From the NCBI GenBank assembly GCA_964430735.1, contig CAYSFB010000001.1, positions 124,082 to 188,081 of the forward strand: a stretch of 64,000 nt of DNA, in the 5' to 3' direction. Origin of the DNA: an uncultured Planctomycetia bacterium. GTDB taxonomy: Bacteria; Omnitrophota; Gorgyraeia; 2-02-FULL-51-18; JAGOUK01. Below the pieces are notes generated by a model, which saw only the letters and a list, made by a program, of their open reading frames with translations, was not told the origin of the DNA and searched no databases. The first letter of the stretch is position 1. The number at the start of each line of letters is the position of its first letter. Below, one piece after another: positions 1-64,000 of this stretch. Position numbers and translations under genes: made by a program.

Positions 1-64
1 TGTGGATCTTATCCCCTTCGTTATATACGGGGATCAGGATCTGAAGCTCGGGGACGGTGGCCAT
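1..64 (-). CDS. GT2 glycosyltransferase (5' partial; only the first 21 codons lie in the window)
   Basis: ATG at 64-62 on the minus strand translates to MATVPELQILIPVYNEGDKIH. The ILIPVYNE motif is the classic GT2 N-terminus. The ORF runs off the window start. Confidence 0.5.
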   Translation of the reverse strand, partial: MATVPELQILIPVYNEGDKIH

Positions 65-90
65 GCTGCGGGCGTTGGATGCGCAGCCGG

Positions 91-1389
91 TTACCGGACG
101 ATGCGCGGTTCGGGCAGCGGGATGATGAACCCGCCCTTATAACCTTTTTCCCGAAGCTTGGGGATGAGCTCATCCGCAATATGCCACGAGAACAGCAGCG
201 CGTAATCAGGCGGATCGCTAAAAAGCTTCGCTTCGTCTTCAACCGGGATCAGCGTGCCCGGCATGTACTTGCCGGTCTTGTAGGAACCCGCGATCTCAAG
301 CACCGAAGCGATGATACCGTCGTCGAGGCCCGTGTAATGCACGAGCGTGCTCGCGCGCGACGGAGCGCCGATCCCGTAGATCCGGCCGCCCTTTTCGATG
401 ACCGGCGACAGGAGCGCCAGAAGCTTGAGCTTCGACTCGATTACGCGGCGCTTAAAGTCCGCCAGCGCACGATCCTTGATTCCCATGGCCGATTCAGCCG
501 CCAAGAGCGTCCGCACCGAATCACGGACCGGGAACGTGCCTTTGCGGGCCGCGTAAACGCGGACTGAGCCGCCGTGCGTCGGAATTTCTTTGGCGTGGAT
601 GATCTCGAGACCCTGAGATTCGAGGAGGTGCTGAAGACTGGTGAGCGAGTAGTAGCGCAAGTGCTCGTGATAGATCGTGTCGTATTGAAGCGTGCGGATG
701 AGCGCCGGCAGATAATGCGATTCGGAAATGAAGATCCCCTTCGGATCCAGCAGACCGACAATGTTTCGCACCACTTCGCCGACATGTTCGATATGGGCGA
801 ATACATTGGTCGCGGTGATGATGCGCGCTTTGCCGTGCTCGCGTTCGCACTGCGCGGCCGATGCCGCGTTAAAAAAGCTCATGATGGACGTGATGCCGCG
901 CTCTTGGGCCAGCTTAGCCATGAGCGTCGGCTCGATCCCGCAAACGCGGTTGCCGGCGTTCTTGAAGTTCGAGAGCAGCGTGCCGTCGTTGGACCCGATG
1001 TCGACGACCAGGTCCTTGGATTCGATGGGATAAAGCGCCGCCACTTCGCGCTGCATTTCGGCGAAGTTTTCGCGCAAGATACGGGTCGTGCCGCTGGTGT
1101 ACGGATACTCCGGCGGGAACAGGATCGCGGGATCGACGACGAGGCCCAACTGGACCAGCGCGCAGGTCTTGCACTGCAACAGTTCCGCCGGATAAGAGAC
1201 TTCTTCCTGCGGACGCGAACCGATCGGGCGCATGTGATTGACGGGCGGCAGGCCGCCCAAAAAAAGGATGGATTCGAGGTTGTTTCCGCCGCAGACCTGA
1301 CAGCGGTCAACGGGAATGCTCGTGCCGGTGCCGGCGGTGCGGCGCATCGTCGTTTCAGAATGCCGGGGATCGAGCGTCGAGGGGGTCAT
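91..1389 (-). CDS. NDP-hexose C-methyltransferase (TylC3-like, class I SAM methyltransferase with N-terminal Zn-ribbon)
   Basis: 432 aa. The N-terminus has a CxxC...CxxC zinc-binding motif (CQVCGG...CKTCAL). A SAM-MTase core follows (VVDIGSNDG) and then a C-methyltransferase C-terminal domain. The start overlaps the upstream stop as ATGA. Confidence 0.8.
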   Translation of the reverse strand: MTPSTLDPRHSETTMRRTAGTGTSIPVDRCQVCGGNNLESILFLGGLPPVNHMRPIGSRPQEEVSYPAELLQCKTCALVQLGLVVDPAILFPPEYPYTSGTTRILRENFAEMQREVAALYPIESKDLVVDIGSNDGTLLSNFKNAGNRVCGIEPTLMAKLAQERGITSIMSFFNAASAAQCEREHGKARIITATNVFAHIEHVGEVVRNIVGLLDPKGIFISESHYLPALIRTLQYDTIYHEHLRYYSLTSLQHLLESQGLEIIHAKEIPTHGGSVRVYAARKGTFPVRDSVRTLLAAESAMGIKDRALADFKRRVIESKLKLLALLSPVIEKGGRIYGIGAPSRASTLVHYTGLDDGIIASVLEIAGSYKTGKYMPGTLIPVEDEAKLFSDPPDYALLFSWHIADELIPKLREKGYKGGFIIPLPEPRIVR

Positions 1390-2357
1390 GCGTTCTCCTT
1401 AGCGTATGTGGCGTACCAGCGGGCCAGGACAGGAAGTCCGGCAGCCAGCGGGATGCGCGGATCAAAACCCAGAGCGGACATTTTACGGATATCCGGACAA
1501 CGGCGCAACGTTCCGCCTTTGGCGCCGGGCTGAGGAAGCAGACGGATTTTACGGCCAAAAAAATCACCCACCAGCCGCGCAGCGTCGGCGATCCTGACCT
1601 CTTCGCGTGTACCGATGTGATAGATTCCCAAGTGCTCGCCTTTATCCAGCAGAATAGCCAGGCCGTCCGCAAAATCACGGATGTCGATGAATGCCCGGGT
1701 CTCTTCGCCTGTCCCCTGGATCGGAAACTCGATCTCGCCCGCGCCGCGCTCTGCGAGCGCCTTCATCCGCAGGACAAATTGCGGGAGCACATGCTCGTTG
1801 CCCATGTCCGGACCGTACACATTGTGCGGACGAAAGATCAGGACGCGCTTCATAAAACGACCCGCCTGATGCAGGGCCATCATCTCGCTGATCATCTTGC
1901 CGGCGCCGTAGGAATACCGCGGGTTGAGCGGATCAGGAATCACAAGCGGAACCGCTTCCGACGTCGGAACTTCCGGAGGGGTCTGATAGACCTCGGAGCT
2001 GGAAGCGAGCACAAGCTCCGGCGTCCCGTGCCGGCGCGCGGCGTCGATCACGTTTACCATCCCCTTCACACCGACTTCGAGAACCAGATCCGGCTTGGTG
2101 TAAAAAAATTCAGTTCCATTCACGAACGCCAAATGCAGAATGCTGTCCACGCCTTTGACGGCAGCCGCCACATCCTCGGTCTGACGCACGTCGCCGCGCA
2201 CGAACTCGACCCGGTCCTGCACGTCTTCCAATCGTCTCGGCCGGCCCCGGGACAGATCGTCGAGCACGCGGACCGAGTGGCCGTCTTTGAGCAGCCGCTT
2301 CACAACGGCCGAGCCGATGAAGCCGGACCCGCCGGTCACCAGATATTTTTTAGCCAC
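1386..2357 (-). CDS. NAD-dependent sugar epimerase/dehydratase (SDR family)
   Basis: 323 aa. Rossmann motif VTGGSGFIGS and a YxxxK catalytic motif (YSYGAGK). Confidence 0.8.
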   Translation of the reverse strand: MAKKYLVTGGSGFIGSAVVKRLLKDGHSVRVLDDLSRGRPRRLEDVQDRVEFVRGDVRQTEDVAAAVKGVDSILHLAFVNGTEFFYTKPDLVLEVGVKGMVNVIDAARRHGTPELVLASSSEVYQTPPEVPTSEAVPLVIPDPLNPRYSYGAGKMISEMMALHQAGRFMKRVLIFRPHNVYGPDMGNEHVLPQFVLRMKALAERGAGEIEFPIQGTGEETRAFIDIRDFADGLAILLDKGEHLGIYHIGTREEVRIADAARLVGDFFGRKIRLLPQPGAKGGTLRRCPDIRKMSALGFDPRIPLAAGLPVLARWYATYAKENA

Positions 2358-3384
2358 AAAGCACCCACTTTTTCATTTTGTCCGCTTGCCGTGCTGCCTC
2401 GATCAAGCGTTGCGCACGGGCGCCTTCGGGGAACCCCGGGCGACACTGACCGCGGCCGCGGATGGCGGCGGCCCAACGGCCCATCACTTCCGCCGCAGGC
2501 GCAATCCGCCCGTCTTCGTTCCGGACTGGTCCTTTCAGGACGATTTTTTCGATCTTGCCGCTGGAAAGATGGCGCGTGAGCGTAAAGGCTGACGCATAAT
2601 CGGACCCGCGGTTCTCAAGTACGATCCGTCCGCCGCTGCCGATTAATGCGACCTGATGAATCGCCTCCCCGGGAGAATGCGTCGTGACGACGGCCGAGGC
2701 AGCGACACCCGTCTTGGATTCCGCCCAGATCGCCGCGCCCGTTTCGCCCTTGATGCGCTTCAAGCCCTGCGCCCGGGTTAACCGGCAGGCGAGTTTGCGA
2801 AGGGACCCGGCCCAGAATTCCATATAGTTGAAGCTGTGCGAAACAAAGTTGTTCAACACGCCGCCGCCTGACTTCGGATCCGTCTTCCACGAATGAATGT
2901 CATGCTTCACGGCGTAGGTCTCGACATTCCAGACGATCTGCAATTCGCGAAGCACGCCGATCCCTCCCTGATCCAAGAGAAGCTTAGCCGCCTTCCATGC
3001 CGCGATTTCCGGAAATTCAAAGTCCACGGCTGTGACAATGCGCCGCTTGGACGCGAGCGCTGCGAGCGCGTCGGCTTCCCGGGCGGATGGGGCGAGCGGT
3101 TTTTCGCAAAAAATGGGCTTGCCGAGCCGGAGCGCCAGCTGCGCAGCAAGCGCCTGTTCGCGTGGTGGAAGCGCCGTCACTACCGCGTCAATCTGCGGTG
3201 ATTCGATGAGCGCCTTCCAACCGGTGAACGCATTCGGGATACTGAGCCGCAGGGCGGCGGCGCGGGCTTTGTCGGAATGAGCGGATGCGATGGCCGCGAT
3301 GCGGACGCCCGGAATGCGGCGCAGCGCCGGAACCAGCACCCGCTCGCCAAAACCCAGACCGGCCAATCCGACGGCGAGCGTCAA
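2350..3384 (-). CDS. Gfo/Idh/MocA family oxidoreductase (WbpB-like sugar 3-dehydrogenase candidate)
   Basis: 344 aa. N-terminal NAD-binding fold (VGLAGLGFGERV) and the EKP motif (FCEKPLA) of the Gfo/Idh/MocA family. It lies directly downstream of a WbpA-like dehydrogenase. Confidence 0.75.
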   Translation of the reverse strand: MTLAVGLAGLGFGERVLVPALRRIPGVRIAAIASAHSDKARAAALRLSIPNAFTGWKALIESPQIDAVVTALPPREQALAAQLALRLGKPIFCEKPLAPSAREADALAALASKRRIVTAVDFEFPEIAAWKAAKLLLDQGGIGVLRELQIVWNVETYAVKHDIHSWKTDPKSGGGVLNNFVSHSFNYMEFWAGSLRKLACRLTRAQGLKRIKGETGAAIWAESKTGVAASAVVTTHSPGEAIHQVALIGSGGRIVLENRGSDYASAFTLTRHLSSGKIEKIVLKGPVRNEDGRIAPAAEVMGRWAAAIRGRGQCRPGFPEGARAQRLIEAARQADKMKKWVLCG

Positions 3385-4625
3385 ATACGGACTCCCCGTC
3401 CAAAGAAGTTCCAGATATCGACGACGGGTTTTTTGGGTCCGGTGTGGAGGTTTTTATAAGCGGCGTGCGGCACGCACAGGATCAGCAGGTCGCTGCGGCG
3501 GATAACTTCCTTGATGGGGAGAAGCTGGCGGTCGGTTGTTACATGCGGATCCGTTGTGAGCACGGCTTTGGCGTGGAACTCGAGGACTTTTTTGAGCTTG
3601 TAGCTCAACGACGCACGCACATCATCGCTATTGGACTTGAAGGCCATGCCAAGCAATCCGACGGTCAGATCCTTGAGCTTGAATTTTTTCTCGATCTGAC
3701 CGACGAGATAAAGAACGAGCCCTTCGTTGATCGTCATCGCAGAATGCCCCAGACTGAATTGGTTGTCCGAAAACGCAGCGAGCTGCATCGTGTCTTTCAG
3801 GAGGCAGGGGCCGGCCGCCAAACCCGCGCCCGGCAGATCGCGCAGGCGCCCGTAATTCTGCTTCATCCCCTTGAGCACGCGGTCGTAATCCACGCCGGCG
3901 GAATTCGCGATCATGAAGAATTGATTGCTCGCCGCGAACTGGATGTACCGGTACGCGTTGGAAAAAAGCTTCGCAAATTCAGCCTCCAGCGGCGCCAGTT
4001 CCACGGTCTCGGGAGCGATGCGGCCGAAGAGCTTCGAAGCCGCCAGCCGGGCCTGAGGCGTCATGCCGCTCACGATCTGCGGAAGCCGCTGGACTTCGTC
4101 GATGGCATGGCCTTGCACGACCCGCTCCGGACAAAAGGCGACCTGCACCTTCTTGCCGTTTTTCTTGAGGTAATGATCCAGCCACTCCGTCGTGCCGGGA
4201 TAGACCGTAGAGCGCAGGACGATGAGCTGACCGTTGCGCAAATACGGCAGAAGCCGGTCGATGCAGATTTTCATAACTTTGGTGTCGGGATTCAAGAACT
4301 CGTCGACCGGTGTCCCGATGGTGATCACGACAACCGAAGCGGATGCGATGAGGGACGGGTCTGAGGTCAGCTCCAAGCGGCCGGACGCAAGCGCAGAGCG
4401 CAGATATTGTTCAGCGCCCTCTTCCATGAACGGAACTTCCCCGCTTCGGATCGTATCGAGGGTTTTTTCGTTGATGTCGTAGACGAGGACGCGCTGACCC
4501 TTGGATGCAAAAACGAGTGCCAGCGGCAGACCGACATGGCCGGCGCCTCCGACAATGCAGATGTCCGTCCGGGTGGACCCGGAAACACGCGGCTTGGGCT
4601 GGGGTTTGGAATGAGAGCGGGTCAT
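3381..4625 (-). CDS. Nucleotide-sugar 6-dehydrogenase (UDP-GlcNAc/UDP-glucose dehydrogenase family, WbpA/TviB-like)
   Basis: 414 aa. N-terminal GxGxxG motif (IVGGAGHVGL) and a conserved catalytic Cys region (GPCLLKD). ATGA overlap with the next gene. Confidence 0.8.
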   Translation of the reverse strand: MTRSHSKPQPKPRVSGSTRTDICIVGGAGHVGLPLALVFASKGQRVLVYDINEKTLDTIRSGEVPFMEEGAEQYLRSALASGRLELTSDPSLIASASVVVITIGTPVDEFLNPDTKVMKICIDRLLPYLRNGQLIVLRSTVYPGTTEWLDHYLKKNGKKVQVAFCPERVVQGHAIDEVQRLPQIVSGMTPQARLAASKLFGRIAPETVELAPLEAEFAKLFSNAYRYIQFAASNQFFMIANSAGVDYDRVLKGMKQNYGRLRDLPGAGLAAGPCLLKDTMQLAAFSDNQFSLGHSAMTINEGLVLYLVGQIEKKFKLKDLTVGLLGMAFKSNSDDVRASLSYKLKKVLEFHAKAVLTTDPHVTTDRQLLPIKEVIRRSDLLILCVPHAAYKNLHTGPKKPVVDIWNFFGRGVRI

Positions 4626-4645
4626 GATTTAAAGGCGGTATTTTA

Positions 4646-5194
4646 TCAGCTCTTGGGGCGATGCACCATGCCAAAACCCGTCAGCGCGAGCGCCGCCACG
4701 TTGAGCGCATGATCGAATCGCCCGGGCCGAATGAGACGGCGTAGCTGATCGGCGTTCGCCAATACGCATTCGATGCCGGCCTCAGGCCCGGCCCCCGGAA
4801 CGGGCCGGCAGTCCAACGCTTCATAAACCCAAAGCCGGTTCATCATGCGGCCGGTGTCCGGAATCAAGACACCGACCTTCCTCAGACTGGAACAGCGGTA
4901 ACCGGTTTCTTCGAAGAGTTCTTTGCGAGCCGTGGCTGCGGGAGAATAGCCTTTATCAACCGTACCGCTGGGCAGCTCCAGCGTCACGCGGTCCGGGGCC
5001 GGGCGGAATTGACGCACCAGAATGTACCGTCCCTGGCTGTCGCGGGCAACGACCGAAACATAGTCCGGTGCTGTCAGCGCATAGTAAGGGTGTTTTTCGC
5101 CTTGAACCTTGCGGGCCTTGAGCTCAAACCAAGGGGTCCGGAACGCGGTCTGCGTCCGGGTGATGCGTTTGCGAATCAAGCCTTCCGCCCCCAA
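4646..5194 (-). CDS. NUDIX hydrolase (nucleotide-sugar/ADP-ribose pyrophosphatase type)
   Basis: 182 aa. Nudix box RKELFEETGY is present. Confidence 0.75.
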   Translation of the reverse strand: MGAEGLIRKRITRTQTAFRTPWFELKARKVQGEKHPYYALTAPDYVSVVARDSQGRYILVRQFRPAPDRVTLELPSGTVDKGYSPAATARKELFEETGYRCSSLRKVGVLIPDTGRMMNRLWVYEALDCRPVPGAGPEAGIECVLANADQLRRLIRPGRFDHALNVAALALTGFGMVHRPKS

Positions 5195-5919
5195 TACAAC
5201 CTCACCAGCGCAAAATACCCCCGTATCGTCCTGAAGTTGTTGTTCTTGCTGGGGGTCGGCTTCTGGTCATAGCGCAGAACAAAAGGCACCTCGGTGATCC
5301 GGGCGCCGAGCATCCGCAGCCGGACCAGGACTTCCGGCGCCGCGACGAAGCCCAAATGAGGCAGCTGGATCACGTTTCCAGCGAACCGTTCGTGCGCCTT
5401 CTTGAGGATGGACGCGCGGTACACGCGGTAATTGCAGCTGTACTCCCGCAGGCCCTTCACCGGAAAAAAAAGCTTCAAAAAAATGCCTGCGCCCATGCTC
5501 ATCAGCGTCTTGAACGCCGAAAGCCCTTCCTGGCCGCCGCCTTCCTGGAACCGGGACAACGCCACGACGTCATACCCCTCTTTGAGCTTCTCGATCGCCG
5601 CCAGCGCGAAGCGCGGTTCATGCGTGTCGTCGCAGTCCATCGACATCACCACGTCGTCGTCGGCCGCTGTCTTCGCCAAATAGGCCAGGCCGTTGATCAT
5701 CGTGCGGCCGAGTCCCGAATTGACCTCGTGGCCGCGCACATCGACTGGATAGCGGTGCGCGAGTTCCTGCGCAATCTGCTTCGTGCGGTCGGAGCTGCCG
5801 TCATCAAACACCAAAACCCGGTAATCCAGGCCGGCGGCTTTAAAAACGGCGTCGATCTTGCCGATCAGGATTGGAAGCGCGATCTCTTCGTTGTAAGCGG
5901 GTAAAAAAACTCGGATCAT
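5176..5919 (-). CDS. GT2 glycosyltransferase, polyprenyl-phosphate sugar synthase-like (DPM1/ArnC type)
   Basis: 247 aa, start taken at [13 protein letters not shown] strong RBS (AAGGAGG) lies upstream of this ATG. A DxD-type motif is present (MDCDDTHE). Confidence 0.8.
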   Translation of the reverse strand: MIRVFLPAYNEEIALPILIGKIDAVFKAAGLDYRVLVFDDGSSDRTKQIAQELAHRYPVDVRGHEVNSGLGRTMINGLAYLAKTAADDDVVMSMDCDDTHEPRFALAAIEKLKEGYDVVALSRFQEGGGQEGLSAFKTLMSMGAGIFLKLFFPVKGLREYSCNYRVYRASILKKAHERFAGNVIQLPHLGFVAAPEVLVRLRMLGARITEVPFVLRYDQKPTPSKNNNFRTIRGYFALVRLYWGRKA

Positions 5920-6461
5920 CGGCGAACCTCCTTGGACCACATAACGGTTTTTTCCTCTATATTACTTTGCGTCCGTCCGGCCTCTGCCAAGAGAACTGCC
6001 ATCCATGTTTCAAGATTGAGCCCGCGCAGACGATCCGCAACCGCAACAAGCACCGCAGCCGGAACCAAGAGGCACAACGGCTGCGATTCAGCTCTTAGCC
6101 CCAACATCCTCCGAACTACTCGGCGTACACGCAAAAGAACGGATCCGGCAAACGACAGACCGCGCGCCAAGCCGCGGTCGTCCGAACCGATGCCGGCCCG
6201 CCAACTCCCGGCCTCCAAAGCTTCCGTCAGCCGCACAAGCTCCTTGGGTGGAACGGAACCCGCCGCGTCCCACAACACGATCCGCGCACCTTCCGTCCGG
6301 ACCGCCCACTCCAAAACGGACTGCGCATCCCAGACCGGACCGGCTTCCGAAGACCAAACCCTCAGATCCTGACCGCAAGTGCTGCGGTAACGTTCGAAAC
6401 GTTCTCTGCAACCGGCGGCCGCTCCGGAGCATTGCGAGTCAAATATGACGACTCCGGTCAT
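5916..6461 (-). CDS. Hypothetical protein (possible GT-A/DUF2064-like transferase partner of the adjacent GT2)
   Basis: 181 aa, starting at [10 protein letters not shown]. Its ATG overlaps the upstream gene's stop as ATGA, and its own stop overlaps the GT2 start. I recognise no clear motif. Confidence 0.45.
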
Positions 6462-7462
6462 CTGCCTCCAGGCGCCCGGAAGTACGCGATGGTTTTTCGT
6501 AAACCTTCTTCCAGTCCGACCTTCGGCCGCCACTGGAGCAACCGATTGGCCAGCGTGATGTCCGGACAGCGCCGCTTGGGGTCGTCGACCGGCAAAGGCT
6601 TATAGACCAGCTTGGAACGGGACCCCGTCAGCCGGATCAAGATCTTGGCGAGATCGACCATGTCGTATTCGGAAGGGTTGCCGAGGTTGACGGGGCCGGT
6701 CGTGTCCGCGCGGTGCAGACGGAAAAATCCCTCGACCAGGTCGTCCACATAGCAAAAACTGCGGGTCTGCGTCCCCTTGCCGTACACCGTGAGCGGCTGG
6801 CCCTTGAGCGCCTGGTCGATGAAGTTCGGGATCACCCGCCCGTCCCGGGCGCGCATCCGCGGACCGTACGTATTAAAGATCCGACCGATCTTGACGTCGA
6901 CCCCGTGCTCACGATGGTAAGCGAGCGTGATCGCCTCGGAAAAACGCTTCGCCTCGTCATAAACGCCGCGCGGACCGATCGGGTTGACGTTGCCCCAATA
7001 CGTTTCCGGCTGAGGATGAACGGCGGGATCGCCGTACACTTCCGAAGTCGACGCCATTACAAACACCGAACGCTTGGCCTTCGCCAGACCCAGCGCGTTG
7101 TGCGTCCCGAGGGATCCGACCTTGAGCGTCTTGATCGGATGTTTGAGGTAATCCGGCGGGCTGGCCGGCGAAGCAAAATGAAAAACCGCCTGAACGTCTC
7201 CGGCGACGCGAAACGGTTTGGAGACGTCATGCTTCATCAGAGAAAAACGGGAATTTTTTGCATAAGGCTTGATATTCGCGGGGTTGCCGGTCAAGAAGTT
7301 GTCGACGCAAACCACGCGCCGGCCTTCGGCCAGGAAGCGCTCGCACAGGTGCGAGCCGATGAAGCCGGCGCCGCCGGTGATTACAACCGTTCGGGCTTGT
7401 TGGCTTCGAACCACTGAAGGGTCTCCTTGAGGCCTTGATCGAGCTTCGTTTTGGGGCGCCAT
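6458..7462 (-). CDS. UDP-glucuronate decarboxylase (UDP-xylose synthase, SDR family)
   Basis: Rossmann motif [13 protein letters not shown], the DNFLTG motif, and TSEVYGDP...YDEAKR. Very similar to UXS/ArnA-decarboxylase type enzymes. The start is uncertain; the ORF overlaps the upstream epimerase gene. Confidence 0.8.
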
Positions 7463-8334
7463 CCCAGATCCTTCCGCGCGGCCGAGATATCCGCCCACGT
7501 CCTCATCGGGTCCCCTTTGCGCCGGGGTCCAAAGATCGGGTTGGGACGGACACCCATGTGCTTCGCGATCGTATTCAGAATATCGAGGATGGACGTGTCT
7601 CCTCCGCCGGCGATGTTGAACGATTTTCCGGCCGAGCGCGGCGCCTCAAACGCCGCCAGGAGATTGGCCTCCACCACGTCCTTCACGTACGTGAAGTCAC
7701 GGGACTGCCGGCCGTTTCCGTCGATGACCGGACGCTCGCCGCGGCGCAGCTTGTCGATGAACGCGGGCACCACGAGCGAATACTGCGACTCCGGATTCTG
7801 ACGGGGTCCATAGACGTTAAAGTAGCGCAACGCCACGGTGTGCAGACCGTAAATCGCGTGATACGCGTGGCAATAATTTTCGCCGCAAAGCTTCGAGACC
7901 CCGTAAGGCGACATCGGGCGCAGCGAAGCGCTTTCTTTCTGGGGAAACGCCTGGGCTCCGCCGTAAACCGAGCTGGACGAAGCGTAGACGAAGCGTTTGA
8001 CGCCGCTTTTGACCGCGGAGTTCAAGAGATTCAAGGTTCCGGTTGTATTGGCCTCGTGGGACATCAGCGGGTTGTTCACCGACTTGGGCACCGACCGGAT
8101 CGCGGCCTGATGGATCACGACTTCGACCCCTTTCATCACGCGGTCCGTCATCTTCGCGTCGCGGATGTCGCCCCGCACGAGCCGGATCTTTCCGGCAAAT
8201 GGCTTCAGGTTGCGCTCAAGTCCGGCCGAAAAATTGTCGATCACCGTGACGGGTTTTCCCCGGCGGACAAGCTCTTCGACGATGTTCGAACCGATGCAGC
8301 CGGCGCCGCCGGTAACCAGGATTTGCTTCTTCAT
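7381..8334 (-). CDS. NAD-dependent nucleotide-sugar 4-epimerase (GalE/WbpP/UDP-GlcA epimerase family)
   Basis: 317 aa. Rossmann motif [12 protein letters not shown] and catalytic YGVSK. Confidence 0.8.
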
Positions 8335-8342
8335 GGGGGTCC

Positions 8343-9647
8343 TTATAAACGGTGGATGTGTGCGCCGCTCAGAGAGCGGGTGGCGTTGCGCGTGTCGAGG
8401 ATGGTTTTTTTGGCGGCGGCGACTTTTTTGTAATCCACCGCTTCGTGATCGGTCAAAATTGTGATCAGGTCGAACGCGCGAAGCCGTTCGGCGGTCAACG
8501 CGACCGAGCGAAGGGCGCGGCCGGCCGCTTTGAGCTGCGGAACATGCGGATCGTGATACTCCACGCGGGCGCCCCTGGATATCAACTCCTCAATGATCGT
8601 GAGCGACGGAGATTCCCGGGTGTCGCGCACGTTCTTCTTGTAGGAAGCTCCGAGGACGAGAATGCGCGAGCCCCGGATCGCGCGCGACCGGTCGTTCAGC
8701 AGGCGCGAAATCCGGTCGATGATGACATGCGGCATACCGTCGTTGATCGTCTGGGCAAGCTCGATGAGGCGCGGCTCATATCCGTGCAGGCGGACCTTCC
8801 AGGCCAGGTACATCGAATCGATGTTGATGCAGTGGCCTCCGATGCCAGGACCGGGGTAAAACGGCATGAACCCGAAGGGCTTGGTCGACGCGGCGTCGAT
8901 CACTTCCCAAACATCGATGCCGAGCGTGTCGCAGATCATGGCCATTTCGTTGATGAGCGCGATGTTGATCGAGCGGAAGGTGTTCTCGAGAAGCTTGACC
9001 ATTTCCGCGGCGCGGGTGGACGAGACCGGAATCACGCGGTCAAAGACGGAACCGTAGAGCGCCTTGGTCAATTCGAGTGATCCTGCGTCGATGCCGCTGA
9101 CCACTTTGGGGATCTGATGAAGCTTGAAGCGCTTGTTCGCGGGGTCAACCCGCTCCGGCGAAAAGCCGAGAAAAATGTCGCGGCCGACCTTGAGCCCGGT
9201 CGCCGCTTCCAGACGCGGAGCGATCGCCTCGTCAGTCGTGCCGGGGTAAGTGGTGCTTTCGAGCACGACGAGCTGGCCGGGCTTGAGCTTGGGAGCCATC
9301 CGGCTCACCGCGTCGAGAATGAAGGAGAGGTCGGGATCCTTGGTCTTGCTCAGAGGGGTCGGAACACAGATGATGAGACAGTCCGCTTCGCGGACCAGCT
9401 CGTACCCGCCGGCCTTGAAGCGGCCGGTCTTGGTCGCAGCGGCCAATTCCGCGTCGGTGATGTCTCCGATGTAGGATTTGTTCTCTTTGATCTTGTGAAG
9501 TCGGTCGGCTGAGACTTCGATGCCGACAACCTTGAAGCCGCGTTCGACAAACGCCAGCGCCAGGGGCAGGCCGACATAGCCGAGTCCGATGATCCCGATC
9601 GTCGCTTTGCGGTTATCGATTCGCTGATGCAGCGTTGCTTTTAACAT
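8343..9647 (-). CDS. UDP-N-acetyl-D-hexosamine 6-dehydrogenase (WecC/WbpA family nucleotide-sugar dehydrogenase)
   Basis: 434 aa. N-terminal motif IGIIGLGYVGLPLA and catalytic region GPGIGGHC. Confidence 0.8.
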   Translation of the reverse strand: MLKATLHQRIDNRKATIGIIGLGYVGLPLALAFVERGFKVVGIEVSADRLHKIKENKSYIGDITDAELAAATKTGRFKAGGYELVREADCLIICVPTPLSKTKDPDLSFILDAVSRMAPKLKPGQLVVLESTTYPGTTDEAIAPRLEAATGLKVGRDIFLGFSPERVDPANKRFKLHQIPKVVSGIDAGSLELTKALYGSVFDRVIPVSSTRAAEMVKLLENTFRSINIALINEMAMICDTLGIDVWEVIDAASTKPFGFMPFYPGPGIGGHCINIDSMYLAWKVRLHGYEPRLIELAQTINDGMPHVIIDRISRLLNDRSRAIRGSRILVLGASYKKNVRDTRESPSLTIIEELISRGARVEYHDPHVPQLKAAGRALRSVALTAERLRAFDLITILTDHEAVDYKKVAAAKKTILDTRNATRSLSGAHIHRL

Positions 9648-10539
9648 GCGTTCTCCATTCCGCCAAAAGGTCTTTCATCGACTGTTCAAAAGAAATTTTG
9701 GGAAGCCAACCGGTCCGTTTTTTAAACTTGGAACCGTCCCCCACGATGACGGGAAGGTCGCTGGGACGGACCCGGTCGCCGTCCGGAACGATCCTAAAAT
9801 CGACGGTCGACTCCCGGCGCAGCAGATCCAGGATGCCTCCCACCGCAATACCTTCGCCCGAGCAGATATTATACACATCGCCCGGCTCGCCTTTTTCGAG
9901 CGCCAGCCACAGGGCCGACGCCGCGTCGCGCACATCCGTAAAATCGCGGATCACCGCCAGATTACCCACATGTACAACCGGATCCTGCAATCCCGCTTCG
10001 ATCCGGGCGATCTGCCGGGCGAAGGCGCTGGTGACAAAGGCTTCGCTGCGGCCGGGGCCGGTCTGATTGAACAATCTCAGCCGAACGATTTCCAGACCGT
10101 AATTCTTGAAGTACTGCAGACCCATCAAATCCTGCGCGACCTTCGACACGGCGTACGGGCTCACCGGTTTGAGCGGTGTTTCTTCCGTGATCGGCACATC
10201 CTTGGAGTCGATCATTCCGTATTCCTCACTCGATCCGGCAACCGCGATTCTGGGCCGGAGTCCGAGAGCGCGAACCGCCTCAAAAAGATTCACCTGGGCC
10301 GAAATGTTCGTCTGCAGGGTGTCGAGCGGATTGAGCCAGGACTGGCCGATATGCGACTTGGCCGCCAGATGAAAAATCCGGTCCGGCCGCAGCTGCTCCA
10401 GCCCGCTTTTGACCGCTGCCGCGTCCAGCAAGTCGACCGTTTCACGCGCCCATCCCGTGACCTCGGCGCCCTGCGCCGCGCATGCCGAAGCCAGGTGCCG
10501 GCCCATGAACCCCGCGGAACCGGTGATTAGAATTTTCAT
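9613..10539 (-). CDS. NAD-dependent epimerase/dehydratase (GDP-sugar dehydratase/reductase-like SDR)
   Basis: 308 aa, start taken at MKILITGSAGFMG. YxxxK motif YAVSK. The start overlaps the rmlD stop as ATGA. Confidence 0.75.
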   Translation of the reverse strand: MKILITGSAGFMGRHLASACAAQGAEVTGWARETVDLLDAAAVKSGLEQLRPDRIFHLAAKSHIGQSWLNPLDTLQTNISAQVNLFEAVRALGLRPRIAVAGSSEEYGMIDSKDVPITEETPLKPVSPYAVSKVAQDLMGLQYFKNYGLEIVRLRLFNQTGPGRSEAFVTSAFARQIARIEAGLQDPVVHVGNLAVIRDFTDVRDAASALWLALEKGEPGDVYNICSGEGIAVGGILDLLRRESTVDFRIVPDGDRVRPSDLPVIVGDGSKFKKRTGWLPKISFEQSMKDLLAEWRTHVKSNAASANR

Positions 10540-11444
10540 GCTTTGGCCCCCGCCAAGTCCACGTAACGGTCCAATGCATCCTCCCAAGGCCTCAAAACAA
10601 TGCCCAGCTCCGAGGCGATGCGCTCAGTGGTCAGCACCGTATGCTTCGGGCGGACGGCAATCCAGCCCGGAAGATCGCGCCCCGAAAGGCGTGGCAGATC
10701 AGCCGACCGCTTGAGTCGGCGGGCGATCCGTGCCGCCATGCCGTACCGTGTCGTGCCGCCTTTGTTCGCGCAATGAAAAATTCGGTTGGCACGGCGCCCG
10801 GAAGCCCGGGCCTGCAGCAAGAACTTACCGACCACTGCCCACAATGCATCCGCCAGGTCCGTCGCGTAGCAAGGCGACGCCGTCTGACCGTCCACGGCGC
10901 CAGGCGTCTCGCCGCGGCGCAACTTCTCCAGAATCCCGTTTACGAAGTCCATCCGGGTCCCGCCGAAGATCCAGGTCGAGCGAATGACGGCCGAATATTC
11001 CGGCAGCGTGAGCGCGTAGTGCTCGCCTTCGAGCTTGGTAATCCCATAGATCGAGCAAGGCCCGGTCGCATCCTCTTCGGAGTATGCGCCGCCTTTGGTT
11101 CCGTCAAAAACATAGTCCGTGCTCACATGCAGCAGCGCGGCGCCTGACAAGCGGCAGGCTTCAGCCAAACGCCTGACCCCCAGCGCGTTCACCTGCCGGG
11201 CGGCCTCCGGCTGCGCCTCACACACGTCGACGCCCGCCTCCGCCGCGCAATTGATCACGGCCGCGAACGGCCCGTTGCGTTTAAAAAAATCTTTGACGCT
11301 GTCATCCGAAGCGATGTCCAGACGAAGTGTGTCAGCGGCTTTGCGGGAAGCGGTGACCGTCTCGTAGCCGGACGCCGGGGAAGCGGAGCGCACCGCCGAG
11401 CCGAGCATGCCGGCGCCGACGATCAAGATCCGGTCGAGAGCCAT
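10536..11444 (-). CDS. rmlD: dTDP-4-dehydrorhamnose reductase
   Basis: 302 aa, start at MALDRILIVGAGMLGS. The core resembles RmlD (HVSTDYVFDG...YGITKLEGE). It lies immediately downstream of rmlB. Confidence 0.8.
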   Translation of the reverse strand: MALDRILIVGAGMLGSAVRSASPASGYETVTASRKAADTLRLDIASDDSVKDFFKRNGPFAAVINCAAEAGVDVCEAQPEAARQVNALGVRRLAEACRLSGAALLHVSTDYVFDGTKGGAYSEEDATGPCSIYGITKLEGEHYALTLPEYSAVIRSTWIFGGTRMDFVNGILEKLRRGETPGAVDGQTASPCYATDLADALWAVVGKFLLQARASGRRANRIFHCANKGGTTRYGMAARIARRLKRSADLPRLSGRDLPGWIAVRPKHTVLTTERIASELGIVLRPWEDALDRYVDLAGAKA

Positions 11445-11445
11445 C

Positions 11446-12486
11446 TCAGGCCCGCGTCCCGGCCGCGGCGCGCGTTTCCTCGAGCTGGCGGAGATAATTC
11501 TGATAGTCGGCGCTCTTGCGCCGGATGCCGTCCAACCAATCCAGATGGCTTCGGTACCAGGCGGCCGTTTCGGAAAAAGCGCTGTCAAACGAACGGCCCG
11601 GCTTCCATCCGAGCGAACGGATCTTGGAGTCGTCCATCGCGTACCGGCGGTCGTGCCCGAGGCGGTCGGCGACGCGCTGGATCAGTTCCCCCTCGCGGCC
11701 CTCCAGACCCAGCTCCTTCAGAATCCGGCGCGTGAGCGCCAGATTGGTCAGATGAAACCCGCCGCTCACGTTATAAACTTCCCCCGCCGCACCCTTGCGC
11801 CAGGCGAAGTGCACCGCGTCGCAGTGATCGTCCACATGCAGCCAGTCGCGCTCCTGGGAACCGTCGCCGTACAGCGGAAGCGGCTTGCCGGCCAGCGCGT
11901 TCAGAATAAAAAGCGGAATGACTTTTTCGGGATACTGCCAGGGACCGTAGGTATTGGATCCGCGCGTGACGACCACCGGCAGGCCGGTGTGGCGGAACGC
12001 GTTGAGTGCCAGATATTCGGCCGCGGCTTTCGAGACGGAATAAGGATTGGTCGGGTTCAGGGGATCGGTCTCGCGGAACGCCCCCTCGGCGCGGGAGCCG
12101 TACACTTCGTCCGTCGAGACATGGACGAACTTTTTGACGCCGGCAGCCTTGGCCTCCGTCAACAGCGACTGGGTTCCGGCCGCGTTGGACTCAAAAAAAT
12201 CCCGGCAATCGAGCAGGCTGCGGTCCACATGACTCTCCGCCGCAAAATGAAACACTGCGTCTGCACCGGCCATTTTTCCGGCAAAAAGATCGCGGCGGGC
12301 GATATCGATCTGCTCGAAGCGATAACGGGAACCGTATTGCTCGGCCAAACCACCCAGACGCGTGAGGTCCCCCGAATAACTCAACTTGTCCCAGACGATG
12401 ACCGACGCTGCCGGCTCGCGCTCCAGCAGCAGCCTGACGAACCTCGAGCCGATGAAGCCCGCTCCGCCCGTAACGATCAGCTTCAT
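11446..12486 (-). CDS. rmlB: dTDP-glucose 4,6-dehydratase
   Basis: 346 aa. N-terminus [14 protein letters not shown], then HVSTDEVYG and YSVSKAAAE. ATGA overlap with rmlA. Confidence 0.88.
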   Translation of the reverse strand: MKLIVTGGAGFIGSRFVRLLLEREPAASVIVWDKLSYSGDLTRLGGLAEQYGSRYRFEQIDIARRDLFAGKMAGADAVFHFAAESHVDRSLLDCRDFFESNAAGTQSLLTEAKAAGVKKFVHVSTDEVYGSRAEGAFRETDPLNPTNPYSVSKAAAEYLALNAFRHTGLPVVVTRGSNTYGPWQYPEKVIPLFILNALAGKPLPLYGDGSQERDWLHVDDHCDAVHFAWRKGAAGEVYNVSGGFHLTNLALTRRILKELGLEGREGELIQRVADRLGHDRRYAMDDSKIRSLGWKPGRSFDSAFSETAAWYRSHLDWLDGIRRKSADYQNYLRQLEETRAAAGTRA

Positions 12487-13208
12487 TTCCGTGTTCTCGC
12501 CTTCTGGATCAACTGCGAAGCCGAAAACAGCGACTCAAACGTTCCGCAATCGGTCCACCAGCCGTCGACCACGCCGTAGCGCAGGCTTTTTTGGGCGATG
12601 TAGGCGTTGTTCACGTCCGTGATCTCGAGCTCGCCGCGGCGCGAAGGCTTGAGATTCCGGATGAAGTCAAAGACGCGCGCGTCATAAAAATAAAGACCCG
12701 TCACCGCGAGCGTGGATTCGGGTTTAACGGGCTTCTCGACGATCTTCTGAATGCGGCCGGATTTGACGGTCGCGACGCCGAAGCGTTGCGGGTTGCGGAC
12801 GGACTTGAGTCCGAGAAGCGCGCCGTGCGGATTGCGGCGGAAGTCGTCCGCGAACGGCCGGACCGACTTTTCGAACAGATTGTCCCCCAGCATCACCGCG
12901 ATCGGATCCTTCTGAGTGATGTGCTCGACCAGCGACAGGGCCTGAGCGATCCCGCCCTCGCCTTCCTGGTACACATAGTGCAACGTCTTGAGACCCATCT
13001 TGTGGCCGTTGCCCAAAAGCTGCATGAATTCGCCCGAATGGTTGCCGCCCGTCACCAGCACCACGTCCCGGATCCCGGCCTCAACCATCGCCTCGATCGG
13101 ATAAAAAATCATCGGCCGGTCATACACGGGCAGCAAGTGTTTGTTGGTGATCCGGGTCAGCGGATGGAGCCGGGTCCCGAGGCCTCCGGCCAAAATAACG
13201 CCCTTCAT
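12483..13208 (-). CDS. rmlA: Glucose-1-phosphate thymidylyltransferase (short-form sugar nucleotidyltransferase)
   Basis: 241 aa. N-terminal motif KGVILAGGLGTRLHPLT characteristic of NDP-sugar pyrophosphorylases. Confidence 0.8.
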   Translation of the reverse strand: MKGVILAGGLGTRLHPLTRITNKHLLPVYDRPMIFYPIEAMVEAGIRDVVLVTGGNHSGEFMQLLGNGHKMGLKTLHYVYQEGEGGIAQALSLVEHITQKDPIAVMLGDNLFEKSVRPFADDFRRNPHGALLGLKSVRNPQRFGVATVKSGRIQKIVEKPVKPESTLAVTGLYFYDARVFDFIRNLKPSRRGELEITDVNNAYIAQKSLRYGVVDGWWTDCGTFESLFSASQLIQKARTRK

Positions 13209-13214
13209 CGGCTC

Positions 13215-14507
13215 TTATCTCCCCATCGATTCGTAGGCAAATCCCAGCGCCTTCATGGACGCGGGTTCGTACAAATTGCGGCCGTCGATCACCAGCGGAT
13301 GGCGCATGGATTTTTGGACGCGCTTCAGGTCTGCGGTCCGGAATTCCGCCCATTCCGTCACGACGAGGAGACAGTCGGCTCCGCGGCAGGCGTCGTATGC
13401 GTTTTTGGCATACCGGATCGCGGGCAGGACTTCGCGCGCCTTGCTCATCGCCTGCGGATCGTAGGCTGCCACGACCGCTCCGCGATCTTTCAGGAATTTG
13501 ACGATCTCGAGGCTGGGCGCGAACCGCATGTCGTCGGTGTCCGGCTTGAAGGCCAGGCCCCAGACGGCGATCTTTTTTCCTCGGACGTTCCAGAGGCGGT
13601 CTTCAACTTTTTTCAAAAAGTGCTTCACCTGGGACTCGTTGACTTCCTGAACGGCCTTCAGCAGGCGGAAGTCGTAGCCGAGCTTTTCGGAAATATTTAC
13701 GAACGCTGCCAGGTCCTTCGGGAAGCAGAAGCCGCCGAAGCCGATGCCGGCGTTGAGGAATTTTTTTCCGATGCGGCTGTCGAGACCCATGCCGTGGGCG
13801 ACCATCTGGACGTCCGCGCCGGTCAGCTCGCAGATGCGAGAAACGGCGTTGATGAACGAAATCTTCATGGCCAGAAACGAATTGGACGCATGCTTGATGA
13901 TCTCGGCGCTGTTCAGATCGGTGATGACCAGCGGGGCCTTGATGCCCTTGTAAAGCGCGGTGACCGCTTTTTCGGCTTTGGCGCTGTCCACGCCGAGGAT
14001 GATGCGGTCGGGATTCATGAAGTCGTGGATCGCCGTCCCCTCGCGGAGGAATTCAGGGTTGGACGCGACGTCGAACTGGGCGCCCTTGGGGGCGTAGCGG
14101 CGCAGTGTCTCGCGGATTTTGGTTCCGGTGCTGACCGGGACGGTGCTTTTTTCGATGACCAGCTTATGGCGGGGTCCGAGCGAAAGGGCTACCTGACGCG
14201 CGACCTGCTCGATGGCCGACAAGTCGGCTCCGCCGTCCGGAAGCGGCGGGGTTCCGACCGCGATAAAAACCGCGTCCGAAGCCGCGGAAGCCTTGGTGAC
14301 ATCAGGTGAGAACGAGAGACGGCCTTCGCGAACATTGGTCCGGATCATTTCCTCGAGACCGGGTTCGTAAAAGTGGGGCTTCCCCTTCTTCAGCACGGCC
14401 AGCTTGCGGCGGTCGCTGTCGACATTGATCACCCGGTGCCCCAGATTGGCGAAGCACGCGGCGGTGACAAGACCGACATAGCCGGCGCCGATCACCGCGA
14501 TATTCAC
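13215..14507 (-). CDS. ugd: UDP-glucose 6-dehydrogenase
   Basis: 430 aa. N-terminus MNIAVIGAGYVGLV and catalytic region GFGGFCFPKD. ATGA overlap with the lptD stop. Confidence 0.85.
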   Translation of the reverse strand: MNIAVIGAGYVGLVTAACFANLGHRVINVDSDRRKLAVLKKGKPHFYEPGLEEMIRTNVREGRLSFSPDVTKASAASDAVFIAVGTPPLPDGGADLSAIEQVARQVALSLGPRHKLVIEKSTVPVSTGTKIRETLRRYAPKGAQFDVASNPEFLREGTAIHDFMNPDRIILGVDSAKAEKAVTALYKGIKAPLVITDLNSAEIIKHASNSFLAMKISFINAVSRICELTGADVQMVAHGMGLDSRIGKKFLNAGIGFGGFCFPKDLAAFVNISEKLGYDFRLLKAVQEVNESQVKHFLKKVEDRLWNVRGKKIAVWGLAFKPDTDDMRFAPSLEIVKFLKDRGAVVAAYDPQAMSKAREVLPAIRYAKNAYDACRGADCLLVVTEWAEFRTADLKRVQKSMRHPLVIDGRNLYEPASMKALGFAYESMGR

Positions 14508-16738
14508 GAGGCGGACTCCGCCGGAATTTGACCGGCCATGTTCCGCACCTCGCGGTAATGCTGCATGCGTCGGAAGGAATTCTCGGGGAATGCGCTCGGC
14601 GTGAACGTCACGTAGAAGCCGTTCTCGTCGTGGCTGCGGTTATAGATCAAGCGCACCGTCCAGCAATAGAAGTTGTCGCGTTCGACCACAAATTCAAACT
14701 CGTTGTTCCGCCCGCCGTCCGACGCCGAGTCACGCGCGAAGTCGAACCGCTCGTACACGCCGAACTTCCACTCCGGATTCATCCGCCACTCGGCATGCGC
14801 GGTGGTCTGATTGCTCGTGTCGTACAGGAAGCGCTGGCCGATGCCGAGCTTGAGAGGACCGCGCTCGTGCGTCAGGTCGATGTTGGCTTCTTCGAAGCGG
14901 TCGAACTCGGCGCTGTAGCGGGTGTCGACCGTCGTGCTCAGCCAGGTCCAGGGCGAAAAGGTCGTTTCGGTGAGAATCTGGTGCAGCTTGTTCGTATCCA
15001 TCTGGGGCATCACGAACTCGAAGCTGACGATGGACCGCACGAATTCGCGCATCAGCATGTCCGATTCCGGGTTCGAAGGATCCCTCCGGTGCTTGATCTG
15101 CAGCTTGTTCTCGAAGTCGACCGTCATCATGCTCTCGTGGTCCAGCGTATCCAGCCGGTCAAATTGAAACAACTTGTCTTTTTCGTACGTCGGGCGGGAC
15201 TGGTAGAAGTAACTGACGGTCGGCGTGAGGATGTGCCGCATCTGGTCGATGTCGATGCCCCACTGATGGAACGACGCGTCGTAGACCTTGAAGAGCTTGG
15301 TGCTCGCGTCCACGCCGGCTTCCGCGTTGTTCCGGAGGAAGGTGCGCTCATCGCCGTCCATGTTCCGGGTGTAGTACGTGTTGCGCATGCCGACGAAGGG
15401 CGTGATCGCCACGTCGCCCGCCTTGAGCGCATAGCTCAGACGGTTGCGCACGTCGCCGCGGCCGGCATCCTCGTTCTGCTCTTCGGAGTCCAGATCCTTG
15501 AAGGTGCGGTTGAGCCACGTAAACTGGTCTTCGTTCCGGAAATAAAAGTTCGAGTCCCCGATCGCGCGTGTGTGCGTGTCGAAGTGGAATTCCGGCAGCC
15601 GTTCGACGACGGGGATGAAGTCGTCGACCCGGTAGCGGCTCAAAAGGCTCGCGGAGTAGTCGTCGGTCGCGCGCACGATCGACACGTAGTTGTCCGGAAA
15701 CGCGATGCGCTCGAACTCTTCGCGATAAAAATAATCCTGGATCATGTACTCGTCGCTCAGCTTGTTGAGCTCGAAGGTCAGCGAGGTGGCTTCGTCGATG
15801 CGGGCCCGGTGACGGTCCTGGATCCGGTAACGGCTGGCGGTCGGGACCGCGTGATCCTTGGCGCGCGAGCAGTCGTCGCCCGACTCGAAGCAGTCGTCGT
15901 CCGCAAAATAGGTGCGCAGCGCGCCGCGGCCGAAGGTCTCCGAACGGTAGAAGTGTTCGACGCCCCACGCGAATCCCTGGTTTTCGCGCACGTCGAGCAG
16001 CACGTTGCCGTCGTGGTCCTTGTTGGCGTAATACCGGACCTTGGTCAGCGCGAACGCGCCCCATTCGCTCGTCGTGCCGAGTTCGACCTGGATCGGGAAG
16101 CGGTCGAAGTTCTTGATCGGGAGGACGAGCACCGGGATGTAAAACAGCGGGACGTTGCGCAGGCGCAGAATCACGTGCTTCATGACGAGACGGTCGTTCG
16201 GATAGTACTCGATCTCGCGGGATTCCAGGCGGTACTGGGGCGATCCGTCGACGCAATCCGTCGATTCGTCGCAGGTCGTGATGTAGGCGTCGCGGAGCAG
16301 GTAGGCCTCCTTGTCGCCGGCGGTGCGTTCGAGGCTGGCCGCGCGGCCGCGGTAACTCGGCGCGAGAACCGCCTTCAAATCCTTGATCTCGGCCGTCTTT
16401 TGACCGAAGTCGACGTGGATGTCTTCACCGGAATACTTCGCGCCCGGCTGCGTGAGGATCACATTCCCCTTGGCCCAGGCTTCCTTGGTCTTCATGTCGA
16501 CCTCAACTGAATCCGCCGTGAGGACCCAGCCCTCGTAGTCGATCTTGATGTTGCCTTCGCCGCGGGCGCGGTTCTTTTCATAAAAATACTCGACCGCGTC
16601 GCCCTGGATCTTCAGGGGCTTCTCAACCTTGGCCGTTTCGGGCGCAGGGGCGTCGGCGGCCCGGGCGGCGCCGTTTCCGGATACGAGCAGCAGGAGCGCG
16701 AGACAGGCGGCGCTCAATCGTTTCAAAACGGTCTTCAT
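14504..16738 (-). CDS. lptD: LPS-assembly outer-membrane protein LptD (OstA family)
   Basis: 744 aa, start taken at MKTVLKRL followed by a signal peptide. N-terminal OstA-like domain and a long C-terminal beta-barrel. The upstream 247 codons in the ORF track are a GC-rich read-through without a credible start. Confidence 0.8.
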   Translation of the reverse strand: MKTVLKRLSAACLALLLLVSGNGAARAADAPAPETAKVEKPLKIQGDAVEYFYEKNRARGEGNIKIDYEGWVLTADSVEVDMKTKEAWAKGNVILTQPGAKYSGEDIHVDFGQKTAEIKDLKAVLAPSYRGRAASLERTAGDKEAYLLRDAYITTCDESTDCVDGSPQYRLESREIEYYPNDRLVMKHVILRLRNVPLFYIPVLVLPIKNFDRFPIQVELGTTSEWGAFALTKVRYYANKDHDGNVLLDVRENQGFAWGVEHFYRSETFGRGALRTYFADDDCFESGDDCSRAKDHAVPTASRYRIQDRHRARIDEATSLTFELNKLSDEYMIQDYFYREEFERIAFPDNYVSIVRATDDYSASLLSRYRVDDFIPVVERLPEFHFDTHTRAIGDSNFYFRNEDQFTWLNRTFKDLDSEEQNEDAGRGDVRNRLSYALKAGDVAITPFVGMRNTYYTRNMDGDERTFLRNNAEAGVDASTKLFKVYDASFHQWGIDIDQMRHILTPTVSYFYQSRPTYEKDKLFQFDRLDTLDHESMMTVDFENKLQIKHRRDPSNPESDMLMREFVRSIVSFEFVMPQMDTNKLHQILTETTFSPWTWLSTTVDTRYSAEFDRFEEANIDLTHERGPLKLGIGQRFLYDTSNQTTAHAEWRMNPEWKFGVYERFDFARDSASDGGRNNEFEFVVERDNFYCWTVRLIYNRSHDENGFYVTFTPSAFPENSFRRMQHYREVRNMAGQIPAESAS

Positions 16739-17673
16739 TCTTTTTCCTCCGAACGGGCGAAGGCCAAAGCCGCCGCCCCGATGATGCCTGCGTCCGCGCC
16801 GAAAGCGGCCGGAACAATCTTGAGATGCTGCGTCGCCAGCGGAAACGCGTGGCGCTTCACCGAACGGCGCAGCGGGTCGAACAAAAATTTGCCGGCGCCG
16901 GCCACGCCGCCGCCGATCACGATCATTTCGGGGTTGAGAAGATTGCAGATCCCGCCCAAGAAATCCCCGAACTCTTCGGCGACGTCGGCCCAGAACCGCT
17001 TCGCCTTCGCGTCGCCCGCGCGCGCCGCCCGCGTCACGTCTTCCAGCCGGACGGCCCGGCCCATCACCCGCGCGGCCTTGGCGCACAACGCCCGATTTCC
17101 GACGCGCGTTTCGATGCAGCCCCGGCTGCCGCAGCCGCACTTGAGTCCCGTCCGCACGTCGCCGTAGCGGATGTGCGAGATTTCGCCCGCCGAAAACGTC
17201 GATCCGTAAAAAAGCTTTCCATCCCGGACGATCCCGCAGCCGATGCCGGTGCCGAGCGTAAGAAAAAGCGCGTAGCTGCTCCCGCGGGCCGCGCCGAACC
17301 GGAACTCGGCCATCGTCATCGCGTTGCCGTCGTTGTCGATCACGGCCTTGAGACCGGAGCGCCGGCTCAGCAGTTCGGCCAGCGGAATATTGTTCCATGC
17401 GGGCAGGTTGGGCAGCACCAGCACGCGCTTGCGGGCCTGATCGACCGGGCCGGGCATGCCGGCGCCGATCCCGGCGCAATCCGCGCGGCGGACACCGTTC
17501 TGCTTCAGCAGCGCGGCGGATTCTTCGGCGACCCAGCGGACAAATGCGTCAGGCGAACCGACCTCACGGGCTTCGCGCCGGACCGTCGCCAAAATCCGCG
17601 CGTTCCGGTCCACGAGCGCCAAGCGCGCGTTCGTGCCTCCGAGGTCCAATCCGATCGCCCATTTGGGCTTCAT
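16735..17673 (-). CDS. ROK family sugar kinase (glucokinase/N-acetylglucosamine kinase-like)
   Basis: 312 aa, start at MKPKWAIGLDLGGTNARL. ROK Zn motif CGCGSRGC. Its stop overlaps the lptD start as ATGA. Confidence 0.78.
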   Translation of the reverse strand: MKPKWAIGLDLGGTNARLALVDRNARILATVRREAREVGSPDAFVRWVAEESAALLKQNGVRRADCAGIGAGMPGPVDQARKRVLVLPNLPAWNNIPLAELLSRRSGLKAVIDNDGNAMTMAEFRFGAARGSSYALFLTLGTGIGCGIVRDGKLFYGSTFSAGEISHIRYGDVRTGLKCGCGSRGCIETRVGNRALCAKAARVMGRAVRLEDVTRAARAGDAKAKRFWADVAEEFGDFLGGICNLLNPEMIVIGGGVAGAGKFLFDPLRRSVKRHAFPLATQHLKIVPAAFGADAGIIGAAALAFARSEEKE

Positions 17674-17770
17674 AAATATCTTAAATTTCCCCTGTCCTGG
17701 ATGAGCGGTCAAGCCGGTTTTGGAAAGGGGTTATTATACAAGCTTTGGCCGAAGCGGTCTGCTGAAAAAG

Positions 17771-19129
17771 TCAGCGGTTGATGTAGGCGCAGACGCGGTT
17801 TTTGCCCTGCCGTTTGGCCTGATAAAGGGCGGAGTCGGCCCACTCGACGATCTCGCCCGGTTCCCGGATCGCCGAGCTGAATGTCGCCACGCCGGTCGAG
17901 GCGGTCATTTTAAGCGAGAGGTCGTAGGCCTTGTAATCGTGCTGCTCGATGGCGCGCCGGATGCGTTCGGCGACATACATCGCCCCGTTCTCGTCCGTGT
18001 CGAGCAGAATGGCCGCGAACTCTTCGCCGCCGTAGCGGCCGACCAGGTCCACTTCGCGCAGCGTCTTTTTGATGAGCTCCGCGGTCTGGCGCAGGATGGC
18101 GTCCCCGACCAGGTGGCCGTGACGGTCATTGCAGGATTTGAAGTTGTCCAGGTCGATCATCAGGAAGCTGAACTTGAGGTTGAAGCGGGCCGAGCGGCTG
18201 ATCTCTTCTTCGAGACGCTTGAAGAAATGCCGGCGCACGTAGGCGCCCGTGAGCCAGTCGGTGATCGCCAGACGCTGGACGTCCGCGTAGAGCTTGATGC
18301 GCTTGAACTCGGCGATGAAGCGGTCGGCCAGAATCGCGATGGCCGTTTCGTGGCGGCGCTCGAGCCCTTCCAGCGTCAGGATCGCCGACAGACCGTCCGT
18401 CGTGCGCACCGGAATCGCGGTGAAGCTTCCGGTCCCGGCCGGCAGCTTGAGATCGCCCCGGTCCGCCCCTTCTCCCCACACCACCAGCGGCCGGGGGTCA
18501 CGGTCCATGATTTCCAGAAGCCGAAGGTCGAACGGATACACTTCGCCGCGGAACATGACGTCCGGCGACAGGAGGCCCTTGTCCTGGCTCGAAAACTGCA
18601 GGTATCGCTGGTCGATCTGGTACACCCGTTCGATCGTGAGCCCCTGCTTCGCCTGATTCGCCAGCATCACGAGCCTCGACTTGCGGACGCCAAAGCTGCT
18701 CATCAGCACTTCCGAAACGTCGACGAACACGTCCAAAAACTCGAGCGCCCGCGACATTTCCTTCACCTTGTCGTACATGTGGGAGACTTGCTGAATTTCG
18801 TCCTGCAACGCCTTCACCCGGGCATCTCGGTCGGCGACTTCCCTGTTGTAATCACGCGACTTGGCTTCGATCACAGAAATTTCTTCACGCATGTTTTGAC
18901 GATTGACCGCAACCCAGCGCAGCGCCTTCTGAGCCATCCGGTAGGTCAGGAGAATCCCCAGTGCATACAGAATCCAGACGAACGGGTCCATCTCGGCGAA
19001 CAGACACGAGGACACGATCGCCAGCACGCCGATCGCGACCAGCATGACGCGGACCAGGCGCGACGACACCAGGTCCGGCTGGAAAAACAGGAAGAACAGG
19101 AGGCCCTGGATGGCGAGGTAGGACCACAT
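17771..19129 (-). CDS. Membrane-anchored GAF-GGDEF diguanylate cyclase (active GGEEF, intact RxxD I-site)
   Basis: 452 aa, start at MWSYLAIQ. Four predicted N-terminal TM helices and a GAF-like middle region. The C-terminus reads REVDLVGRYGGEEF (GGDEF domain). Confidence 0.82.
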   Translation of the reverse strand: MWSYLAIQGLLFFLFFQPDLVSSRLVRVMLVAIGVLAIVSSCLFAEMDPFVWILYALGILLTYRMAQKALRWVAVNRQNMREEISVIEAKSRDYNREVADRDARVKALQDEIQQVSHMYDKVKEMSRALEFLDVFVDVSEVLMSSFGVRKSRLVMLANQAKQGLTIERVYQIDQRYLQFSSQDKGLLSPDVMFRGEVYPFDLRLLEIMDRDPRPLVVWGEGADRGDLKLPAGTGSFTAIPVRTTDGLSAILTLEGLERRHETAIAILADRFIAEFKRIKLYADVQRLAITDWLTGAYVRRHFFKRLEEEISRSARFNLKFSFLMIDLDNFKSCNDRHGHLVGDAILRQTAELIKKTLREVDLVGRYGGEEFAAILLDTDENGAMYVAERIRRAIEQHDYKAYDLSLKMTASTGVATFSSAIREPGEIVEWADSALYQAKRQGKNRVCAYINR

Positions 19130-19131
19130 GG

Positions 19132-20559
19132 TTATTCGGCCACCACCCGGTTTCGGCCCGCGCGTTTCGCCTGATACAGGCGCTGGTCGGCCTTGTGGAT
19201 CAGTTCGTCGCGGGTGATTCCGTCGGACGGGTATTCCGCGATGCCAAAGGACATCGTGATCGTGCGGGTCTCGCGACGCAGCTTGAACGGCTTGGCTTCG
19301 ATCGCCGCGCGGATCGACTCCGCCACCCGCACGGCTTCCGCGGCCGTCTTCTGGGGAAGAATGAGGATGAACTCTTCGCCTCCGTAACGGCCGACGATGT
19401 CCGTCGGGCCGGTGCTGGATTTGAGAGTTTCGGCGACGCTGCGCAGCACAAAGTCGCCGGCGGTGTGGCCGAACTCGTCGTTGTATTTCTTGAAAAAATC
19501 GATGTCCGCCATCACGACCGAGAACGGGGCTGCGAGCCGGGCGCAGCGCTGGATCTCTTCGGTGACACGCTCCTGCACATACCGGAGCAGATAGCATTCG
19601 GTCAGACTGTCGATGATCGAAAGTTCGCGCGTCTTTTGATACAGGAGGATGTTGCGGATCACGACGGCGCTCAAGTCCGCGACGATGTCCATCAGCCGCA
19701 GGTCGTCCGTGTGGAACATGCCGGGCTCTTCCGCAGTCAGGCGCAGCACGCCGCATACCGTGGACTTCGAAACGAGCGGAACCGCGCAGAGCGACCGCTC
19801 GCGGGACGACTGCGCCCCTTCTTTAAGAAAACGAAAATCCGTATGCGTGTCTTCGATCAGAAGCGGCTGCGAACGCTTGATCACCCATTCGTCGTATTCG
19901 TTGCCGCGCTTGGCCTTTTCCTCCCCGCCCTTCTTCGAGACCTGGGCGATGAGACCGAGCCCCTCTCCCGCTTCCTCCGAGACATACAGCAGCACCCGGT
20001 CCGCTTCCGGCACCAGCTCCGCGACTTCCTGCACGATGATTTTGCCCGTCGCGTCCAGACTGTCCGCTTCCTTGAGATGGTCCGAGAATTCGCGCATGTA
20101 CTGCAGCCGTTCGAGCTTGCGGCTCAGCGCCGCCAGCAGCCGCGAGCGCTCCTCCAGCGATTTCTGCGCCAGATTGAGGCTTTCCTGGATCTTGTCGCGC
20201 TCCATCATTTTCGAGAGCTTTTCGCGGCCGATCTTGTCGGTGATGTGCTTGAGCCACAGGTACAGCAGCGCGACCGTGACGATGTGTACGCCCATACCCG
20301 GCTCGCCGAGGTCCAGCATCAGGTACGCGGCCAGGAGCGACACGACCGCCGCGAACACAATGAACAGGATGCGTCCGCACAGGAACCAGGTCAGGATCAG
20401 GATGATGTTGGACAGGTAGAGGTTGACGAGGATGATTTGACGCGCGAAATCAAAATCTTTTTCAAGGATGGGAAGATACGAGAAGAACAGGACGCTCCAG
20501 ATCAGAATGGCCGCGATCGGGAGGAAAAAGGACGGAATGAGGGAAACCCTCGGGGGCAT
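19132..20559 (-). CDS. Membrane-anchored GAF-GGDEF diguanylate cyclase (active GGEEF, degenerate I-site)
   Basis: 475 aa. TM N-terminus, a coiled coil and a GAF region, then TGPTDIVGRYGGEEF. The first residue of the I-site RxxD motif, Arg, is missing. Tandem paralog of the upstream gene. Confidence 0.82.
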   Translation of the reverse strand: MPPRVSLIPSFFLPIAAILIWSVLFFSYLPILEKDFDFARQIILVNLYLSNIILILTWFLCGRILFIVFAAVVSLLAAYLMLDLGEPGMGVHIVTVALLYLWLKHITDKIGREKLSKMMERDKIQESLNLAQKSLEERSRLLAALSRKLERLQYMREFSDHLKEADSLDATGKIIVQEVAELVPEADRVLLYVSEEAGEGLGLIAQVSKKGGEEKAKRGNEYDEWVIKRSQPLLIEDTHTDFRFLKEGAQSSRERSLCAVPLVSKSTVCGVLRLTAEEPGMFHTDDLRLMDIVADLSAVVIRNILLYQKTRELSIIDSLTECYLLRYVQERVTEEIQRCARLAAPFSVVMADIDFFKKYNDEFGHTAGDFVLRSVAETLKSSTGPTDIVGRYGGEEFILILPQKTAAEAVRVAESIRAAIEAKPFKLRRETRTITMSFGIAEYPSDGITRDELIHKADQRLYQAKRAGRNRVVAE

Positions 20560-20560
20560 C

Positions 20561-21664
<1,104 letters not shown>

Positions 21665-21671
21665 GGAGGGC

Positions 21672-22610
21672 CTATTTGCCTTTCTTCCGCGGGGCGGCCT
21701 TGGCGGCGGCTGACGGCGTTTTTTTGAGCATCGCCGCAAAATAGGCGAGACGGGATTTGAGGTCGCGGCGGTGGATCACCTGATCCAGCCAGCCGTGCTC
21801 GAGCAAAAACTCGGACGTCTGGAACCCGTCGGGAAGCTTCTGGCGGATGGTCTGCTCGATCACGCGCGGGCCGGTGAACCCGATGAGCGCGCGCGGCTCG
21901 GCGACGACCAGGTCCCCCAGCGACGCGTAGCTGGCCATGATGCCGGCCATCGTCGGGTTCGTCAGAACGGAGATAAAGAGTTGGTCGGCGGAATGGTGAC
22001 GGGCCAACGCGGCGGACGTCTTGGCCATCTGCATGAGCGACAGAGCGCCTTCATACATACGGGCGCCGCCGCCGGAACCGGAAACGATGATGACCGGAAG
22101 GCGCTTCTGCGTCGCCGTTTCGATGGCGCGCGTGAGCTTTTCGCCGACGACGGAACCCATGGAACCCATGATAAAGCGGGAATCCGTGACGCCAAGCACC
22201 ACACGCTGCCCTTCCATCTGGGCCGTGCCGGTAATCACCGCGTCCCGGAGACCGGTGCGGGCGCGCTCTTCTTCCAGTTTGTCGACGTAAGCCTTGGGGC
22301 CTTGGAACTTGATCGGATCGATGGAATGGACGTCGAAGTCCATCTCTTCAAAGGTGTTGGGGTCTGCCAGGGATTCGATGCGCTCGTACGCGCCCAGTGT
22401 CATGTGATAATCACACTTGGGGCAGATGCGGAGGTTCTCTTCGAGCGCCTTGTTGTAGATGATCTCGGAGCAGGCGTCGCACTTGGTCCACAGGCCCTTC
22501 GGAATGTCCTTCTTCCGATCGCTTTTGGCGGTCGAAATCTTGACGTTTTCCGAAGCGTCAGAGGGTGATTTGGATTGGGCGTCAGCCATAGATGGAGAGA
22601 TAGTAATCAT
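21672..22610 (-). CDS. accD: Acetyl-CoA carboxylase carboxyltransferase subunit beta
   Basis: 312 aa. Zn-ribbon CDACSEIIY...CPKCDYH followed by a carboxyltransferase domain. Confidence 0.88.
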   Translation of the reverse strand: MITISPSMADAQSKSPSDASENVKISTAKSDRKKDIPKGLWTKCDACSEIIYNKALEENLRICPKCDYHMTLGAYERIESLADPNTFEEMDFDVHSIDPIKFQGPKAYVDKLEEERARTGLRDAVITGTAQMEGQRVVLGVTDSRFIMGSMGSVVGEKLTRAIETATQKRLPVIIVSGSGGGARMYEGALSLMQMAKTSAALARHHSADQLFISVLTNPTMAGIMASYASLGDLVVAEPRALIGFTGPRVIEQTIRQKLPDGFQTSEFLLEHGWLDQVIHRRDLKSRLAYFAAMLKKTPSAAAKAAPRKKGK

Positions 22611-22725
22611 TTTTTATAATCGGAGGATATTAGCATAAGACCCTCCGTGCTTCAAGAAAACCTTAAGTCTTTTTACTTGGATTTTTATCGGCTAACAGAC
22701 GCGTATCCACCGATCGGTCCGCATG

Positions 22726-24447
22726 TTACGGTAAGTGAGAGATCCGCTCCATGGGAAGCGCCTGAGGCCTGGCAATGAAGTACCCTTGAGCCCAATCCAC
22801 GCCGGCCTGTTTCAGGTACGTCCACTCGGGTTCCGTCTCAATCCCCTCGGCCACGGTCATGGCGTTCATGCTCCGCGCAAACACCGAAAGCGACAAGAGA
22901 ATCTTACGCTTGGCGTCAGACGCGTGGATGTCCCGGATGATCGACTTGTCAAATTTGATGTAGTGGGGCTTGAGTTCCGCCGCTTCCCGCAGACTGACGG
23001 ATCCCCCGCCGGCATCATCGAGCGCAATCTGGGCGCCTTTGGCAACCAGTCCCTCCATCACGAGGCGCACCTGGGCGGATTGCTTGAGCAGGGATTGTTC
23101 GGTGATTTCGATGACGACGCGCCGGGGGTCGAAGAACCCCTCGTCCCAGATCCGCTCCATGCACTGGGCGTCCAGCAGCGTTTCGCGGTTCAGGTTGATG
23201 AACAACTTGCTTCTCGGCGGAAGGTTGTTGGCGCGGCGCAGCACATTGATCGCGCAGGCCACGTCCAGCTCGCGGATAAGGTCCGTTTCGCGCGCGGCCT
23301 GGAACATGCGGACCGGATCGATCGGCTTGCCGTCGGAGCCGGTAAAACGGGACAAGGCCTCGTGGGCACACACCTTCCCCGTCCAATCCACAATCGGCTG
23401 GTAATGGGCTTCCACTTCCCCTGAGTGAATCACGGCCGCGATCCGCATGAGGAGCTCCGAGGCCGGATGGAGCTTTTTCGAGGGATCGGACAAATGGGCC
23501 TGCTGAGGCGACGGTTTGCGGCTGGCCACCTCGAAGCTGAGCGGCGACAAAAGTTCGCGGACGTTGGTGCGCCGGTCCTTCAGGTAGGCACTGTGAGGGT
23601 AACGCTTGAGAAAGCGGTGCATCTGTTCACAGGTCCGGACCACTTCGGCGATGTGCCGGAACGGAAGTTTTTCGTTCGTCACGATGGCGATGGACAGCGT
23701 CACGACGCCTTCGGTCTTTCCCTCGTCGGCGCTTCCGGAAACGCCGCCCAGGCGCGCCTCGAACTGTTCGATCACCCGCTCGGCGAAGTCAACCGCCTTT
23801 TCGGGCGGAAGCGTGACAACGAAGTCACGGTCGCCGAAATGCCCCACGAAGTTGCGGCCCGAGGCGGGCCGGCCGCACACGTCCATCAGGAGATCCATGG
23901 TCCGCCGCACCAGCGCGTCGCCGCGCCGCGGGCCGAAGGTCCGGTAATAAAAATTAAGGTGACGCAAATGGATTGCGCAGATCGCGAACGGATCCTCCTT
24001 TTGGATGATCGCTTCGATGCGCTCGACGCTTGAGCGGCTCCCAGGGAGCCGGGTGAGCGGATGGATATCCAGCGCGTGGGCGCTGGTTTCCACGATTTCG
24101 CGCAGCTGGTACCAGATGTCCGCGGTCGGCTCGTCTCGGGACAGGACGCGGTCGGCGGAACTGTCGGGGAACTCCACGCCGTCGGCCGTATCGGTCATCA
24201 CGATGAGCGGGATGTGTTCGAGGACGGCGTCGGACTTGAGCTGCCGGCAAACCTCGAACCCGCCGACATTCGCCCGCCGCAAATCCACCAGCACCAGATG
24301 CGGCATCTCGTCGTAGACCGACACCACGAGGCTCGAGATGTCGGGGAGCGGAACGAAGCTGAAGCTGGAACTTCCGGCCAGCGCCTCGAACTCCCGGATC
24401 AGCTCCGGATTCTTGGTGTGGATGAGGACTTTGTATTCTTTATTCAT
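22726..24447 (-). CDS. Response regulator with degenerate GGDEF and active EAL domain (c-di-GMP phosphodiesterase)
   Basis: 573 aa. REC domain with a phospho-acceptor Asp (VLVDLRRA). The GGDEF-like segment reads GHFGDRDF and is degenerate. The EAL domain has CAHEALSRF. Confidence 0.8.
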   Translation of the reverse strand: MNKEYKVLIHTKNPELIREFEALAGSSSFSFVPLPDISSLVVSVYDEMPHLVLVDLRRANVGGFEVCRQLKSDAVLEHIPLIVMTDTADGVEFPDSSADRVLSRDEPTADIWYQLREIVETSAHALDIHPLTRLPGSRSSVERIEAIIQKEDPFAICAIHLRHLNFYYRTFGPRRGDALVRRTMDLLMDVCGRPASGRNFVGHFGDRDFVVTLPPEKAVDFAERVIEQFEARLGGVSGSADEGKTEGVVTLSIAIVTNEKLPFRHIAEVVRTCEQMHRFLKRYPHSAYLKDRRTNVRELLSPLSFEVASRKPSPQQAHLSDPSKKLHPASELLMRIAAVIHSGEVEAHYQPIVDWTGKVCAHEALSRFTGSDGKPIDPVRMFQAARETDLIRELDVACAINVLRRANNLPPRSKLFINLNRETLLDAQCMERIWDEGFFDPRRVVIEITEQSLLKQSAQVRLVMEGLVAKGAQIALDDAGGGSVSLREAAELKPHYIKFDKSIIRDIHASDAKRKILLSLSVFARSMNAMTVAEGIETEPEWTYLKQAGVDWAQGYFIARPQALPMERISHLP

Positions 24448-24502
24448 GTCCGGCCGCCCCTCGGGGAGGCCTGAACGAGTATGCCCGGGCGCGCGTCGGG
24501 AA

Positions 24503-26473
24503 TCAATCCCGGACCTTCAAAACAAAAAGCGTCATGTCGTCGTGCTGGGGTGCGCCGTTGACGAAGAGCTCGACTTGTTCGAGAATCCGGGCTGCAATCC
24601 CGGAAGCAGGTTCTTTGCGCGAACGCTTCGCAGCGTCGGTCAACCGGTCGATTTCGAAGTCCTGAGCCTTCCGGTTGCGGGCTTCCGAAATACCGTCCGA
24701 ATACATCAGATACACGTCTCCCGCCTCCAGCGGCACTTCGATTCTGCCGAAGTCGACGTCACCGACCAGTCCGATCGGCATGCCGCCGTCCGGCGACAGC
24801 TGCTCAACGTCCCCGTTCGCCCGGATGCGGGCAACCGGCATATGTCCGCCGTTGGATATCGTCAGAACTCTTTTGCGGAGGTCCGCAACCAGATAATTCA
24901 TCGTGACGAACAAACCGCTCGATTCGCCTTCGGACAGGCCGTTGTTCAGACGGCGCAGCGTTTCCGCGGGATCGAGGCCGGAGGCGGCATGGAATTTGAA
25001 TTCGGCGACGGACCTCGCCATGAACAGGGCGGCCGGCATCCCCTTGCCTGAAACATCTCCGCACATCAGGCCCAGATGGTCCCCGTCCAGCCGCAACACA
25101 GCGTAGAGATCGCCCCCGACGTGCTTGGCCGGCCGCATGAAGACCTCCATCTCGTACCCCTCAACAACCGGAAGACTCGACGGCAGGAAGCTCCGCTGGA
25201 TTTTGCTGGCGATCGAAAGCTCCGTCTCCAGCTGTTCGCGCTTGCGCTTTTCCTGCATCGTCCGCCAGACAATTGCCGACAGGTACACCGCCCAAAACAG
25301 CAGTGTCGGAAAAAAGAAGTCCAGCCAGGCTTTGCCCCAGACAAAGAGAGCCGCGTTCAACGCCGCAAAAAGCCCCCAGCATCCGACCGATGCGGCCGCG
25401 CTCAGAATTAGGTGCTTGCTCCGCGAAATGAACCACCCGGCCGCGACGAGCAGCGCGGCCACAAAAAGATTTACCCACCGCGGCGCACGGCGCATGAAGT
25501 CCGCGTCCAGGACGTTTTGGAAAAAGTCGGCGTGCACACCCACCTGCGGATACAGCGGATCCAGCGGCGTCGCGTTGATATCGTGTGTGGCGGTCGCCGT
25601 GAGGCCGATCAGACACACGCGGTCCTTGAGGCGGCTCAAATCCATGTCCGGCTTTTCGCCGAGCAATTCCTGTCGGTACGCGGCCAGCACTTCCAGATAG
25701 GAGACGTGTTCGAAGGCCTTGCTCCAGGTGCCGTGAAAACGGACCAGAGTCTCGCCGTTCTCGTCGATCGGAATCCGTGCTTTGTCGCCTAGGAGAATCT
25801 CGCCGCGGCGAAATTGGACATCCTCAGGCTTTATCCCGAGACGGTCCATCGCCAGCCGCATTCCCAGATGAAAACGCGGCTGCCCATTTTCCCAAATGAC
25901 CGGAGCAAGGCGGCGGCGCTTCCCGTCCGGATCAACAGCGATGTTCACATGCGCCGTTCCCGCCGACGCCTCCTTCAGCTTCGGCAGGAGCGGTGCGAGC
26001 ACACCCGGAGATTCGGCGCGGCCTGCCACGCCGGCCGGCGCTTGCAGCGCTTCGCAAAAAAAGGCGCGGCCATACCGCGCGGCAGACGCTGCCAGCTCAG
26101 CATCCGAATCGGAAGCCTCAACAAATAAAATGTCCATCCCTGCTGAATACGCGCCATGGGTATTTAAGGCGTCCATAAGAGCTGCGTGGTATTGCCGGTC
26201 GAACGGCCAGCGGCCGATCCCTTCAAGGGCATCGTCCCATATGTCGACCATGAGAACGGGAGAAGCGTGGGAGGAGGCGGGTGCAAGTCGGCAGCGCCAG
26301 TCGTAAGACTGGAGTTCAAAAATCTCAAAGGACCGGGTCCAAGAAAGTGCCGCGGCGATGAGAACCGCCGCGGCGATCAGGACGGGAGCGGAAACGGCGG
26401 AAAGGCGGCGTCCGGCCGATTTGAGCCAGCCCGGCCACGCCCATGAGATCTTCAAAGACTTAAGCACAGGCAA
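24503..26473 (-). CDS. CHASE2 sensor domain-PP2C/SpoIIE family serine phosphatase (RsbU-like partner-switching phosphatase)
   Basis: 656 aa. N-terminal TM helix, a periplasmic CHASE2 signature (RWPFDRQYHAALMDALNTHGAYSAGMDILF), then three TM helices, then a PP2C domain (GGDLYAV...CGDVSGKGMPAALFMA...SDGISE). Confidence 0.78.
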   Translation of the reverse strand: MPVLKSLKISWAWPGWLKSAGRRLSAVSAPVLIAAAVLIAAALSWTRSFEIFELQSYDWRCRLAPASSHASPVLMVDIWDDALEGIGRWPFDRQYHAALMDALNTHGAYSAGMDILFVEASDSDAELAASAARYGRAFFCEALQAPAGVAGRAESPGVLAPLLPKLKEASAGTAHVNIAVDPDGKRRRLAPVIWENGQPRFHLGMRLAMDRLGIKPEDVQFRRGEILLGDKARIPIDENGETLVRFHGTWSKAFEHVSYLEVLAAYRQELLGEKPDMDLSRLKDRVCLIGLTATATHDINATPLDPLYPQVGVHADFFQNVLDADFMRRAPRWVNLFVAALLVAAGWFISRSKHLILSAAASVGCWGLFAALNAALFVWGKAWLDFFFPTLLFWAVYLSAIVWRTMQEKRKREQLETELSIASKIQRSFLPSSLPVVEGYEMEVFMRPAKHVGGDLYAVLRLDGDHLGLMCGDVSGKGMPAALFMARSVAEFKFHAASGLDPAETLRRLNNGLSEGESSGLFVTMNYLVADLRKRVLTISNGGHMPVARIRANGDVEQLSPDGGMPIGLVGDVDFGRIEVPLEAGDVYLMYSDGISEARNRKAQDFEIDRLTDAAKRSRKEPASGIAARILEQVELFVNGAPQHDDMTLFVLKVRD

Positions 26474-26493
26474 CCGCGCGGCTCAAATGCCGT

Positions 26494-27372
26494 TTAGGAC
26501 TTGGAGAAGAACAGGAAGCCGCCTTTTTTGGCCTCGTCTTTGGCGGGCGCGGCGGAAGCCGATGCGGTACCGGAAGCGGCCGCGGCCTCGCGCGCCAGAA
26601 GTTCGGCCCTGGTCATTTCTTCGAGCGCGGCCAGGCGGGCCCGCTCGACCGCGCGCTTGGCACGGTCTTTCGCAAGCTCTTCAGGCGTGAGCTCCTTGCC
26701 CTTCATCAGGACTTTCCAGGGATGATGGCGCACGTCCTCGCTGAATTCCTTGAAGTATTCGGAGGTGACTTCGAGATTGGACATGATGTTGTCGAGCTTG
26801 GGCCGGTTCTTGGACAGGATACCGTCAAGGTTCGTGAGCACCCCCATCACTTTCGGCTTGGCTTCCACCAGCAGCTCATCGGCATGCACGGCGAGGGTTT
26901 TGAATTCCTTCATCGTCGCCGTCGCTTCGTCCATGGCAACCGAGGCTTTTTCCATCAGCTCGTCGAAGTTCACCGGATCGCGCGCAACAATGCTGCCGCC
27001 CGGCTCCACGAATTCGGGGCTCACGCCCGGACGGATCTCGACGTACTTCTCGCCCATCAGGCCCAGCGAAGCCATCATCGCCTCGGCGTCCTTGCGCAGC
27101 TTCACCTGCGACTCGACCCAGATCGTCGCTTCTACGACGGTCGCGTCCGCTTCGTACAACAGCTTCACGTCGCGCACTTCGCCGACTTCGACGCCGGCCA
27201 GGCGGACCGGGGCGAACTTCTTGATGCCCGCGGCCGACTGGAAGCGGGTGGAAACGGTGTAGCCCTTGGGCTTCACGCCGACGTCGCCCGTCTTCAAAAA
27301 GATTCCGATCAGGATCAAGACCGACACGAGCACCGCGATGCCGGTTTTGAGTTCGTTGGATAACTTGGCCAT
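26494..27372 (-). CDS. mlaD: MCE-family periplasmic lipid-binding protein MlaD
   Basis: 292 aa. N-terminal TM anchor, an MCE domain, and a C-terminal Ala/Glu-rich coiled-coil tail. Confidence 0.82.
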   Translation of the reverse strand: MAKLSNELKTGIAVLVSVLILIGIFLKTGDVGVKPKGYTVSTRFQSAAGIKKFAPVRLAGVEVGEVRDVKLLYEADATVVEATIWVESQVKLRKDAEAMMASLGLMGEKYVEIRPGVSPEFVEPGGSIVARDPVNFDELMEKASVAMDEATATMKEFKTLAVHADELLVEAKPKVMGVLTNLDGILSKNRPKLDNIMSNLEVTSEYFKEFSEDVRHHPWKVLMKGKELTPEELAKDRAKRAVERARLAALEEMTRAELLAREAAAASGTASASAAPAKDEAKKGGFLFFSKS

Positions 27373-27392
27373 GTTTCGCTATTGCTCCTTGG

Positions 27393-28215
27393 TTAGTCCT
27401 GAGTCAAACTCTCGAGATAATTCTGTCCCTGCTGGACGAACTGCACCGGGCCTTCCGCTTCGCCTTCGACGAACTGGCGCAGGATGGGGTTGGCGGCCTT
27501 CACGATCTCGTCCGGAGTTCCGAGTTCCAGCACCTCGCCCCGGTGCAGCATGGCGATCCGGTCGGCGATGCGGAACACGCTCTTCATGTCGTGCGTGACG
27601 ACGATCGAGGTGATGTGAAGTTTTTTGGAAAGATCCATGATCAGCTTGTCGACGACCGCGGTCATGACCGGATCGAGGCCGGCGGTCGGCTCGTCGTAAA
27701 AAACGACTTCCGGATCCATCACGATCGCGCGCGCGAGGCCCACGCGCTTGCGCATTCCGCCCGAGAGCATCGACGGCATCAGATGCTCGAAGCCGGTGAG
27801 CCCGACGAGCTCCAGCTTCATCTTGACCACGATGTTGATGACCGCTTCGTCCAGGTCCGTATGCTCCTTGAGCGGCATCGCCACGTTCTCGCCGACGGTC
27901 AGCGAGTCGAACAGCGCCGCCGACTGGAACAACATGCCGAACTTGAGGCGGATCTTGTCCAGACCTTCTTCGTTGAGCGTGTTCAAGTCCTGACCCATGA
28001 ACACGACGCGGCCCTGGTCGGGCTTGGTCTGGCCGATGATGTGGCGGAGCAGCGTTGATTTGCCGCATCCGGACCCGCCCATGATCACCATCGTTTCGCC
28101 GCGGCGGATGTCCAGGTTGATCCCGCGGAGCACCTGACGGCCCCCGAAGGTCTTGTGAAGGTTCTCGACGCGGATCAGCGGTTCGCCCGGTTGGATCGTC
28201 TGAGATTGACTCAAG
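27393..28215 (-). CDS. mlaF: ABC transporter ATP-binding protein MlaF
   Basis: About 274 aa. Walker A GGSGCGKST and signature LSGGMRKRV. There is no in-frame ATG, so the start is inferred as TTG (MSQSQTIQPGEPLIRV) 8 nt downstream of an AAGGGGA RBS. The ORF track extends about 600 nt upstream into mlaE. Confidence 0.75.
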
Positions 28216-28228
28216 CTCTCGGTCCCCT

Positions 28229-29026
28229 TTAGTTTCCGGTGAAGTAGAACATGGCCGTCAGGATCGCATCGGCCAGAATGATCATCACGAATGAAAGAAC
28301 GACGGAGTCCGTGGTCGACTTGCCCACGCCTTCGGCGCCGCCTTGCGTGTTCAGGCCGCGGTGGCAGCTGATCATCGTGATGATGATGCTGAACACCCAG
28401 CCCTTGAGAAGTCCGGTCAGAATGTCTTTTTTGACAAGGAAGTCGAACGTGGTATCGAGGTAAAGACCCGGACGCAGGTCCAGGTAGGTCGTGCCGACGA
28501 GCATGCCGCCGAGCATGCCCGCGACGTCTCCGAGAATCACGAGGCACGGCAGCATGATCATGAGCGCCAGGAAACGCGGGACAACGAGGAAGCGGACCGG
28601 GTTGAGCGCGAGCGTCTCGAGCGCCTCGATCTGCTCGGTGACCTTCATCGTGGAGAGTTCGGCCGTGATGGCCGCGCCGACGCGGCCGGCGATGACAAGC
28701 GAGGTCAGAACGGGTCCGATTTCGCGCGCCATCGAGACGGCGACGAGCGCGGCGACATAAATCGTCGCCCCCATGCGCTCGAGCTGGTACGCGCTCTGCA
28801 TCGCCAGCACCATGCCCATCGAAAAGCACACGAAGCAGACGATCAGGACGGAATTGACGCCGCCGAATACGGCCTGGACCGCCGTGTATTCGATCGAAAC
28901 CGGCTTTTTCTTGAACGGACCGGCGAAGATCCAGTACAGCGTCTGGAAGAACAGCGAGACGATCTCGCGGATCTGCCGGACGACCGACAGGACGGAACCG
29001 CCGACGGCGGACAAAAACCCGGTCAC
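28229..29026 (-). CDS. mlaE: ABC transporter permease MlaE
   Basis: 265 aa, GTG start. Multi-TM MlaE/YrbE-family permease. Confidence 0.8.
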   Translation of the reverse strand: MTGFLSAVGGSVLSVVRQIREIVSLFFQTLYWIFAGPFKKKPVSIEYTAVQAVFGGVNSVLIVCFVCFSMGMVLAMQSAYQLERMGATIYVAALVAVSMAREIGPVLTSLVIAGRVGAAITAELSTMKVTEQIEALETLALNPVRFLVVPRFLALMIMLPCLVILGDVAGMLGGMLVGTTYLDLRPGLYLDTTFDFLVKKDILTGLLKGWVFSIIITMISCHRGLNTQGGAEGVGKSTTDSVVLSFVMIILADAILTAMFYFTGN

Positions 29027-29027
29027 G

Positions 29028-29354
29028 TTATTTGAACTTGGCGACTGCGGTCGCGTCGTCGGGATAGATGCCGAACAGTTTGTCGAGCTTGGTGATCTCG
29101 AACAGGCTGCGGACCTTGTCCGACAAATGCGTCAGATACAGGGCGCCGCCCTTGGCGCGGGCTTTTTTGAGCACTTCGACCAGGGTCGCAAGGCCCGAGC
29201 TGTCGACATAGCCGACCTTGGCCAGGTTGATCACGACCTTCGGGTTCGTGACCTTTTCCATTTCCTTCTTGAGCTGCGGGGACGTGGAGATGTTGATTTC
29301 TCCCTCCACCGTCGCGACTACGACTCCGTTCATCTCGGTGAGCTTGATGTCCAT
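29028..29354 (-). CDS. STAS-domain protein (anti-sigma-factor antagonist SpoIIAA/RsbV-like; also MlaB-like)
   Basis: 108 aa. The phosphorylatable-serine motif VDSSGLATL is present. Its stop is 1 nt from the mlaE start. Confidence 0.85.
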   Translation of the reverse strand: MDIKLTEMNGVVVATVEGEINISTSPQLKKEMEKVTNPKVVINLAKVGYVDSSGLATLVEVLKKARAKGGALYLTHLSDKVRSLFEITKLDKLFGIYPDDATAVAKFK

Positions 29355-29387
29355 CGGTCTTCCTCTCCTGTTCGGTGATGCCGGTCG

Positions 29388-29828
29388 TTAGGGTTTCTGA
29401 TTCTGAAGGCGTTTGGTGATTTCGACCAGGCTGCCGTTTTTCTTGTACTCCAGCCGGCTCATCAAATGCTTCACCAAATAAACGCCGCGGCCGCTGTAGG
29501 CCTCAATGTTGCTGCTGTCCGTGGGGTCCTTGAGACGTTCCACCACGAAGCCCTTTCCCTGATCCTGGACGGCGACCCGGATTTCGCCGGAATCGTACGA
29601 AGCGGTCACGTTGACCGGCACTTCCGCCCTGTACCCGTTCCCATGCTTCATCGCGTTGATCAGGATTTCCTCGAAGCTCAGACGCAGGTCGAAACGGTCC
29701 GACTCATTCAGGCTCAAGGGGCTCAAAAAATCAAAAAGGCGCTTGGTCGCTCCCGGAATTTCTTCCAGCGAACTCGATACGTCGAAGCGGAGGGTCCGGG
29801 CGGCGGGGATCTGAGCCGGATCGCTCAT
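29388..29828 (-). CDS. Anti-sigma regulatory factor serine kinase (RsbW/SpoIIAB-like, GHKL ATPase)
   Basis: 146 aa. HATPase_c N-box (EEILINAMKHGN) and a G-box (GRGVYLV). It lies immediately upstream of the STAS gene. Confidence 0.8.
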   Translation of the reverse strand: MSDPAQIPAARTLRFDVSSSLEEIPGATKRLFDFLSPLSLNESDRFDLRLSFEEILINAMKHGNGYRAEVPVNVTASYDSGEIRVAVQDQGKGFVVERLKDPTDSSNIEAYSGRGVYLVKHLMSRLEYKKNGSLVEITKRLQNQKP

Positions 29829-30781
29829 CGTTCCGCCACCTGGCCCATTCCGCGGTACTTCTCGTACCTGGCTTCGACCAGCCGTTGTTCGGACAGAGCC
29901 GTTAATTCGGGCAGCGCCTTCAAAATGGTTTTTTTGATTTCCTGCGCCGTGAAGGCCGCGTCGAAGTGCGCACCGCCGAGGGGCTCGCGCACGATGCCGT
30001 CGATGATGCCGAGCTGCAGCAGATCCTTGGCGGTAAGCTTGAGCGCCGCAGCCGCGTCGGGGGCCTTCTTGTGGTCTTTCCAGAGAATGGCGGCGCAGCC
30101 TTCGGGCGAGATCACCGAGTAATAGGCGTTGTCGAGGACGAACATCCGGTCCGTGACGCCGATGCCGAGCGCGCCGCCGGAACCGCCCTCGCCGATGACG
30201 AAGCCGAGGGTCGGGACACGCAGTTCGGCCATTTCGCGCAGGTTGAACGCGATCATGTTGGCCTGTCCGCGCTCTTCGGCGCCGACGCCGGGATAGGCGC
30301 CGGGCGTGTCGATCAGGCAGATCACCGGGATGCGGAACTTTTCGGCCAGCTTCATGAGGCGCATAGCCTTGCGGTACCCTTCCGGATGCGCGCTGCCGAA
30401 ATTGCGAAAAATATTCTCTTTGGCGTCGCGGCCCTTCTGATGACCCATGATGCAGACGCGTTTGCCGTCGAGATAGCCGAACCCGCCGATCAGCGCCTTG
30501 TCGTCGGCAAACGCGCGGTCGCCGAAGATCTCTTCAAAATCGGTGATGAGCATCCGGATGTAGTCGGCCGTGTAGGGCCGGCGGGGATGACGCGCGATCT
30601 GGACGCGCTGCCACGGGGTCAGGCGCGAGTACGTGTGTTCCTTGACCTCGACGAGCTTGATCTCGAGCTTTTTGATCTCGTTCTGAAGGTCGACGGGGCC
30701 GTTCTGGGAAAGGCTTTTGAGTTCGGTGATCTTGTTTTCGAGCTCGAGAATCGGTTTTTCAAAATCCAGGACATGCGCCAT
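29825..30781 (-). CDS. accA: Acetyl-CoA carboxylase carboxyltransferase subunit alpha
   Basis: 318 aa. N-terminus MAHVLDFEKPILELENKI... and a carboxyltransferase fold. Confidence 0.88.
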   Translation of the reverse strand: MAHVLDFEKPILELENKITELKSLSQNGPVDLQNEIKKLEIKLVEVKEHTYSRLTPWQRVQIARHPRRPYTADYIRMLITDFEEIFGDRAFADDKALIGGFGYLDGKRVCIMGHQKGRDAKENIFRNFGSAHPEGYRKAMRLMKLAEKFRIPVICLIDTPGAYPGVGAEERGQANMIAFNLREMAELRVPTLGFVIGEGGSGGALGIGVTDRMFVLDNAYYSVISPEGCAAILWKDHKKAPDAAAALKLTAKDLLQLGIIDGIVREPLGGAHFDAAFTAQEIKKTILKALPELTALSEQRLVEARYEKYRGMGQVAER

Positions 30782-30805
30782 GACTGCTCCTTGAAAAAAT
30801 TGAGT

Positions 30806-31720
30806 CTATCCGATGATCGTGACTTCGGTTCCGGCCGGGATGAACTCGAACAGCGTTTCGATGTCCGCGTTGAGCATCCGGACGCAGCCGAGCGTCGCAA
30901 ACTGACCGATCTCTTCGGGCTTCGTGGTTCCATGCAGCCCGTACCCTTCCTTGTCGAACCCCATCCAGCGGGTTCCCAGGGGGTTGTCGGGCGAATCGGG
31001 CGGAACCACCTTCCCTTCATAGTACCAAGTCGGGTTCTTTAAGTGGTTTAAAATCTTAAACGTGCCTTCCGGGGTCGACGCGTCCTTCCCGGTGGCGACC
31101 CGGTAACTGCGGATCACCTGCTCGTCCGCCTTGAGGTAGAGGGTATTTTGGGACTTGTCGACCAGGATGGACCAGCGGGCCTTGGGGATCTTGAGTTTTT
31201 GGCCCGGGTGGATGCGATCGCTCTTCAGGAAGTTGGCGGTTTGGATCAGCCCCGGCATCACACCGAACTGCTTGGCGATCCGGGTCAGATTGTCTCCTGC
31301 CTTGACCTCGTAGACGGCGCTGTTGTTCTCGTTGAGCAGGCGGAAATAATCGGAAAGTGCTGAGTTGTTCAGTTGGTCCTGCGCAGCGGCCGCGGCGGAA
31401 CTCTCGGGGTGGGACGTGACGACGGCCTGATAGGCGGCGCGTGCTTCGGTCGTCTTGCCGGCGGTACGCAGCGCGTCCGCTTCGGCCAAAGCGGAGGTCG
31501 CGGCCGGAACCGGGACGGCAGCAGCGGTGACCGCAGGCGCGGCGGCTGCTTTAGGGGCCGAGGCGGCGGTCACTGCGACTTGGGTCGGGGCCTCGGTTGA
31601 GGCGGGCACCGTGGGCGGGGTCGAATTCGGCTTGCCCGAGCGGCCGATGCCGATACCCGCGGCAAGAATCAGAACGGCGGCCGCGGCTCCGATAGTGATC
31701 CGGATCGAGGCCGGCTTCAT
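30806..31720 (-). CDS. L,D-transpeptidase with LysM domain (YkuD family)
   Basis: 304 aa, start at MKPASIRI. TM/signal segment, an Ala/Pro-rich linker, a LysM domain (YEVKAGDNLTRIAKQFG), and a YkuD domain with the catalytic motif HGT...GCVRM. Confidence 0.8.
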   Translation of the reverse strand: MKPASIRITIGAAAAVLILAAGIGIGRSGKPNSTPPTVPASTEAPTQVAVTAASAPKAAAAPAVTAAAVPVPAATSALAEADALRTAGKTTEARAAYQAVVTSHPESSAAAAAQDQLNNSALSDYFRLLNENNSAVYEVKAGDNLTRIAKQFGVMPGLIQTANFLKSDRIHPGQKLKIPKARWSILVDKSQNTLYLKADEQVIRSYRVATGKDASTPEGTFKILNHLKNPTWYYEGKVVPPDSPDNPLGTRWMGFDKEGYGLHGTTKPEEIGQFATLGCVRMLNADIETLFEFIPAGTEVTIIG

Positions 31721-32172
31721 GAGGCCAGCACCACAGCGACGACCGCGCCGAGAACGCCGCCCGCAAGCACTTCGATCGGAGAGTGTCCAAAAAGCTCTTT
31801 GAGCGGGGCTTCCTGGATTCCGCGCTGGCTGTAAATGTCGTCGAGCATTTTGTTGAGCGCTTCGGCCTGCTGCCCGCTTTGGCGGCGAACCCCCTGCGCG
31901 TCGAACATCGTGACGATCGCGAAGGTCAGCGCCAACGCGAAGACCGGGGTCCCGAACCCTTCGGTCAAGCCCACGGCGACGGCCACCGACATGACGAGCG
32001 CCGCATGAGAACTCGGCATTCCGCCGGACCCGACGAACCATTTGAAGTTGAAGCGCCGCTCCTGAGCAAAGCCGATGACGACTTTGAGCGACTGCGCGAT
32101 AAACCAGGCGAAGAACCCGGTGACCACCACTGGATTTTTAAAGATGGTGATCAGAACACCGCCGAATGTCAT
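31717..32172 (-). CDS. Divergent PAP2 family membrane protein (DUF212)
   Basis: 151 aa with the motif GGMPSSHAA. Confidence 0.7.
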   Translation of the reverse strand: MTFGGVLITIFKNPVVVTGFFAWFIAQSLKVVIGFAQERRFNFKWFVGSGGMPSSHAALVMSVAVAVGLTEGFGTPVFALALTFAIVTMFDAQGVRRQSGQQAEALNKMLDDIYSQRGIQEAPLKELFGHSPIEVLAGGVLGAVVAVVLAS

Positions 32173-32239
32173 GCGTCTCCCACTGGCAATAAAGCTAAGA
32201 AGTTAATCGTCGAAAGACGGAGTATTATAAGGCCCCTTT

Positions 32240-33235
32240 TCATGATTGCGCAAGCAGCGCTTGCTCCTCGAGCCAGGCCCGGATCTCGGACTCCCACTGC
32301 TTCGCAATCTCCGCCGGCCTGTCACCCGGCTCCCTGCGGATCCAGCGCACCCGCGCATCGCGCCGCCACCACCCGATCTGCCGCTTGGCGTACCGCCTCG
32401 TGTTCATCTGCAGCTCGGCGATCGCCTGTTCTTTGGCGACGCCTTCAAAAAGCCAGCCTTGGATCTCACGCAGCCCCAGGCAGGCGGCGGCCGTCTTGGA
32501 GCGCTTGCGTCCCGCAAGCCGCTTCACCTCAGCAGCCGCGCCGGACCGGAACATCGTTTTAACCCGTTCGTCGATACGGCGGTAGAGTTCCGGCCGGTCC
32601 CATTCGAGCCCCCAGATCCGCACCGGCCATTCGGCGGCGATCCCTTTGCGCCGCCGCTTCAAATCAGAAAACTTCTGCCCGGTCGCCTCAATCACCTCCA
32701 GCGCCCGCACGATCCGGCGGGCGTCGTTCGGATGCAGAACCGCCGCGGCCTCCGGATCAGCCGCCGTCAATTCCCGATGCAGCACCGGCGCGCCTTCGCG
32801 CTCGGCCCGCAGCGTCAACCGCTCCCGGATCTCCGGCGACTCGCCCGGCCCTTCAAAAAGCCCGTCGATGAGCATGTGGGCATAAAGTCCGGTTCCGCCC
32901 GCGACGACCGGGATGCGGCCGCGGCGGACGATTTGCGGGATGAGCTTGCGCGCCCGCGCCGTGAAGTGGGCAGCGCCGTATTCGCGGGACGCCGGAAAAA
33001 CGCCGACCTCGTGATGCGGGACCGCCTTGAGCAGCGCGGCGGTCGGCGCCTGGGACAGGATTTTGAGCTCCCGGTAAACCTGCATGGAATCGCAGCTGAT
33101 GACTTCGATCGGAAGGCGGCGGGCGATCTGACGGATGAGTTCCGTTTTGCCGCTGGCAGTGGGACCGACGAGAAAGACGGCTGCGGGACGCAGTAGTTTA
33201 AAGCGTTTGGAGGGCCGCGCGGATCTCTTCGACAA
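32240..33235 (-). CDS. miaA: tRNA dimethylallyltransferase
   Basis: 331 aa. P-loop GPTASGKT and the overall MiaA pattern. The start is uncertain because the ORF overlaps the upstream DegT gene by 38 nt. Confidence 0.8.
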   Translation of the reverse strand: MSKRSARPSKRFKLLRPAAVFLVGPTASGKTELIRQIARRLPIEVISCDSMQVYRELKILSQAPTAALLKAVPHHEVGVFPASREYGAAHFTARARKLIPQIVRRGRIPVVAGGTGLYAHMLIDGLFEGPGESPEIRERLTLRAEREGAPVLHRELTAADPEAAAVLHPNDARRIVRALEVIEATGQKFSDLKRRRKGIAAEWPVRIWGLEWDRPELYRRIDERVKTMFRSGAAAEVKRLAGRKRSKTAAACLGLREIQGWLFEGVAKEQAIAELQMNTRRYAKRQIGWWRRDARVRWIRREPGDRPAEIAKQWESEIRAWLEEQALLAQS

Positions 33236-34316
33236 TTTCTTCCTGGTCCTGGAAGGTGAGCTCGGGATAAATCGGAATCGCGAGAATGGACTTGGAAATA
33301 CTCTCCGCGACCGGAAAATCCCCCTCGCGGTAGCCCAGGAACTTGAGCGCGTTCACGAGGTGCAGCGGAAGCGGGTAGTGCACCATCGTGTCGATCCCTT
33401 TTTTGGCCAGGCGCTCCTGCAGCGCGTCGCGCTTGGGGACCGAGATGCAGAACAGTGAATACACCGGCGTGGTGCCGGGCGCCGGCTTGAGCGTGCGCAC
33501 GTCCGGCAGGAGCGACGCGAAGAGGTCGTGATAATGCGTTGCCAGCTTGCGCCGGATCGCGTTCCAGCGGTCCACATACAGAAGCTTCACGCGCAGGATG
33601 GTGGCCTGAATTTCGTCAAGACGGCTGTTCATGCCGAGTTCGTCGTAATAACCGCGGAACAGCGAACCGTGGGCTCGCAATGCGCGGATGTGCTCGGCGG
33701 CCTTCTGGCTCTTGAGTGCCACCGCGCCCCCGTCGCCGTAAGCCCCCAGGTTCTTGGTCGGATAAAAGCTGAACGCGGCCGCGTCGCCGAAGGTCCCGGT
33801 GCGCTGCTGACCACAATACGCGCCGACCGACTGGGCGCAATCTTCGATGACCTTGAGATCGTTCTTCACCGCGATCTCGCTGATCTTGTCCATGTCACAG
33901 GCGAAGCCGAACAGATGAACCGGGAGAATCGCTTTGGTTTTGGCCGTGATTTTGGCGGAAATGAGGTCGGCGTTGATATTGGAGTCTGTCTCGCGCACGT
34001 CGACGAAGACGGGCTTGGCGCCGAGCGCGACGATGGTCTGGCTCGTCGCGATGAAGGTCGCCGGCGTTGTGATCACTTCGTCCCCCGGCCCGATCCCCAG
34101 CGTCTTCATCGCCAGGTACAACGCGTCCGTTCCGGAATTCACGCCGACCACATACGGCGACTTGAGATAAAAGGCGAGCTCGTTCTCGAACGCCGTGACC
34201 TCGGGACCCAGAATGTACTGGCCGGAGGCCAGAACCCGGAGCACCGATTCGTCCATCTGGTTCTTCATCGCGCGGTATTGCGCCTTGAGGTCCAGGATCG
34301 GAATGTTGCGGCTCAT
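33198..34316 (-). CDS. DegT/DnrJ/EryC1/StrS family PLP-dependent sugar aminotransferase
   Basis: 372 aa. PLP-lysine region FSFYPTKNLGAYGDGGAV. Confidence 0.85.
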   Translation of the reverse strand: MSRNIPILDLKAQYRAMKNQMDESVLRVLASGQYILGPEVTAFENELAFYLKSPYVVGVNSGTDALYLAMKTLGIGPGDEVITTPATFIATSQTIVALGAKPVFVDVRETDSNINADLISAKITAKTKAILPVHLFGFACDMDKISEIAVKNDLKVIEDCAQSVGAYCGQQRTGTFGDAAAFSFYPTKNLGAYGDGGAVALKSQKAAEHIRALRAHGSLFRGYYDELGMNSRLDEIQATILRVKLLYVDRWNAIRRKLATHYHDLFASLLPDVRTLKPAPGTTPVYSLFCISVPKRDALQERLAKKGIDTMVHYPLPLHLVNALKFLGYREGDFPVAESISKSILAIPIYPELTFQDQEEIVEEIRAALQTL

Positions 34317-35668
34317 CGCGCGGCCTCCGGAAAGGTCCCGATCAGCGTCTCGTTGAGCACCTGGTTGATGTGCACGCGGCGCGTCACGCCTTCGAAGTCC
34401 TTCCCCGGCGCTCCCGGCACGACGACCCGCTTATAGGTTCGGGTGCGGCCCGTCGCCTTGTTCGGCACTTCGGGATTGTGTTCCTCAAACAGAACCTCCA
34501 CTTCGGTTCCGATGAGTCGGGAATTTTTGGAAAAAGTAACCGCACGCTGCAGCTCGAGCAGTTCCTGAAGCCGCGCATGCTTCACGTCCTCCGGCACGTC
34601 GTCCGGAAGCTTTTCGGCCGGGGTCCCGGGCCGCATGGAATATTTGAAAATGTATGCGGAGTCGAATTCCGCCTCGAGCATGAGCTTTTTGGTTTCTTCA
34701 AAGTCTGCGTCGGTCTCGCCGCTGAAGCCCGTGATGAGGTCCGTCGTCAGGCTGCCGCCCGGCACGGTTTTTTTGTATTCGGCGATGCGCTCCAGGTACC
34801 ATTCACGGGTGTGCTCGCGCTTCATCCGGCGCAGCATCCGGGACGAGCCGGACTGGACCGGAAGGTGCAGGTGCTCGCACACGCTCGGCACGTCGCGCAT
34901 CGCCTCAAACAGCCGGACGTGGGCGTCCTTGGGGTGGCTCGTGGTGAAGCGCACGCGCTCCGGCCGCGCCTCGCGGTCGAGCTTTTCGAGCAGCGACGCG
35001 AAGTCGACGTTTTCTTCGAGCTTTTTGCCGTAGCAGTTCACGTTTTGGCCGAGGAGCAGGATGTCCCGGAAACCGCGGGCGCCGAGTTCGCGCACTTCGC
35101 GCACGATGTCGTCCGACGGACGGGAACGTTCGATCCCGCGCGTCATCGGAACGATGCAGTACGTGCACTTGTGGTCGCAGCCGGACATGATGTTGACCGA
35201 CGCGCGGACGCGGTGCGAGCGGTACTGCACGCGGTCCATCGTGTATTCGGGAGAATCGATCTTGTCGACGGCGGTCACGCGCACGCGGTGTTCGAGCACG
35301 CGGTCGAGAATGTCGGGGATTTCGGCGATGTTGCCGGGGCCGCAGACCAGGTCCAGCGACGGGATACGGCTGAAGAATTTTTCCCCATGCTCCTGGGCCA
35401 TGCAGCCCATGACGCCGATCACGGTGTCGGGCCTCTCACGTTTGATCCCGCTCAGGATGCCGGAGCGGCCGAATACGCGGTCCTCGGCATGCTGCCGCAC
35501 GCTGCAGGTGTTGAAAAGAATGATCTGGGCGTCTTCGAGGTTGGGCGTGAACGCGTAGCCGCGGTCCATCAGGAGACCCTTGACCCCCTCGGAGTCGCGC
35601 TCGTTCATCTGACAGCCGAAGGTTTGGAGAAAAACGCTTCTGGGCGGGTTCAAAACTTGTGGGCTCAT
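34313..35668 (-). CDS. miaB: tRNA-i6A37 methylthiotransferase (radical SAM)
   Basis: 451 aa. UPF0004 N-terminal domain (FLQTFGCQMNERDSE), a radical-SAM CxxxCxxC motif (CDHKCTYC), and a TRAM domain. Confidence 0.85.
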   Translation of the reverse strand: MSPQVLNPPRSVFLQTFGCQMNERDSEGVKGLLMDRGYAFTPNLEDAQIILFNTCSVRQHAEDRVFGRSGILSGIKRERPDTVIGVMGCMAQEHGEKFFSRIPSLDLVCGPGNIAEIPDILDRVLEHRVRVTAVDKIDSPEYTMDRVQYRSHRVRASVNIMSGCDHKCTYCIVPMTRGIERSRPSDDIVREVRELGARGFRDILLLGQNVNCYGKKLEENVDFASLLEKLDREARPERVRFTTSHPKDAHVRLFEAMRDVPSVCEHLHLPVQSGSSRMLRRMKREHTREWYLERIAEYKKTVPGGSLTTDLITGFSGETDADFEETKKLMLEAEFDSAYIFKYSMRPGTPAEKLPDDVPEDVKHARLQELLELQRAVTFSKNSRLIGTEVEVLFEEHNPEVPNKATGRTRTYKRVVVPGAPGKDFEGVTRRVHINQVLNETLIGTFPEAAR

Positions 35669-35702
35669 GGCGATGATTTTAACACAGGGGCGGGGCGCCC
35701 CT

Positions 35703-36404
35703 TCAGAGTGCCCGCAAATAGTTCCGGAACGCGTCGGGCGAACCGAAGTCCTCGAGCACCAGGTCCGCGCCGCAGGCCTCCAGCTCCCGGACCGGATAAC
35801 TGCCGGTCGCCACCGCCACTACCGACGCGCCGTTGGCCCGGGCGGCGGCCACGTCCAGCGGCGTGTCCCCGATCACCACAAAATCACGCGGGGCCAAGTC
35901 GCTCCCCCGCGCCAGATCCCGGGCCCGATCCATCGCGCGGCGCACGAGCTCCGCTCGCAATCCGGCATCCGACCCGAACCCGCCAAAGCGAAAAAACCGG
36001 TCCAGCCCGGCGCGGCGCAGCTTGTCCCACGCCGCCGCCTCCAGGTTGCCGGTCGCGACGCCCAACAGCAGCTCGCTGCGCGCCTCGAGCTCGACGAGCA
36101 GCGCTTCGACGCCGCGCATGAGCCGGAAACGCTCCGAGCGCTCAAGCGCCGGCGTGAAGTAGGTTAGATATTTGCGGCACAGCGCGTCGTATTCGGCGGA
36201 ATCAATCTCGCGGCCGAGAGCTTGCCGGGCGATTTCGGAAAAAATGACAGGGTCCGTCTTGCCGTCGGGAACGACCGAACCCCAGGAATTCGCGACGCCG
36301 AAACATTCTTCGAACGCACGCTCGAAGGCGACCTGGCCCGCGCCGCCGGTCAGGAGCAGCGTGCCGTCGATGTCGAACAGCAGCACGCGGCGAACGGAAC
36401 TCAC
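35703..36404 (-). CDS. HAD-superfamily hydrolase (phosphoglycolate phosphatase-like)
   Basis: 233 aa. HAD motif I LLFDIDGTLL and a motif IV acidic pair (VIGDTPLD). Confidence 0.75.
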   Translation of the reverse strand: MSSVRRVLLFDIDGTLLLTGGAGQVAFERAFEECFGVANSWGSVVPDGKTDPVIFSEIARQALGREIDSAEYDALCRKYLTYFTPALERSERFRLMRGVEALLVELEARSELLLGVATGNLEAAAWDKLRRAGLDRFFRFGGFGSDAGLRAELVRRAMDRARDLARGSDLAPRDFVVIGDTPLDVAAARANGASVVAVATGSYPVRELEACGADLVLEDFGSPDAFRNYLRAL

Positions 36405-36814
36405 AGCCGGTAGAGCATCCAGTAGATCACGACGCCCGTGAAGGAGACATAGAGCCAGATCGGGAACGTGATGCGCGCCCAGAAGCGGTGGCGCACCCAG
36501 TTTTGCCGCGCGGCGAACACGAGCGTCGCGATCACGAGCGGCGGCACGACCGCCGCCAGCACCGTGTGCGTCGTCAGGATGAAGAAGTAGGCCGCGCGGA
36601 TCCAGCCGGTCTCCGCGTACCGGGTGACGCCGTGATGTGCGTGATAGTAAAGGTAGCAGGCGAGAAAAATCGTCGATGTCAGGCAGGCGGCCAGCATCGT
36701 GTTGCGATGCGCCGTTTTGCGGCCGGCGCGGATCAGCGCGTATCCAATCAGCAGCAGAGCAGTCGTCAGCGCGTTCAGCGAGGCGTTGAGAGGAGGAAAA
36801 ATCGATAAATCCAT
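36401..36814 (-). CDS. DUF420 family membrane protein
   Basis: 137 aa with four TM helices. Confidence 0.6.
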   Translation of the reverse strand: MDLSIFPPLNASLNALTTALLLIGYALIRAGRKTAHRNTMLAACLTSTIFLACYLYYHAHHGVTRYAETGWIRAAYFFILTTHTVLAAVVPPLVIATLVFAARQNWVRHRFWARITFPIWLYVSFTGVVIYWMLYRL

Positions 36815-36839
36815 CGGAAAAGTCCGGGCTCCGGTTGAC

Positions 36840-37550
36840 TCAGCGTTTGAGGTTGCGCGCCGGCTCGAACTGCCGGATCCAGGAGCAGTACTCGCATCGC
36901 TCGGAGGATTCGGGCAGATCGCCCTTCAGCAGTTCCACGGCGGCCCTGAACGTCTTCATCGCCCGGTCCGTTTTGGTCTCAAGTCGGATCGCCTGCAGGT
37001 TGAAGTTCACCCAGCCCTTTTCACTGACCTGCTTGGGCGAGTAATAAAGCAGATAGCCGTGCCCGGCCTGCGGCAGACCGCTGCGCTCGAGCAGGAGCGC
37101 GTAGCAGTCGATCTGGTTCTGATAATACTTTTCGGCGTCCTCGGGCGAGGTCGGAGAACCCTTGGTCTTGTAATCGAACGGAATGTATTTGCCGTCTTTC
37201 ACCATCAGGTCGTCGATGGCGCCAAACAGCGACGAGCCGTCCGACTCCTCGAGGCGCGGACCGGTCTTCCACTCGCGCCACAAATCCAGCTGAGCCTGGT
37301 TGGCGTACAACTGGACGTCTTTGAATCCCGCCACGGCGAATTCTGGCGGCAGCGTCCCCTTCTTGCGGAAGTCGTCGAAGTAAGTCTTGATCACACGGTC
37401 CATGCCGGCCGGCAGCGACGGAAAAATTCCACGCGGGCGTTTGATGCTCTTGATTTTTTCCAGCCAAAAGCAGCGCGGGCAGTCGCGGAACAGGTTCAGC
37501 GCGCTGGGCGAGAGCGAAATCCCTTTTTTGGACGTGAATGCGGACGGCAT
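36840..37550 (-). CDS. PD-(D/E)XK nuclease, Cas4/RecB-like with 4-Cys Fe-S cluster motif (stand-alone)
   Basis: 236 aa. Cysteines at the N-terminus (DCPRCFWLE) and C-terminus (CEYCSW). The core motif is D...DYKTK, matching D...(D/E)xK. Confidence 0.6.
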   Translation of the reverse strand: MPSAFTSKKGISLSPSALNLFRDCPRCFWLEKIKSIKRPRGIFPSLPAGMDRVIKTYFDDFRKKGTLPPEFAVAGFKDVQLYANQAQLDLWREWKTGPRLEESDGSSLFGAIDDLMVKDGKYIPFDYKTKGSPTSPEDAEKYYQNQIDCYALLLERSGLPQAGHGYLLYYSPKQVSEKGWVNFNLQAIRLETKTDRAMKTFRAAVELLKGDLPESSERCEYCSWIRQFEPARNLKR

Positions 37551-37552
37551 CG

Positions 37553-38140
37553 TCAGCTCCGGTTCAATCCCTGGCGGGCGTTCATCTGGCGGACCTGTTC
37601 GACCTCTGCGGAATTCTCGGCGTCGGTCAGCTTGCGCTGCGCTTCAGCCGCGGCTTCCTTGGCCTCGCTCCACGGAGACGGGTCCATTTTTTGCCCGACC
37701 CGGTCCGGCTTCGGACTCTTCTCACCCCGGACCTTGTACAGGTCGATGACGCCGTCGTGATTGCCGTCGGACTCTTTCCAGATGTAAAGATGACGGTTGA
37801 ATTTGAGGGTCTTGTCGTAGATGAAGTCGGTGACCTGGCGCTCGTCCACGCGGCCGTCGAAGTTGCGGTCTCTTTCGCGCAGGATCGTCATTCCGCGGAG
37901 GGGATGCTTCCAGGAATCGGGCTTGCCGTCGCCGTTGGTGTCGCTGGCGATCAGCGCGCGGACGCCCTGACTGTCGTAGGTGATCCAGTGGTCGGGCTTG
38001 CCGTCTTTATCCTGGTCCGCCTGAACCGTTTTACCGGCCAGCTTCAGGTCCGCGGCCTGTGCCGCGGAGGACGCGAAGTTCAACGCGGTCAATAGGACGA
38101 GGAAGGCCGAAGCGGCCGATTTTTTGAATCGCGATAGCAT
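37553..38140 (-). CDS. Secreted protein with calcium-binding Dx[DN]xDG repeats (EF-hand/thrombospondin type-3-like)
   Basis: 195 aa. Signal peptide, then four repeats (DKDGKPD, DTNGDGKPD, DRNFDGRVD, DGNHDGVID). Confidence 0.55.
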   Translation of the reverse strand: MLSRFKKSAASAFLVLLTALNFASSAAQAADLKLAGKTVQADQDKDGKPDHWITYDSQGVRALIASDTNGDGKPDSWKHPLRGMTILRERDRNFDGRVDERQVTDFIYDKTLKFNRHLYIWKESDGNHDGVIDLYKVRGEKSPKPDRVGQKMDPSPWSEAKEAAAEAQRKLTDAENSAEVEQVRQMNARQGLNRS

Positions 38141-38391
38141 CAGATCGTCCCCCCGTTTCTAAAAAACGCAGCGAGGTCATCATATCCGCCCATCGCTTTT
38201 CCGTCCACGAAGATTTGGGGCACCGTTGTCCTGCCGCCCGTCATCTGCACCAGCTTTTCGCGCATCGCGTCGTCGCCCGTGACGTCCTTTTCGGTGAAGC
38301 CGACTCCCTTGGATTTGAGCAGATCTTTCGCCGCCCGGCAATACGGACAGTAATCCGTGGTGTACACGACCACTTCCTTAGAGCTTTTCAT
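38140..38391 (-). CDS. Glutaredoxin (Grx3-like)
   Basis: 83 aa, start at MKSSKEVVVYTTDYCPYCRAAK. CPYC active site and TVPQIFV motif. The upstream 76 codons in the ORF track are read-through. Confidence 0.82.
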   Translation of the reverse strand: MKSSKEVVVYTTDYCPYCRAAKDLLKSKGVGFTEKDVTGDDAMREKLVQMTGGRTTVPQIFVDGKAMGGYDDLAAFFRNGGTI

Positions 38392-40300
38392 CACCGTCTC
38401 CCTCCACCCACATTTCCTTGAGAGCATAGTAAGCCTTACGCGGTTGGCGCAAAAAGGGGCTGCCGCCGGTTCCGTTACCCTGGCCCATAAGCCCGTACCA
38501 CTCCTCGTGCGCCCAGCCGTCCCGATAAGGAAAAACCATGTCGCCCGCGACGCTGTGCCAGCGCGCGGGGCTGGAACCGGTGTCCCGGCCCGACTTCCAC
38601 CATTCGTCCATCCACTCAAATACGATGCCGCCGATCACGTTTCCCTCGCCGCGCTCTCCCGCCATGTGGATCGTCATGTCGCGCCAGTTGCCACGAATGT
38701 ACTCGGCCTGCGCCTCTTCGTCGGGACCCTTGCCCTGCGCGTATGCGTCCGAACCCCATTCCGTGAACATGAGGGGTCGGTCGAAGAAGAACTTCACCTG
38801 CTGCACGACGCTGCCCATCGAGTATTCGCCCGCATACGCGTTGGCTCCGTAAATGTCGATCGCGGGGGCTTCCCGCGCGATTTCCTTGAGGCCCTCAGCC
38901 CCCAGGTTCCCGACAGCCACCGGATGGTTCCAATCGATGGAATGGATCATCTCGGCCACCTCGTTGAGGAAGCGCGCGTACTCGCGGGGCTTTTTGACCG
39001 CGTTGGTGCGGGTGTGCGGATGCTGGTTCTCGTTGCCGAGCAGCCACATCAGGACATACGGCTCTCCCTTATGATCCTGGACCATCGCCTCGACGGAACG
39101 CATCATTTTTTGACGCTGGACAGGGTCCGTGTAATCGGTGCCCAGATTCCAGTCCGCGCCGGACCCCACCGTGTACGCGCCCAGGAAGTCCCCCATCACG
39201 AAGTAAATGCCGTACTCGCGGTTGAGCCGGCGCATCAGCTCCTTGTCGTATCCGGACGGGTCGTAGGCGCCTCCCGGCAGCTGGCCGTGATAGAACCGGA
39301 TCGTGTTGATCCCGGCCGCGCGTAACAGCTCGGCGTCGCCGACCGTCTCCTCGCCGGCGTCGCGCGAATTATTTCCGTTCACGTCGATCCACGAATCGAA
39401 CATGCCGTCGTTGAGGCCGTTGCCGTTATCGTCCGTCTTCATCCAGGGCCGGATGCTTCCGTCGTGAGGTGACTCGCCGATCTTCGTATTGACGTATGTC
39501 ACCCCTTTGACGGTGAACGGCTTGCCGTCGACACGCAATTGCCAGTGACCGTTCTGGAACTTCACGATCTGAACGCGGCCGCGGCCGCGGGCCTCGACGA
39601 CGCGGAGCTTGTCCGGACTTTTCCGGGTGAGCTTTTTCTTTTTGAACGTTCCGGGCCAGACTTTGACGACGTCTTTGGCGGGATTTTTGCCGGGAGCGCG
39701 GACAACGTCGACCATCGCGTTTTCGAGCACCAGGTTCAGTTCGGGATGTTCGGCGCAGAGCCGGCGGATCCGGGAAACGGCCTCCGGAGCGATGTACCAG
39801 TAAAAGCTCTTGTCCGGACTCCAGGAAACGGATTTGGGAAAGTGCACCACGGCGGCGTAGTAAGCCTTGATCGCCTGCTTGATGTGCCCGGCGCGCCTCA
39901 AGCTTTCTGCGACGTAAAAAAGCCGAACTCCCTCGTCCGCGTCCTGCGCCATGCTCCATGCATAAAAACACTCCTCGGGATCCGCGTGCAGATATTCCCA
40001 GGGATTCAGATCACTCGGATGCTCGGATTCAAAACGCTTAAAACGGGGGCTGGCGGACAAATCATAGTTGGGATAGATGCCGGCGCCGACGGCCAACGCC
40101 AGCCCGGAGGTGTCTGTGATGTCGTATCGATATTCCGGCGTGCCCACGCCCGAAAACGTTCCGTACCGTGAGTAGTTGACCGGAAATTCGATCCCTTCAA
40201 AGGGGATCGGGAATCCGGCGACGGGCAACGCGGGGGCGCTGGAAGGCCAAAGCAGGCAAAGAGTCAGAATAACGGCGCCGATGCGCAAAACGGATTTCAA
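38378..40300 (-). CDS. Secreted glycoside hydrolase, clan GH-A (GH2/GH5-like TIM barrel)
   Basis: 640 aa. Signal peptide and a (beta/alpha)8 barrel with an acid/base NE motif (WLLGNENQ) and a nucleophile-type motif (FTEWGSDAY). Confidence 0.65.
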   Translation of the reverse strand: MKSVLRIGAVILTLCLLWPSSAPALPVAGFPIPFEGIEFPVNYSRYGTFSGVGTPEYRYDITDTSGLALAVGAGIYPNYDLSASPRFKRFESEHPSDLNPWEYLHADPEECFYAWSMAQDADEGVRLFYVAESLRRAGHIKQAIKAYYAAVVHFPKSVSWSPDKSFYWYIAPEAVSRIRRLCAEHPELNLVLENAMVDVVRAPGKNPAKDVVKVWPGTFKKKKLTRKSPDKLRVVEARGRGRVQIVKFQNGHWQLRVDGKPFTVKGVTYVNTKIGESPHDGSIRPWMKTDDNGNGLNDGMFDSWIDVNGNNSRDAGEETVGDAELLRAAGINTIRFYHGQLPGGAYDPSGYDKELMRRLNREYGIYFVMGDFLGAYTVGSGADWNLGTDYTDPVQRQKMMRSVEAMVQDHKGEPYVLMWLLGNENQHPHTRTNAVKKPREYARFLNEVAEMIHSIDWNHPVAVGNLGAEGLKEIAREAPAIDIYGANAYAGEYSMGSVVQQVKFFFDRPLMFTEWGSDAYAQGKGPDEEAQAEYIRGNWRDMTIHMAGERGEGNVIGGIVFEWMDEWWKSGRDTGSSPARWHSVAGDMVFPYRDGWAHEEWYGLMGQGNGTGGSPFLRQPRKAYYALKEMWVEGDGDEKL

Positions 40301-41247
40301 GCTTTGGCTTCCAACTGCCGCGCGCTGTCGGCGGCTTTGGCGGCGGCGTCCTCGCGGCCCCAGACGTGATACAGCTCCTGCAGCTTGAACCAGATCGTCA
40401 GCCGGTCGGAGCGCGAATCTTCTCCCAATGATTCCAGCAATTCCACGGCCTTGAGATAAAATTCCTCGGCGATGATGACATCGCGTTCGTCAACCGCCAA
40501 ATCCCCTCCCAACACCCGGATCGACGCCAGGGGCCGAATCGCCGGATGAGCCGCGGAGGCCGCGGAGGCCACGCCCCGCTGAACAGCGGCACGGGCATAA
40601 GCGACATCCCCTTCTTCAAACGCATGGCGGGCCAGGGTCTCGAACGCCGCAAGCGTCCGGGCGTGTCCGGGTTCGAGCGCCGCCGCCAGAATATCGGCGG
40701 CATCCGATTCACTGCCCCGAGCACCGGCGGCGTCTCCCGACTTGCGCTGGACGGCGGCGAGCTTCTGAAGCGTGGCCGCGACCGACGTATGACGTTCTCC
40801 GAAATATTGCTTTTGAATCTTGAGGGCTTCCTGGAGCTTGAGAATGGCTTCAGCGGTATCGCCCGCGCCCGCATAGTCCGCCGCCGAACGCGTCAGAAGA
40901 TCGGAAGCGTAGGGGTGGTTGGGCCCCAGCGCGGCGCTCCACGAGCGGGCCGCACGGTCCCAGGTCGCTCCGGCCGACTTGGTGTCTCCGGTCAGCTGCT
41001 CCAGCTCCGCCAGTCTCCGGTACGCCACCGCCGTCTTCATATGCGCGGAACCAAAATGCTCTTCCGCGATCCGTACCGCTTCTTCGGCGGAATCCCGGGC
41101 ACCGGCCAAGTCCTTGCGGTCCAGCGCCGCGACGGTCCGGGCATTCGCTGCTTCCCAGGCATTTTCGCCCGGACTGGCGTGGGCCGCCGACAAGGGTGCG
41201 GCGGACAAAACGGCCGTCAGTGCAAGAAGTAAGAAGAGTTTTTTCAT
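40297..41247 (-). CDS. Secreted tetratricopeptide-repeat protein
   Basis: 316 aa. Signal peptide followed by multiple TPR-like Ala-rich repeats. Confidence 0.65.
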   Translation of the reverse strand: MKKLFLLLALTAVLSAAPLSAAHASPGENAWEAANARTVAALDRKDLAGARDSAEEAVRIAEEHFGSAHMKTAVAYRRLAELEQLTGDTKSAGATWDRAARSWSAALGPNHPYASDLLTRSAADYAGAGDTAEAILKLQEALKIQKQYFGERHTSVAATLQKLAAVQRKSGDAAGARGSESDAADILAAALEPGHARTLAAFETLARHAFEEGDVAYARAAVQRGVASAASAAHPAIRPLASIRVLGGDLAVDERDVIIAEEFYLKAVELLESLGEDSRSDRLTIWFKLQELYHVWGREDAAAKAADSARQLEAKA

Positions 41248-41284
41248 GGTTCTCTTATTCTATCAGATGACCGGACGAGGAGTT

Positions 41285-41372
41285 TGGCGGAGAGAAGAGG
41301 ATTCGAACCTCTGAGTCCTTGCGGACTATCCGCTTTCGAGGCGGACGCAATCGACCACTCTGCCATCTCTCC
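41285..41372 (-). tRNA. tRNA-Ser (anticodon CGA)
   Basis: An 88-nt cloverleaf reads on the minus strand: GGAGAGATGGCAGAGTGG...anticodon loop CTCGAAA...long variable arm...GGTTCGAATCC...TCTCTCCGCCA. CCA is encoded. Confidence 0.85.
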
Positions 41373-41410
41373 AAAAGTGGGGAAATATTTATACCACAAA
41401 GCGGGACAAA

Positions 41411-42256
41411 TCAGTAGCCGCAATCCACCGGCAGTTCCAGCAATTCCGGCCAGCGCTCGATCCAGCCGGCGCCATGAGACGCTTCGTCGACACGGGTGAT
41501 CTGAACGCACGGCGCATCCCCCGCCCCCGCGGCGACCTTGTACCGCTCCGCGATGCCGGGCGGGATGACCGCATCGCTCCCACCTGTAAAATGCCGCTGA
41601 GGAATCGCTGACACCCGCGCAGCCGCTTCCATGGGGTCCGGCCCCGCTTCCAGCGCTGTCACGCCGTGATGCCGGTTGACCTCAGCGGGATCTAGATTGC
41701 CCGCAACGGTCCTCAGCGTACGAACGTCCGGACGCCGATCCGCCGCCAGCACCGCCAGCGCACCGCCACCTGAATAGCCGATCAGGTCCAACCGGTTGCT
41801 GCGCGCCTCTGTTTTTAAACCATCGATCGCCGCATTGAGCGAGCGGACCACTTCCTCAGAAAACCTGCGGCCGGTCCAGTAGGCCGGATCCACCCTCCCC
41901 TCCGCTCCCCGTACGTACTGGCCAGGGCGGGCGACATAAACCACGTTATCGGCCGGATCCAGTGCCGCCAGCCTCAGAACCAACGGATGCAGCGGCGACG
42001 GATCCGCGGATCGCCGGTTTTTTCCGGCCCAGGCAAACCCATCGCCCTCGATATAAACCGTTAGCGGAGCTCCGGGCCTGCGGATCTTCACGTAACAACG
42101 GAGGGTAAAGTCTCCCGCTTTGACATCCCGTCGCTCGAAGCCTCCGGCCGCAGCGACCGTGTCCGCGGCGGATTGCGGATCCAGTCCAGAAGCGGCAACA
42201 GTCGAAGCCGTCAACCAGACCATTCCCGCCGCAATGACCCATGCCCTCAGACGCAT
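41411..42256 (-). CDS. Secreted alpha/beta hydrolase (VirJ/DUF900-like)
   Basis: 281 aa. Signal peptide and a GxSxG-type nucleophile elbow (GYSGGG). Confidence 0.6.
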   Translation of the reverse strand: MRLRAWVIAAGMVWLTASTVAASGLDPQSAADTVAAAGGFERRDVKAGDFTLRCYVKIRRPGAPLTVYIEGDGFAWAGKNRRSADPSPLHPLVLRLAALDPADNVVYVARPGQYVRGAEGRVDPAYWTGRRFSEEVVRSLNAAIDGLKTEARSNRLDLIGYSGGGALAVLAADRRPDVRTLRTVAGNLDPAEVNRHHGVTALEAGPDPMEAAARVSAIPQRHFTGGSDAVIPPGIAERYKVAAGAGDAPCVQITRVDEASHGAGWIERWPELLELPVDCGY

Positions 42257-42334
42257 CCTTCACACCTTCCCAAAAGAGAACGGCCCGGCGGAATCACTCC
42301 CGCCGGGCCGTTCAGATTCAAGTCAGAACTGTCC

Positions 42335-44761
42335 TTAGAACTCGTACCTCAAGGTCGCACTGCCTGCGTGGGACGTGTAATCCTCGCGGTAGTCGAAGTC
42401 ATACGCGAAGCTGAGGCTCAACACCTCGGTCGCATAGACCGTCAGACCCGCACCCGCGTTCAAGCTGGACTGTTCGGGCTCAAGACCTTCGGTCTTGAAC
42501 GAGGCTCCTCCGCCCGTGAATGCAGAGGTCGCGGCCGCTTCGTCACCGATGTAGTCATACAACCACATCGCGTGGAAGGAAGGTACCCACTTCTGTTTGT
42601 TGCCGTCCACGAATTCGTGAACGATCTTGGCTCCGAGACCCTGTTGGAGGAAGTCGTAACCCTGATCTTCGACGATCAAGCTCAACGAGCCCGCTCCGGA
42701 TTCGGTGAAGCCGTCCAAAGCCAGATGCGAGTACATCAGACTGACGATGGGCACCAGGCTCCAGTTATCGGCCATGGGCAGCGGATACCCGAAGGTGAAC
42801 TTCGTCGAGTACTGCTGACCGTCGTAGTCCTGCTCGGCCGTCCGGTTGATGGAGGCGAACTGGATGCGGCGGGAGCCTTCATAGGCGTTCCAGCCGAACG
42901 CGAACATCGCGTCGATGTACCACGGATCGCCTTCATAGCTTCCGTAGACGGATCCCTGATAGGTATCGATATCCGTCTGAGACACGTCGCCGTCGGATTC
43001 GACGTCGCTCTGGGCGAAGGCAAAGCCCACGCCGAGACGAGTCCGCTCGTCCATCTTCCAATCGTAACCGGCCGCGACACCCCACGTGTTCGCCGTATAA
43101 CCGGCAACGCCGCCTCGGGCATCCTGGTCGCCGTACACGCCGAATCCTTGCGTCCAGATCGCGGCATCCGTGAACTCGTCACCGGATGAGATGCCGTTCT
43201 GTCCGCCGCCATTCACAACGCCCATGCGGCCGTTGTCGAGGCGGTTCGAAACGGTGTTCAACGCGCCGCCAGTCGTATTGAAGCTGGCTTGGTTGACGCC
43301 GCCGTTCATTTCGGGATCGAGCTGATTCACAGCGTTAGAGAACTGCTGCGCCGTGGCGAGCGTATCGAGATTGGATATCACCGCCGCGATATCGCCCGTC
43401 GCGCCGGAGCTGAACCCGTTCAGGGTCGATCCGATTGCGCTCGAGTTGGAATCAGTGGCCAGCGTCGCGAGATTCGCACGGGTCGCCGTCAGCACCAAGT
43501 CGTTGGTCGTGCCGTTTTCAGCTGCGGAGAAGCTCAGAGCCGCGCTGTTATCCGTTACGGCCGTCGATAGTGAATTGACGCCCGAACCGGTTGCCTCGCC
43601 GTCGACCAGCATGAACACCTGTCCGTTCGAGACGTAAGCCCCGGGCGTAACGTTGACATCAACGTTGGACGTGGCCGACACCTGAGCATCGTTGTTGTTG
43701 GCCGACGCGACGACGTGACCTGCGGTCGAGGAGGTTGCCCCCGTGGAAACGATCGTTGTTTTCAGGGTTGCTCCCGAGTTCAGCACGAAGTCTTGGCCGC
43801 CTGTGATTGTCGCAACATACTGCGACGCATCAAATGCGCCGGAACCGTTGACCTGAATTGCGCCCGTGCCGCTCATGGCAACGTTGGTGCCGAGCTTCAG
43901 CGTGCCGCTGACGCCACCGGTCGTGTTGGTGCGCACAAGCGTCGAATTAACTGCGTAAGTCGCGCCGTTGATGGTCACAACACCGCCCTCAACCGTGACT
44001 GCCGCCAAGGCCGCACCGGCACCGATTGTGCTCGACACGGACGAAGTGCCGCTGAAAAGCAGCGAACCCGAGTTGGCCGTGCCGGTCGTTACCGCACCGG
44101 TCAAATCAGCGCCATCCGCAAAACGCGCCAAGCCGTTTCCGCCCAAAACCACGTTGCTCGTCACGTCCCCGTTGAAGAGAATCGTGCCCGTACCCACCAC
44201 CTTGGTCGTCGTGGCATACACGTCATTTGCAAAAGTCACGGTCTCGTCAGAAGCCGCGCCGCCCGTGATCGTGGCGATCTTGGCGGTGCTGGTACCGACC
44301 TGACCGGTGATCAAGCTCGTGCCGAGGAAATTCAAAGAACCCGTATTGTTCGTCGCGGTCGTGACGGTGCTCGTCAGATTCGCGTTATCGCCGAACGTGA
44401 CGGTTCCGTTCCCGCCCAACACGGTCGAAACAGCAAAAACATTGCTGTTAAATCGAACGGTGCTTTCACTGACCCCGGCGCCAATGCCCTTCAGCTGAAC
44501 GCTGGCCGATGATCCCACGACGCCCGCGACCGTGGACGTTCCTGCGAACATCAACGAACCGGTGTTATGCGTTGCGGTGGTAACTGACGTGCTGCCGGTA
44601 TTGGTGCCGCTCGGCACCGTCAGGGTGAAGTCGCCCGTAAAGTGGGCGCCCGTCGTATCGCTGCTGTTTGCGTCCGCAGTGACCGACTGGATGGCGAGCG
44701 CCGAAGGCGCGAGCCACAAGCAGGATGCGGAGATGCTCAGCAGTGCAATGAGCTTTTTCAA
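42335..44761 (-). CDS. Type Va autotransporter (repetitive beta-helical passenger plus C-terminal beta-barrel translocator)
   Basis: 808 aa. Signal peptide (MKKLIALLSISASCLWLAPSALA). About 45-aa imperfect repeats (TVTTATNNTGSLNFLGTS...). C-terminal barrel ending ...SATLRYEF with a terminal aromatic residue. Confidence 0.78.
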   Translation of the reverse strand: MKKLIALLSISASCLWLAPSALAIQSVTADANSSDTTGAHFTGDFTLTVPSGTNTGSTSVTTATHNTGSLMFAGTSTVAGVVGSSASVQLKGIGAGVSESTVRFNSNVFAVSTVLGGNGTVTFGDNANLTSTVTTATNNTGSLNFLGTSLITGQVGTSTAKIATITGGAASDETVTFANDVYATTTKVVGTGTILFNGDVTSNVVLGGNGLARFADGADLTGAVTTGTANSGSLLFSGTSSVSSTIGAGAALAAVTVEGGVVTINGATYAVNSTLVRTNTTGGVSGTLKLGTNVAMSGTGAIQVNGSGAFDASQYVATITGGQDFVLNSGATLKTTIVSTGATSSTAGHVVASANNNDAQVSATSNVDVNVTPGAYVSNGQVFMLVDGEATGSGVNSLSTAVTDNSAALSFSAAENGTTNDLVLTATRANLATLATDSNSSAIGSTLNGFSSGATGDIAAVISNLDTLATAQQFSNAVNQLDPEMNGGVNQASFNTTGGALNTVSNRLDNGRMGVVNGGGQNGISSGDEFTDAAIWTQGFGVYGDQDARGGVAGYTANTWGVAAGYDWKMDERTRLGVGFAFAQSDVESDGDVSQTDIDTYQGSVYGSYEGDPWYIDAMFAFGWNAYEGSRRIQFASINRTAEQDYDGQQYSTKFTFGYPLPMADNWSLVPIVSLMYSHLALDGFTESGAGSLSLIVEDQGYDFLQQGLGAKIVHEFVDGNKQKWVPSFHAMWLYDYIGDEAAATSAFTGGGASFKTEGLEPEQSSLNAGAGLTVYATEVLSLSFAYDFDYREDYTSHAGSATLRYEF

Positions 44762-44883
44762 TGGATATCTCCCGTTGTGATTGGTGGACCTAAAAATACG
44801 ATGGAACTATTCTACATTAACTCTTCGTTAGCGCAAGAATAAAATTGGTACTAATTGTATTCAGAATAGGAATGAACTATGCT

Positions 44884-46980
44884 CTACTTCCTGATTCTTA
44901 ACAAATTTTTCTCGGCATCCCGGATCCGCTCATCACCCGGCCAGCGCGACTGAGCCTCCGCCAACAAGACCTCGGCTTCCGCTTTGCGGCCCAACTCACG
45001 CAGGGTGTTGACCAAATTAATGATCGCATCCTTATATGCCGGCTGAAGTTGAATGGCCTTTCTAAAGTTCTGCTCCGCCTGCGCATACTCTTTACGGGTG
45101 GCCATGAGCGATCCTAGATTGTTGTAGCCCTCCGCAAATTGCGGCCGGAGCCGAACCGTCTGAGCGAACTGCTCCTCCGCCTTCCGCCAGTCCTGCTTCC
45201 ATATATGAAGAAGCGCCAGGTTGTAACGCGCGTCAAAATAGTCGGGGTCCAGCCGGATGGCTTCCAGGCAGCTCCCCTCGGCCCCTTCCATGTCGTTGCG
45301 CTTGGCCAGCACCGAGGCCAGGTTGCTGTGCGCGGGCGCGTGCAGCGGATTGGTCTTGATCGACAACCGGTACCACTTTTCGGCCTCCTCCATCTCGCCG
45401 AGCTGGGCATAGGTGGATCCCATGTTGTTCATCGCCTCGAAGTTGTCCGGCCGGCGGCGCATCGCTTCTTCGTAAACGCCCCTCGCCTCCTTTTGCCGTC
45501 CGGACCGCACGAGCGCGGAACCAAAGTTGTTCAGCGCTTCCGGCAGCGTCGGATCCAACTCCAGGGCCTTGGCGTAATACAGGATGGCCTTATCCATATG
45601 GCCCGTCTCCTCGAGCGACTTCCCAAGATTGCAATAGGCGTCAGCGTAATTCGGCCATATTTCTATCGCCTTGTTGTACAAAGGCACCGCTTTGGCATGC
45701 TCCCCTTTGAGCGCATAATAGACGCCGAGAGAATAGTAAGGCCGGCCCTTCGACGGCGCCTTGCGGATCCCGTCCAGCCAAAATTTTTCCTCATCGGCCC
45801 AAAGTGCGTTGCGCGAAAACGCCGCGACGCCCAAGGCCGCCACGATCACAAACATGGCAACGGCCGCCCGCTTCCTGCCGCCGATCAGCGCCCACAGCGC
45901 GGCGGGGGCCGCGACGGCAAAGCCGACCATGGGCAGATACAGCCGATGCTCGAAGATGATGTCGCGGATGGCAAAAAATTCCAGCGACAGCGCCGCGGCC
46001 ATGAAAAAAATTCCCCAGCTGACCGGACGATGCCGGCGCCAGCAGGCAACTCCCAAAGCGAGCGTCGCAAGGATGACGCCCAGCGACAGCCACACGCCCG
46101 CGTCCAAATCACGGGCGACCGGATACTCGTAGTCCAGCGTCTGGTTCATCGGAAAGATCAGAAGCCGCAAATACGTCCGGACCACGTTGATCTGCGTCCA
46201 CACCCATTCCGTCCAGGTCATGGTCGAGTTGATGTTGAGCGGATAAAGCTTGCGGATCGTATCAAGGGACAGGCGGCTGAAGTCGATCCGCATGCTCCAC
46301 GCGTACAGCGCCGCCGGGATGAGGGCAAACGGCGCGAAGCGGACGCCGCGCTTCAAAAAGGCTTTGAGCGAACCGGAGCCGAACGCCGCCTCGGTCAGAA
46401 GCAGCGTGAGCGGCAGACTCAGGTTCACCTGCTTGGTGAAGCACGCCAGCACGGCGGCCGCGGCGAACAACAGCCAATACGCGCGGCGGCCGTCCACGCG
46501 CGCACGGAGATATCCGTACAGCGCGAGCGCGTGAAAAAGCGTCGCGATCACGATCATGCGCTGGTAAATGTACGTGACGGCGGACGTCTGGATCGGGTGA
46601 CAGGCAAAGAGAAGGCCGGTGCAGAGCGCCAGAGCGGCGGCCTGGGAACGGAACGGATGAGCCGCCATCGGCTTGGACCGCCAGACGGCGGAGGCGATGC
46701 CGTACACCGTGAGCGACGCCGCGATGTGGAAGAGCAGATTGACGAGATGCCAACTCCACACGTTCTGCCCTGTCCACTGGTAGTTCAGGGCGAAGGTCAG
46801 GTACGGGATTTTGCGGTAAAGATCCCCTTCGGTCCAGGTCCGCGCGAGGTCGCGCACCTGGATCCTGTCGAAGATGAAGATGGAGTCGTCAAAACGGGGC
46901 GTGACGCCGTAAGTGTTGGAGTAAATGAGCGCCGCGGCGGCGGCGATGGCGAGGACCGCCCAGAACTTACTTCGCGCCAA
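44884..46980 (-). CDS. TMTC-like membrane glycosyltransferase: N-terminal GT-C/PMT_2-DUF1736 multi-TM domain plus C-terminal TPR array
   Basis: 698 aa. About 11 TM helices in the N-terminal 400 aa. At least 8 TPR repeats follow (AIEIWPNYADAYCNLG, ...). Confidence 0.65.
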   Translation of the reverse strand: MARSKFWAVLAIAAAAALIYSNTYGVTPRFDDSIFIFDRIQVRDLARTWTEGDLYRKIPYLTFALNYQWTGQNVWSWHLVNLLFHIAASLTVYGIASAVWRSKPMAAHPFRSQAAALALCTGLLFACHPIQTSAVTYIYQRMIVIATLFHALALYGYLRARVDGRRAYWLLFAAAAVLACFTKQVNLSLPLTLLLTEAAFGSGSLKAFLKRGVRFAPFALIPAALYAWSMRIDFSRLSLDTIRKLYPLNINSTMTWTEWVWTQINVVRTYLRLLIFPMNQTLDYEYPVARDLDAGVWLSLGVILATLALGVACWRRHRPVSWGIFFMAAALSLEFFAIRDIIFEHRLYLPMVGFAVAAPAALWALIGGRKRAAVAMFVIVAALGVAAFSRNALWADEEKFWLDGIRKAPSKGRPYYSLGVYYALKGEHAKAVPLYNKAIEIWPNYADAYCNLGKSLEETGHMDKAILYYAKALELDPTLPEALNNFGSALVRSGRQKEARGVYEEAMRRRPDNFEAMNNMGSTYAQLGEMEEAEKWYRLSIKTNPLHAPAHSNLASVLAKRNDMEGAEGSCLEAIRLDPDYFDARYNLALLHIWKQDWRKAEEQFAQTVRLRPQFAEGYNNLGSLMATRKEYAQAEQNFRKAIQLQPAYKDAIINLVNTLRELGRKAEAEVLLAEAQSRWPGDERIRDAEKNLLRIRK

Positions 46981-48292
46981 GATGCGTCTTGCCGCCCATG
47001 TACGGACTCAGGACTTCCGGAATGAGAACGGTGCCGTCGGCTTGCTGGTAATTCTCGACCAGCGCGACGAAGGTGCGCGCGAGGGCGACACCGGAGCCGT
47101 TGAGCGTGTGGGCGAAGCGGGTTTTTTTGGTCTCGGGATCGCGGTAGCGGATGCCGGCCCGGCGCGCCTGGAAGTCCAGGAAGTTGGAGCAGCTCGAAGC
47201 CTCGAGCCACTGACCCTTGCCCTCGTTCATGCCCGGCGCCCAGACTTCGATGTCGTAGCACTTGGCGGCGCCGAAGCCCATGTCTCCCGTCGCCAACAGC
47301 AGGACGCGGTACGGAATCCCGAGTTTTTGAAAAATCTTTTCGGCGTGACCGGTGAGAAGCTCGTGCTCCTTCCAGGAATCTTCGGGCTTGGTGAAGCGCA
47401 CGAGCTCGACCTTGTCGAATTGATGAACGCGGACCATGCCTTTGGTGTCTTTGCCGTAGGCGCCGGCCTCCAGACGGAAGCAGGGCGTGTAAGCCACGTA
47501 CGCAGTCGGCAGCTGGTCGGCTTCGAGGATTTCGTCGCGATGGATGTTGGTGACCGGAACTTCGGCGGTCGGGATCAGGAACAAGTCCTCTTCCCTGGAC
47601 TGACCGTCTTCGGCACCGTGTTCTCCGCGAAAAATCCGGTACAGATCGTCTTCGAACTTGGGCAGCTGTCCGGTCCCCTGCATCGACTTGCGCTTCACCA
47701 GGAACGGTGGCGAAACTTCCCGGTAATCGTGCTCCCGTGTGTGCGTGTCGATCATGAAGTTGATGAGCGCCCGTTCCAGCTGCGCGCCTTCGCCTGTATA
47801 TAAAAGGAAGGAGGTGCCGGAGATCTTGGTCCCGCGAGGGATGTCCACGAGCTTCAGCCGATCGATGATTTCCATATGGGCTTTGGGTGTGAACGCAAAA
47901 GACTTTTTATCGCCCCATTGACGGACTTCGCGGTTGGCGGAAGCGTCGGGGCCGACCGGCACGTCGTCGGCCGGAACGTTGGGGATGAGCATGAGCTGTC
48001 CGGTAATGCGGGACTGGAGCGCGTCAACTTCCTGATTAAGTGCGCCGATCCGATCCGAGACCTGCTTCATCTCCTGGATCTTGGCGGACGCGTCCCCTTT
48101 TTCTTTCTTGAGGCGGACGACTTCTTCGTTGGCTTTGTTCTTGAGCTGGTTCAGCGACTCGAGTTCCGCCAGCTTCTGACGGTGGTCGGCGTCGAGCGCC
48201 AGCACCTGACCCAGGTCAACCGACGACCGGCGCGTTTCGAGCGCTTTGCGGATACGGTCGGTTTCTTGACGAATCAGATGGATGTCCAGCAT
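46967..48292 (-). CDS. serS: Seryl-tRNA synthetase
   Basis: 441 aa. N-terminal coiled-coil arm and class II aaRS motifs (FRGEHGAEDGQ...GLIPTAEVPV..., RVHQFDKVE). Confidence 0.88.
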   Translation of the reverse strand: MLDIHLIRQETDRIRKALETRRSSVDLGQVLALDADHRQKLAELESLNQLKNKANEEVVRLKKEKGDASAKIQEMKQVSDRIGALNQEVDALQSRITGQLMLIPNVPADDVPVGPDASANREVRQWGDKKSFAFTPKAHMEIIDRLKLVDIPRGTKISGTSFLLYTGEGAQLERALINFMIDTHTREHDYREVSPPFLVKRKSMQGTGQLPKFEDDLYRIFRGEHGAEDGQSREEDLFLIPTAEVPVTNIHRDEILEADQLPTAYVAYTPCFRLEAGAYGKDTKGMVRVHQFDKVELVRFTKPEDSWKEHELLTGHAEKIFQKLGIPYRVLLLATGDMGFGAAKCYDIEVWAPGMNEGKGQWLEASSCSNFLDFQARRAGIRYRDPETKKTRFAHTLNGSGVALARTFVALVENYQQADGTVLIPEVLSPYMGGKTHLGAK

Positions 48293-48294
48293 GG

Positions 48295-49026
48295 TTACGC
48301 TCCTGCGGCGACGGGTTCGGGACGGACGGCGCCGTCTTCGGTGGTTTTAAAAACGATTTTTTCGGGGATGCGGCCCCAGCGTTCGACGTACATGCCCCAC
48401 GCGAACATCAGATTCGACGTGTTTTCGAAGTCCGGCTTCACCTCGGACTGCTTCTTGAGCGCGGCGTAAGCCTTCGCAAAATCCCCCTGCGCGTAGTACG
48501 ACACGGCCAGCAGGTGGTGCAAGTTCTCCCTGGCGGCGGCTTCGGGATCGGCGGCCGCGGCCTGTTCGGCGAAGCGGATGACGTCGGCACGGCGGGCGTC
48601 CCCTTTTTGGGCGGCGGTGCGCGCCAGCTTCAAAGGGATCTCAAAATTTTTGGGATCGGCCTTGGACGCCTCACCGAGATATTTAACCGACTGCTCTTCG
48701 GCTCCGGGCAAACCGGCGTTGGCAAAATAATGAAACAGCCAGCCGGCGTCGGCCATCATTCCGGGTTTGATTTTGGATGCCTCGGGCCAATTGGCGGAGT
48801 CGGAGAGCCACGCGTTGATGTCGGCCGCTTCTTCGCGAAGCTTGGTCTCGAACTCCTTGTCGTCGAACTCGGCATTGGGGACGTCGAAGTACTGGCCGAA
48901 GTATTCCGAAAAACTCTTGAGCTTGTATTCGTCGACGCGGCCGAGGTCGAGAGAAGCGGCCGCCGGACCGGGCAAAGCGGCCGCCAGAACGACAGCCAGA
49001 ACAAGGGCGGCGGCTCGGCGTGTCAT
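48295..49026 (-). CDS. Secreted hypothetical protein
   Basis: 243 aa with a signal peptide (MTRRAAALVLAVVLAAALPGPAAAS). I recognise no catalytic motif. Confidence 0.5.
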   Translation of the reverse strand: MTRRAAALVLAVVLAAALPGPAAASLDLGRVDEYKLKSFSEYFGQYFDVPNAEFDDKEFETKLREEAADINAWLSDSANWPEASKIKPGMMADAGWLFHYFANAGLPGAEEQSVKYLGEASKADPKNFEIPLKLARTAAQKGDARRADVIRFAEQAAAADPEAAARENLHHLLAVSYYAQGDFAKAYAALKKQSEVKPDFENTSNLMFAWGMYVERWGRIPEKIVFKTTEDGAVRPEPVAAGA

Positions 49027-49053
49027 CGGGCTTGGATGCGGAAAAATCCGCGC

Positions 49054-49368
49054 TTAGCGGACGAGCTTGTTTCCGGGTTTGCGCGGAGGATCGGTGGGGC
49101 CGCGGCCGGCAACTTTGGCGTTCTTGGTGAAGGCCGGCGCGAGTTCCGCGTTGATCTTCGCGTATTCGGGGTCGACCGTGACGCCGTTGTGGATCGCGTC
49201 GACGGGACATTCGGGAACGCAAAGGCCGCAGTCGATGCAGGTGTCCGGATCGATGATCATGAACGGTTCGCCCTTGTAATCGCCCGGGTGAATGCAGTCC
49301 ACCGGACAGACGGCCACGCACGACGCATACTGTTCTCCAAGACACTTGTTTCCGATGACATGCGGCAT
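49054..49368 (-). CDS. Ferredoxin (7Fe FdxA-like, [3Fe-4S][4Fe-4S])
   Basis: 104 aa. Two cysteine clusters: CxxxxxxCxxxC and CxxCxxC...CP. Confidence 0.8.
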   Translation of the reverse strand: MPHVIGNKCLGEQYASCVAVCPVDCIHPGDYKGEPFMIIDPDTCIDCGLCVPECPVDAIHNGVTVDPEYAKINAELAPAFTKNAKVAGRGPTDPPRKPGNKLVR

Positions 49369-49463
49369 AAAACTTCTCCTTCTTAGTCCCGCGCGGACGG
49401 CTGGGCCGGCGCGGTTCGTTGATTAAATTTGAGTGATTTTATCACAGGAAAACCCAAATGACA

Positions 49464-50099
49464 TCAAGCGGCTGGAAGAAAAACGAACCCCTTCGTCTCG
49501 CCCGTCCTGGGATCGCGGACCCGCGAGGTCATCTGATCCCGCAGCTCCTTGGGACAATCCGCTTCGGTCACGGCGGTTAGTCGCAGCGGTGGTTTGCCCC
49601 GATAATGGACGCGCGCCATGATTTCCTGACCGAGATAGCAACCTTTGGTGAACGAAACCAATTCAGGATCTGCAAGATTGAGCAGCATCGGGTCATCGTA
49701 GTCGGTCCCCTGAAGCGCCCAGCGGCTCCCCGCCGACCAGCGGAACAAACGGAACTCTTCTTCGGTCGCGGAAACGCCCCCGGACGATCCGCCGATTCGC
49801 AGCGACCCGTCCGCCAGGTCGCAGTCCACGCTCTCCGGACGGTCGCGCAATTCGGCTCCGGTCAAAAAAAGGTAGTTCTTGAGATGCTCCTTGAGACGTC
49901 CGGCAACGCTTCGGGCGACGACGAGCGTCGATCGCTCCGCGTCGGTCCGAAACGCGTGATAAACCGCGACAGCGCGGCCCTTCACGTCGATGAACGCTCC
50001 GCGCGCCGCGGTCGGCATCTGTGTGGTGTACGCCTGCAAAAAACGGTCCGCCGCCGGAGCAAGCTCCAAAAGCGCGGCGTCCATCCGGTAGAGCTTCAT
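49464..50099 (-). CDS. YgfZ/GcvT-like folate-binding protein (tRNA-modifying Fe-S cluster repair factor family)
   Basis: 211 aa. The YgfZ signature KGCYLGQE is present. Confidence 0.7.
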   Translation of the reverse strand: MKLYRMDAALLELAPAADRFLQAYTTQMPTAARGAFIDVKGRAVAVYHAFRTDAERSTLVVARSVAGRLKEHLKNYLFLTGAELRDRPESVDCDLADGSLRIGGSSGGVSATEEEFRLFRWSAGSRWALQGTDYDDPMLLNLADPELVSFTKGCYLGQEIMARVHYRGKPPLRLTAVTEADCPKELRDQMTSRVRDPRTGETKGFVFLPAA

Positions 50100-50130
50100 G
50101 GCTTGCAGAGCAGGAACGGGCGGGGCTGCG

Positions 50131-50496
50131 TCAGCTGGTCTTGCCGGCCGGGTTGAGCTTTTTGATCATGGTCCGATGGGGTTCGGCCAGCTCTTCAAAC
50201 TCTACTCCGACAAAATAGGCGCCGGGCCTTTCGGTCGCGGGCTGCACCCAGGTCACGCGGGCGCCGACGCGGATGGAGCTGTGGAACTCCGGAATATCGA
50301 TGTTCATCGCAATGTGCGTGTCGGCCTTGACCTGCTCGACGGAATAAAACAACAATCCGCCCTCGGACATGTTGATGAGCGCCGAATCCCCCTGGATCTC
50401 GCGGCCGTGCGGGCCGACTGCGCGGATCACGCGATAGGATTTAAAGCGAGGAAATTGCCGTTTGTCTTTGTGATGAGGCGGAGGAGTTTTTGACAT
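50131..50496 (-). CDS. PilZ domain c-di-GMP receptor (single domain)
   Basis: 121 aa, start at MSKTPPP. PilZ motifs RQFPR and INMSEGGL (DxSxGG). Confidence 0.75.
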   Translation of the reverse strand: MSKTPPPHHKDKRQFPRFKSYRVIRAVGPHGREIQGDSALINMSEGGLLFYSVEQVKADTHIAMNIDIPEFHSSIRVGARVTWVQPATERPGAYFVGVEFEELAEPHRTMIKKLNPAGKTS

Positions 50497-50698
50497 GCTA
50501 GATACCTTTCTAAGTGCAGGTTCGACCGGTCCCAATAGCTGGATCGTACCACACCGACTTTCATTTGTCACTTATTTTTGATAACTTTTGTCATAAGATA
50601 AAAACTAATCTGCTACTCTTGAAAGTAGTTGGTAATGAATGTATATTTCGTTCAGGCGCCAATGGGGAACCACCAACACCCCGCGAAGGAGGCAAGCC
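50497..50698. promoter_or_regulatory. AT-rich divergent promoter region with direct repeats (TTTGTCA...TTTTGTCA, TGATAA/AGATAA) and a short palindrome
   Basis: This is the only strongly AT-rich 100-nt stretch in the window. It sits between the divergent PilZ and FecR-like genes. A perfect AAGGAGG RBS lies upstream of the ATG at 50699. Confidence 0.5.
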
Positions 50699-51520
50699 AT
50701 GGTTAGATCCAAAACGATTTTAGCGATTCCCGCTGCGGCGCTGTCCGCCCTCTTCACGCTGACGCTCGCGCTCCCCTTGTCGTCCGTCAGCTACGCCGAC
50801 ACGGCAACTGCCAAGCCCATCGGCAAGATCATCTCTGTCAAACAGTCGGGTTATGCGACCCGCCTGCAACAGTCGGTCAAACACTCGGTCAAGGCGGGCG
50901 ACATCCTGTATGCCGGGGACCAGCTCGACGTCAAGAGCGGCAACGTCGTCCAGATCGCGCTGGACTCCGATAAGGAAAACATCATCCACATCCCCGGCGA
51001 CACGCTGGTCCAGATCACCAAGGATCGCGCGATCAATCTCGAGATGAGCCGCGGACAGGTGTTCGCGCTGCTGGACCGCCTGGAACCCGGAACCAAATTC
51101 CGGGTCGTCACTCCGACCGCTGTTTCGACCGTCCGCGGAACGTATTTTGGCGTCAAAATGGCGGGTACATCCACCGAAACCAGCGTCTACCGTGGTGAAG
51201 TCGGGGTGAACGGCCGTCAGGCGGACGGCAGAGCACTCGGCGCAGCCATCGGCGTTCGTGCCGGACAAAAGACGTCCGTCGCCCACACCGGCACGCGGCC
51301 CGCGGAGCCCAAACAAATGACCGAAGCGGAATTCAACCAGATCAATTCGGTGATCGCCGCCTTGGACGGCCTGAAAAAGCCGGTGGCGTACAGCGACGTG
51401 GCCGACGACGAAACGCGCGCGGACGCGGAGCGGAAGAACGGAAACGCGGACGTGAACCCCTCGGCCAAGAACGCCGTCACGGACGAAGAAGACACTCTGG
51501 GCGGCAAGGTCGTATTCTAA
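50699..51520 (+). CDS. Secreted FecR-domain protein
   Basis: 273 aa, start at MVRSKTIL preceded by AAGGAGG. Signal peptide and a FecR-like beta-sandwich region (GDILYAGDQLDVKSG...FRVVTPTAVSTVRGTYFGV). Confidence 0.65.
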   Translation: MVRSKTILAIPAAALSALFTLTLALPLSSVSYADTATAKPIGKIISVKQSGYATRLQQSVKHSVKAGDILYAGDQLDVKSGNVVQIALDSDKENIIHIPGDTLVQITKDRAINLEMSRGQVFALLDRLEPGTKFRVVTPTAVSTVRGTYFGVKMAGTSTETSVYRGEVGVNGRQADGRALGAAIGVRAGQKTSVAHTGTRPAEPKQMTEAEFNQINSVIAALDGLKKPVAYSDVADDETRADAERKNGNADVNPSAKNAVTDEEDTLGGKVVF

Positions 51521-52173
51521 CGTGAGGTTTTGACGCCGACGCGCTCGCAGGCGTCGGCGACGGGGCAGGTCGAGCAAAGCGGCGAAACCGGCCGGCAGTG
51601 ATTCTGGCCAAAAGCGACAAAAATCTGATTGATCGTACGCCAATGACGCGCGGGAAGTTTTTTCCTGAGCGTCATTTCCGTTTCGTCCGGCGTGCGTGTG
51701 CGGACAAAACCCATTCGGTTTGAGATCCGATGCACGTGCACATCCACGCAAATTCCGGGCTTCCCCCACCCCTGTGACAGCACCAGGTTCGCCGTCTTGC
51801 GTCCCACGCCCTGCAGTTCCAAAAGCCCTTCGATCGTGTCCGGCACCCGTCCGGCGAAGCGCTCGATGATCTGGCGGCTGACCGTATGCAAGACTCGGGA
51901 TTTGACCCGATAAAAACCGACCGGATAAATCAACGCCTGCAGCTCTTTTTCGGGAATCCTGAGAATCGCTTCCGGCGTGACCGCCCGGGCGAATAGGCGC
52001 TGCACCGCCCCCGCAGTCGTCTCGTCCTTGGTCCGCAGGCTCAAAAGACACGAAATCAGCACCCGGAACGGTCCCTGCCCCGTCTTGGCGATGAGCGTCA
52101 CGACCGGGGCATCCCAGCGACTCACCACGCGATCCAGCCGGGTCAGCACTTTTTCGAACACATCCGTCTTCAT
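51517..52173 (-). CDS. nth: Endonuclease III (HhH-GPD base-excision glycosylase with [4Fe-4S])
   Basis: 218 aa. HhH-GPD motif LQGVGRKTAN and Fe-S cluster cysteines CxxxxxxCxxCxxxxxC. Confidence 0.85.
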   Translation of the reverse strand: MKTDVFEKVLTRLDRVVSRWDAPVVTLIAKTGQGPFRVLISCLLSLRTKDETTAGAVQRLFARAVTPEAILRIPEKELQALIYPVGFYRVKSRVLHTVSRQIIERFAGRVPDTIEGLLELQGVGRKTANLVLSQGWGKPGICVDVHVHRISNRMGFVRTRTPDETEMTLRKKLPARHWRTINQIFVAFGQNHCRPVSPLCSTCPVADACERVGVKTSR

Positions 52174-52227
52174 CGCTCCATCCTAACGACCCGCCGGGGG
52201 AAGTCAAGGCGGTGAGCTTGTGGTAGG

Positions 52228-52935
52228 ATGAACGGCATGCCGACCTCCCTTGCCGAACGATCCGAGCGCTTGCTCCTGCCCCTCAAGGGCCTCCTTTTTC
52301 CTCCCGTCTGCCTGCTGTGCAACCGTCTCATGGGTCTCTCGGCCCGGGAATCCGTCTGCCTCACGTGCCGGCCCTTGCTTCCCCTGCGCGCCGGTGTTGG
52401 TGAGCCGGACGCCTCCGAAGCCCCGTTGGATGCCGTTTTTTCCCTTTACGCCTATGGACGCGGCGCGCGGCGGCTCGTGCATCGGATCAAATTGACAGGA
52501 GATCCGAGGGCCGGCCGCTGGCTGGATTCCGAGCTTCTGCGACTCTCGGAAACCCCGGAATTTATGACCAAATTCGGCGGCCGTTTCGATGCCGTCGTCC
52601 CCGTTCCTTCCCACCGGCGGAGCTCGCCGCTGAGTCCGTCCGGCGGCGCTGCCGGCTTGTGGGCGGAATGTCTTGCTTCTTTTTTCCAAATACCAGTCCG
52701 CGCGGCGCTCGTGCGCACCCGGACCGTCCCCAAGCAGACCTCGTTGAGCCGGACCCTCCGGATGACCGCGTCCATTTCCACGCTCGACGTCCGCTCGGCG
52801 CTCCTCAAGAACTGCCGCTCCGTTCTGCTCGCGGACGACGTCTACACGACCGGCGCCACGGCCCGCGCCTGCGCGCAGGCCCTCCGCTCGGCAGGCATCC
52901 CCCACGTCACGGCCGGCGTGATCGCCCGGGGATAA
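52228..52935 (+). CDS. ComF/GntX family phosphoribosyltransferase-domain protein
   Basis: 235 aa. N-terminal Cys pairs (CLLC...CLTC) and a C-terminal PRTase motif (VLLADDVYTTGAT). Confidence 0.75.
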   Translation: MNGMPTSLAERSERLLLPLKGLLFPPVCLLCNRLMGLSARESVCLTCRPLLPLRAGVGEPDASEAPLDAVFSLYAYGRGARRLVHRIKLTGDPRAGRWLDSELLRLSETPEFMTKFGGRFDAVVPVPSHRRSSPLSPSGGAAGLWAECLASFFQIPVRAALVRTRTVPKQTSLSRTLRMTASISTLDVRSALLKNCRSVLLADDVYTTGATARACAQALRSAGIPHVTAGVIARG

Positions 52936-52942
52936 CGCCGTC

Positions 52943-54040
52943 ATGCACCTGCTCCGCAACCACGTCCTCAGAGAAATCCGCAGCAACTTCTGGTCAACGA
53001 TGCTGATTCTGACCTTCGTGCTGCTGGTCGGCAATATCTTCACGAAGATGGTCGACCTCATCCTGAACCGCGGCGTCGATCCAATCGCAATCGCCCAGCT
53101 CGTGATTTACGGCACGCCCTTCCTGTGCATTTACACGCTGCCCATGGCCCTGCTCGTCGCCGTGCTGCTCGCGTTCGGCCGTCTGAGCGCCGACCACGAA
53201 CTGACCGCCCTGCGGGCCAGCGGCATCAGCCTCTCGCGGGTCGTGCGGCCGGTGCTGGTCCTGGCGGCCGTGCTGTCGCTGTTCACGTTTTATCTGAGCG
53301 ATCAGGTCGCGTCCAAAAGTCACTTCAAGATGCGCCAGGTCACCGCGGAGATCGGCCTGCAATCGCCCGCCGCCGCGCTGGAAGAAGGTGTTTTTATCAA
53401 AAGCTTCGGAGACCTCGTGATCTTCATCCACCGGATCGAAGGCAACGAACTCCATCAGGTCCGGATTTACCAGCCGCAACCCAAAGGCCCGACCCGCACC
53501 ATCGTCGCCGAGCGGGGGCAGCTCATCCCGATGCCCGAACAGAACGTGATCAAGCTCAAGCTCGAAAACGGCACCACCGACGAACCGGACGCCAACAACC
53601 CGGGCCGTTTCTACAAGCTGAAGTTCGGCACCTATTTCCTGCCGCTGGACCTGACCGGATTCAAGTTCAAGGCCAACCTGGAAAAGAAGCGCAAGGAGCT
53701 CTCGGTCCGCGAGCTCTGGGCACAGTTCCAGAAGCTCAAGCGCGAAGGCTTCGTCGACAACTATGTCCTAACGGAGATCCACCAGAAGATCGCGATGTCC
53801 ATGTCCGCCTTTTTGCTGACGCTGATCGCCATCCCTCTCGGCATTCGCGCCCACCGCAGCGAAAAGTCCGTCGGCTACGCGATCGCGCTGATCCTGGGAA
53901 CGGTTTATTGGGTCGTCCAGATCGGCGTCGCGGCGCTGGCCAAAACAGGTTCGGTTCCTCCGGCGCTGGCCATCCACCTGCCCAACGTCTTTTTTCTCGG
54001 GATCGGCCTCTACCTGCTCAAGCGGATGATCCGGTCATGA
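52943..54040 (+). CDS. lptF: LPS export ABC permease LptF (YjgP/YjgQ family)
   Basis: 365 aa. Six TM helices with a periplasmic beta-jellyroll insert. It is paired with lptG. Confidence 0.8.
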   Translation: MHLLRNHVLREIRSNFWSTMLILTFVLLVGNIFTKMVDLILNRGVDPIAIAQLVIYGTPFLCIYTLPMALLVAVLLAFGRLSADHELTALRASGISLSRVVRPVLVLAAVLSLFTFYLSDQVASKSHFKMRQVTAEIGLQSPAAALEEGVFIKSFGDLVIFIHRIEGNELHQVRIYQPQPKGPTRTIVAERGQLIPMPEQNVIKLKLENGTTDEPDANNPGRFYKLKFGTYFLPLDLTGFKFKANLEKKRKELSVRELWAQFQKLKREGFVDNYVLTEIHQKIAMSMSAFLLTLIAIPLGIRAHRSEKSVGYAIALILGTVYWVVQIGVAALAKTGSVPPALAIHLPNVFFLGIGLYLLKRMIRS

Positions 54041-55125
54041 TCCTGCTCCACCGCCACGTGCTCCGGTCCTTCGTCCGGCCGTTCATCTTCTGCTGCATCT
54101 TCTTCCTGACGATGTTCATCGTCGTGGACCTGCTGAACCAGCTGGACGAGTTTCTGGTGACCGGAACCGACGTCCGTGTGATCGGGCTCTATTACGCGGC
54201 CATGATCCCGGTCATTCTTTCCCAGATCCTTCCGGCGGCCGTGCTGCTCGCGGCCCTGTATGCGCTGGGCATCCTGAACCGTAACAACGAAATCACCGCC
54301 ATGAAGTCAAACGGTGTCTCCGGTTTCCGCATCCTGCAGCCCGTATTCCTGGCAGGGCTCGTGATCAGCTTCGCCCTTTTCGCGATGAACGAAACGATCA
54401 CCCCCAAAGCGACGGTCGCCTCCTCCTCCATCAAATACGGCCTGATCAAGAAAAAATCCACCAACATCAACGAGCGCTCGATCCAGAACGTGGCGCTGCT
54501 CACCGACCGGCACCGCATGGTGTACGCGCGCGAACTCATGGTCGGCACCCGGTCCATGTACGACGTCATCATCCTGGAACACCGCAGCGACATGACGCTC
54601 AAACGCAAAACGACGGCGCGCAGCGGCGTGTATCTGAACGGACAATGGGTTCTGTACGATGTACTGGAATACGACGTGGACGAACACGGCAACGTGACCG
54701 ACCGGCCCCGGACGCTGGAGCGCAAGGAGCTCGATCTCAAGGAGGGGCCGGAGGCGTTCATGACGCAGTACGCGCAGCCCGAGCACATGAGCTACTGGGA
54801 CTTGCGGCGTTACATCAAGGGTACGCGGATCACCGGTTACCGGGCGTCGAACCGGCTGCTGGTGGAGCTGTATGAAAAAATTTCGAGTCCGTTCGTATGC
54901 CTGGTCATGCTGCTGGTGTCCGCGCCGCTCGCGCTCATCTCGCGCCGGGGCGGAGCGATGCTGTCCATCGGCGTGGGTCTGCTCGTGATCGTGATCTTCT
55001 ACTCGTTCGCCGCCGTGTCGAGCGCGCTCGGCAAGGGCGGGATTCTCCCCCCGTTCGTCGCGGCTTGGCTCCCCAACGCCGCCTTCACCCTCATCGGCGC
55101 CTACCTCATCCGTAAAAATATCTAG
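54037..55125 (+). CDS. lptG: LPS export ABC permease LptG (YjgP/YjgQ family)
   Basis: 362 aa, start at MILLHRHVLRSF. The ATG overlaps the lptF stop as ATGA. The ORF track's 53125 start is a read-through in the same frame. Confidence 0.8.
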   Translation: MILLHRHVLRSFVRPFIFCCIFFLTMFIVVDLLNQLDEFLVTGTDVRVIGLYYAAMIPVILSQILPAAVLLAALYALGILNRNNEITAMKSNGVSGFRILQPVFLAGLVISFALFAMNETITPKATVASSSIKYGLIKKKSTNINERSIQNVALLTDRHRMVYARELMVGTRSMYDVIILEHRSDMTLKRKTTARSGVYLNGQWVLYDVLEYDVDEHGNVTDRPRTLERKELDLKEGPEAFMTQYAQPEHMSYWDLRRYIKGTRITGYRASNRLLVELYEKISSPFVCLVMLLVSAPLALISRRGGAMLSIGVGLLVIVIFYSFAAVSSALGKGGILPPFVAAWLPNAAFTLIGAYLIRKNI

Positions 55126-55140
55126 TCCTGTCCGTCGGTC

Positions 55141-55286
55141 CGCATTAAAAGAAAAAGGCAGTGTTTCCGAGACAGAGCCGCTCGCGCGCCGTCTAAGACA
55201 AGGCGCGCTCGCTCCTTGCTTCTCCTCGGCGGGGACGCCTCGTCGAAGCAAAAGTCTCTCCAACACTGCCTTTTTCTTTTAATGCG
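55141..55286. terminator. Bidirectional intrinsic terminator-like element: 25-bp perfect inverted repeat flanking a 96-nt GC-rich structured spacer
   Basis: cGCATTAAAAGAAAAAGGCAGTGTT at 55141-55165 is exactly complementary to AACACTGCCTTTTTCTTTTAATGCg at 55262-55286. The GC-rich inner stem GGCAGTGTT/AACACTGCC is followed by a U-tract in both orientations. It lies 16 nt after the lptG stop. Confidence 0.6.
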
Positions 55287-55516
55287 AAACGCTGACAGGA
55301 ATGTGTATTTTTACGGTGAGTCCGGAAATAAGGGGGTGGAGATTCGGGTCGGCGGAACGGCAGGACAGAGGCTTTCGTAGGGCTTTTTGTCCGAGGAGGC
55401 GTCCCCGCTGAGGAGGACAAATGGAGCGAGCGCGCCTCGTCTTTGACAGCGCGCTCGCGGCTATGCCCCGGAAAAGGCTTATGTCCTGCCGTTCCGCCGG
55501 AGCGGAACCGACAGAC

Positions 55517-56809
<1,293 letters not shown>

Positions 56810-56816
56810 TTACGGA

Positions 56817-58013
56817 TTAACGGACCAGCGCGGCGGAGCCGTGGCCGTTGGAACGGATTTTTTCTTCGACGTGGCGCTTCAAGTCCTGGACGCGGTCGGT
56901 TTTTTCCCACGTGAAGCCCTTTTCCGAGCGGCCGAAGTGACCGTAAGCGGCCGTCTTGCGGTACACGGGCTTGCGCAGGTCGAGCGTCCGGATGATGCCG
57001 TGAGGCGTGAGATCAAAGGTCTTGCGAACCGCAGCCCCAAGCACGTCGCTCGAGACCTTGCCGGTCCCGAACGTGTTGACCAGGACCGACACCGGTTCGC
57101 GCACGCCGATCGCATACGCGACCTGGATTTCGCAGCGGTCGGCGAGGCCGGCCGCGACGACGTTCTTGGCGATGTAACGCGCCATGTAGCAGGCGGAACG
57201 GTCCACCTTCGAGGGATCCTTGCCCGAAAAAGCGCCGCCGCCGTGAGGGGCCGCGCCGCCGTAGGTATCCACGATGATTTTGCGGCCGGTGAGGCCGGTG
57301 TCCGCGACGGGTCCGCCGACTTCAAAGCGGCCGGTGGGGTTCACGAAGATCTTGGTGTTCTTGTCGATCATCCTCTGAGGGATGATCGCCGCGTTCTTGA
57401 CGATATGCTTGATGACGTCCTTGCGGATGGTCGCCGACGAAACAGCCGGCTGGTGGTGCGTGCTGACGACGATGGCGTCGATGCGCAGGGGCTTGCCGTC
57501 CTCGTACTCAATGGTGACTTGGGCCTTGCCGTCCGGACGCAGGTATTTGAGCGCTTTGGACTTGCGAAGGTCCGCGAGCTGGCGCGTGATCCGGTGCGCG
57601 AGCGTGATCGCCATCGGCATAAGCTCCGGAGTTTCGCGGCAGGCGTAACCGAACATCATGCCCTGGTCGCCGGCGCCGCCGGTATCCACGCCCATCGCGA
57701 TATCGGGCGACTGTTGCTGGATGGCGGTCAATACGCCGCAAGAACGGCAGTCAAAACCGAGATCGGACTCGTCGTATCCGATGTCTTTAAGGGTTGCGCG
57801 GACCAGCTTGGGGATGTCCACGTAAGTCTTGGTGGTGACTTCGCCGGTAACGACGACCATGCCGGTCGTCACGAGCGTTTCGACGGCGACACGGCCCATC
57901 GGATCTTCCGCCATGATCGCGTCGAGCACGGAGTCCGAGATCTGATCACAAATTTTGTCGGGATGGCCTTCGGTGACGCTCTCGGAAGTGAAAAGGTAAC
58001 GCTCTTTTTTCAT
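56817..58013 (-). CDS. metK: S-adenosylmethionine synthetase
   Basis: 398 aa, start at [24 protein letters not shown]. MetK signatures GGGAFSGKD and GAGDQG. The upstream 24 codons are read-through. Confidence 0.9.
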
Positions 58014-58036
58014 GTTCGTCTTTCCTTTACTGGATA

Positions 58037-58804
58037 TTAGAGAGCGGGACGCTCCCGGAACATGGCCTTGTCGGCCTCTGCCCATTGGTCAAAACTGCCG
58101 ATATCATACCATCGGCCCTTGAATTCATATGCCCGGACTTCGACGTGGTCCAGAAGCCACTTGATAAAATGACCGGGCGCATCCTTCACTTCCTTGCCTG
58201 ACAAGTACTCGTCCAAAAACGGCAGCACCCGCTTCGAAATTGCATAGACCCCCATGCTGACGCGGCTGGTCTTGGGCTGCATGGGCTTCTCTTCGATCGC
58301 CGTGACTTCCCCGTCTGCCGCCATCTCCACCGTGCCGTAGCGCCCGGCCGCGATCTTGGGGTCGCCCACGTCCGTCACGCCGATCAGCACGCCGTCGCCG
58401 CGTTCGTTGAACCGCGCCGCAAAGCCCGTCAAATCCTCGTCAAACAGGTTGTCGCTCGCCAGAACGATGATGTCGTCCGAGATGCGCGCTTCGCGCATCG
58501 CGAACCGCAAATCCCCCGTCGCGCCCAGGCGGTCGGCGTTGGACGTCGTGCCGTCGTTCAGGACGCGGATGGGCTTGCCGGCCGCAGACCGCTTCATCCG
58601 GCCTTTGGCCCAGACGGTGAACGGGCGGTAAAAAAGTTCGTTGGTCACCAGCACCGTCTCGGTGATTTCGGCAACCGAATCGACGCGGTCCATCAGATGA
58701 TCGAGCATGGTGCGGCCGCCGACGGATAGAAGCGCCTTGGGCTTCGTCCGTGTGACCGGATACAGGCGCGTGGCATAACCAGCGGCCAGGATCACAACCT
58801 TCAT
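58037..58804 (-). CDS. Sugar-phosphate nucleotidyltransferase (NDP-sugar pyrophosphorylase family)
   Basis: 255 aa. N-terminus [18 protein letters not shown]. Confidence 0.75.
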
Positions 58805-60576
58805 TTTTTCATCTTCCCGTCTTTAAAAAATTCGAGCGGCGTCTTGCCCTGCATCGACCGTTTGAGCTCCTGGCGGGCATAGGCGATCACGTCTTTGCCC
58901 ATCGAGAATTTGAGCGCTTCCTTGGCGATGCGCTGCGCATTCTGGTACTTGATCGAGCGGATGATAAGCTTGATTTCGGGCAGCATCACCGCCGACACGG
59001 ACAGCTCGTCCAGCCCGAGTCCGATCAGGATCATCGTAAGCTCCGGATCGCCCGCCATCTCGCCGCACATGCAGACCTTCACCTTGTGCTGATGCCCGGC
59101 GTCGACGATCATCTTGACCAGCCGCAGCACAGCCGGATGGGCCGGGTCATAGAGGTAGGCGATTTTTTCGTTCACGCGGTCGGCCGCGAGCGAGTACTGA
59201 ATCAGATCGTTCGTGCCGATGGAGAAAAAGTTCACTTCCTTGGCCAGAAGGTCGCAGGTCACCGCCGCCGACGGGATTTCGATCATCGCTCCGACTTCCA
59301 TCTTGGGATCGTAAGCGATCCCCTTCTTGTCGAGTTCGCGGCGGCACTGCTCGAGCATCGCGTTGGCCGCCATCAATTCCTCGAGACCCGAGATGAGCGG
59401 ATACATGATCCGGACCTTGCCGAACGCGCTCGCGCGCAGGATGGCCCGCAGCTGGGCCTTGAAGATTTCGGGCATCGCGAGACAGAACCGGATCGCGCGC
59501 CAGCCCAAAAACGGGTTCATTTCGCGCGGCATTTCCAGATGGGACAGGAATTTGTCGCCGCCCAGGTCGAGCGTGCGCAGCGTCACCGGCATCGGACTCA
59601 TCGCCGAAACGACCTGTTTGTAGGACTCGAACTGCTCTTCTTCGGTCGGCAGCGTTCGGCGGTTCAGATAGAGGTATTCGGTGCGATACAGGCCGATTCC
59701 CGCGGCGCCGTGCGAACGGATGGATTCGATCTCTTCGGGCAGCTCCATGTTGGCCAGCAGCGCAATGGAACGCTTGTCGAGCGTGACCGCCGGAGCGCTC
59801 GTAAACTGCAGCAGATCGCGGCCGTGTTGGAGGTATTTTTCGCGCTCGGCTTCGTACAGCTCGCGGGTGGCGGGGTCGGGGTTGATGATGACCTTTCCGC
59901 CCGTGCCGTCGATGATGACCTCGTCCCCGTCCTTGACGGCCTGCGTGATCTTCTCGAGACCCACGACGGCCGGCACTTCGAGCGACTTGGCCATGATGGC
60001 CGTGTGCGAGGTGCGTCCGCCGATGTCGGTCGCGAAGCCGATCACGTTCTTCTTGTGCATGGTCGCGGTGTCGCTGGGCGAAAGATCGTATGCGATCACG
60101 ATGACCTTGTCGGCAATGCGGTCCAGGCGGCCGGTCTGCTCGCCCATCAAATTCTTGAGGATGCGGCGGCTCACGTCGTTGACGTCGGCGACCCGCTCGC
60201 GCAGGTACTCGTCGTTCACGTTCGAAAGGGCGGAGGTGTATTTTTTGAGCGCCTGGGAGAAGACGTACTCGACCGACACCTGCTGGCTCTTGAGGCCGCC
60301 GATGACTTCTTCGATCAACGTGCGGTCTTCAATGAGCATGAGATGCGCGTCAAAGATCTCCGCGTGCTCGCGGCCGAGCTCCTGGGTGATCTGGTGCTGG
60401 ATCTTGAGGATTTGGGAGCGGGTCTTGGTCAGGGCTTCTTCGAAGCGGAGAATTTCTGCCGCGATCTGATCGGCGGTGATGGGGGTCGCCGGAACCGAGA
60501 GATCCTCGTGGTCCAGCAGCATGGCCCGTCCGATCGCGATGCCGCCGGCGGCGGCGATACCGGCCAGGATCTTCAT
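58801..60576 (-). CDS. ptsI: Phosphoenolpyruvate-protein phosphotransferase (PTS enzyme I)
   Basis: 591 aa. Phospho-His region GGRTSHTAI and a PEP-utilizing TIM barrel (NDLIQY). ATGA overlap with the HPr gene. Confidence 0.88.
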   Translation of the reverse strand: MKILAGIAAAGGIAIGRAMLLDHEDLSVPATPITADQIAAEILRFEEALTKTRSQILKIQHQITQELGREHAEIFDAHLMLIEDRTLIEEVIGGLKSQQVSVEYVFSQALKKYTSALSNVNDEYLRERVADVNDVSRRILKNLMGEQTGRLDRIADKVIVIAYDLSPSDTATMHKKNVIGFATDIGGRTSHTAIMAKSLEVPAVVGLEKITQAVKDGDEVIIDGTGGKVIINPDPATRELYEAEREKYLQHGRDLLQFTSAPAVTLDKRSIALLANMELPEEIESIRSHGAAGIGLYRTEYLYLNRRTLPTEEEQFESYKQVVSAMSPMPVTLRTLDLGGDKFLSHLEMPREMNPFLGWRAIRFCLAMPEIFKAQLRAILRASAFGKVRIMYPLISGLEELMAANAMLEQCRRELDKKGIAYDPKMEVGAMIEIPSAAVTCDLLAKEVNFFSIGTNDLIQYSLAADRVNEKIAYLYDPAHPAVLRLVKMIVDAGHQHKVKVCMCGEMAGDPELTMILIGLGLDELSVSAVMLPEIKLIIRSIKYQNAQRIAKEALKFSMGKDVIAYARQELKRSMQGKTPLEFFKDGKMKK

Positions 60577-60866
60577 GCGCCGGCCGGCCTCTCGGGCTTG
60601 TCGGACTCCGCGCCGCTGACCAGAAAAGCTTCCAGCTCCGCCAAGGCACGCTCCGCGTCTTTGCCGGTCGCGGCAATCTCAATCTCGGACCCTTGCTCGG
60701 CGGCGAGCATCAGAAGACCCATGATGGACTTGGCGTTGACCGTCTGACCTTCCTTGGTCACGGCGATCTCCGACTCAAACTTGTTGGCGATCTTCACAAA
60801 AATAGACGCCGGCCGGGCATGCAGGCCCTGCGGGTTGGCGACTTTGACTTTTTTGCTGATCGTCAT
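60573..60866 (-). CDS. ptsH: Phosphocarrier protein HPr (NPr-like)
   Basis: 97 aa. His15 region NPQGLHARPAS. Confidence 0.85.
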   Translation of the reverse strand: MTISKKVKVANPQGLHARPASIFVKIANKFESEIAVTKEGQTVNAKSIMGLLMLAAEQGSEIEIAATGKDAERALAELEAFLVSGAESDKPERPAGA

Positions 60867-62086
60867 GAAGGCTTCTTCTGGGCGATTTCGGTGATGATTT
60901 TGGACAGGCGCCGGGCGTTGTGGCGGACCACATCGACCCCGCGGACCATGTCGGCTTCGATCACCTTGTATCCAAGCGCGCGTATTTTTTCCGTCTCGCC
61001 CCTGAGCGGATAAGCGCCTTCTTTAATATATCGTTCGGTCAGCGCCTGAGGCACGCGGCCGTTGTTCACGACCACATGCGTCAGCACTTCGGGCTGCGTG
61101 TTCCTGACCAGCGCCTCGACGTGGTCGAAGTCGGAGGTCAGATGACTCGTCTCATTCGGCTGCGTCATGATGTTGCAGACATAAATCTTCGGAGCCCGGG
61201 ACGCCGTGATTTCGGCCAGAAGGTTCTCGATCAAAAGGTTCGGCAGCACACTCGTGTACAGCGATCCCGGCCCCAGCACGATCACGTCGGCGTTGCGGAC
61301 CGCCTGGATCGCGTCATCCGCCGCCGGCACCCCCTCCGGCTTCAAAAAAATCCTCTCGACCGGGGACCCGCAGGCCGAAATCTTGGTCTCCCCGTCCGTG
61401 ACGCGTCCGTCCGCATGATGCGCCGTCAGCGTCACCGCCGACAGCGTGGACGGAACCACACGGCCCCGGATGTTCAGGATGCGGCTCGACTCGCGCACGG
61501 CCTTCTCAAAGTCGCCGGTGATCTTGGCCATCGCCAATATAAAGAGGTTGCCGAAGCTGTGGCCCGAAAGGTCCGAAGCCCCCTCCTTGAACCGGAACTG
61601 GAATAATTCCTGCATCATCGGTTCCGCGTCGGCCAAGGCGACCAGGCAATTGCGGATGTCGCCGGGCGGAAGTACGCCGAATTGGTCGCGGAGGCGGCCG
61701 GACGATCCCCCATCGTCCGTGACGGTCACGATCGCCGTGATATTGGAAGTGCGCTCCTTCAAGCCGTGCAGGAGCACCGAAAGACCCGTTCCGCCGCCGA
61801 TCGCCACCACGCGCGGACCGCTGGCAAGAACGCCGCGGTGGTACATGATGTTGATCAGCTGGCCCTCCTGATTCGGGGCCAGAAATGTGATGACGGACTT
61901 CAGAATTTTGCGGACGGAGACGACGACGACAAAAATACCGGCTACGACAAAAAGGCTGCCGACCGTCTCCTGCTGTTCAATGAGGGTGACGACGAAGCCC
62001 ATCGAAACGAGAACGACGCCGGCGGCAAGCAGAAAGACCCAGCGCTTGATCCGCAGACCCGGGTACAGCCACTTATAAAAACCCAT
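60863..62086 (-). CDS. YvcK/CofD-family gluconeogenesis factor homolog with an unusual N-terminal transmembrane extension
   Basis: 407 aa. About 70 N-terminal residues contain two hydrophobic helices. The YvcK core follows (VVAIGGGTGLSVLL...GPGSLYTS). An alternative internal start, MYHRGV, would remove the TM part. Confidence 0.7.
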   Translation of the reverse strand: MGFYKWLYPGLRIKRWVFLLAAGVVLVSMGFVVTLIEQQETVGSLFVVAGIFVVVVSVRKILKSVITFLAPNQEGQLINIMYHRGVLASGPRVVAIGGGTGLSVLLHGLKERTSNITAIVTVTDDGGSSGRLRDQFGVLPPGDIRNCLVALADAEPMMQELFQFRFKEGASDLSGHSFGNLFILAMAKITGDFEKAVRESSRILNIRGRVVPSTLSAVTLTAHHADGRVTDGETKISACGSPVERIFLKPEGVPAADDAIQAVRNADVIVLGPGSLYTSVLPNLLIENLLAEITASRAPKIYVCNIMTQPNETSHLTSDFDHVEALVRNTQPEVLTHVVVNNGRVPQALTERYIKEGAYPLRGETEKIRALGYKVIEADMVRGVDVVRHNARRLSKIITEIAQKKPS

Positions 62087-62107
62087 TACAAGCGCGCCCC
62101 AGAAGCG

Positions 62108-62572
62108 TTAAGGCTTCTTGGCGTCCTCTTCCTTGATCGCCTTGTAAATTTTTTTCTCGTCGGTGAGCGTTCGGAGGTAATCCCGGAAGTACTTGTCTTT
62201 GAGGAGGCGGGAAATGCGTGCGAGAGCTTTGAGATGAGGACCGGCGGAATCCTCGGGGGCGATCAGACAGAAGAAGAGATGGACCGGTTCGCCGTCCAAG
62301 GAGTCGAAGTCGATGCCTTTCCGGGAGATTCCGAACGCGGCGACGAGGCGCTTGGCGGCGTCGCACTTGCCGTGAGGGATACCAACGCCGAGACCGATGC
62401 CGGTACTGCCGAGCGACTCGCGGGCCATCAGAACCTTGACGATTTCGTCGCGGTTCTTGAGCCCTTCGGCCTTTGCCAGAATGTCGATCATCTCGCGGAT
62501 TGCGCTCTCTTTATCCGAGGCTTTGAGCTCCGCCGATATGGCGGTCTCGCTCAAGAATTCCACGATTTTCAT
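62108..62572 (-). CDS. ptsN: PTS EIIA-Ntr (nitrogen regulatory IIA, PtsN)
   Basis: 154 aa. Phosphorylation site His in GIGLGVGIPHGK. Confidence 0.82.
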   Translation of the reverse strand: MKIVEFLSETAISAELKASDKESAIREMIDILAKAEGLKNRDEIVKVLMARESLGSTGIGLGVGIPHGKCDAAKRLVAAFGISRKGIDFDSLDGEPVHLFFCLIAPEDSAGPHLKALARISRLLKDKYFRDYLRTLTDEKKIYKAIKEEDAKKP

Positions 62573-62594
62573 CTGGACGGTTGCTCCTAGCTAG

Positions 62595-62679
<85 letters not shown>

Positions 62680-62687
62680 AAAATCTT

Positions 62688-62769
62688 TTCGAGAAACTGC
62701 CGCGGGGGGGACTTGAACCCCCAATCCTTGCGGAACATGATCCTAAGTCATGCGCGTCTGCCAATTTCG
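62688..62769 (-). tRNA. tRNA-Leu (anticodon TAG)
   Basis: 82 nt on the minus strand with a long variable arm: GCCGCGGTGGCGAAATTGGCAGACGC...loop CTTAGGA...GGTTCAAGTCCCCCCCGCGGCA. CCA is not encoded. Confidence 0.82.
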
Positions 62770-62790
62770 CCACCGCGGCTGAATCGTCGG

Positions 62791-62866
<76 letters not shown>

Positions 62867-62950
62867 CTATCGGCGCAAAAACAGGTAGCTGAAAACGAGG
62901 CCATATTCTAACACAAAACGATTTTGTGACAATCTCTATATATCCGGGCG

Positions 62951-63829
62951 CTAGGAGAGCAAAAAACGGACCGTCCCCTGCTCCATCTGGGCCGCACCGA
63001 TTCTCAGCGCTTTTTCGGCGGCGGCGGACCAGGAGGAGGCGTTCTCCATCGCCCGGATCCAGGCGAGGATCTGGGCCGGACGGTAACGGCTGCGCAGGTA
63101 CCGGACGACCGCGAACGCCTCCTGGTAGGCCAGCCCGGTGGCGGCCGCGTCCTGGGACCGGGCATCCATCCGGGCATCCAATTCCATGAGCGGCCACAAC
63201 AGCCGTTCGCCTTTCACGAGCGCCGAAGGATCCGGCCGGCGGAGCGGGCTGACCCGCTCTTCCTGTTCGACGGCGAATCCCTCGTGGATCCAGGCGGGAC
63301 ATTTGCCGCCGCTGGCCAGCCAGAGGAGCGCGTGCGTGTACTCGTGATTGAGAACCGCCTTGAGCCGGAGCGGGTCGGCGCCGCCGGCCGCGACCGGCAG
63401 GTGGATGGTCCCGTCAAAAAGTCCGGTCACGTGCCCTGGCGTCCCGCTGTAGGAACGAAAAACCGATTCCTCGACCAGCATCACGTCGAATTTGTGTTTG
63501 GGAAAAAAGTTTCCGAATTCCCGGCCGACTTCGCGCCGGACGCTCTGGAGATTCCGCCGGACGGCGTCCAGATCCTCCGTCAAAAGTTCACGCTGCGACC
63601 AAAGCGTAAAATGCTCGAGGTCCGTGCGCCGAAGTCTCTCCCCCGTGTCCGGCACGGCGGCCCAAGCGGCTGCGCACCAGCCGCCGAACAGGACGGCGGC
63701 CAGCAAAACGGCGGCCTTTTTCAAGGGAGCAGGCCCCGGCGCTTCCATTCCTCGAGGATGGCGCGGACGTCGCGGTCGGCGGACCGGCCCGCCTGCAGCG
63801 CGATAAAAATCAGAATCGAGAACTGCCAT
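62951..63829 (-). CDS. Secreted zinc metallopeptidase-like protein (HExxH, peptidase MA superfamily)
   Basis: 292 aa (shorter if it starts at MEAPGP). Signal peptide. HExxH motif NHEYTHALLW with a downstream IHEGFA that could supply the third zinc ligand. Confidence 0.55.
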   Translation of the reverse strand: MAVLDSDFYRAAGGPVRRPRRPRHPRGMEAPGPAPLKKAAVLLAAVLFGGWCAAAWAAVPDTGERLRRTDLEHFTLWSQRELLTEDLDAVRRNLQSVRREVGREFGNFFPKHKFDVMLVEESVFRSYSGTPGHVTGLFDGTIHLPVAAGGADPLRLKAVLNHEYTHALLWLASGGKCPAWIHEGFAVEQEERVSPLRRPDPSALVKGERLLWPLMELDARMDARSQDAAATGLAYQEAFAVVRYLRSRYRPAQILAWIRAMENASSWSAAAEKALRIGAAQMEQGTVRFLLS

Positions 63830-63993
63830 GCTTCGGGCGCGCCCGCCAGGAGCGTCGTGACCGTGTCTTCGGCGCGCGCGAGGCGTTCGGCGTAAAGGCT
63901 GCGGGCTTTTTCGAGCTTCCCTTCATAAACGTCGACCTGCATCGCCGAATTGGCAAGCTTGAGATTGGGCAGCTGGATGCCGCGCACGAGCAA
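63721..63993 (-). CDS. Hypothetical protein, 3' fragment (5' end beyond the window)
   Basis: An open frame of 90 codons runs off the window end. I recognise no motif. It overlaps the start region of the peptidase gene. Confidence 0.3.
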   Translation of the reverse strand: MLVRGIQLPNLKLANSAMQVDVYEGKLEKARSLYAERLARAEDTVTTLLAGAPEAWQFSILIFIALQAGRSADRDVRAILEEWKRRGLLP

Positions 63994-64000
63994 AAAATTG

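Follow-up and report, generated by a model that had tools for sequence, protein, structure and literature searches.

A candidate long envelope-glycan operon with lptD in an Omnitrophota MAG

Introduction

The E. coli gene for the outer-membrane LPS translocon LptD heads the operon lptD-surA-pdxA-rsmA-apaGH. In a 64-kb stretch of an Omnitrophota MAG, here called the window, lptD lies within a run of nucleotide-sugar genes, which raises the question whether LPS export and the synthesis of a glycan are linked in this organism, and what kind of glycan it may be. The explanation that we favour, with somewhat better than even confidence in it as a whole, is that positions 91-17673 are the first 17.6 kb of a long operon for an envelope glycan, with at least 27 genes, including lptD, and that its products would place sugars from polyprenyl phosphate onto an acceptor facing the periplasm.

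Results

Layout of the gene string

Seventeen co-directional genes occupy the minus strand between positions 91 and 17673, as seen from the ORF listing and from inspection of the junctions. An 18th gene of the same string, a GT2, starts at position 64, as the original prediction had it, 26 nt past the stop of the methyltransferase gene, and runs off the window. The features are as follows.

1..64, minus strand, start of a second small GT2 of 244 aa (continued in locus L040)
91..1389, minus strand, NDP-hexose 3-C-methyltransferase, TylC3/MtmC/TcaB9/KijD1 family (Methyltransf_13 (zinc), Methyltransf_23 and Methyltransf_14 all present)
1386..2357, minus strand, extended SDR nearest to UXS-type decarboxylases/epimerases (PDB 8rdg, E 6e-37; UXS1, E 8e-33)
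2350..3384, minus strand, Gfo/Idh/MocA oxidoreductase, sugar 3-oxidoreductase-like (Pfam GFO_IDH_MocA and C-terminal domains)
3381..4625, minus strand, third NDP-sugar 6-dehydrogenase, assigned at family level (TIGR03026, 264 bits, cut-off 190)
4646..5194, minus strand, NUDIX hydrolase, NudE/ADP-sugar pyrophosphatase-like (Pfam NUDIX, E 1.4e-12)
5176..5919, minus strand, small soluble GT2, candidate polyprenyl-phosphate sugar synthase, ArnC/DPM1/PpgS-like (Pfam Glycos_transf_2, E 2e-19)
5916..6461, minus strand, degenerate GT2-like protein (hhalign against the small GT2 family)
6458..7414, minus strand, UDP-xylose synthase, i.e. UDP-glucuronate decarboxylase (human UXS1, 2b69 and 4gll, E 1.3e-107, full length)
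7381..8334, minus strand, UDP-HexNAc(A) 4-epimerase, WbpP/WbgU/TviC-like (PDB 1sb8 WbpP and 3ru9 WbgU, about E 1e-62 to 1e-64)
8343..9647, minus strand, UDP-HexNAc 6-dehydrogenase, WecC/Cap5O/TviB-like (NCBIfam NDP-sugar dehydrogenase, 424 bits)
9613..10539, minus strand, Rmd-like NDP-4-keto-6-deoxyhexose reductase, SDR7 (best PDB match 2pk3, E 3.8e-78)
10536..11444, minus strand, RmlD-family 4-ketoreductase (RmlD_sub_bind, E 7e-67; TIGR01214, 212 bits, cut-off 224)
11446..12486, minus strand, dTDP-glucose 4,6-dehydratase, RmlB (TIGR01181, 350 bits, cut-off 365)
12483..13208, minus strand, short-form sugar-1-phosphate nucleotidylyltransferase, RmlA-like, 241 aa (Pfam NTP_transferase, E 1e-55)
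13215..14507, minus strand, UDP-glucose 6-dehydrogenase, Ugd/TuaD-like (all three Pfam UDPG_MGDP_dh domains)
14504..16738, minus strand, LptD, outer-membrane LPS translocon, 744 aa, with Sec signal peptide (profile, fold and Pfam)
16735..17673, minus strand, ROK-family sugar kinase with a CxCGxxGC zinc motif and no HTH domain (Pfam ROK, E 4.7e-61)
17733..17738, minus strand, candidate -10 box TATAAT, preceded by TG (consensus match and phylogenetic footprint)

With the most plausible starts, the largest gap in the operon is 20 nt, within the 22 nt claimed originally, and the longest overlap is 35 nt. All seven overlaps first described as ATGA are 4-nt start/stop overlaps, but only five have that sequence (at 1386, 6458, 10536, 12483 and 16735); the sequence is TTGA at 3381-3384 and GTGA at 14504-14507. 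If the GT2 gene begins at its ATG, as in the public L040 gene call, there is an eighth ATGA overlap at 5916-5919. The operon is packed more tightly than the local background: all 16 junctions are at most 20 nt, compared with 15 of 29 in the remaining same-strand gene string (Fisher p = 5e-4), and a 4-nt overlap is possible at 9 of 16 versus 4 of 29 junctions (p = 0.004). We note that close packing by itself is no proof that lptD and the sugar genes are functionally linked, since 4-nt overlaps in this compact genome are also found between unrelated genes in other parts of the window (MiaB/DegT, DUF420/HAD and TPR/DnaK).

Transcription of the operon probably starts at the candidate -10 box, 60 nt upstream of the ROK start, within the 97-nt gap that follows the upstream GGDEF gene. 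TATAAT occurs only three times on the minus strand of the window, two of them intergenic, and none falls within the internal gaps of the operon. Of 12 loci examined, 11 have TATAAT or TATACT in this same gap before ROK; the set includes the organism's own contig copy (L001) and two loci with one and the same protein (L004 and L005). A simple promoter/terminator scan gave nothing significant. It is the hexamer and its recurrence in relatives that point to a promoter here, and the operon would be read as a single transcript.

Conservation across Omnitrophota

ROK-LptD-Ugd-RmlA-RmlB-RmlD and onward is the usual gene order in the clade. In 24 of the 25 GTDB species-level loci with enough sequence, and also in loci L002-L006 and L043-L048, the gene that immediately follows lptD is Ugd. 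The gene directly upstream is mostly ROK; in some relatives transaldolase is found there, alone or between ROK and lptD. The lptD-ugd adjacency is kept down to 23-30% LptD identity, while the genes farther downstream vary, and a small gene, possibly LptE, follows lptD in two more distant relatives (L028 and L044). The conserved block also includes dnaK, dnaJ, accD and GGDEF genes, and a deltaproteobacterial lptD is likewise near accD.

The expectation that lptD sits with surA and pdxA is an enterobacterial rule; in Omnitrophota ROK-lptD-ugd is normal, so this genome is not a case of lptD having entered a sugar operon. The proposed co-expression of lptD with the glycan genes is a plausible inference from this synteny, which holds down to 30% LptD identity, from the 4-nt overlaps that lptD shares with both its neighbours, and from the TATAAT box upstream of ROK.

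LptD and the ROK kinase

Judged by its sequence and predicted fold, the lptD product is a genuine LptD. The family profile matches solved LptD structures in the PDB (E 1.7e-23), and with the AF2 model (pLDDT 80) the top Foldseek matches are all LptD or LptDE (4q35, TM 0.72, E 3e-32). Pfam LptD_2 and LptD_N score slightly over their cut-offs, and C156 and C692 are invariant. LptF and LptG are encoded within the same window, so the Lpt pathway exists in this organism. The ROK protein scores 199 bits against the NCBIfam ROK glucokinase subfamily, under the cut-off of 260, so no substrate is assigned to the kinase.

Enzymes of UDP-sugar synthesis

The gene order first proposed is correct at the level of Pfam and NCBIfam families, and homology testing upheld the sugar-enzyme labels at that same level. 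The operon is real, and its enzyme families are ordinary. Ugd reaches 464 bits with the NCBIfam NDP-sugar dehydrogenase model (cut-off 190) and 516 bits with TuaD. The dehydrogenase at 8343..9647 matches UDP-ManNAc dehydrogenase, Cap5O and GalNAcA dehydrogenase in the PDB (E 1e-55 to 1e-59), and the adjoining epimerase has TviC as its best NCBIfam match. The UDP-xylose synthase assignment is well supported by sequence comparison. For the pair once labelled WbpA-like and WbpB-like, the NDP-sugar dehydrogenase and Gfo/Idh/MocA families hold, while the Wbp labels are a family-level guess: the dehydrogenase matches UDP-ManNAc dehydrogenase and Cap5O at about E 1e-43, and the oxidoreductase has weak PDB matches, among them the sugar 3-ketoreductase KijD10. 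The NUDIX protein scores 42.6 bits with NudE, under the cut-off.

The dTDP-sugar branch and the missing rmlC

The RmlA-like protein scores 228 bits with NCBIfam rmlA, under the cut-off of 360, and the RmlD-family reductase matches the RmlD structure 1vl0 (E 9e-34). The best match of the Rmd-like reductase, 2pk3, is a GDP-6-deoxy-D-lyxo-4-hexulose reductase, and the catalytic YxxxK motif of the Rmd-like protein is conserved; the methyltransferase matches MtmC, TcaB9 and KijD1 over its full length (E 1e-62 to 1e-67). Both assignments, Rmd-like reductase and sugar 3-C-methyltransferase, are well supported by these similarities.

The absence of rmlC beside rmlABD was fairly remarked in the original prediction. 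The gene was not found in the window, in a 9.9-kb extension (about 74 kb in total) or in about 15 cluster loci of the clade, and it lies between ugd and rmlA in deeper-branching Omnitrophota. The dTDP branch consequently cannot be read off as rhamnose. That rmlC has merely changed its place in the genome, with dTDP-L-rhamnose still being produced, seems to us an even prospect: the STDYVF and YGxTK catalytic motifs of RmlD are kept in all relatives, every rmlC-less locus included, which is simplest if the normal substrate is still available, and short rmlC genes are common in Omnitrophota. Against this stand the failure to find the gene in the loci just listed and the presence of an Rmd-like 4-reductase and a 3-C-methyltransferase, which can use the RmlB product directly. 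In the alternative, the 6-deoxyhexose of this clade would be a non-epimerised one, of the D-series or C-methylated.

Small GT2s and the continuation of the operon

The protein at 5916..6461, originally called hypothetical, has no Pfam or NCBIfam match. Its gene has atypical codon-position GC (GC3 0.62) and is not called in the public annotation; nevertheless it is a real gene, because a search of 1.84e9 representative proteins gave nine homologues over its full length (E down to 6.5e-20), with conserved motifs visible in their alignment. By hhalign it matches the small GT2 family (probability 97%, E 8e-11, 164 columns). The N-terminal strand, the DDGS Asp and the second Asp of the DxD motif are missing, and the product is probably catalytically inactive.

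No TM segments are predicted in the GT2 at 5176..5919. Locus L040 overlaps the window and reaches 9.9 kb past position 1, adding on the same strand GT2, SGNH, PMT_2 (GT-C), a 7-TM protein with a weak GT87 match, WecB, SGNH/AlgX, SDR, GT2 and PMT_2. The SGNH/AlgX-type proteins are acyl-modifying enzymes. All three small GT2s have polyprenyl-phosphate glycosyltransferases as their best NCBIfam matches (ArnC, PpgS, dolichyl-P hexose transferase, AglJ and PgfS), but with ArnC and PpgS they score 35-52 bits, where the cut-offs are 370-529, so that a polyprenyl-phosphate role can be suggested at family level. Over the 27 kb covered, Pfam annotates nothing as Wzx, Wzy, WaaL or an initiating transferase.

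Discussion

Proposed pathway and alternatives

The extension of the operon into GT2 and GT-C genes suggests that the envelope is decorated, from its periplasmic side, with sugars carried on polyprenyl phosphate. Nucleotide sugars would be synthesised in the cytoplasm: UDP-GlcA by Ugd, UDP-xylose by UXS, a UDP-HexNAc uronic acid and its 4-epimer by the second dehydrogenase and the WbpP/TviC-like epimerase, one or more dTDP-6-deoxyhexoses by RmlA, RmlB, RmlD and the Rmd-like reductase, and probably a 3-C-methylated 6-deoxyhexose by the TylC3-type methyltransferase. The GT2 enzymes may then load single sugars onto polyprenyl phosphate, and the lipid-linked sugars would be flipped across the inner membrane, where the PMT_2/ArnT-like and GT87-like GT-C enzymes could move them to the periplasm-facing acceptor. 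Lipid A/core is the most plausible acceptor, and LptD would then insert the LPS into the outer membrane.

The choice of acceptor is open to challenge, as PMT-type GT-C enzymes also glycosylate proteins; in Actinobacteria, PMT does so from polyprenyl-P-mannose. The GT-C enzymes here match Pfam PMT_2 and PMT (protein O-mannosyltransferases), and a large autotransporter and TPR proteins in the window are possible substrates. Yet PMT_2 also spans ArnT-type lipid A transferases, and the conserved linkage is lptD with ugd, as in lipid A modification systems, so we consider it improbable that the GT2/PMT_2 pairs act on secreted or surface proteins with LptD as a mere neighbour. The O-antigen-like option of the original prediction, i.e. 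precursors for a classical O-antigen, capsule or exopolysaccharide on undecaprenyl pyrophosphate with Wzx/Wzy or ABC export encoded elsewhere, is unlikely in our view. WecB, Ugd, Rml and UDP-HexNAcA dehydrogenase/epimerase pairs (TviB/TviC and WbpO/WbpP types) are typical of such loci, but the window and its 10-kb extension have none of Wzx, Wzy, Wzz and WaaL, and neither an initiating phosphoglycosyl transferase nor a GT4/GT1 chain-building transferase; what they do have is confined to small GT2s in pairs with GT-C enzymes.

The arrangement might also be a relic of gene order, a compact co-directional genome having frozen an ancestral ROK-lptD-ugd while the sugar genes serve glycans unrelated to the cargo of LptD. 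One co-directional string, in which the median gap is about 20 nt, makes up some 50 kb of the window, unrelated genes share 4-nt overlaps in it, and the conserved block with dnaK, dnaJ, accD and GGDEF, like the deltaproteobacterial lptD near accD, fits such a history. We find this rather unlikely, because the genes of the cluster are packed significantly more closely than those in the remainder of the string, the lptD-ugd adjacency outlasts the variable genes downstream, and the -10 box recurs just before ROK with no comparable gap between lptD and ugd.

Comparison with known systems

Like the E. coli operon, the locus encodes the LptD translocon with its N-terminal beta-jellyroll and large beta-barrel. 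The neighbours differ: lptD overlaps ROK upstream and ugd downstream, no surA or pdxA is seen in the window, and no LptE-like gene adjoins lptD. As in the rmlABCD (rfbABCD) set for dTDP-L-rhamnose, the RmlA-, RmlB- and RmlD-family genes adjoin one another with translational coupling, and deeper-branching Omnitrophota have rmlC-rmlA-rmlB-rmlD at the same place; here, however, rmlC is missing, an Rmd-like reductase follows rmlD, RmlA is of the short form, and all three Rml proteins score just or well under the NCBIfam equivalog cut-offs.

The Coxiella virenose pathway is a branched-sugar route with a TylC3-type 3-C-methyltransferase. With the TylC3/MtmC/TcaB9/KijD1 pathways the locus shares a full three-domain methyltransferase (E about 1e-66 to solved enzymes), which co-occurs with RmlA/RmlB, the makers of the 4-keto-6-deoxy substrate class. 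Unlike antibiotic deoxysugar pathways, it has no 2,3-dehydratase or 3-aminotransferase, and the context is an envelope glycan, not secondary metabolism. The mycobacterial PpgS (Rv3631)/Rv3779 polyprenyl-P-GalNAc system and the GT87 polyprenyl-P-mannose transferases resemble it in that a small TM-less GT2 is paired with a polytopic GT-C; PpgS is among the best GT2 matches, and the 7-TM protein recalls GT87. All these scores are under cut-offs, and the host is a diderm with an Lpt system, not a mycobacterial envelope.

The other comparison is with systems that modify lipid A/core by means of polyprenyl-phosphate sugars, namely E. coli/Salmonella Ugd plus ArnABCDEFT (L-Ara4N) and Rhizobium RgtE plus RgtA-D with LpsL (GalA). 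Here too Ugd, a UDP-GlcA decarboxylase-family SDR, a 4-epimerase, small GT2 candidates for polyprenyl-P sugar synthases and ArnT/PMT_2-type GT-C transferases lie on one strand, and Und-PP oligosaccharide machinery is likewise absent. The locus differs in that ArnD, an ArnA formyltransferase domain and the aminotransferase are missing from the cluster, the GT2 scores are far under the ArnC cut-off, the decarboxylase is orthologous to true UXS (human UXS1, E 1e-107), several GT2/GT-C modules are present, and lptD is inside the operon.

Operon layout and candidate transcription signals

The 17 consecutive minus-strand ORFs between 91 and 17673 were recovered as predicted; with the most plausible starts their junctions lie between an overlap of 35 nt and a gap of 20 nt, and the further GT2 gene starting at position 64 is the 18th ORF of the run. 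The original prediction had also listed seven ATGA sites. All seven are 4-nt start/stop overlaps, but ATGA is found in only five of them, since the site at 3381-3384 is TTGA and that at 14504-14507 is GTGA; an additional, eighth ATGA lies at 5916-5919. The co-directional gene string that contains the cluster runs to ~50.5 kb, with an intergenic share of 4.4%. Junctions of at most 20 nt account for 16/16 in the cluster vs 15/29 in the rest of this string (p = 5e-4), and a 4-nt overlap is possible at 9/16 vs 4/29 junctions (p = 0.004). We note that packing alone is weak evidence of shared function, because compactness is a feature of the window at large and unrelated genes are joined by overlaps too. 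Rfam and tRNA scans gave no RNA element in the cluster.

Candidate promoter element
17738-17733, minus strand: TG-TATAAT, candidate -10 in the 97 nt that separate ROK from the GGDEF gene upstream

TATAAT occurs only three times on the minus strand in all 64 kb of the window, and two of the three are in the intergenic 4.4% of the string. TATAAT or TATACT is present in the GGDEF-ROK gap in 11 of the 12 loci examined (a set that includes L001, this organism's own contig copy, and L004 and L005, which have the same protein), while the flanking sequence has diverged. We infer that the box upstream of ROK is a conserved -10 element and that the operon starts at ROK. Neither such a gap nor such a box is found between lptD and its neighbours. 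A generic sigma-70 and terminator scan of 1-19900 was uninformative, i.e. one promoter-like site vs four expected and no enrichment of terminator-like sites. The TATAAT at 9868-9873 (minus strand) falls within the gene of the Rmd-like SDR, with the start of the next gene 226 nt downstream. As it matches Tyr-Asn codons in a YNIC stretch of the protein, it probably reflects the coding sequence and not an internal promoter. Besides the box upstream of ROK, one more TATAAT of this strand is intergenic (32224-32229); it is 183 nt upstream of a LysM-YkuD L,D-transpeptidase gene and may mark another promoter.

Conservation of the lptD neighbourhood

Homologues of the window LptD are found almost only in MAGs of the Omnitrophota (Omnitrophica). 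The lptD contexts were collected by exact protein look-up and by scanning the species representatives of GTDB, and were annotated by BLAST against the window proteins; the scan used an 8-sequence LptD alignment, as the 26-sequence alignment was too divergent for a genome scan. Of the 25 GTDB loci with at least 0.5 kb of sequence beyond lptD, 24 have Ugd directly downstream of it and one, L028, does not. ROK is directly upstream in most loci; in some relatives a transaldolase gene takes its place or stands between ROK and lptD. The long string dnaK-dnaJ-DUF1015-accD-ABC-GGDEF-GGDEF-ROK-LptD-Ugd-RmlA-RmlB-RmlD-SDR-DH-epimerase-UXS-GT2 persists from 85% down to ~30% LptD identity, and one homologue at 23% identity also has a Ugd-family gene next. 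Ugd was not found after lptD in more distant LptDs (21-26% identity), including a deltaproteobacterial one.

The order of the genes is conserved across relatives, thus the ROK-lptD-ugd layout is the norm of this clade and not an oddity of this genome. In other words, the location of lptD with surA/pdxA, which had served as the benchmark of a normal context, is an enterobacterial rule that does not carry over to the Omnitrophota. The genes past the first GT2, i.e. NUDIX through the C-methyltransferase, vary among relatives; the variable part of glycan loci usually differs between relatives.

Another observation concerns accD, which stands close to lptD on its upstream side, within a few genes, in all Omnitrophota loci and also in a deltaproteobacterial MAG (L007/L008, accD-folC-lptD). 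This hints at an accD-lptD neighbourhood of older date.

LptD and the Lpt pathway

The LptD protein has 744 aa and a Sec signal peptide that ends in AARA, followed by AD. The Pfam matches to LptD_2 and LptD_N are marginal (for LptD_N, the beta-jellyroll, 22.3 bits vs a cut-off of 20.4), and the OstA/LptA-like N-terminal beta-jellyroll domain that marks members of the LptD family is present. In a profile of 26 homologues, positions 34-320 align with the N-terminal domain and the beginning of the barrel in solved LptD proteins (E 1.7e-23). The AlphaFold (AF2) model has a pLDDT of 80 and is all-beta over residues 43-714. In Foldseek its full-length matches are LptD/LptDE only (4q35, TM 0.72/0.70, E 3e-32), and the next fold class, TonB-dependent receptors, reaches a TM of at most 0.25. 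The model thus predicts a large C-terminal beta-barrel with the LptD fold. Two cysteines do not vary among the 26 homologues, C156 where the N-terminal domain ends and C692 close to the C-terminus, and their positions are compatible with an inter-domain disulfide of the C173-C725 type of E. coli LptD.

No LptE-like gene adjoins lptD in the window. In two more distant relatives a small gene follows lptD in place of ugd, i.e. a 183-aa lipoprotein-like ORF in L028 (12145-12696) and a 215-aa unannotated gene in L044 (10291-10938); these may encode LptE. Further envelope transport genes are found in the window.

Envelope transport genes
26494-29026, minus strand: MlaD, ABC ATPase and MlaE (MlaFED, outer-membrane lipid asymmetry system)
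52943-54040, plus strand: LptF (Pfam LptF_LptG, E 7e-88)
54037-55125, plus strand: LptG (Pfam LptF_LptG, E 3e-83)

The lptF and lptG genes are ~35 kb from lptD and on the opposite strand, and no lptB, lptC or lptA was seen adjoining them in the ORFs examined. The organism has genes for LptD, LptF/LptG and MlaFED, which makes it a diderm with an Lpt pathway.

Sugar-nucleotide enzymes

The predicted gene labels hold at the family level according to Pfam, NCBIfam and sequence searches of the PDB. The ROK kinase is without an HTH domain, Ugd is supported by both Pfam and NCBIfam, and the labels of the NUDIX hydrolase and the UXS-like SDR are likewise upheld at this level. The Rml proteins run below their NCBIfam cut-offs: the RmlA-like nucleotidyltransferase, a short form, scores 228 bits vs 360, RmlB 350 vs 365 and RmlD 212 vs 224; the catalytic STDYVF and YGxTK motifs of RmlD are present. 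The SDR encoded at 9613-10539 has the GDP-4-keto-6-deoxy-D-mannose reductase Rmd as its closest solved relative (2pk3, E 4e-78). The 8343-9647 protein is a UDP-HexNAc 6-dehydrogenase of the WecC/Cap5O/TviB type, and the 7381-8334 protein a 4-epimerase of the WbpP/WbgU/TviC type.

Two enzymes could be assigned more narrowly. The UXS protein matches human UXS1 across residues 7-314 with E 1.3e-107, the next non-UXS match being at 1e-40; this full-length similarity identifies it as a true UDP-xylose synthase orthologue. The C-methyltransferase has a Zn-binding N-domain, a SAM methyltransferase domain and Methyltransf_14, all three above their Pfam cut-offs, and aligns over its full length to MtmC, TcaB9 and KijD1 in the PDB (E 1e-62 to 1e-67). 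By its domain content it is a putative NDP-hexose 3-C-methyltransferase of the TylC3/TcaB9 kind.

The names WbpA-like and WbpB-like stood less well. The two proteins do belong to the NDP-sugar dehydrogenase and Gfo/Idh/MocA families, but WbpA and WbpB identity was not established: the dehydrogenase (3381-4625) reaches only a generic NDP-sugar dehydrogenase subfamily in NCBIfam, and the matches of the Gfo protein (2350-3384) are weak and mixed, with 26 bits to an archaeal UDP-GlcNAc 3-dehydrogenase and 48 bits to KijD10. No aminotransferase or acetyltransferase adjoins the pair, WbpE, WbpD and WbpI being the expected partners of WbpA/WbpB. One sugar aminotransferase gene is found elsewhere in the window.

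Sugar aminotransferase gene
33198-34316, minus strand: DegT/DnrJ/EryC1 sugar aminotransferase, flanked by MiaA and by a MiaB-like radical SAM gene, which it overlaps by 4 nt

This gene is far from the sugar operon, and in L046 two such aminotransferases flank UXS within the operon. Its assignment as ArnB, WecE or PseC was rejected, as no NCBIfam equivalog cut-off was reached (ArnB 182 bits vs 631).

Absence of rmlC from the cluster

The claim that rmlC is missing beside rmlABD was borne out by tblastn. With the Omnitrophota RmlC of L006 as query, RmlC (cupin, PF00908) was not found in the window, in the overlapping contig L040 or in any window-clade locus (LptD identity at least 36%), i.e. these loci have no gene for the RmlC step of the dTDP-L-rhamnose pathway. 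The deeper-branching loci L006, L030, L031, L033, L035 and L045-48 carry a short cupin rmlC (148-149 aa) between ugd and rmlA, a junction that measures 6 nt in the window.

In the first ~35 loci rmlC and the Rmd-like SDR looked mutually exclusive, as if the latter had replaced RmlC. This idea is wrong, because L045 and L046 carry Ugd-RmlC-RmlA-RmlB-RmlD and the SDR together, the SDR orthologue being 51% identical. The pattern, moreover, goes back to a single split of the clade and not to many independent events. Nor does RmlD look like a plant-type bifunctional epimerase/reductase (NRS/ER), as its structure matches are bacterial RmlD and MAT2B only. In all rmlC-less loci RmlD has kept its catalytic motifs. 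We give about equal weight to two remaining explanations. The first is that rmlC was relocated elsewhere in the genome; the one named candidate in the list of RmlC homologues for the rmlC-less clade belongs to a different MAG that has rmlC inside its cluster. The other is that RmlD and the Rmd-like reductase now use non-epimerised or C-methylated 4-keto sugars, with RmlB and the TylC3-type methyltransferase as their source.

A degenerate GT2-like protein

The hypothetical gene at 5916-6461 (gene 11) has a GC3 of 0.62, in a window with a GC of ~60% and a GC3 of roughly 0.75-0.85 for real genes; it has no family match, and the public annotation of L040, a contig identical to the window where the two overlap, does not call it. 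We considered a non-coding 0.5-kb gap or a pseudogene. This was dropped because HMMER, run in full over 1.84 billion representative proteins, gave nine full-length homologues (E down to 6.5e-20) with conserved motifs common to them, and because the protein is a remote GT2 relative: in profile-profile comparison the family is a truncated relative of small GT2s (probability 97%, E 8e-11). Missing from the protein are the N-terminal strand and two aspartates, that of DDGS and the second one of DxD; it is probably a non-catalytic GT2-like protein.

Glycosyltransferases and a proposed route

The small GT2 at 5176-5919 has no TM segment and a Pfam GT2 match above the cut-off. The best NCBIfam matches of the small GT2s are all polyprenyl-phosphate glycosyltransferases, and all are far below the cut-offs. 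The contig L040 is identical to the window in the overlap and reaches 9.9 kb past position 1.

Same-strand genes of L040 past position 1, in order
GT2 (244 aa)
SGNH esterase/acyltransferase
PMT_2
7-TM protein
WecB
SGNH/AlgX
SDR
GT2 (247 aa)
PMT_2

The first PMT_2 protein is a GT-C enzyme with at least 9 TM segments, the 7-TM protein has a weak GT87 match, and WecB scores 308 bits, above its cut-off. In the ~74 kb of the window and the L040 extension we saw no Wzx, Wzy, Wzz, WaaL, initiating phosphoglycosyl transferase or GT4-type chain builder.

ArnC/ArnT place L-Ara4N on lipid A, RgtE/RgtA-D place GalA on rhizobial lipid A and core, and PpgS/Rv3779 is a third such system; in all three a nucleotide sugar goes to a polyprenyl-P carrier, is flipped and is then transferred by a GT-C enzyme to a periplasmic acceptor. 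The logic of the operon is alike, with small soluble GT2s paired with GT-C enzymes near Ugd, a decarboxylase and 4-epimerases. By analogy, a nucleotide sugar would be loaded onto a polyprenyl-P carrier, flipped and moved by a GT-C enzyme to a periplasmic acceptor; single sugars would decorate LPS or another envelope acceptor, and LptD would export the product. The GT2/GT-C pairing beside Ugd, the decarboxylase and the 4-epimerases is the reason why we favour single-sugar decoration with LptD export; the identities of the genes are shown, and we infer the carrier route, the acceptor and the sugars.

Other genes of the window

Neighbouring features
17771-20559, minus strand: two diguanylate cyclase genes (GAF-GGDEF, GGDEF), directly upstream of ROK-lptD
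22726-24447: EAL phosphodiesterase
24503-26473: CHASE2-SpoIIE phosphatase gene, adjoining the MlaD/ABC/MlaE set at lower coordinates
29028-29828: STAS and anti-sigma-kinase-like genes, adjoining the same set at higher coordinates
41285-41372: tRNA-Ser(CGA), in the autotransporter/TPR gap
42335-44761, minus strand: autotransporter, 808 aa (beta-domain E 1e-62)
55517-58085, minus strand: adjacent S-adenosylhomocysteine hydrolase and SAM synthetase genes
62605-62876: tRNA cluster (Gly, Leu, Lys)

The GGDEF pair is at the same position in L002-L006, L011, L013 and others, i.e. in essentially all relatives, and an EAL gene is nearby, therefore c-di-GMP signalling genes are conserved neighbours of the envelope operon. 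The largest intergenic gap of the window (~1.1 kb) is between the autotransporter and the downstream TPR gene, which ends at 41247.

Significance and comparison with known systems

Omnitrophota are uncultured, often ultra-small bacteria, and to our knowledge their envelopes have not been chemically characterised. A literature search on Omnitrophota with LptD, LPS or rhamnose gave nothing relevant, and no paper in the library searched describes the arrangement. What is new is that lptD stands between the ROK kinase and ugd throughout the clade, with a recurring -10 box ahead of ROK, that the locus depends on GT2/GT-C modules and that its cluster has lost rmlC; new as well are the degenerate GT2-like family and a C-methyltransferase in an LPS-type context.

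The most far-reaching reading is that lptD is co-transcribed across the clade from one promoter with the recurring -10 box and translationally coupled with sugar-making and sugar-attaching genes, and that in the rmlC-less subclade RmlD, the Rmd-like and the TylC3-type enzymes make an rmlC-independent 6-deoxyhexose. Taken as a whole we consider it unlikely. If true, LPS export capacity would be stoichiometrically linked to periplasmic polyprenyl-P-sugar decoration of lipid A/core, and the 6-deoxyhexose, possibly 3-C-methylated, would be one as yet undescribed in LPS. The locus gives a concrete, testable picture of Omnitrophota LPS/envelope glycan chemistry, with uronic acids, xylose, 6-deoxyhexoses, possibly a C-methyl sugar, and single-sugar decoration via polyprenyl-P carriers. 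It also indicates that the gene context of lptD is lineage-specific, not universal, offers the ROK-lptD-ugd string with its recurring -10 box as a useful annotation marker for Omnitrophota genomes, and is a natural place in which to look for coupling between LPS export and glycan synthesis.

Membership in the Arn (L-Ara4N) system was rejected, as there is no formyltransferase or deformylase, the small GT2 at 5176-5919 scores 50 bits vs 529 for ArnC, and the DegT protein likewise falls far short of ArnB; the likeness is at the family level only (Ugd, SDR decarboxylase, GT2, PMT_2). All components belong to known families and an envelope glycan operon is a known kind of locus. It is neither a new mechanism nor new machinery.

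Follow-up and report, generated by a model that had tools for sequence, protein, structure and literature searches.

The stretch of DNA analysed here (the window, 64,000 nucleotides) carries near its left edge, on the minus strand, four genes coding for a nucleotide-sugar dehydrogenase (DH), a Gfo/Idh/MocA oxidoreductase (Gfo), an extended SDR and a methyltransferase (MT). All four ORFs were found in an ORF check of the window sequence, and an independent gene caller gave the same placement on contig L085, an exact match to the window. The features are as follows.

1-64, minus strand: GT2b, first 21 codons (MATVPELQILIPVYNEGDKIH...) of a 244-aa GT2 glycosyltransferase gene that crosses the left window edge
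91-1389, minus strand: MT, SAM-dependent sugar C-methyltransferase of the TylC3/TcaB9/KijD1/MtmC family, 432 aa
1386-2357, minus strand: SDR, extended SDR, 323 aa; predicted NAD+-dependent C4-oxidase/decarboxylase
2350-3384, minus strand: Gfo, Gfo/Idh/MocA oxidoreductase, 344 aa; predicted ketoreductase acting on a C-methylated 4-keto sugar
3381-4625, minus strand: DH, divergent nucleotide-sugar 6-dehydrogenase, 414 aa; predicted maker of an NDP-uronic acid
4646-5194, minus strand: NUDIX hydrolase (Pfam PF00293), 182 aa; accessory cassette member
5176-5919, minus strand: GT2a, polyprenyl-phosphate glycosyltransferase-like (Pfam PF00535), 247 aa; first gene of the packed run

As read off the sequence, DH and Gfo overlap by 4 nt (TTGA), Gfo and SDR by 8 nt (GTGGCTAA), and SDR and MT by 4 nt (ATGA, with AAGGAG upstream). 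The coordinates, these overlaps and the independent gene calls bear out the sequence-only reading of four overlapping, coupled genes. Rather than a self-contained unit, the four genes form the core of a longer operon. The NUDIX and GT2a genes, which overlap by 19 nt, are tightly packed immediately upstream of DH, and GT2b begins at window position 64 and continues past the left window edge. The start of GT2a at 5919 was taken from the gene call on L085 (5471-6214). The genes lying off the left edge were read on the same contig, where the complete GT2b gene occupies 11326-12060; its translated N-terminus matches the GT2 that follows MT in locus L002. The order of the operon is GT2a, NUDIX, DH, Gfo, SDR, MT, GT2b, SGNH hydrolase and PMT_2 GT-C.

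Relatives of MT, 55-84% identical to it, were counted in at least 587 species-level genomes, among them those of CPR bacteria and DPANN archaea. The linked cassette genes are found together again in dozens of loci spread over more than 20 phyla, an arrangement far from chance. Locus counts below refer to the 56 loci with enough flanking sequence, except for PMT_2-like proteins, which were counted over 85 loci. In the literature we found no paper on the MT cassette and no characterised pathway of this composition, in agreement with the sequence-only reading.

Conserved enzymes of the cassette

The MT contains a zinc-binding domain (PF08421), a SAM domain (PF13489) and a C-methyltransferase C-terminal domain (PF08484), with C30, C33, C73 and C76 as the zinc-binding cysteines. 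Its best solved matches in the PDB, all full length, are MtmC (4rv9, 8.9e-67), TcaB9 (3ndi, 2.6e-66) and KijD1 (5t64, 8.9e-63). The NDP-hexose C-methyltransferase architecture assigned to it earlier is confirmed by these domains and matches; the three-domain arrangement, the four-Cys zinc site and the active-site Tyr, His and Glu are those of TcaB9, TylC3, KijD1, MtmC and EvaC. Across the MT subfamily, the four Cys, YPY, H199 and Y240-x-E242-H243 do not vary, and the positions that match the active site of TcaB9 are conserved. MT relatives in cassettes are 55-95% identical to it; the solved TcaB9-type members are far less similar, and the best plasmid-borne relatives (Legionella, Streptomyces, Sinorhizobium) are only 35-39% identical. 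Judged from these alignments, MT sits in a distinct, highly conserved subfamily. TcaB9, MtmC and KijD1 methylate the carbon adjoining a 4-keto group, and the chemistry of MT is presumed to be the same, i.e., methylation alpha to the 4-keto group. The known context of such enzymes is the 3-C-methyl-6-deoxyhexose pathways (mycarose, tetronitrose, virenose, cereose), in which dTDP-, CDP- or GDP-6-deoxyhexoses are formed with a 4,6-dehydratase. The partners of MT are instead a 6-dehydrogenase, an SDR with the UXS signature and then lipid-carrier glycosyltransferases.

The DH has all three UDPG_MGDP_dh domains (Pfam) and scored 264 bits against TIGR03026, over the cut-off of 189.8, with all substrate-specific models far under theirs. 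Its best PDB matches are the UDP-ManNAc dehydrogenase 4r16 and Cap5O (about 1e-43), the UDP-Glc dehydrogenase 3vtf (6e-37) and CalS8 (2e-35). The catalytic K, N and GPCxxKD (Cys, Lys, Asn, Asp) are kept in 58 orthologues, so the enzyme would make a carboxylate, a product unsuitable as substrate for a 4,6-dehydratase. A DH gene is present in 48 of the 56 loci, usually translationally coupled; in the other eight, none was found within 7 kb of MT. The earlier assignment as a WbpA-like UDP-HexNAc dehydrogenase holds for the 6-dehydrogenase function, given the catalytic residues, but not for the subtype, as DH forms a deep separate branch, nor for UDP-HexNAc as the substrate. It is 28% identical to the product of window gene 8343-9647, a much better WbpA/TviB-like dehydrogenase, which lies with a TviC/WbpP-like epimerase at 7381-9647.

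The SDR gene (Pfam Epimerase / GDP_Man_Dehyd) lies directly upstream of MT and occurs in 55 of the 56 loci, usually abutting MT. Its invariant residues S120-S121-E122, Y150/K154 and R221 align with T118-S119-E120, Y147/K151 and R277 of hUXS1. The protein has the extended fold of UXS, the ArnA C-terminal domain, RsU4kpxs, CalS9 and EvdS6, and shares with UDP-glucuronate decarboxylases the Ser/Thr-Tyr-Lys triad and the Ser-Glu plus Arg signature (PMC3438964). In that group the signature corresponds to S119, E120 and R277 of hUXS1, with Ser and Thr instead in UDP-GlcA 4-epimerases (PMC3438964). The conserved Arg has been used for recognising decarboxylases, while SDR subclasses are hard to assign from sequence (PMC10338323). 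Linkage to a 6-dehydrogenase is also common to both, and CalS8 is among the solved relatives of DH. The motif here is SSE and not TDE, which is carried by RmlB-type dehydratases. GMD-type dehydratases carry TSE, so that the Ser-Glu pair is not confined to decarboxylases, and many extended SDRs have an Arg where hUXS1 has R277. The signature is therefore consistent with decarboxylation and not diagnostic of it. The overall similarity is ambiguous, and the SDR does not fall clearly within a decarboxylase clade. Against the family profile, the best solved match was the GDP-sugar 4-epimerase 8rdg (173 bits), ahead of UXS1 (154 bits) and RmlB-type dehydratases (139-148 bits). The SDR is 28% identical to the window's own UXS, scored 38 bits with the ArnA C-terminal domain, and is under every curated NCBIfam cut-off, with the UXS/ArnA and dehydratase models far under.

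The Gfo slot and the accessory genes

The Gfo has N- and C-terminal GFO_IDH_MocA domains (PF01408 / PF22725 / PF02894, Pfam), and its EKP and sH motifs are kept in 37 orthologues. It had been read as WbpB-like, which was not supported: the match to WbpB (E 1.5e-4) covers residues 83-203 only, whereas generic sugar oxidoreductases (1e-18) and the KijD10 3-ketoreductase (1e-11) matched better, and an archaeal UDP-GlcNAc 3-dehydrogenase model gave 26 bits against a cut-off of 450. In the 56 loci, the Gfo slot holds a Gfo in 27, a C4-type DegT aminotransferase in 12, a short RmlD-like reductase of a 4-ketoreductase family in 10 and none of these in seven; two of them were never seen as separate genes in one locus. 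The slot aminotransferases scored C4 enzymes at the top (GDP-perosamine synthase 235 bits and ArnB 207 bits, vs. 168 bits for WbpE). The 22 loci with a DegT or RmlD-like enzyme have no other oxidase, yet carry the same SDR, whose orthologues are 52-73% identical across all slot types. This indicates that the SDR is the source of the keto group, which the slot enzyme then consumes; the roles proposed from the sequence, in which Gfo oxidises and SDR reduces, are thereby reversed.

The best NCBIfam match of the NUDIX protein is NudE, under the cut-off. Its gene adjoins DH in 22 of the 56 loci, and a role in nucleotide-sugar pool control or clean-up is possible. GT2a best matches ArnC (1.6e-13, under the cut-off). 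It is 23% identical to GT2b and of a different subtype, a gene similar to it precedes DH in L010 only, and its membership of the MT pathway is uncertain. GT2b is predicted from its sequence to be a polyprenyl-phosphate glycosyltransferase; its best NCBIfam matches (PgfS, dolichyl-phosphate hexose transferase, PpgS and AglJ) are without exception enzymes of that type, though all far under their cut-offs. Of the 56 loci, 49 have such a small GT2, and in bacterial loci the GT2 subtype follows the slot enzyme, as expected if the GT2 acts after C4 processing. The PMT_2 GT-C has at least nine hydrophobic segments, and PMT_2-like proteins occur in 34 of the 85 loci, where their genes often come immediately behind that of MT or GT2b. 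With scores under the curated cut-offs, these GT2 and GT-C assignments hold at the family level only.

Proposed pathway and alternative explanations

We propose an Arn-like, lipid-linked pathway with a C-methylation step that makes a methyl-branched sugar, and give this model as a whole an even chance of being correct. The divergent DH would oxidise C6 of a nucleotide hexose (UDP-Glc, UDP-GlcNAc or UDP-ManNAc) to the uronic acid. The SDR with NAD+ would then oxidise C4, and the resulting beta-keto acid would decarboxylate to an NDP-4-keto-pentose, as in ArnA, UXS, CalS9 and EvdS6. Release of NDP-4-keto-pentoses for further tailoring has been described for ArnA, AtmS9, EvdS6 and the CalS8/CalS9 system (PMC10338323). 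The TcaB9-type MT with SAM would C-methylate the carbon beside the 4-keto group; the analogy with all solved relatives points to C3, and C5 is possible. The Gfo would reduce the 4-keto group to give an NDP-C-methyl-pentose, a step that in sibling cassettes would be taken by a C4-type aminotransferase (in some loci accompanied by a formyltransferase) or by the RmlD-like reductase. Finally, the small GT2 would load the sugar onto polyprenyl phosphate, and the downstream PMT_2-family GT-C would move it to an envelope acceptor. The branched-chain uronic-acid sugar suggested earlier is kept in part. A full-length relative of NDP-hexose C-methyltransferases linked to a 6-dehydrogenase makes a branched sugar formed via a uronic acid reasonable, but given the UXS signature of the SDR the acid is probably lost, and the product would be a pentose and not an acidic amino sugar. 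The near-equal UXS1 and RmlB-type scores of the SDR, below that of a 4-epimerase, speak against the Arn-like model. So does the presence in the window of a canonical Ugd and a WbpA-like dehydrogenase, which makes the cassette DH a third. The eight loci with no DH near MT count against it as well, and so do the two CPR fusion loci described below. To our knowledge, the characterised relatives of MT all use 4-keto-6-deoxyhexoses and none uses pentoses.

The last point favours a 6-deoxyhexose route, which we consider unlikely. Here the SDR would be an NDP-hexose 4,6-dehydratase, MT would give a 3-C-methyl-4-keto-6-deoxyhexose and the slot enzyme would process C4. Such a route would parallel the evalose, virenose, cereose and mycarose pathways, with DH supplying another sugar of the same glycan. 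Among NCBIfam models, the SDR does match the LegB 4,6-dehydratase (133 bits) and dTDP-glucose 4,6-dehydratase (114 bits) best, RmlB-type structures score 139-148 bits with its family profile, and RmlD-like reductases and C4 aminotransferases are typical partners of 4,6-dehydratases. However, all dehydratase models are far under their cut-offs, the SSE motif is not that of RmlB, and GMD-type enzymes are absent among the 60 best solved matches of the SDR. Moreover, this route leaves the dedicated, co-evolving DH without a step in the pathway: oxidation at C6 is impossible for a 6-deoxy sugar, and so is 4,6-dehydration for a uronic acid. The single dedicated GT2 of the cassette argues against a second sugar. 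If C4 were oxidised with no decarboxylation, or if DH acted last, the cassette would end in a C-methyl hexuronic acid, and sibling loci in the 4-amino form of this acid; we find this very improbable. As a beta-keto acid, a 4-keto-hexuronate that is released tends to lose CO2, and we know of no pathway in which an NDP-4-keto-hexuronic acid is set free as an intermediate. The 4-epimerase that is the best solved match to the SDR handles a 4-keto intermediate without side reactions, and UDP-GlcA 4-epimerases suppress decarboxylation of the 4-keto-uronate, but the SDR keeps Glu and Arg where these non-decarboxylating enzymes have Ser and Thr (PMC3438964).

The model of the sequence-only reading, in which a WbpA-like DH and a WbpB-like 3-dehydrogenase give a 3-keto uronic acid that MT methylates and the SDR reduces, is in our view quite unlikely. 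The product would be a branched-chain uronic acid, possibly aminated by a distant DegT. The best substrate-specific matches of DH are UDP-ManNAc/HexNAc dehydrogenases, and the Gfo/Idh/MocA family includes the 3-dehydrogenases WbpB and WlbA. In addition, two CPR loci (L061 and L076) have a distant Gfo-like domain fused to an RmlD-like domain, with neither SDR nor DH, so that Gfo-family proteins could form keto groups in some contexts. The WbpA-WbpB-WbpE-WbpD system for UDP-ManNAc3NAcA (Pseudomonas, Bordetella) also has a nucleotide-sugar 6-dehydrogenase adjoining a Gfo/Idh/MocA gene. Against this model, the window Gfo resembles WbpB at the superfamily level only, the slot data point to a Gfo that consumes a keto group, unlike the keto-forming WbpB, the slot aminotransferases are C4-type and not WbpE-type, no linked WbpE or WbpD was found at the cassette, and the window has the better WbpA/TviB-like pair described above. 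As for the DegT at 33198-34316, once seen as a displaced WbpE-like partner, its WbpE-like character stands: it falls in the C3-aminotransferase clade, with C3 enzymes ranked top and a 256-bit match to WbpE. The partnership does not, as the gene lies 29 kb from the MT cassette between miaA and a miaB-like gene, i.e., between tRNA-modification genes, and no DegT was found within 8 kb in any of the 27 Gfo-type loci. That MT is a non-sugar enzyme (polyketide, lipid or small molecule) with an incidental linkage to sugar genes is extremely improbable. Its NCBIfam matches are weak and generic (UbiG, DVU_1556), but the earlier question of a non-sugar methyltransferase is answered on the homology side by the full-length similarity (E about 1e-66) to three solved NDP-sugar C-methyltransferases with conserved sugar-site residues, and the linkage to nucleotide-sugar enzymes is invariant across dozens of phyla.

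The preferred model takes its logic from the Arn (aminoarabinose) system (PmrE/Ugd-ArnA-ArnB-ArnC-ArnT), which modifies lipid A with L-Ara4N and whose order of enzyme classes, namely DH, SDR, C4 enzyme, GT2 and GT-C, is matched by the cassette. An ArnB-like C4 aminotransferase, in some cases together with a formyltransferase, is encoded in sibling cassettes such as L001, L023 and L057; the window cassette handles C4 by the Gfo, with no transaminase. The cassette SDR is stand-alone and distant from the ArnA C-terminal domain, and no equivalents of ArnD or ArnEF were recognised in the cassette. What the cassette adds is the TcaB9-type C-methyltransferase, always paired with the SDR. Since the cassette is also found in CPR bacteria and archaea, groups that lack lipid A, this lipid cannot be its general acceptor. 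Based on these comparisons, it is most likely a conserved, uncharacterised system built from known enzyme classes, in which C-methylation is added to an Arn-like logic.

Organization of the operon

The four open reading frames that the sequence-only reading had described at 91–4625 were recovered as the same genes, with the same coordinates, by an independent gene caller on L085, a public contig that is 100% identical to positions 1–11389 of the window. Every domain named in that reading was confirmed by Pfam, including PF08421, PF13489 and PF08484 in the methyltransferase. The full unit consists of GT2a, NUDIX, DH, Gfo, SDR, MT, GT2b, SGNH and GT-C genes and is truncated by the left edge of the window.

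Genes of the cassette (window positions unless L085 is named)
5176–5919, GT2a, a small GT2, 19-nt overlap with the NUDIX gene
4646–5194, NUDIX hydrolase, immediately upstream of DH, 20 nt from its start
3381–4625, minus strand, DH, nucleotide-sugar dehydrogenase, 414 aa
2350–3384, minus strand, Gfo, Gfo/Idh/MocA oxidoreductase, 344 aa
1386–2357, minus strand, SDR, extended short-chain dehydrogenase, 323 aa
91–1389, minus strand, MT, methyltransferase, 432 aa
64–1, GT2b, a small GT2, first 21 codons; 244 aa in full on L085
L085, after GT2b, SGNH/GDSL hydrolase, 353 aa
L085, after SGNH, PMT_2-family GT-C glycosyltransferase, 541 aa, PF13231, at least 9 hydrophobic segments

The coupled genes overlap by 4 nt (DH/Gfo, TTGA), 8 nt (Gfo/SDR, GTGGCTAA) and 4 nt (SDR/MT, ATGA). 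AAGGAG precedes the start of MT, and GGGGAG that of Gfo. An ORF of 205 aa at 5916–6533 was rejected as a cassette gene; it has no Pfam or NCBIfam match and no gene call on L085, and it is probably spurious. Once it is discounted, a gap of 540 nt (5920–6457) lies between the cassette and the UDP-xylose-synthase-like SDR (UXS) at 6458–7414, and the cassette may thereby be set apart from the unit that contains UXS. A scan of 1–7600 for promoters and terminators gave counts not above those of shuffled sequence, so the operon boundaries were drawn from gene spacing alone. The gap contains, at 6179–6158 on the minus strand, a GC-rich hairpin with a T-rich run after it.

Sugar genes adjoining the cassette, all on the same strand as the cassette
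6458–7414, UXS
7381–8334, TviC/WbpP-like epimerase
8343–9647, WbpA/TviB-like dehydrogenase
9613–10587, GMD/LegB-like SDR
10536–11588, RmlD
11446–12486, RmlB
12483–13208, RmlA-like
13215–14507, canonical Ugd

Beyond the left edge of the window, L085 carries at least two more modules of a predicted polyprenyl-phosphate GT2 plus a GT-C in succession. The gene order at L085:11326–21299 is GT2b, SGNH/GDSL hydrolase, PMT_2 GT-C, a weak GT87-like membrane protein, UDP-GlcNAc 2-epimerase, an ALGX/GDSL protein, another SDR, a small GT2 and PMT_2. On the other side, the genes beyond 14.5 kb are unrelated to the cassette and code for an LptD-like protein, GGDEF/EAL proteins, ABC/Mla transporters, ACC subunits and MiaA. 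The LptD-like protein (14504–17479, 991 aa) has just a weak LptD_2 match of 24.5 bits, and its gene immediately precedes the run of sugar genes. Along with MlaD/MlaE (26494–29026), it points to a diderm envelope. At 17771–24447, c-di-GMP signalling proteins are encoded in a cluster: a GGDEF protein, a second GGDEF protein that also has a GAF domain, and an EAL protein whose GGDEF domain is degenerate. A CHASE2-SpoIIE phosphatase (24503–26473) comes next. The named homologues of AccA (67–69% identity) all belong to Candidatus Omnitrophota, and the best named match of MT is from Omnitrophica; these matches hint weakly that the host is an uncultured bacterium of this phylum or of a neighbouring one.

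The methyltransferase and the spread of the cassette

The fold of every cassette protein is clear from the sequence, although a match in fold would not tell a decarboxylase from a dehydratase or an epimerase. In the case of MT, the Pfam matches (PF08421, 50 bits; PF13489, 70 bits; PF08484, 127 bits) all exceed their cut-offs and give the three-domain architecture of NDP-sugar C-methyltransferases, with an N-terminal zinc-binding domain, a class I SAM-MTase and a C-terminal C-methyltransferase domain. Full-length matches to the solved enzymes MtmC (8.9e-67), TcaB9 (2.6e-66) and KijD1 (8.9e-63) were obtained. Residues C30, C33, C73 and C76 align with the zinc cysteines of TcaB9 and are invariant in the subfamily. 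Likewise, Y95/Y97 (YPY), H199 (AHI), Y240, E242 and H243 match the TcaB9 sugar-site motifs and do not vary among 15 members of the subfamily. The architecture, the four-Cys zinc site and the sugar-site residues are thus shared with the TylC3/TcaB9/KijD1/MtmC group, and MT is, judged by these features, a sugar C-methyltransferase.

The subfamily motifs TATNVFAH and QYDTIYHE were used as patterns to scan 185,579 species-level genomes, and MT relatives that carry them are encoded in at least 587, nearly all of which are uncultured. The best 80 of these at least 587 relatives, almost all from metagenome-assembled genomes, are 55–68% identical to the MT of the window across phyla and both prokaryotic domains, which makes the cassette unusually well conserved. 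Their bacterial hosts belong to Planctomycetota, Chloroflexota, Verrucomicrobiota, Acidobacteriota, Nitrospirota, Proteobacteria, Bacteroidota, Cyanobacteriota, Omnitrophota, Elusimicrobiota, Firmicutes, Actinomycetota and several CPR phyla, and their archaeal hosts to Nano-, Woese-, Aenigm- and Micrarchaeota and to Methanosarcinales/Methanoperedenaceae. A search of a plasmid collection with MT gave no annotated cassette; the relatives that it found, from Legionella, Streptomyces and Sinorhizobium, all stayed below 40% identity.

All ORFs of 85 related loci were searched with the proteins of the window and of sibling loci, and the counts were made on the 56 loci in which the sequence reaches 6 kb or more upstream and 3 kb or more downstream of MT. 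The SDR was found in 55 of the 56 loci, mostly abutting MT, the divergent DH in 48, a small GT2 in 49 and NUDIX in 22; in 8 of the 56, DH is absent within 7 kb of MT. PMT_2-like GT-C proteins are encoded in 34 of the 85 loci, frequently immediately after MT or GT2b. The adjoining, predicted keto-forming SDR is consistent with a predicted SAM-dependent methylation of an NDP-4-keto sugar, and we regard the genes, with high confidence, as a conserved cassette that serves to make a C-methyl-branched sugar.

Two kinds of variation were observed in sibling loci. In two Planctomycetia loci (L033:3165–6229 and L034:5905–8969), DUF362, GT2 and radical SAM/SPASM genes are inserted between GT2b and SDR. 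A second, divergent C-methyltransferase of the same three-domain architecture is found beside or near the first one at L001:11257–12540 and also in L035, L047, L063 and L080, which suggests doubly C-methylated sugars in these organisms.

The variable slot and the predicted reactions

One position of the cassette, occupied by Gfo in the window and termed here the slot, is variable. In the 56 loci it is filled by a Gfo orthologue (27 loci), a DegT aminotransferase (12 loci), a reductase of ~250 aa that matches Pfam RmlD_sub_bind and NCBIfam rmlD (10 loci) or nothing recognisable (7 loci), and no two of these enzymes occur as separate genes in one locus. NCBIfam matches that would class the slot aminotransferases as C4-type were discarded as evidence because the window's own DegT (33198–34316), a member of the C3-aminotransferase clade, matches the same C4 models; NCBIfam apparently has no C3-aminotransferase models. 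The typing was taken from the ranking of PDB structures instead. The slot DegT proteins matched C4 aminotransferases first (GDP-perosamine synthase, 235 bits; ArnB, 207; WbpE, 168), and the reverse order was obtained for the window's DegT (DesV, 319 bits; QdtB, 290; WbpE, 256; ArnB, 136).

The SDR orthologues are 52–73% identical to the SDR of the window whichever slot type is present, RmlD enzymes are 4-ketoreductases, and no other oxidase was found in the DegT-type and RmlD-type loci. On these grounds the SDR would have to make the C4 keto group and the slot enzyme, Gfo included, would use it; we consider this division of labour between SDR and Gfo likely. In bacterial loci the GT2 subtype follows the slot enzyme, in keeping with a GT2 that acts on the completed sugar. 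A different arrangement is seen in two CPR loci (L061:7424–9235, Saccharibacteria, and L076:7385–9229, Jorgensenbacteria), where a fusion protein of ~610 aa with distant Gfo/Idh/MocA-like and RmlD-like domains adjoins GT2b and MT and no SDR or DH is adjacent. The fusion may be an alternative route to make and reduce the keto sugar, so that Gfo-family domains may form the keto group in some versions of the cassette.

The sequence-only reading had likened DH and Gfo to the WbpA/WbpB pair and proposed a C-methylated acidic amino-sugar as the probable product. In such a scheme Gfo would be a WbpB/WlbA-type UDP-GlcNAcA 3-dehydrogenase. Among solved structures, Gfo matched generic sugar oxidoreductases best (1e-18) and the sugar 3-ketoreductase KijD10 at 1e-11. 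WbpB (3oa2) ranked 56th among the solved matches (E 1.5e-4, 24.8 bits, residues 83–203 only), so that membership of Gfo in the WbpB group failed, and the archaeal UDP-GlcNAc 3-dehydrogenase model gave 26 bits (cut-off 450). Neither a WbpE C3 aminotransferase nor a WbpD N-acetyltransferase is linked to the genes in the operon or its L085 extension. The supposed displaced WbpE-like partner, the window's only DegT, is 29 kb distant and flanked by miaA and a miaB-like gene, and a DegT within 8 kb was found in none of the 27 Gfo-type loci. As the slot analysis also contradicts it, the WbpA/WbpB model fails. The surroundings of this DegT, miaA (32240–33235) and a miaB/rimO-like radical SAM gene (34313–35668), are an unusual site for a sugar aminotransferase.

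An assignment of the SDR class by overall similarity to solved structures was dropped because epimerase, decarboxylase and dehydratase scored within 25 bits of one another. The family profile gave 173 bits with the GDP-sugar 4-epimerase 8rdg (PMC12171764), 154 with UXS1, 139–148 with RmlB-type enzymes and 92 with the ArnA-like 3slg. In the PDB profile and the family models, the SDR was not closest to known decarboxylases and did not pass their curated models (PRK11908, 50 bits, cut-off 294; ArnA, 38 bits, cut-off 777). It shares the triad and the Ser/Glu/Arg signature of the UXS/ArnA group: S120-S121-E122, Y150/K154 and R221 align with T118-S119-E120, Y147/K151 and R277 of hUXS1 and are invariant in 24 orthologues. 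Ser119, Glu120 and Arg277 are hallmarks of the UXS group, and Ser and Thr are found instead in UDP-GlcA 4-epimerases (PMC3438964). The 8rdg-type epimerase has Thr and Lys where the SDR has Glu and Arg, and the SDR lacks the RmlB-type Asp of the TDE motif. Ser-Glu also occurs in GMD-type dehydratases and an Arg at the position equivalent to R221 is common among extended SDRs; the residues therefore favour a decarboxylase without being diagnostic. The conserved Arg has been a criterion for identifying decarboxylases, among them CalS9, AviE2 and EvdS6, a 4-keto-pentose is released by ArnA, CalS9, AtmS9 and RsU4kpxs, and SDR subclasses are difficult to assign by sequence (PMC10338323).

DH passed the general nucleotide-sugar dehydrogenase model of NCBIfam and no substrate-specific one (TviB, 83 bits, cut-off 592; UDP-ManNAc dehydrogenases, 160–169 bits, cut-offs 459–750). 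The gene at 8343–9647, with 229 bits on the TviB model, is a better WbpA/TviB-type candidate. A comparison with the window's Ugd (26% identity) and WbpA-like gene (28%) was abandoned as uninformative about the DH substrate. Since its orthologues retain the catalytic Lys, Asn and the Cys/Asp of GPCxxKD, DH is predicted to make a uronic acid from a nucleotide hexose. It is from the linkage to this catalytically intact DH that the oxidative decarboxylation of an NDP-hexuronic acid is predicted. A uronic acid oxidised at C4 is a beta-keto acid and should decarboxylate, and we lean slightly towards an SDR that decarboxylates its substrate to a pentose.

A rival to a decarboxylating SDR is the classical route, where the SDR would be a 4,6-dehydratase and the product a 3-C-methyl-6-deoxyhexose. 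It agrees with what the relatives of MT are known to act on and with the RmlD and DegT partners, but DH, present in 48 of the 56 loci, is left without a role. Retention of the carboxylate in the final sugar is less likely, being disfavoured both by the chemistry and by the SDR signature. The decarboxylation pathway has a difficulty of its own: the window encodes two other 6-dehydrogenases, WbpA/TviB-like and canonical Ugd, and the need for a third has no explanation.

Probable lipid-linked delivery and meaning of the cassette

GT2b gave weak NCBIfam matches to PgfS, dolichyl-phosphate hexose transferase, PpgS and AglJ, and its orthologue in the sibling locus L002 also to ArnC, with 37–52 bits against cut-offs of 325–529. 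No other kind of GT2 outscored the polyprenyl-phosphate glycosyltransferases, all matches being below cut-off, and no transmembrane helix was predicted in the GT2b of this organism. An ArnT/PMT_2-family GT-C, the 541-aa PF13231 protein on L085, is encoded alongside the cassette. We think that delivery via polyprenyl phosphate and a GT-C enzyme is probable.

The components of the cassette all come from known enzyme families, and in its overall plan the cassette follows Arn-type and GtrB/GT-C systems. An Arn-like mechanism is the best-supported one. The Arn system uses the C4 aminotransferase ArnB and a formyltransferase, whereas the operon of the window has neither; the deformylase ArnD and the flippase ArnE/F are also absent among its listed genes. 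An ArnB-like DegT occurs in the 12 DegT-type loci of the 56, only 2–3 of which have a formyltransferase. In the proposed pathway, DH would convert an NDP-hexose to an NDP-hexuronic acid, from which the SDR would produce an NDP-4-keto-pentose. MT would then methylate C3, the site expected from all its solved relatives, although C5 is possible, and Gfo would reduce C4. GT2b would put the sugar onto polyprenyl phosphate, and the PMT_2 GT-C would move it to an envelope acceptor. We give the whole chain, from DH to GT-C, an even chance. Being small, soluble proteins, the enzymes lend themselves to reconstitution of the pathway in vitro.

Branched-chain (C-methyl) sugars are mostly associated with antibiotic biosynthesis and a few O-antigens, where they are 6-deoxyhexoses on dTDP, CDP and GDP scaffolds. 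To our knowledge, no C-methyl pentoses of such origin have been described on prokaryotic cell surfaces. Full-text literature searches, with incomplete coverage, found nothing on this gene combination or on a C-methyl pentose made in this way, and earlier work is possible. We tentatively propose, at somewhat less than even probability, an undescribed, widespread glycosylation in which a uronic-acid-derived C-methyl pentose (4-amino-4-deoxy in siblings) is carried by polyprenyl phosphate and transferred by a GT-C to the envelope. Its range would take in over 20 bacterial phyla as well as CPR bacteria and archaea of the DPANN and methanogen-related groups, with horizontal transfer as the probable means of spread.

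If the sugar is an ordinary 3-C-methyl-6-deoxyhexose, the cassette is one more case of a known pathway type. The interest lies in the "antibiotic-type" C-methyltransferase in lipid-linked surface glycosylation, in the conservation of the cassette and in its spread over both prokaryotic domains. If the proposal is true, a TcaB9-type C-methyltransferase was recruited into an Arn-like lipid-carrier/GT-C route, and the product would be a common yet unnoticed surface modification made from a new nucleotide sugar. It would also give a function to many genes whose sole annotation is "class I SAM-dependent methyltransferase" or "NAD-dependent epimerase".

Follow-up and report, generated by a model that had tools for sequence, protein, structure and literature searches.

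Partner-switching genes around mlaEFD in Omnitrophota: possible phosphorylation control of an Mla-type lipid transporter

Among the described Mla lipid transporters, the MlaFEDB complexes of E. coli and A. baumannii (PDB 6XGY, 6XBD, 7D06; Kolich et al. 2020, PMC7367683) most closely resemble the system reported here. In E. coli, MlaB is a STAS protein that is needed for the association of MlaF with MlaE. Its Thr52 is located at the centre of the interface, the T52E exchange weakens binding and the authors call the question of MlaB phosphoregulation open (PMC7367683).

The second group of related systems involves partner switches, such as RsbU-RsbV-RsbW-sigmaB and SpoIIE-SpoIIAA-SpoIIAB-sigmaF of B. 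subtilis. As we propose for our locus, the output of V. fischeri SypE-SypA, P. aeruginosa HsbR-HsbA-HsbD and SiaABCD, and Bordetella BtrUVW is a STAS protein or a comparable small protein, whose phosphorylation state sets the binding partner. To our knowledge, the non-sigma outputs of such switches include biofilm polysaccharide, c-di-GMP synthesis and type III secretion but no ABC transporter or lipid-transport machine, and we know of no described Mla system with a dedicated kinase or phosphatase. The chlamydial RsbU-RsbV1/V2-RsbW system (PMC11619594) shares with our locus a PP2C membrane sensor whose ligand-binding domain is periplasmic, small RsbW and RsbV proteins, the lack of an adjacent sigma gene and the affiliation to the PVC superphylum. 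However, the chlamydial genes are scattered and unlinked to mla, their sensor domain is not CHASE2 and chlamydial RsbW was reported in complex with sigma-66. The statement in our preliminary description that chlamydial Rsb systems have no known sigma target is therefore outdated.

In the window, by which we mean the entire 64 kb stretch of DNA analysed, the minus strand carries a tightly spaced string of genes running from accA via an RsbW-type kinase, a STAS gene (YVDSSGLATL), mlaE, mlaF and mlaD to a CHASE2-PP2C gene (Table 1). The order and the coordinates of the six co-directional genes from kinase to phosphatase were as given in the preliminary description, and on a 100% identical public contig an independent gene caller yielded identical products for kinase, STAS, MlaE and MlaF (146, 108, 265, 273 aa). 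The accA stop and the kinase start overlap in the tetranucleotide ATGA, which makes accA the first gene of the string; in relatives it is a variable flank outside the core. Translation of mlaE starts on GTG, 1 nt past the STAS stop codon (TAA), and that of mlaF on TTG, 14 nt past the mlaE stop. For MlaD, hydropathy indicated an N-terminal transmembrane helix (residues 4-32), and its C-terminal extension is helical and of low complexity.

Table 1. Coordinates of the genes in the window and the profile matches on which their assignment is based
Feature	Position	Strand	Matches and remarks
accA, acetyl-CoA carboxylase carboxyltransferase alpha subunit	29825..30781	-	PF03255 477 bits
RsbW/SpoIIAB-type serine protein kinase, GHKL fold, 146 aa	29388..29828	-	HATPase_c_2 77 bits
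Single-domain STAS protein, 108 aa	29028..29354	-	PF01740 72 bits; motif Y49-VDSSGLATLVE
mlaE, permease of MCE-type lipid ABC transporter	28229..29026	-	PF02405 259 bits; TIGR00056 254 (cut-off 212)
mlaF, ATPase subunit, 273 aa	27393..28214	-	best NCBIfam match MlaF, 243 bits
mlaD, MCE-domain subunit, long form, 292 aa	26494..27372	-	PF02470 71 bits
CHASE2-PP2C membrane sensor phosphatase	24503..26473	-	CHASE2 158 bits; SpoIIE 157 bits; start codon uncertain by up to ~30 codons
Degenerate REC, degenerate GGDEF (GDRDF), intact EAL	22726..24447	-	EAL 181, GGDEF 25, REC 18.5 bits (below REC cut-off)
accD, carboxyltransferase beta subunit	21672..22610	-	Carboxyl_trans and Zn_ribbon_ACC matches

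When we scanned the ~66 long ORFs of the window with Pfam, no Sigma70, MlaC or MlaA domains were found, and a STAS profile run over all six frames matched the one STAS gene only. These data agree with the earlier observation that no sigma, mlaB or mlaC gene is located nearby. Unlike MlaFEDB, the locus thus combines a long-form MlaD with the lack of MlaC and MlaA; the missing mlaC is expected for an ancestral MlaEFD type and is nothing special.

The STAS protein had initially been considered MlaB-like, and in some respects the similarity to MlaFEDB holds: a single-domain STAS gene is part of the mla operon, and helix alpha-2 of the protein has Ser or Thr at its N-terminal end. However, by profile and predicted-structure comparison the protein is not MlaB-like. 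The protein scored 77.9 against the anti-sigma-antagonist model TIGR00377 (cut-off 53.45), but only 38 bits against the MlaB model NF033618 (cut-off 90). In a PDB profile search TM1442, RsbV and SpoIIAA were matched at 1e-14 to 1e-20 and E. coli MlaB at 3.5e-6. The AF2 model (pLDDT 92) was nearest to RsbV, SpoIIAA and TM1442, with Foldseek TM values of 0.81-0.90 for RsbV and SpoIIAA compared with ~0.65 for MlaB. The model has the full five-strand, four-helix architecture, including the beta-5 strand and the alpha-4 helix that are missing from MlaB. By sequence and predicted fold the protein is an RsbV/SpoIIAA-type, canonical anti-sigma antagonist. It also differs from MlaB in gene position, as it is encoded 5' of mlaE and not at the operon 3' end. 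Across 80 sequences, conservation of residues Y49-E60 was 95% or higher, and Ser52 in the motif D51-S52-S53-G54 is the predicted phospho-acceptor.

All three components of the switch match their B. subtilis counterparts in family and in catalytic and phospho-acceptor motifs, and the predicted fold of the kinase superposes on SpoIIAB/RsbW (TM ~0.65-0.8). In the kinase, the N-box (EE..INAMKHGN), G1 (D.GKGF) and G2 (SGRGVYL) motifs were kept across 78 orthologues, and its AF2 model (pLDDT 89) had LvrC, SpoIIAB and RsbW as best Foldseek matches. In the phosphatase, the metal-binding Asp motifs GGDLY, GDVSGKG, DG..E and QHDD.T were kept in 51 orthologues. In contrast to the B. subtilis switches, this enzyme is a membrane protein, in which a TM helix is followed by a periplasmic CHASE2 domain, a TM-helix block and a cytoplasmic PP2C (SpoIIE/PPM) domain. 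A hydropathy scan placed TM segments at 24-42, 354-372 and 384-402; on our reading of the sequence, a third helix in the block at ~333-352, which stayed below the scan threshold, would make the PP2C domain cytoplasmic. Taken together, the partner-switching module looks complete and catalytically competent.

These canonical STAS and kinase types, as defined by HMM and predicted fold, are what one would expect for the main rival explanation, a classical partner switch. Here, the kinase would be an anti-sigma factor holding a housekeeping or alternative sigma factor encoded elsewhere, the STAS protein would only relieve this sequestration, and mlaEFD would be carried along as co-transcribed cargo or would belong to an envelope-stress regulon. 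The chlamydial precedent, which comes from the same PVC group as the Omnitrophota, points in this direction (RsbW reported to bind sigma-66, scattered rsb genes without adjacent sigma gene; PMC11619594). We nevertheless consider this explanation rather unlikely. Different from the B. subtilis operons, no sigma gene was found in the operon, elsewhere in the 64 kb or in the annotated flanks of the relatives, and an ABC transporter is located between STAS and phosphatase. Moreover, conservation is lowest for the kinase, far below that of the STAS protein (mean pairwise identities: kinase 0.41, PP2C domain 0.48, STAS 0.58, MlaE 0.64, MlaF 0.71), and the N-terminal 45 residues of the kinase show little conservation, which would be odd for a protein holding a conserved sigma factor. 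The conservation of the STAS protein, nearer to that of MlaE and MlaF than to that of kinase and PP2C, is expected if it serves as a hub for several partners and the kinase lacks a conserved second partner of its own.

To survey synteny, we used the STAS gene as anchor in more than 80 species-level genomes (STAS identity down to 49%). The kinase gene was located directly upstream in 80/80 loci, and mlaE (75/76), mlaF (72/74) and mlaD (67/68) were almost always retained. Since the kinase-STAS-mlaE-mlaF-mlaD arrangement recurs in essentially all of these relatives, it is far from chance, and the conserved neighbourhood anticipated in the preliminary description was clearly found. The gap between STAS and mlaE had a median of 13 nt, was 30 nt or less in 60/74 loci and was commonly replaced by a 4-nt overlap, which suggests translational coupling. 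The flanks (accA, PP2C, GGDEF-EAL) are variable, and the core was kept in three unrelated contexts: accA...PP2C, glutaredoxin...FecR-x-PP2C, and dcw cluster...PilZ/type IV pilus genes, where a nearby PP2C is lacking. In 38/44 loci a PP2C gene followed downstream at no more than 9 kb, and in 6/44 none was present over this distance. In one genome (L044), a clean junction yields accA-kinase-STAS-PP2C without mlaEFD. Thus, of the dedicated enzyme pair claimed earlier, the kinase stood in every locus, but the CHASE2 phosphatase is not always adjacent. L044 fits a sigma-directed switch, which, however, leaves unexplained why mlaEFD is kept between STAS and phosphatase in 75/76 genomes and three flank contexts.

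All STAS-linked examples that we found, except L140, come from the Omnitrophota, and this restriction could reflect a single ancestral event, in which the two modules were adjoined and then never separated, with no functional meaning of the linkage. We regard this scenario as very improbable. The flanks on both sides were repeatedly reshuffled and small mobile genes were inserted between mlaF and mlaD, yet the core order persists down to 49% STAS and 31% kinase identity, and the gap lengths fit translational coupling.

The MlaF sequences point to a direct link between the STAS protein and the transporter. As in MlaFEDB, MlaF of the window has the LSGGM signature, and its 25-aa C-terminal extension, which terminates in NYLESL, closes with a Y-L-x-x-L helix. 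Its best PDB match was A. baumannii MlaF (2.6e-71), and the alignment spanned this extension, including the tail motif. The E. coli counterparts Tyr261, Leu265 and Leu266 insert into the MlaB-MlaF groove (PMC7367683). The strict form of the tail, GPxxF(F/V)xxxxDYLxxL, was present in 62/66 STAS-linked MlaFs; the other four were relaxed or variant (three DYLKxL, one GDYLKDL in L043), and two further STAS-linked loci (L087, L099) have a variant tail without the DYLxxL motif. In a sample anchored on MlaE, the motif occurred in 8/10 STAS-linked but in 0/~45 STAS-less loci, whose MlaF tails mostly comprise 9-14 aa. Among the STAS-less loci are those of Omnitrophota (L101, L103, L104, L173) with MlaE 55-59% identical to that of the window, as close as STAS-bearing relatives; the correlation involves few independent lineages, namely the Omnitrophota and, from the literature, Proteobacteria.

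One Omnitrophota clade (L101, L104, L173, L174) lacks both kinase and STAS and encodes, 27-62 nt upstream of mlaE, a single-domain response regulator of 128-129 aa. As judged from its sequence, a different phospho-acceptor without DNA-binding output occupies the STAS slot; two distinct loci stand behind this displacement. Together with the tail co-occurrence, it points to a direct STAS-MlaF link and an MlaB-like role of the STAS protein, and a sigma-directed switch leaves both observations unexplained.

The best explanation of the locus is an ancestral three-component-type MlaEFD lipid ABC transporter with a complete partner-switching set around it, and we propose the STAS protein as output or adaptor of the switch. 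That phosphorylation of its Ser52 gates MlaFE appears somewhat better than an even bet (probability roughly 0.55). In this model, unphosphorylated STAS would act as the MlaB-equivalent cytoplasmic subunit and use the face formed by its helices, with Ser52 at the centre, to dock onto the MlaF helical subdomain. The neighbouring MlaF would clamp the docked protein with its DYLxxL tail, and this may stabilise or activate MlaF2E2. Phosphorylation of Ser52 by the RsbW-type kinase would release STAS and turn the transporter down, and detection of a periplasmic envelope cue by the CHASE2 domain would cause PP2C to remove the phosphate and bring the transporter up again. We infer STAS-MlaF binding, Ser52 phosphorylation and the nature of the signal, and for the direction of regulation, with unphosphorylated STAS as activating form, we rely on analogy to E. 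coli MlaB T52E. Partner-switching control of MlaFE, as suggested in the preliminary description, is partly supported in that the module looks intact, is Mla-linked and travels with no sigma gene, but not via an MlaB-like STAS protein. As points against this model we counted the canonical RsbV-type STAS, L044, the loci lacking PP2C, the reported action of chlamydial Rsb on sigma-66, the few independent lineages behind the tail correlation, the two distinct loci behind the response-regulator displacement, the mirror-tree correlation of STAS with AccA that matches the one with MlaF, and the fact that MlaEFD functions without any MlaB in Veillonella and most phyla (PMC10665443). Overall, the data suggest that protein phosphorylation may turn a lipid transporter that maintains the outer membrane on and off. 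We found no earlier description of such a kinase-STAS-mlaEFD module in the literature.

Finally, the switch might target another neighbour, either the downstream GGDEF-EAL protein, by sequence a probable c-di-GMP phosphodiesterase, or AccA/AccD, coupling lipid synthesis to envelope signals. Documented non-sigma STAS outputs onto diguanylate cyclases are cited in PMC11619594. GGDEF-EAL follows PP2C in the clade of the window, and the window itself contains many c-di-GMP genes; in most loci the accA stop and the start of the kinase gene overlap (accA upstream in 65/70 informative loci, median gap -23 nt), and mirror-tree analysis gave STAS partial correlations of 0.35 with AccA and 0.34 with MlaF. 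In Pseudomonas, HsbA acts on HsbD and SiaC on SiaD. However, GGDEF-EAL was present in only ~19 closer loci and absent from distant clades, accA is missing upstream in five of the 70 loci (L049, L082, L087-L089) with kinase-STAS-mlaEFD still intact, we know of no precedent for a STAS-ACC interaction, and the AccA correlation may merely reflect shared slow evolution. We therefore consider such a target improbable as an alternative to MlaFE; as a clade-specific flank, the GGDEF-EAL protein is a possible secondary target of the switch. The accD gene terminates the string in the clade of the window only and was present, among related loci, in L005 alone.

The module (24503-30781) is a tightly packed string of genes on the minus strand, and the gene content and order that the preliminary description had read from the bare sequence were borne out in every detail by the coordinates, the domain assignments and independent gene calls. 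On a public contig encoding a 100%-identical kinase, the same four product lengths had been called independently. The start of the kinase gene overlaps the accA stop (ATGA), and thus genes of fatty-acid synthesis and of lipid transport share one gene string. In the clade of the window, accA and accD, which encode both carboxyltransferase subunits of acetyl-CoA carboxylase, bracket the module. Scanning 21-33.5 kb for promoters and terminators yielded nothing above shuffled expectation and thus does not inform on the operon boundaries.

Genes of the module and its downstream neighbours, and regulatory genes found next to mlaEFD in other loci (L-numbers denote loci of relatives compared with the window)
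Feature	Position	Strand	Remarks
accA	29825-30781	minus	first gene of the string
RsbW-type kinase	29388-29828	minus	146 aa; HATPase_c_2 (PF13581), 77 bits
STAS	29028-29354	minus	108 aa; motif ...KVGYVDSSGLATLVE...
mlaE	28229-29026	minus	GTG start, 1 nt past the STAS stop
mlaF	27393-28214	minus	273 aa; TTG start, 14 nt past the mlaE stop
mlaD	26494-27372	minus	292 aa, long form
CHASE2-PP2C	24503-26473	minus	membrane protein
Degenerate-REC/degenerate-GGDEF (GDRDF)/intact-EAL	22726-24447		just past the phosphatase gene
accD	21672-22610		after the REC-GGDEF-EAL gene
Response regulator	L101:4531-4917; L104:4556-4945; L173/L174:10001-10390		STAS-less Omnitrophota clade
CHASE2-adenylate/guanylate cyclase	L123:2095-4371; L164:4-2220		758 aa and 738 aa, respectively; Thermodesulfobacteriota

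By family, the kinase, the STAS protein and the phosphatase form a genuine set of the RsbW/RsbV/RsbU type, and all three look functional. In the kinase (GHKL, HATPase_c_2), the N, G1 and G2 boxes are kept in 78 orthologues, and the nearest folds of its AF2 model (pLDDT 89) are Leptospira LvrC, SpoIIAB and RsbW. The search for kinase homologues returned 27 matches only and does not bear on the distribution of the protein beyond the phylum. The phosphatase scored 157 bits for the SpoIIE/PPM domain (PF07228) and 158 bits for CHASE2 (PF05226), and its metal-binding Asp motifs are intact across 51 orthologues. A hydropathy scan placed transmembrane segments at residues 24-42, 354-372 and 384-402. 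The CHASE2 domain would be periplasmic and the PP2C domain cytoplasmic, a topology that needs a third helix at about residues 333-352, which was read by eye and lies below the call of the scan; the true start of this gene may be up to about 30 codons away. We know of no identified signal for the CHASE2 sensor domain.

The STAS protein had been described as MlaB-like, but its family assignment did not bear this out. It passed the model for anti-sigma antagonists (TIGR00377, 77.9 against a cut-off of 53.45) and failed that for MlaB, with a score of 38.3 bits (NF033618, cut-off 90). When we searched the PDB with its profile, TM1442, RsbV and SpoIIAA were recovered at 1e-14 to 1e-20 (TM1442 at 6e-20) vs. 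3.5e-6 for E. coli MlaB. Structural comparison pointed to the same side: the AF2 model (pLDDT 92) superimposed on RsbV and SpoIIAA with TM-scores of 0.81-0.90 vs. about 0.65 on MlaB, and MlaB chains ranked 31st or lower (TMq 0.58-0.69). In MlaB, the STAS fold is minimal, with strand 5 and the last helix missing (PMC7367683), whereas the model of the Omnitrophota protein retains both (strand 95-97, helix 100-106). Helix 2 of the model begins at residue 52, and the stretch Y49-E60, including Ser52 within D51-S52-S53-G54, is at least 95% conserved among 80 sequences. By these profile and model comparisons, the protein is outside the MlaB family. A profile of the STAS alignment, run against 1.84 billion representatives, retrieved 13 clusters at E <= 1e-30, past which the matches merge smoothly into generic anti-sigma antagonists. 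Among the best 150 matches of this search, there was no STAS-MlaE fusion of the kind that a Rosetta-stone argument would use.

A canonical STAS protein and a canonical kinase also fit a classical switch whose target is a sigma factor from another part of the genome; mlaEFD would then simply be transcribed along with the switch genes. We consider this explanation unlikely, although it is the strongest of the alternatives. Pfam scans of the roughly 66 long ORFs of the 64 kb detected no Sigma70-family, MlaC or MlaA domain, and the annotated flanks of the relatives do not contain a Sigma70-family domain either; a partner-switching module in the classical sense would normally have its sigma factor encoded with it. 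The earlier observations that sigma factor and mlaC genes are lacking nearby thus held. The same applies to a separate mlaB gene to the extent of the STAS profile, which matched this gene alone in all six frames of the window. Chlamydial Rsb systems had been cited as precedent for partner switching without a known sigma target; this is contradicted by a report that chlamydial RsbW binds sigma-66, which rather favors a sigma factor as output (PMC11619594).

As for the transporter, permease, MlaF-type nucleotide-binding domain and MCE-domain MlaD are encoded in one operon. MlaE scored 254 for TIGR00056 (cut-off 212) and MlaD 71 bits for the MCE domain (PF02470). The best NCBIfam match of MlaF was MlaF itself with 243 bits, which is below the equivalog cut-off of 441, and an LSGGM signature can be read in its sequence. 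Neither the MlaC carrier nor the MlaA lipoprotein of the six-component MlaA-F system is encoded in the window. MlaEFD with a long MlaD and without MlaC and MlaA is regarded as the ancestral, widespread form, and therefore the absence of mlaC, the norm outside Proteobacteria, was rejected as a special feature of this locus (PMC10665443). Past the MCE domain, MlaD (26494-27372) continues into a helical C-terminal extension that is rich in Ala and Glu, and it lacks a beta-barrel. With neither MlaC nor MlaA in the window, this long MlaD fits the proposed trans-envelope MlaEFD type.

The source organism belongs to Candidatus Omnitrophota, and all named STAS matches fall into this phylum, the taxon labels of the metagenome-assembled genomes being loose (e.g., 'uncultured Planctomycetia'). 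The STAS family was found in at least 555 species-representative genomes. We quantified gene order in the best 80 STAS loci plus extra contexts, counting informative loci only. Here, we found the kinase gene directly upstream of STAS in 80/80 loci, mlaE next after STAS in 75/76, and mlaF and mlaD in order in 72/74 and 67/68, so that the proposed synteny of kinase, STAS and mlaEFD was confirmed in related genomes. For the phosphatase this was true in part: a PP2C gene lies within 9 kb downstream in 38 of 44 loci, and there is none within that distance in the remainder. The gene accA is found upstream in 65 of 70. The gap between STAS and mlaE has a median of 13 nt, and in several loci the two genes overlap by 4 nt. 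This placement of a STAS gene within the mla operon and beside mlaE resembles that of mlaB, but its position 5' of mlaE is unlike the E. coli-type order mlaFEDCB.

The core kinase-STAS-mlaE-mlaF-mlaD is intact in three unrelated settings: between accA and CHASE2-PP2C (with or without GGDEF-EAL); between glutaredoxin/rubrerythrin genes and FecR-x-CHASE2-PP2C, in a genome of 1.82 Mb; and between the dcw cluster and PilZ/type IV pilus genes, with no PP2C gene nearby and even where a small mobile gene has entered between mlaF and mlaD. Thus, accA, PP2C and GGDEF-EAL are variable flanks, and kinase-STAS-MlaEFD is the invariant unit. An output of the switch onto the GGDEF-EAL protein or acetyl-CoA carboxylase is improbable on these grounds, and both were rejected as primary target. 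It is even harder to explain the arrangement as inherited adjacency without function, since the flanks were reshuffled while the core stayed intact, and we give this explanation very little weight. One exception speaks for a sigma-directed switch: in a groundwater metagenome-assembled genome (L044:4395-8056), accA-kinase-STAS leads straight into CHASE2-PP2C without mlaEFD (STAS stop at 6154, PP2C start at 6158). At another locus (L025), mlaF is apparently missing between mlaE and mlaD. Both gaps could be true deletions, relocations or assembly errors.

Mean pairwise identities over 44 loci were 0.67 for AccA, 0.41 for the kinase, 0.58 for STAS, 0.64 for MlaE, 0.71 for MlaF, 0.45 for MlaD and 0.48 for the PP2C domain. 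It can be seen that the evolutionary rate of the STAS protein resembles that of the transporter and not that of its enzymes; the poor conservation of the kinase argues against a sigma-directed switch. Mirror-tree analysis of rate covariation (43 loci) gave the highest partial correlations of STAS with AccA (0.35) and MlaF (0.34), vs. -0.07 with the kinase. This signal probably reflects shared slow evolution and was therefore left out of the evidence.

Several loci deviate in detail. In two of them (L089:11154-11549, L090:9364-9759), a small 23S_rRNA_IVP-family gene sits between mlaF and mlaD with the core order kept, and mlaD is followed by toxin-antitoxin-like genes. About 20 Omnitrophota loci, but not the window, have an insert of 0.8-3.9 kb that separates mlaD from CHASE2-PP2C and encodes one or two FecR-domain proteins and an unannotated or OMP-like protein (e.g., L003:9632-12521, L052:12705-15769, L087:12728-14517, L091:11738-13638); these proteins may be periplasmic co-sensors of CHASE2. 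On a contig of the single-cell genome AM-311-K22 (L066/L069), STAS-mlaEFD-PP2C is present in two copies in perfect inverted arrangement. MDA chimerism is the most likely cause, and one copy was left out of the counts.

The C-terminal extension of E. coli MlaF comprises about 25 residues with a short terminal helix, and its Tyr261, Leu265 and Leu266 enter a groove that MlaB forms with the neighbouring MlaF (PMC7367683). Veillonella has no MlaB, and its MlaF is reported to have a shorter extension only. The window MlaF aligns with that of A. baumannii through the whole tail (GPVQFVQQGQNYLES vs. GPVEYQFSHQAYLDN). All 66 anchorable STAS-linked Omnitrophota MlaFs have a tail of 21-27 residues, which shows the strict motif GPxxF(F/V)xxxxDYLxxL in 62 and DYLKxL in the remaining four. 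The motif is missing from the variant tails of two more STAS-linked loci, L087 and L099. In a second sample, anchored on MlaE (80 metagenome loci, 39-70% identity), the motif was present in 8/10 STAS-linked loci vs. 0 of about 45 STAS-less ones, whose tails mostly have 9-14 residues, a comparison that draws on few independent lineages. The STAS-less set includes Omnitrophota (L101, L103, L104, L173) whose MlaE, at 55-59% identity, is as close to that of the window as the MlaE of many STAS-bearing relatives. In an unrelated, high-GC lineage (L140), a 119-aa STAS protein with Thr at the phospho-position (LDTAAM) is encoded directly 5' of mlaE-mlaF-mlaD (70-429, the contig beginning 70 nt upstream of the STAS gene); the MlaF tail is also long there, and its sequence is different.

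In an Omnitrophota clade with neither the kinase nor the STAS gene, a single-domain response regulator of 128-129 aa is encoded 27-62 nt upstream of mlaE. It retains the canonical acidic pocket, Asp, Thr and Lys, and its context is metH followed by REC-mlaE-mlaF-mlaD-x-AsmA-like-DsbD. A non-homologous phospho-acceptor without DNA-binding output in the place of STAS argues, within the few independent lineages available, that the slot 5' of mlaE is taken by a regulator acting on the transporter through protein-protein contact. Both this displacement and the co-occurrence of the MlaF tail with STAS are left unexplained if a distant sigma factor were the output. On two Thermodesulfobacteriota contigs, a CHASE2-adenylate/guanylate cyclase gene lies directly upstream of mlaEFD, and thus CHASE2 is linked to mlaEFD a second time, in a second phylum and with a different output domain.

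From these observations we infer, with a probability of about 0.55, that STAS, kinase and phosphatase control MlaF, all evidence for this mechanism being comparative in kind. Unphosphorylated STAS would serve as MlaB-equivalent subunit on MlaF, clamped by the tail of the neighbouring MlaF; phosphorylation of Ser52 by the kinase would release it, and CHASE2-PP2C would restore it upon an envelope cue. The sign of regulation could be opposite to that proposed. This mechanism agrees with the E. coli data, where MlaB is required for MlaF to join MlaE, and where Thr52 of MlaB is central to its interface with MlaF, the phosphomimetic T52E weakening the binding (PMC7367683). Kolich et al. (2020) found no kinase and left phosphoregulation of MlaB as an open question (PMC7367683), which becomes directly testable with defined proteins because STAS, kinase and phosphatase are tied to mlaEFD here. 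A broader reading, which we hold tentatively and at somewhat less than even odds, is that MlaFE is gated post-translationally by a Ser52 phospho-switch of MlaF-docked STAS, with CHASE2 as the part by which the phosphatase monitors the periplasm or the envelope. Small single-domain phospho-acceptors, STAS in most Omnitrophota and REC in a single clade, would then in general serve MCE transporters as on/off adaptors that can replace each other, and CHASE2 would be a sensor of envelope or lipid status. On this reading, the Omnitrophota STAS would illustrate how a phosphoregulated ancestor of MlaB looked and would answer the question on Thr52 raised in 2020.

Partner switches with non-sigma outputs (SypA, HsbA, BtrV, SiaC) and STAS-ABC regulation (MlaB-MlaF) are known already. 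To our knowledge, no regulation has been established for Mla or other MCE lipid transporters. Our literature search, with most subscription papers outside its reach, retrieved no report of a kinase and phosphatase dedicated to a Mla-associated STAS protein or of a partner switch within a mla operon. At this locus, the STAS gene is firmly joined to mlaEFD phylum-wide; it has a kinase of its own and, in most cases, a phosphatase predicted to sense the envelope. If control of MlaF is confirmed, this would be the first partner switch with an ABC transporter as output, CHASE2 would gain a physiological context in envelope lipid homeostasis, and the maintenance of the outer membrane would have a further layer of regulation in bacteria that are ultra-small and possibly host-dependent. 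Should a sigma factor be the target instead, the locus would still stand for an Rsb module that occurs throughout the phylum without a sigma gene and in an unusual type of operon.

The window is rich in c-di-GMP genes (22726-24447, 17771-20559, 50131-50571); besides the REC-GGDEF-EAL gene, they include genes for a GAF-GGDEF protein, for another GGDEF protein and for one with a PilZ domain. Envelope genes are found at 91-17479, 42335-44761 and 53125-55125. They include a large nucleotide-sugar/polysaccharide cluster with three UDP-glucose-dehydrogenase-like genes and many epimerases, and genes for a LptD-like protein, an 808-aa autotransporter and an LptF/G-family protein of 666 aa with an N-terminal extension of about 300 aa. 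An L,D-transpeptidase gene is likewise among the envelope genes of the surroundings. About 3 kb upstream of the module lies miaA (32240-33235); in Chlamydia, the ancestral rsbV2 is reported directly 5' of miaA (PMC11619594), and the proximity seen here may be a coincidence.
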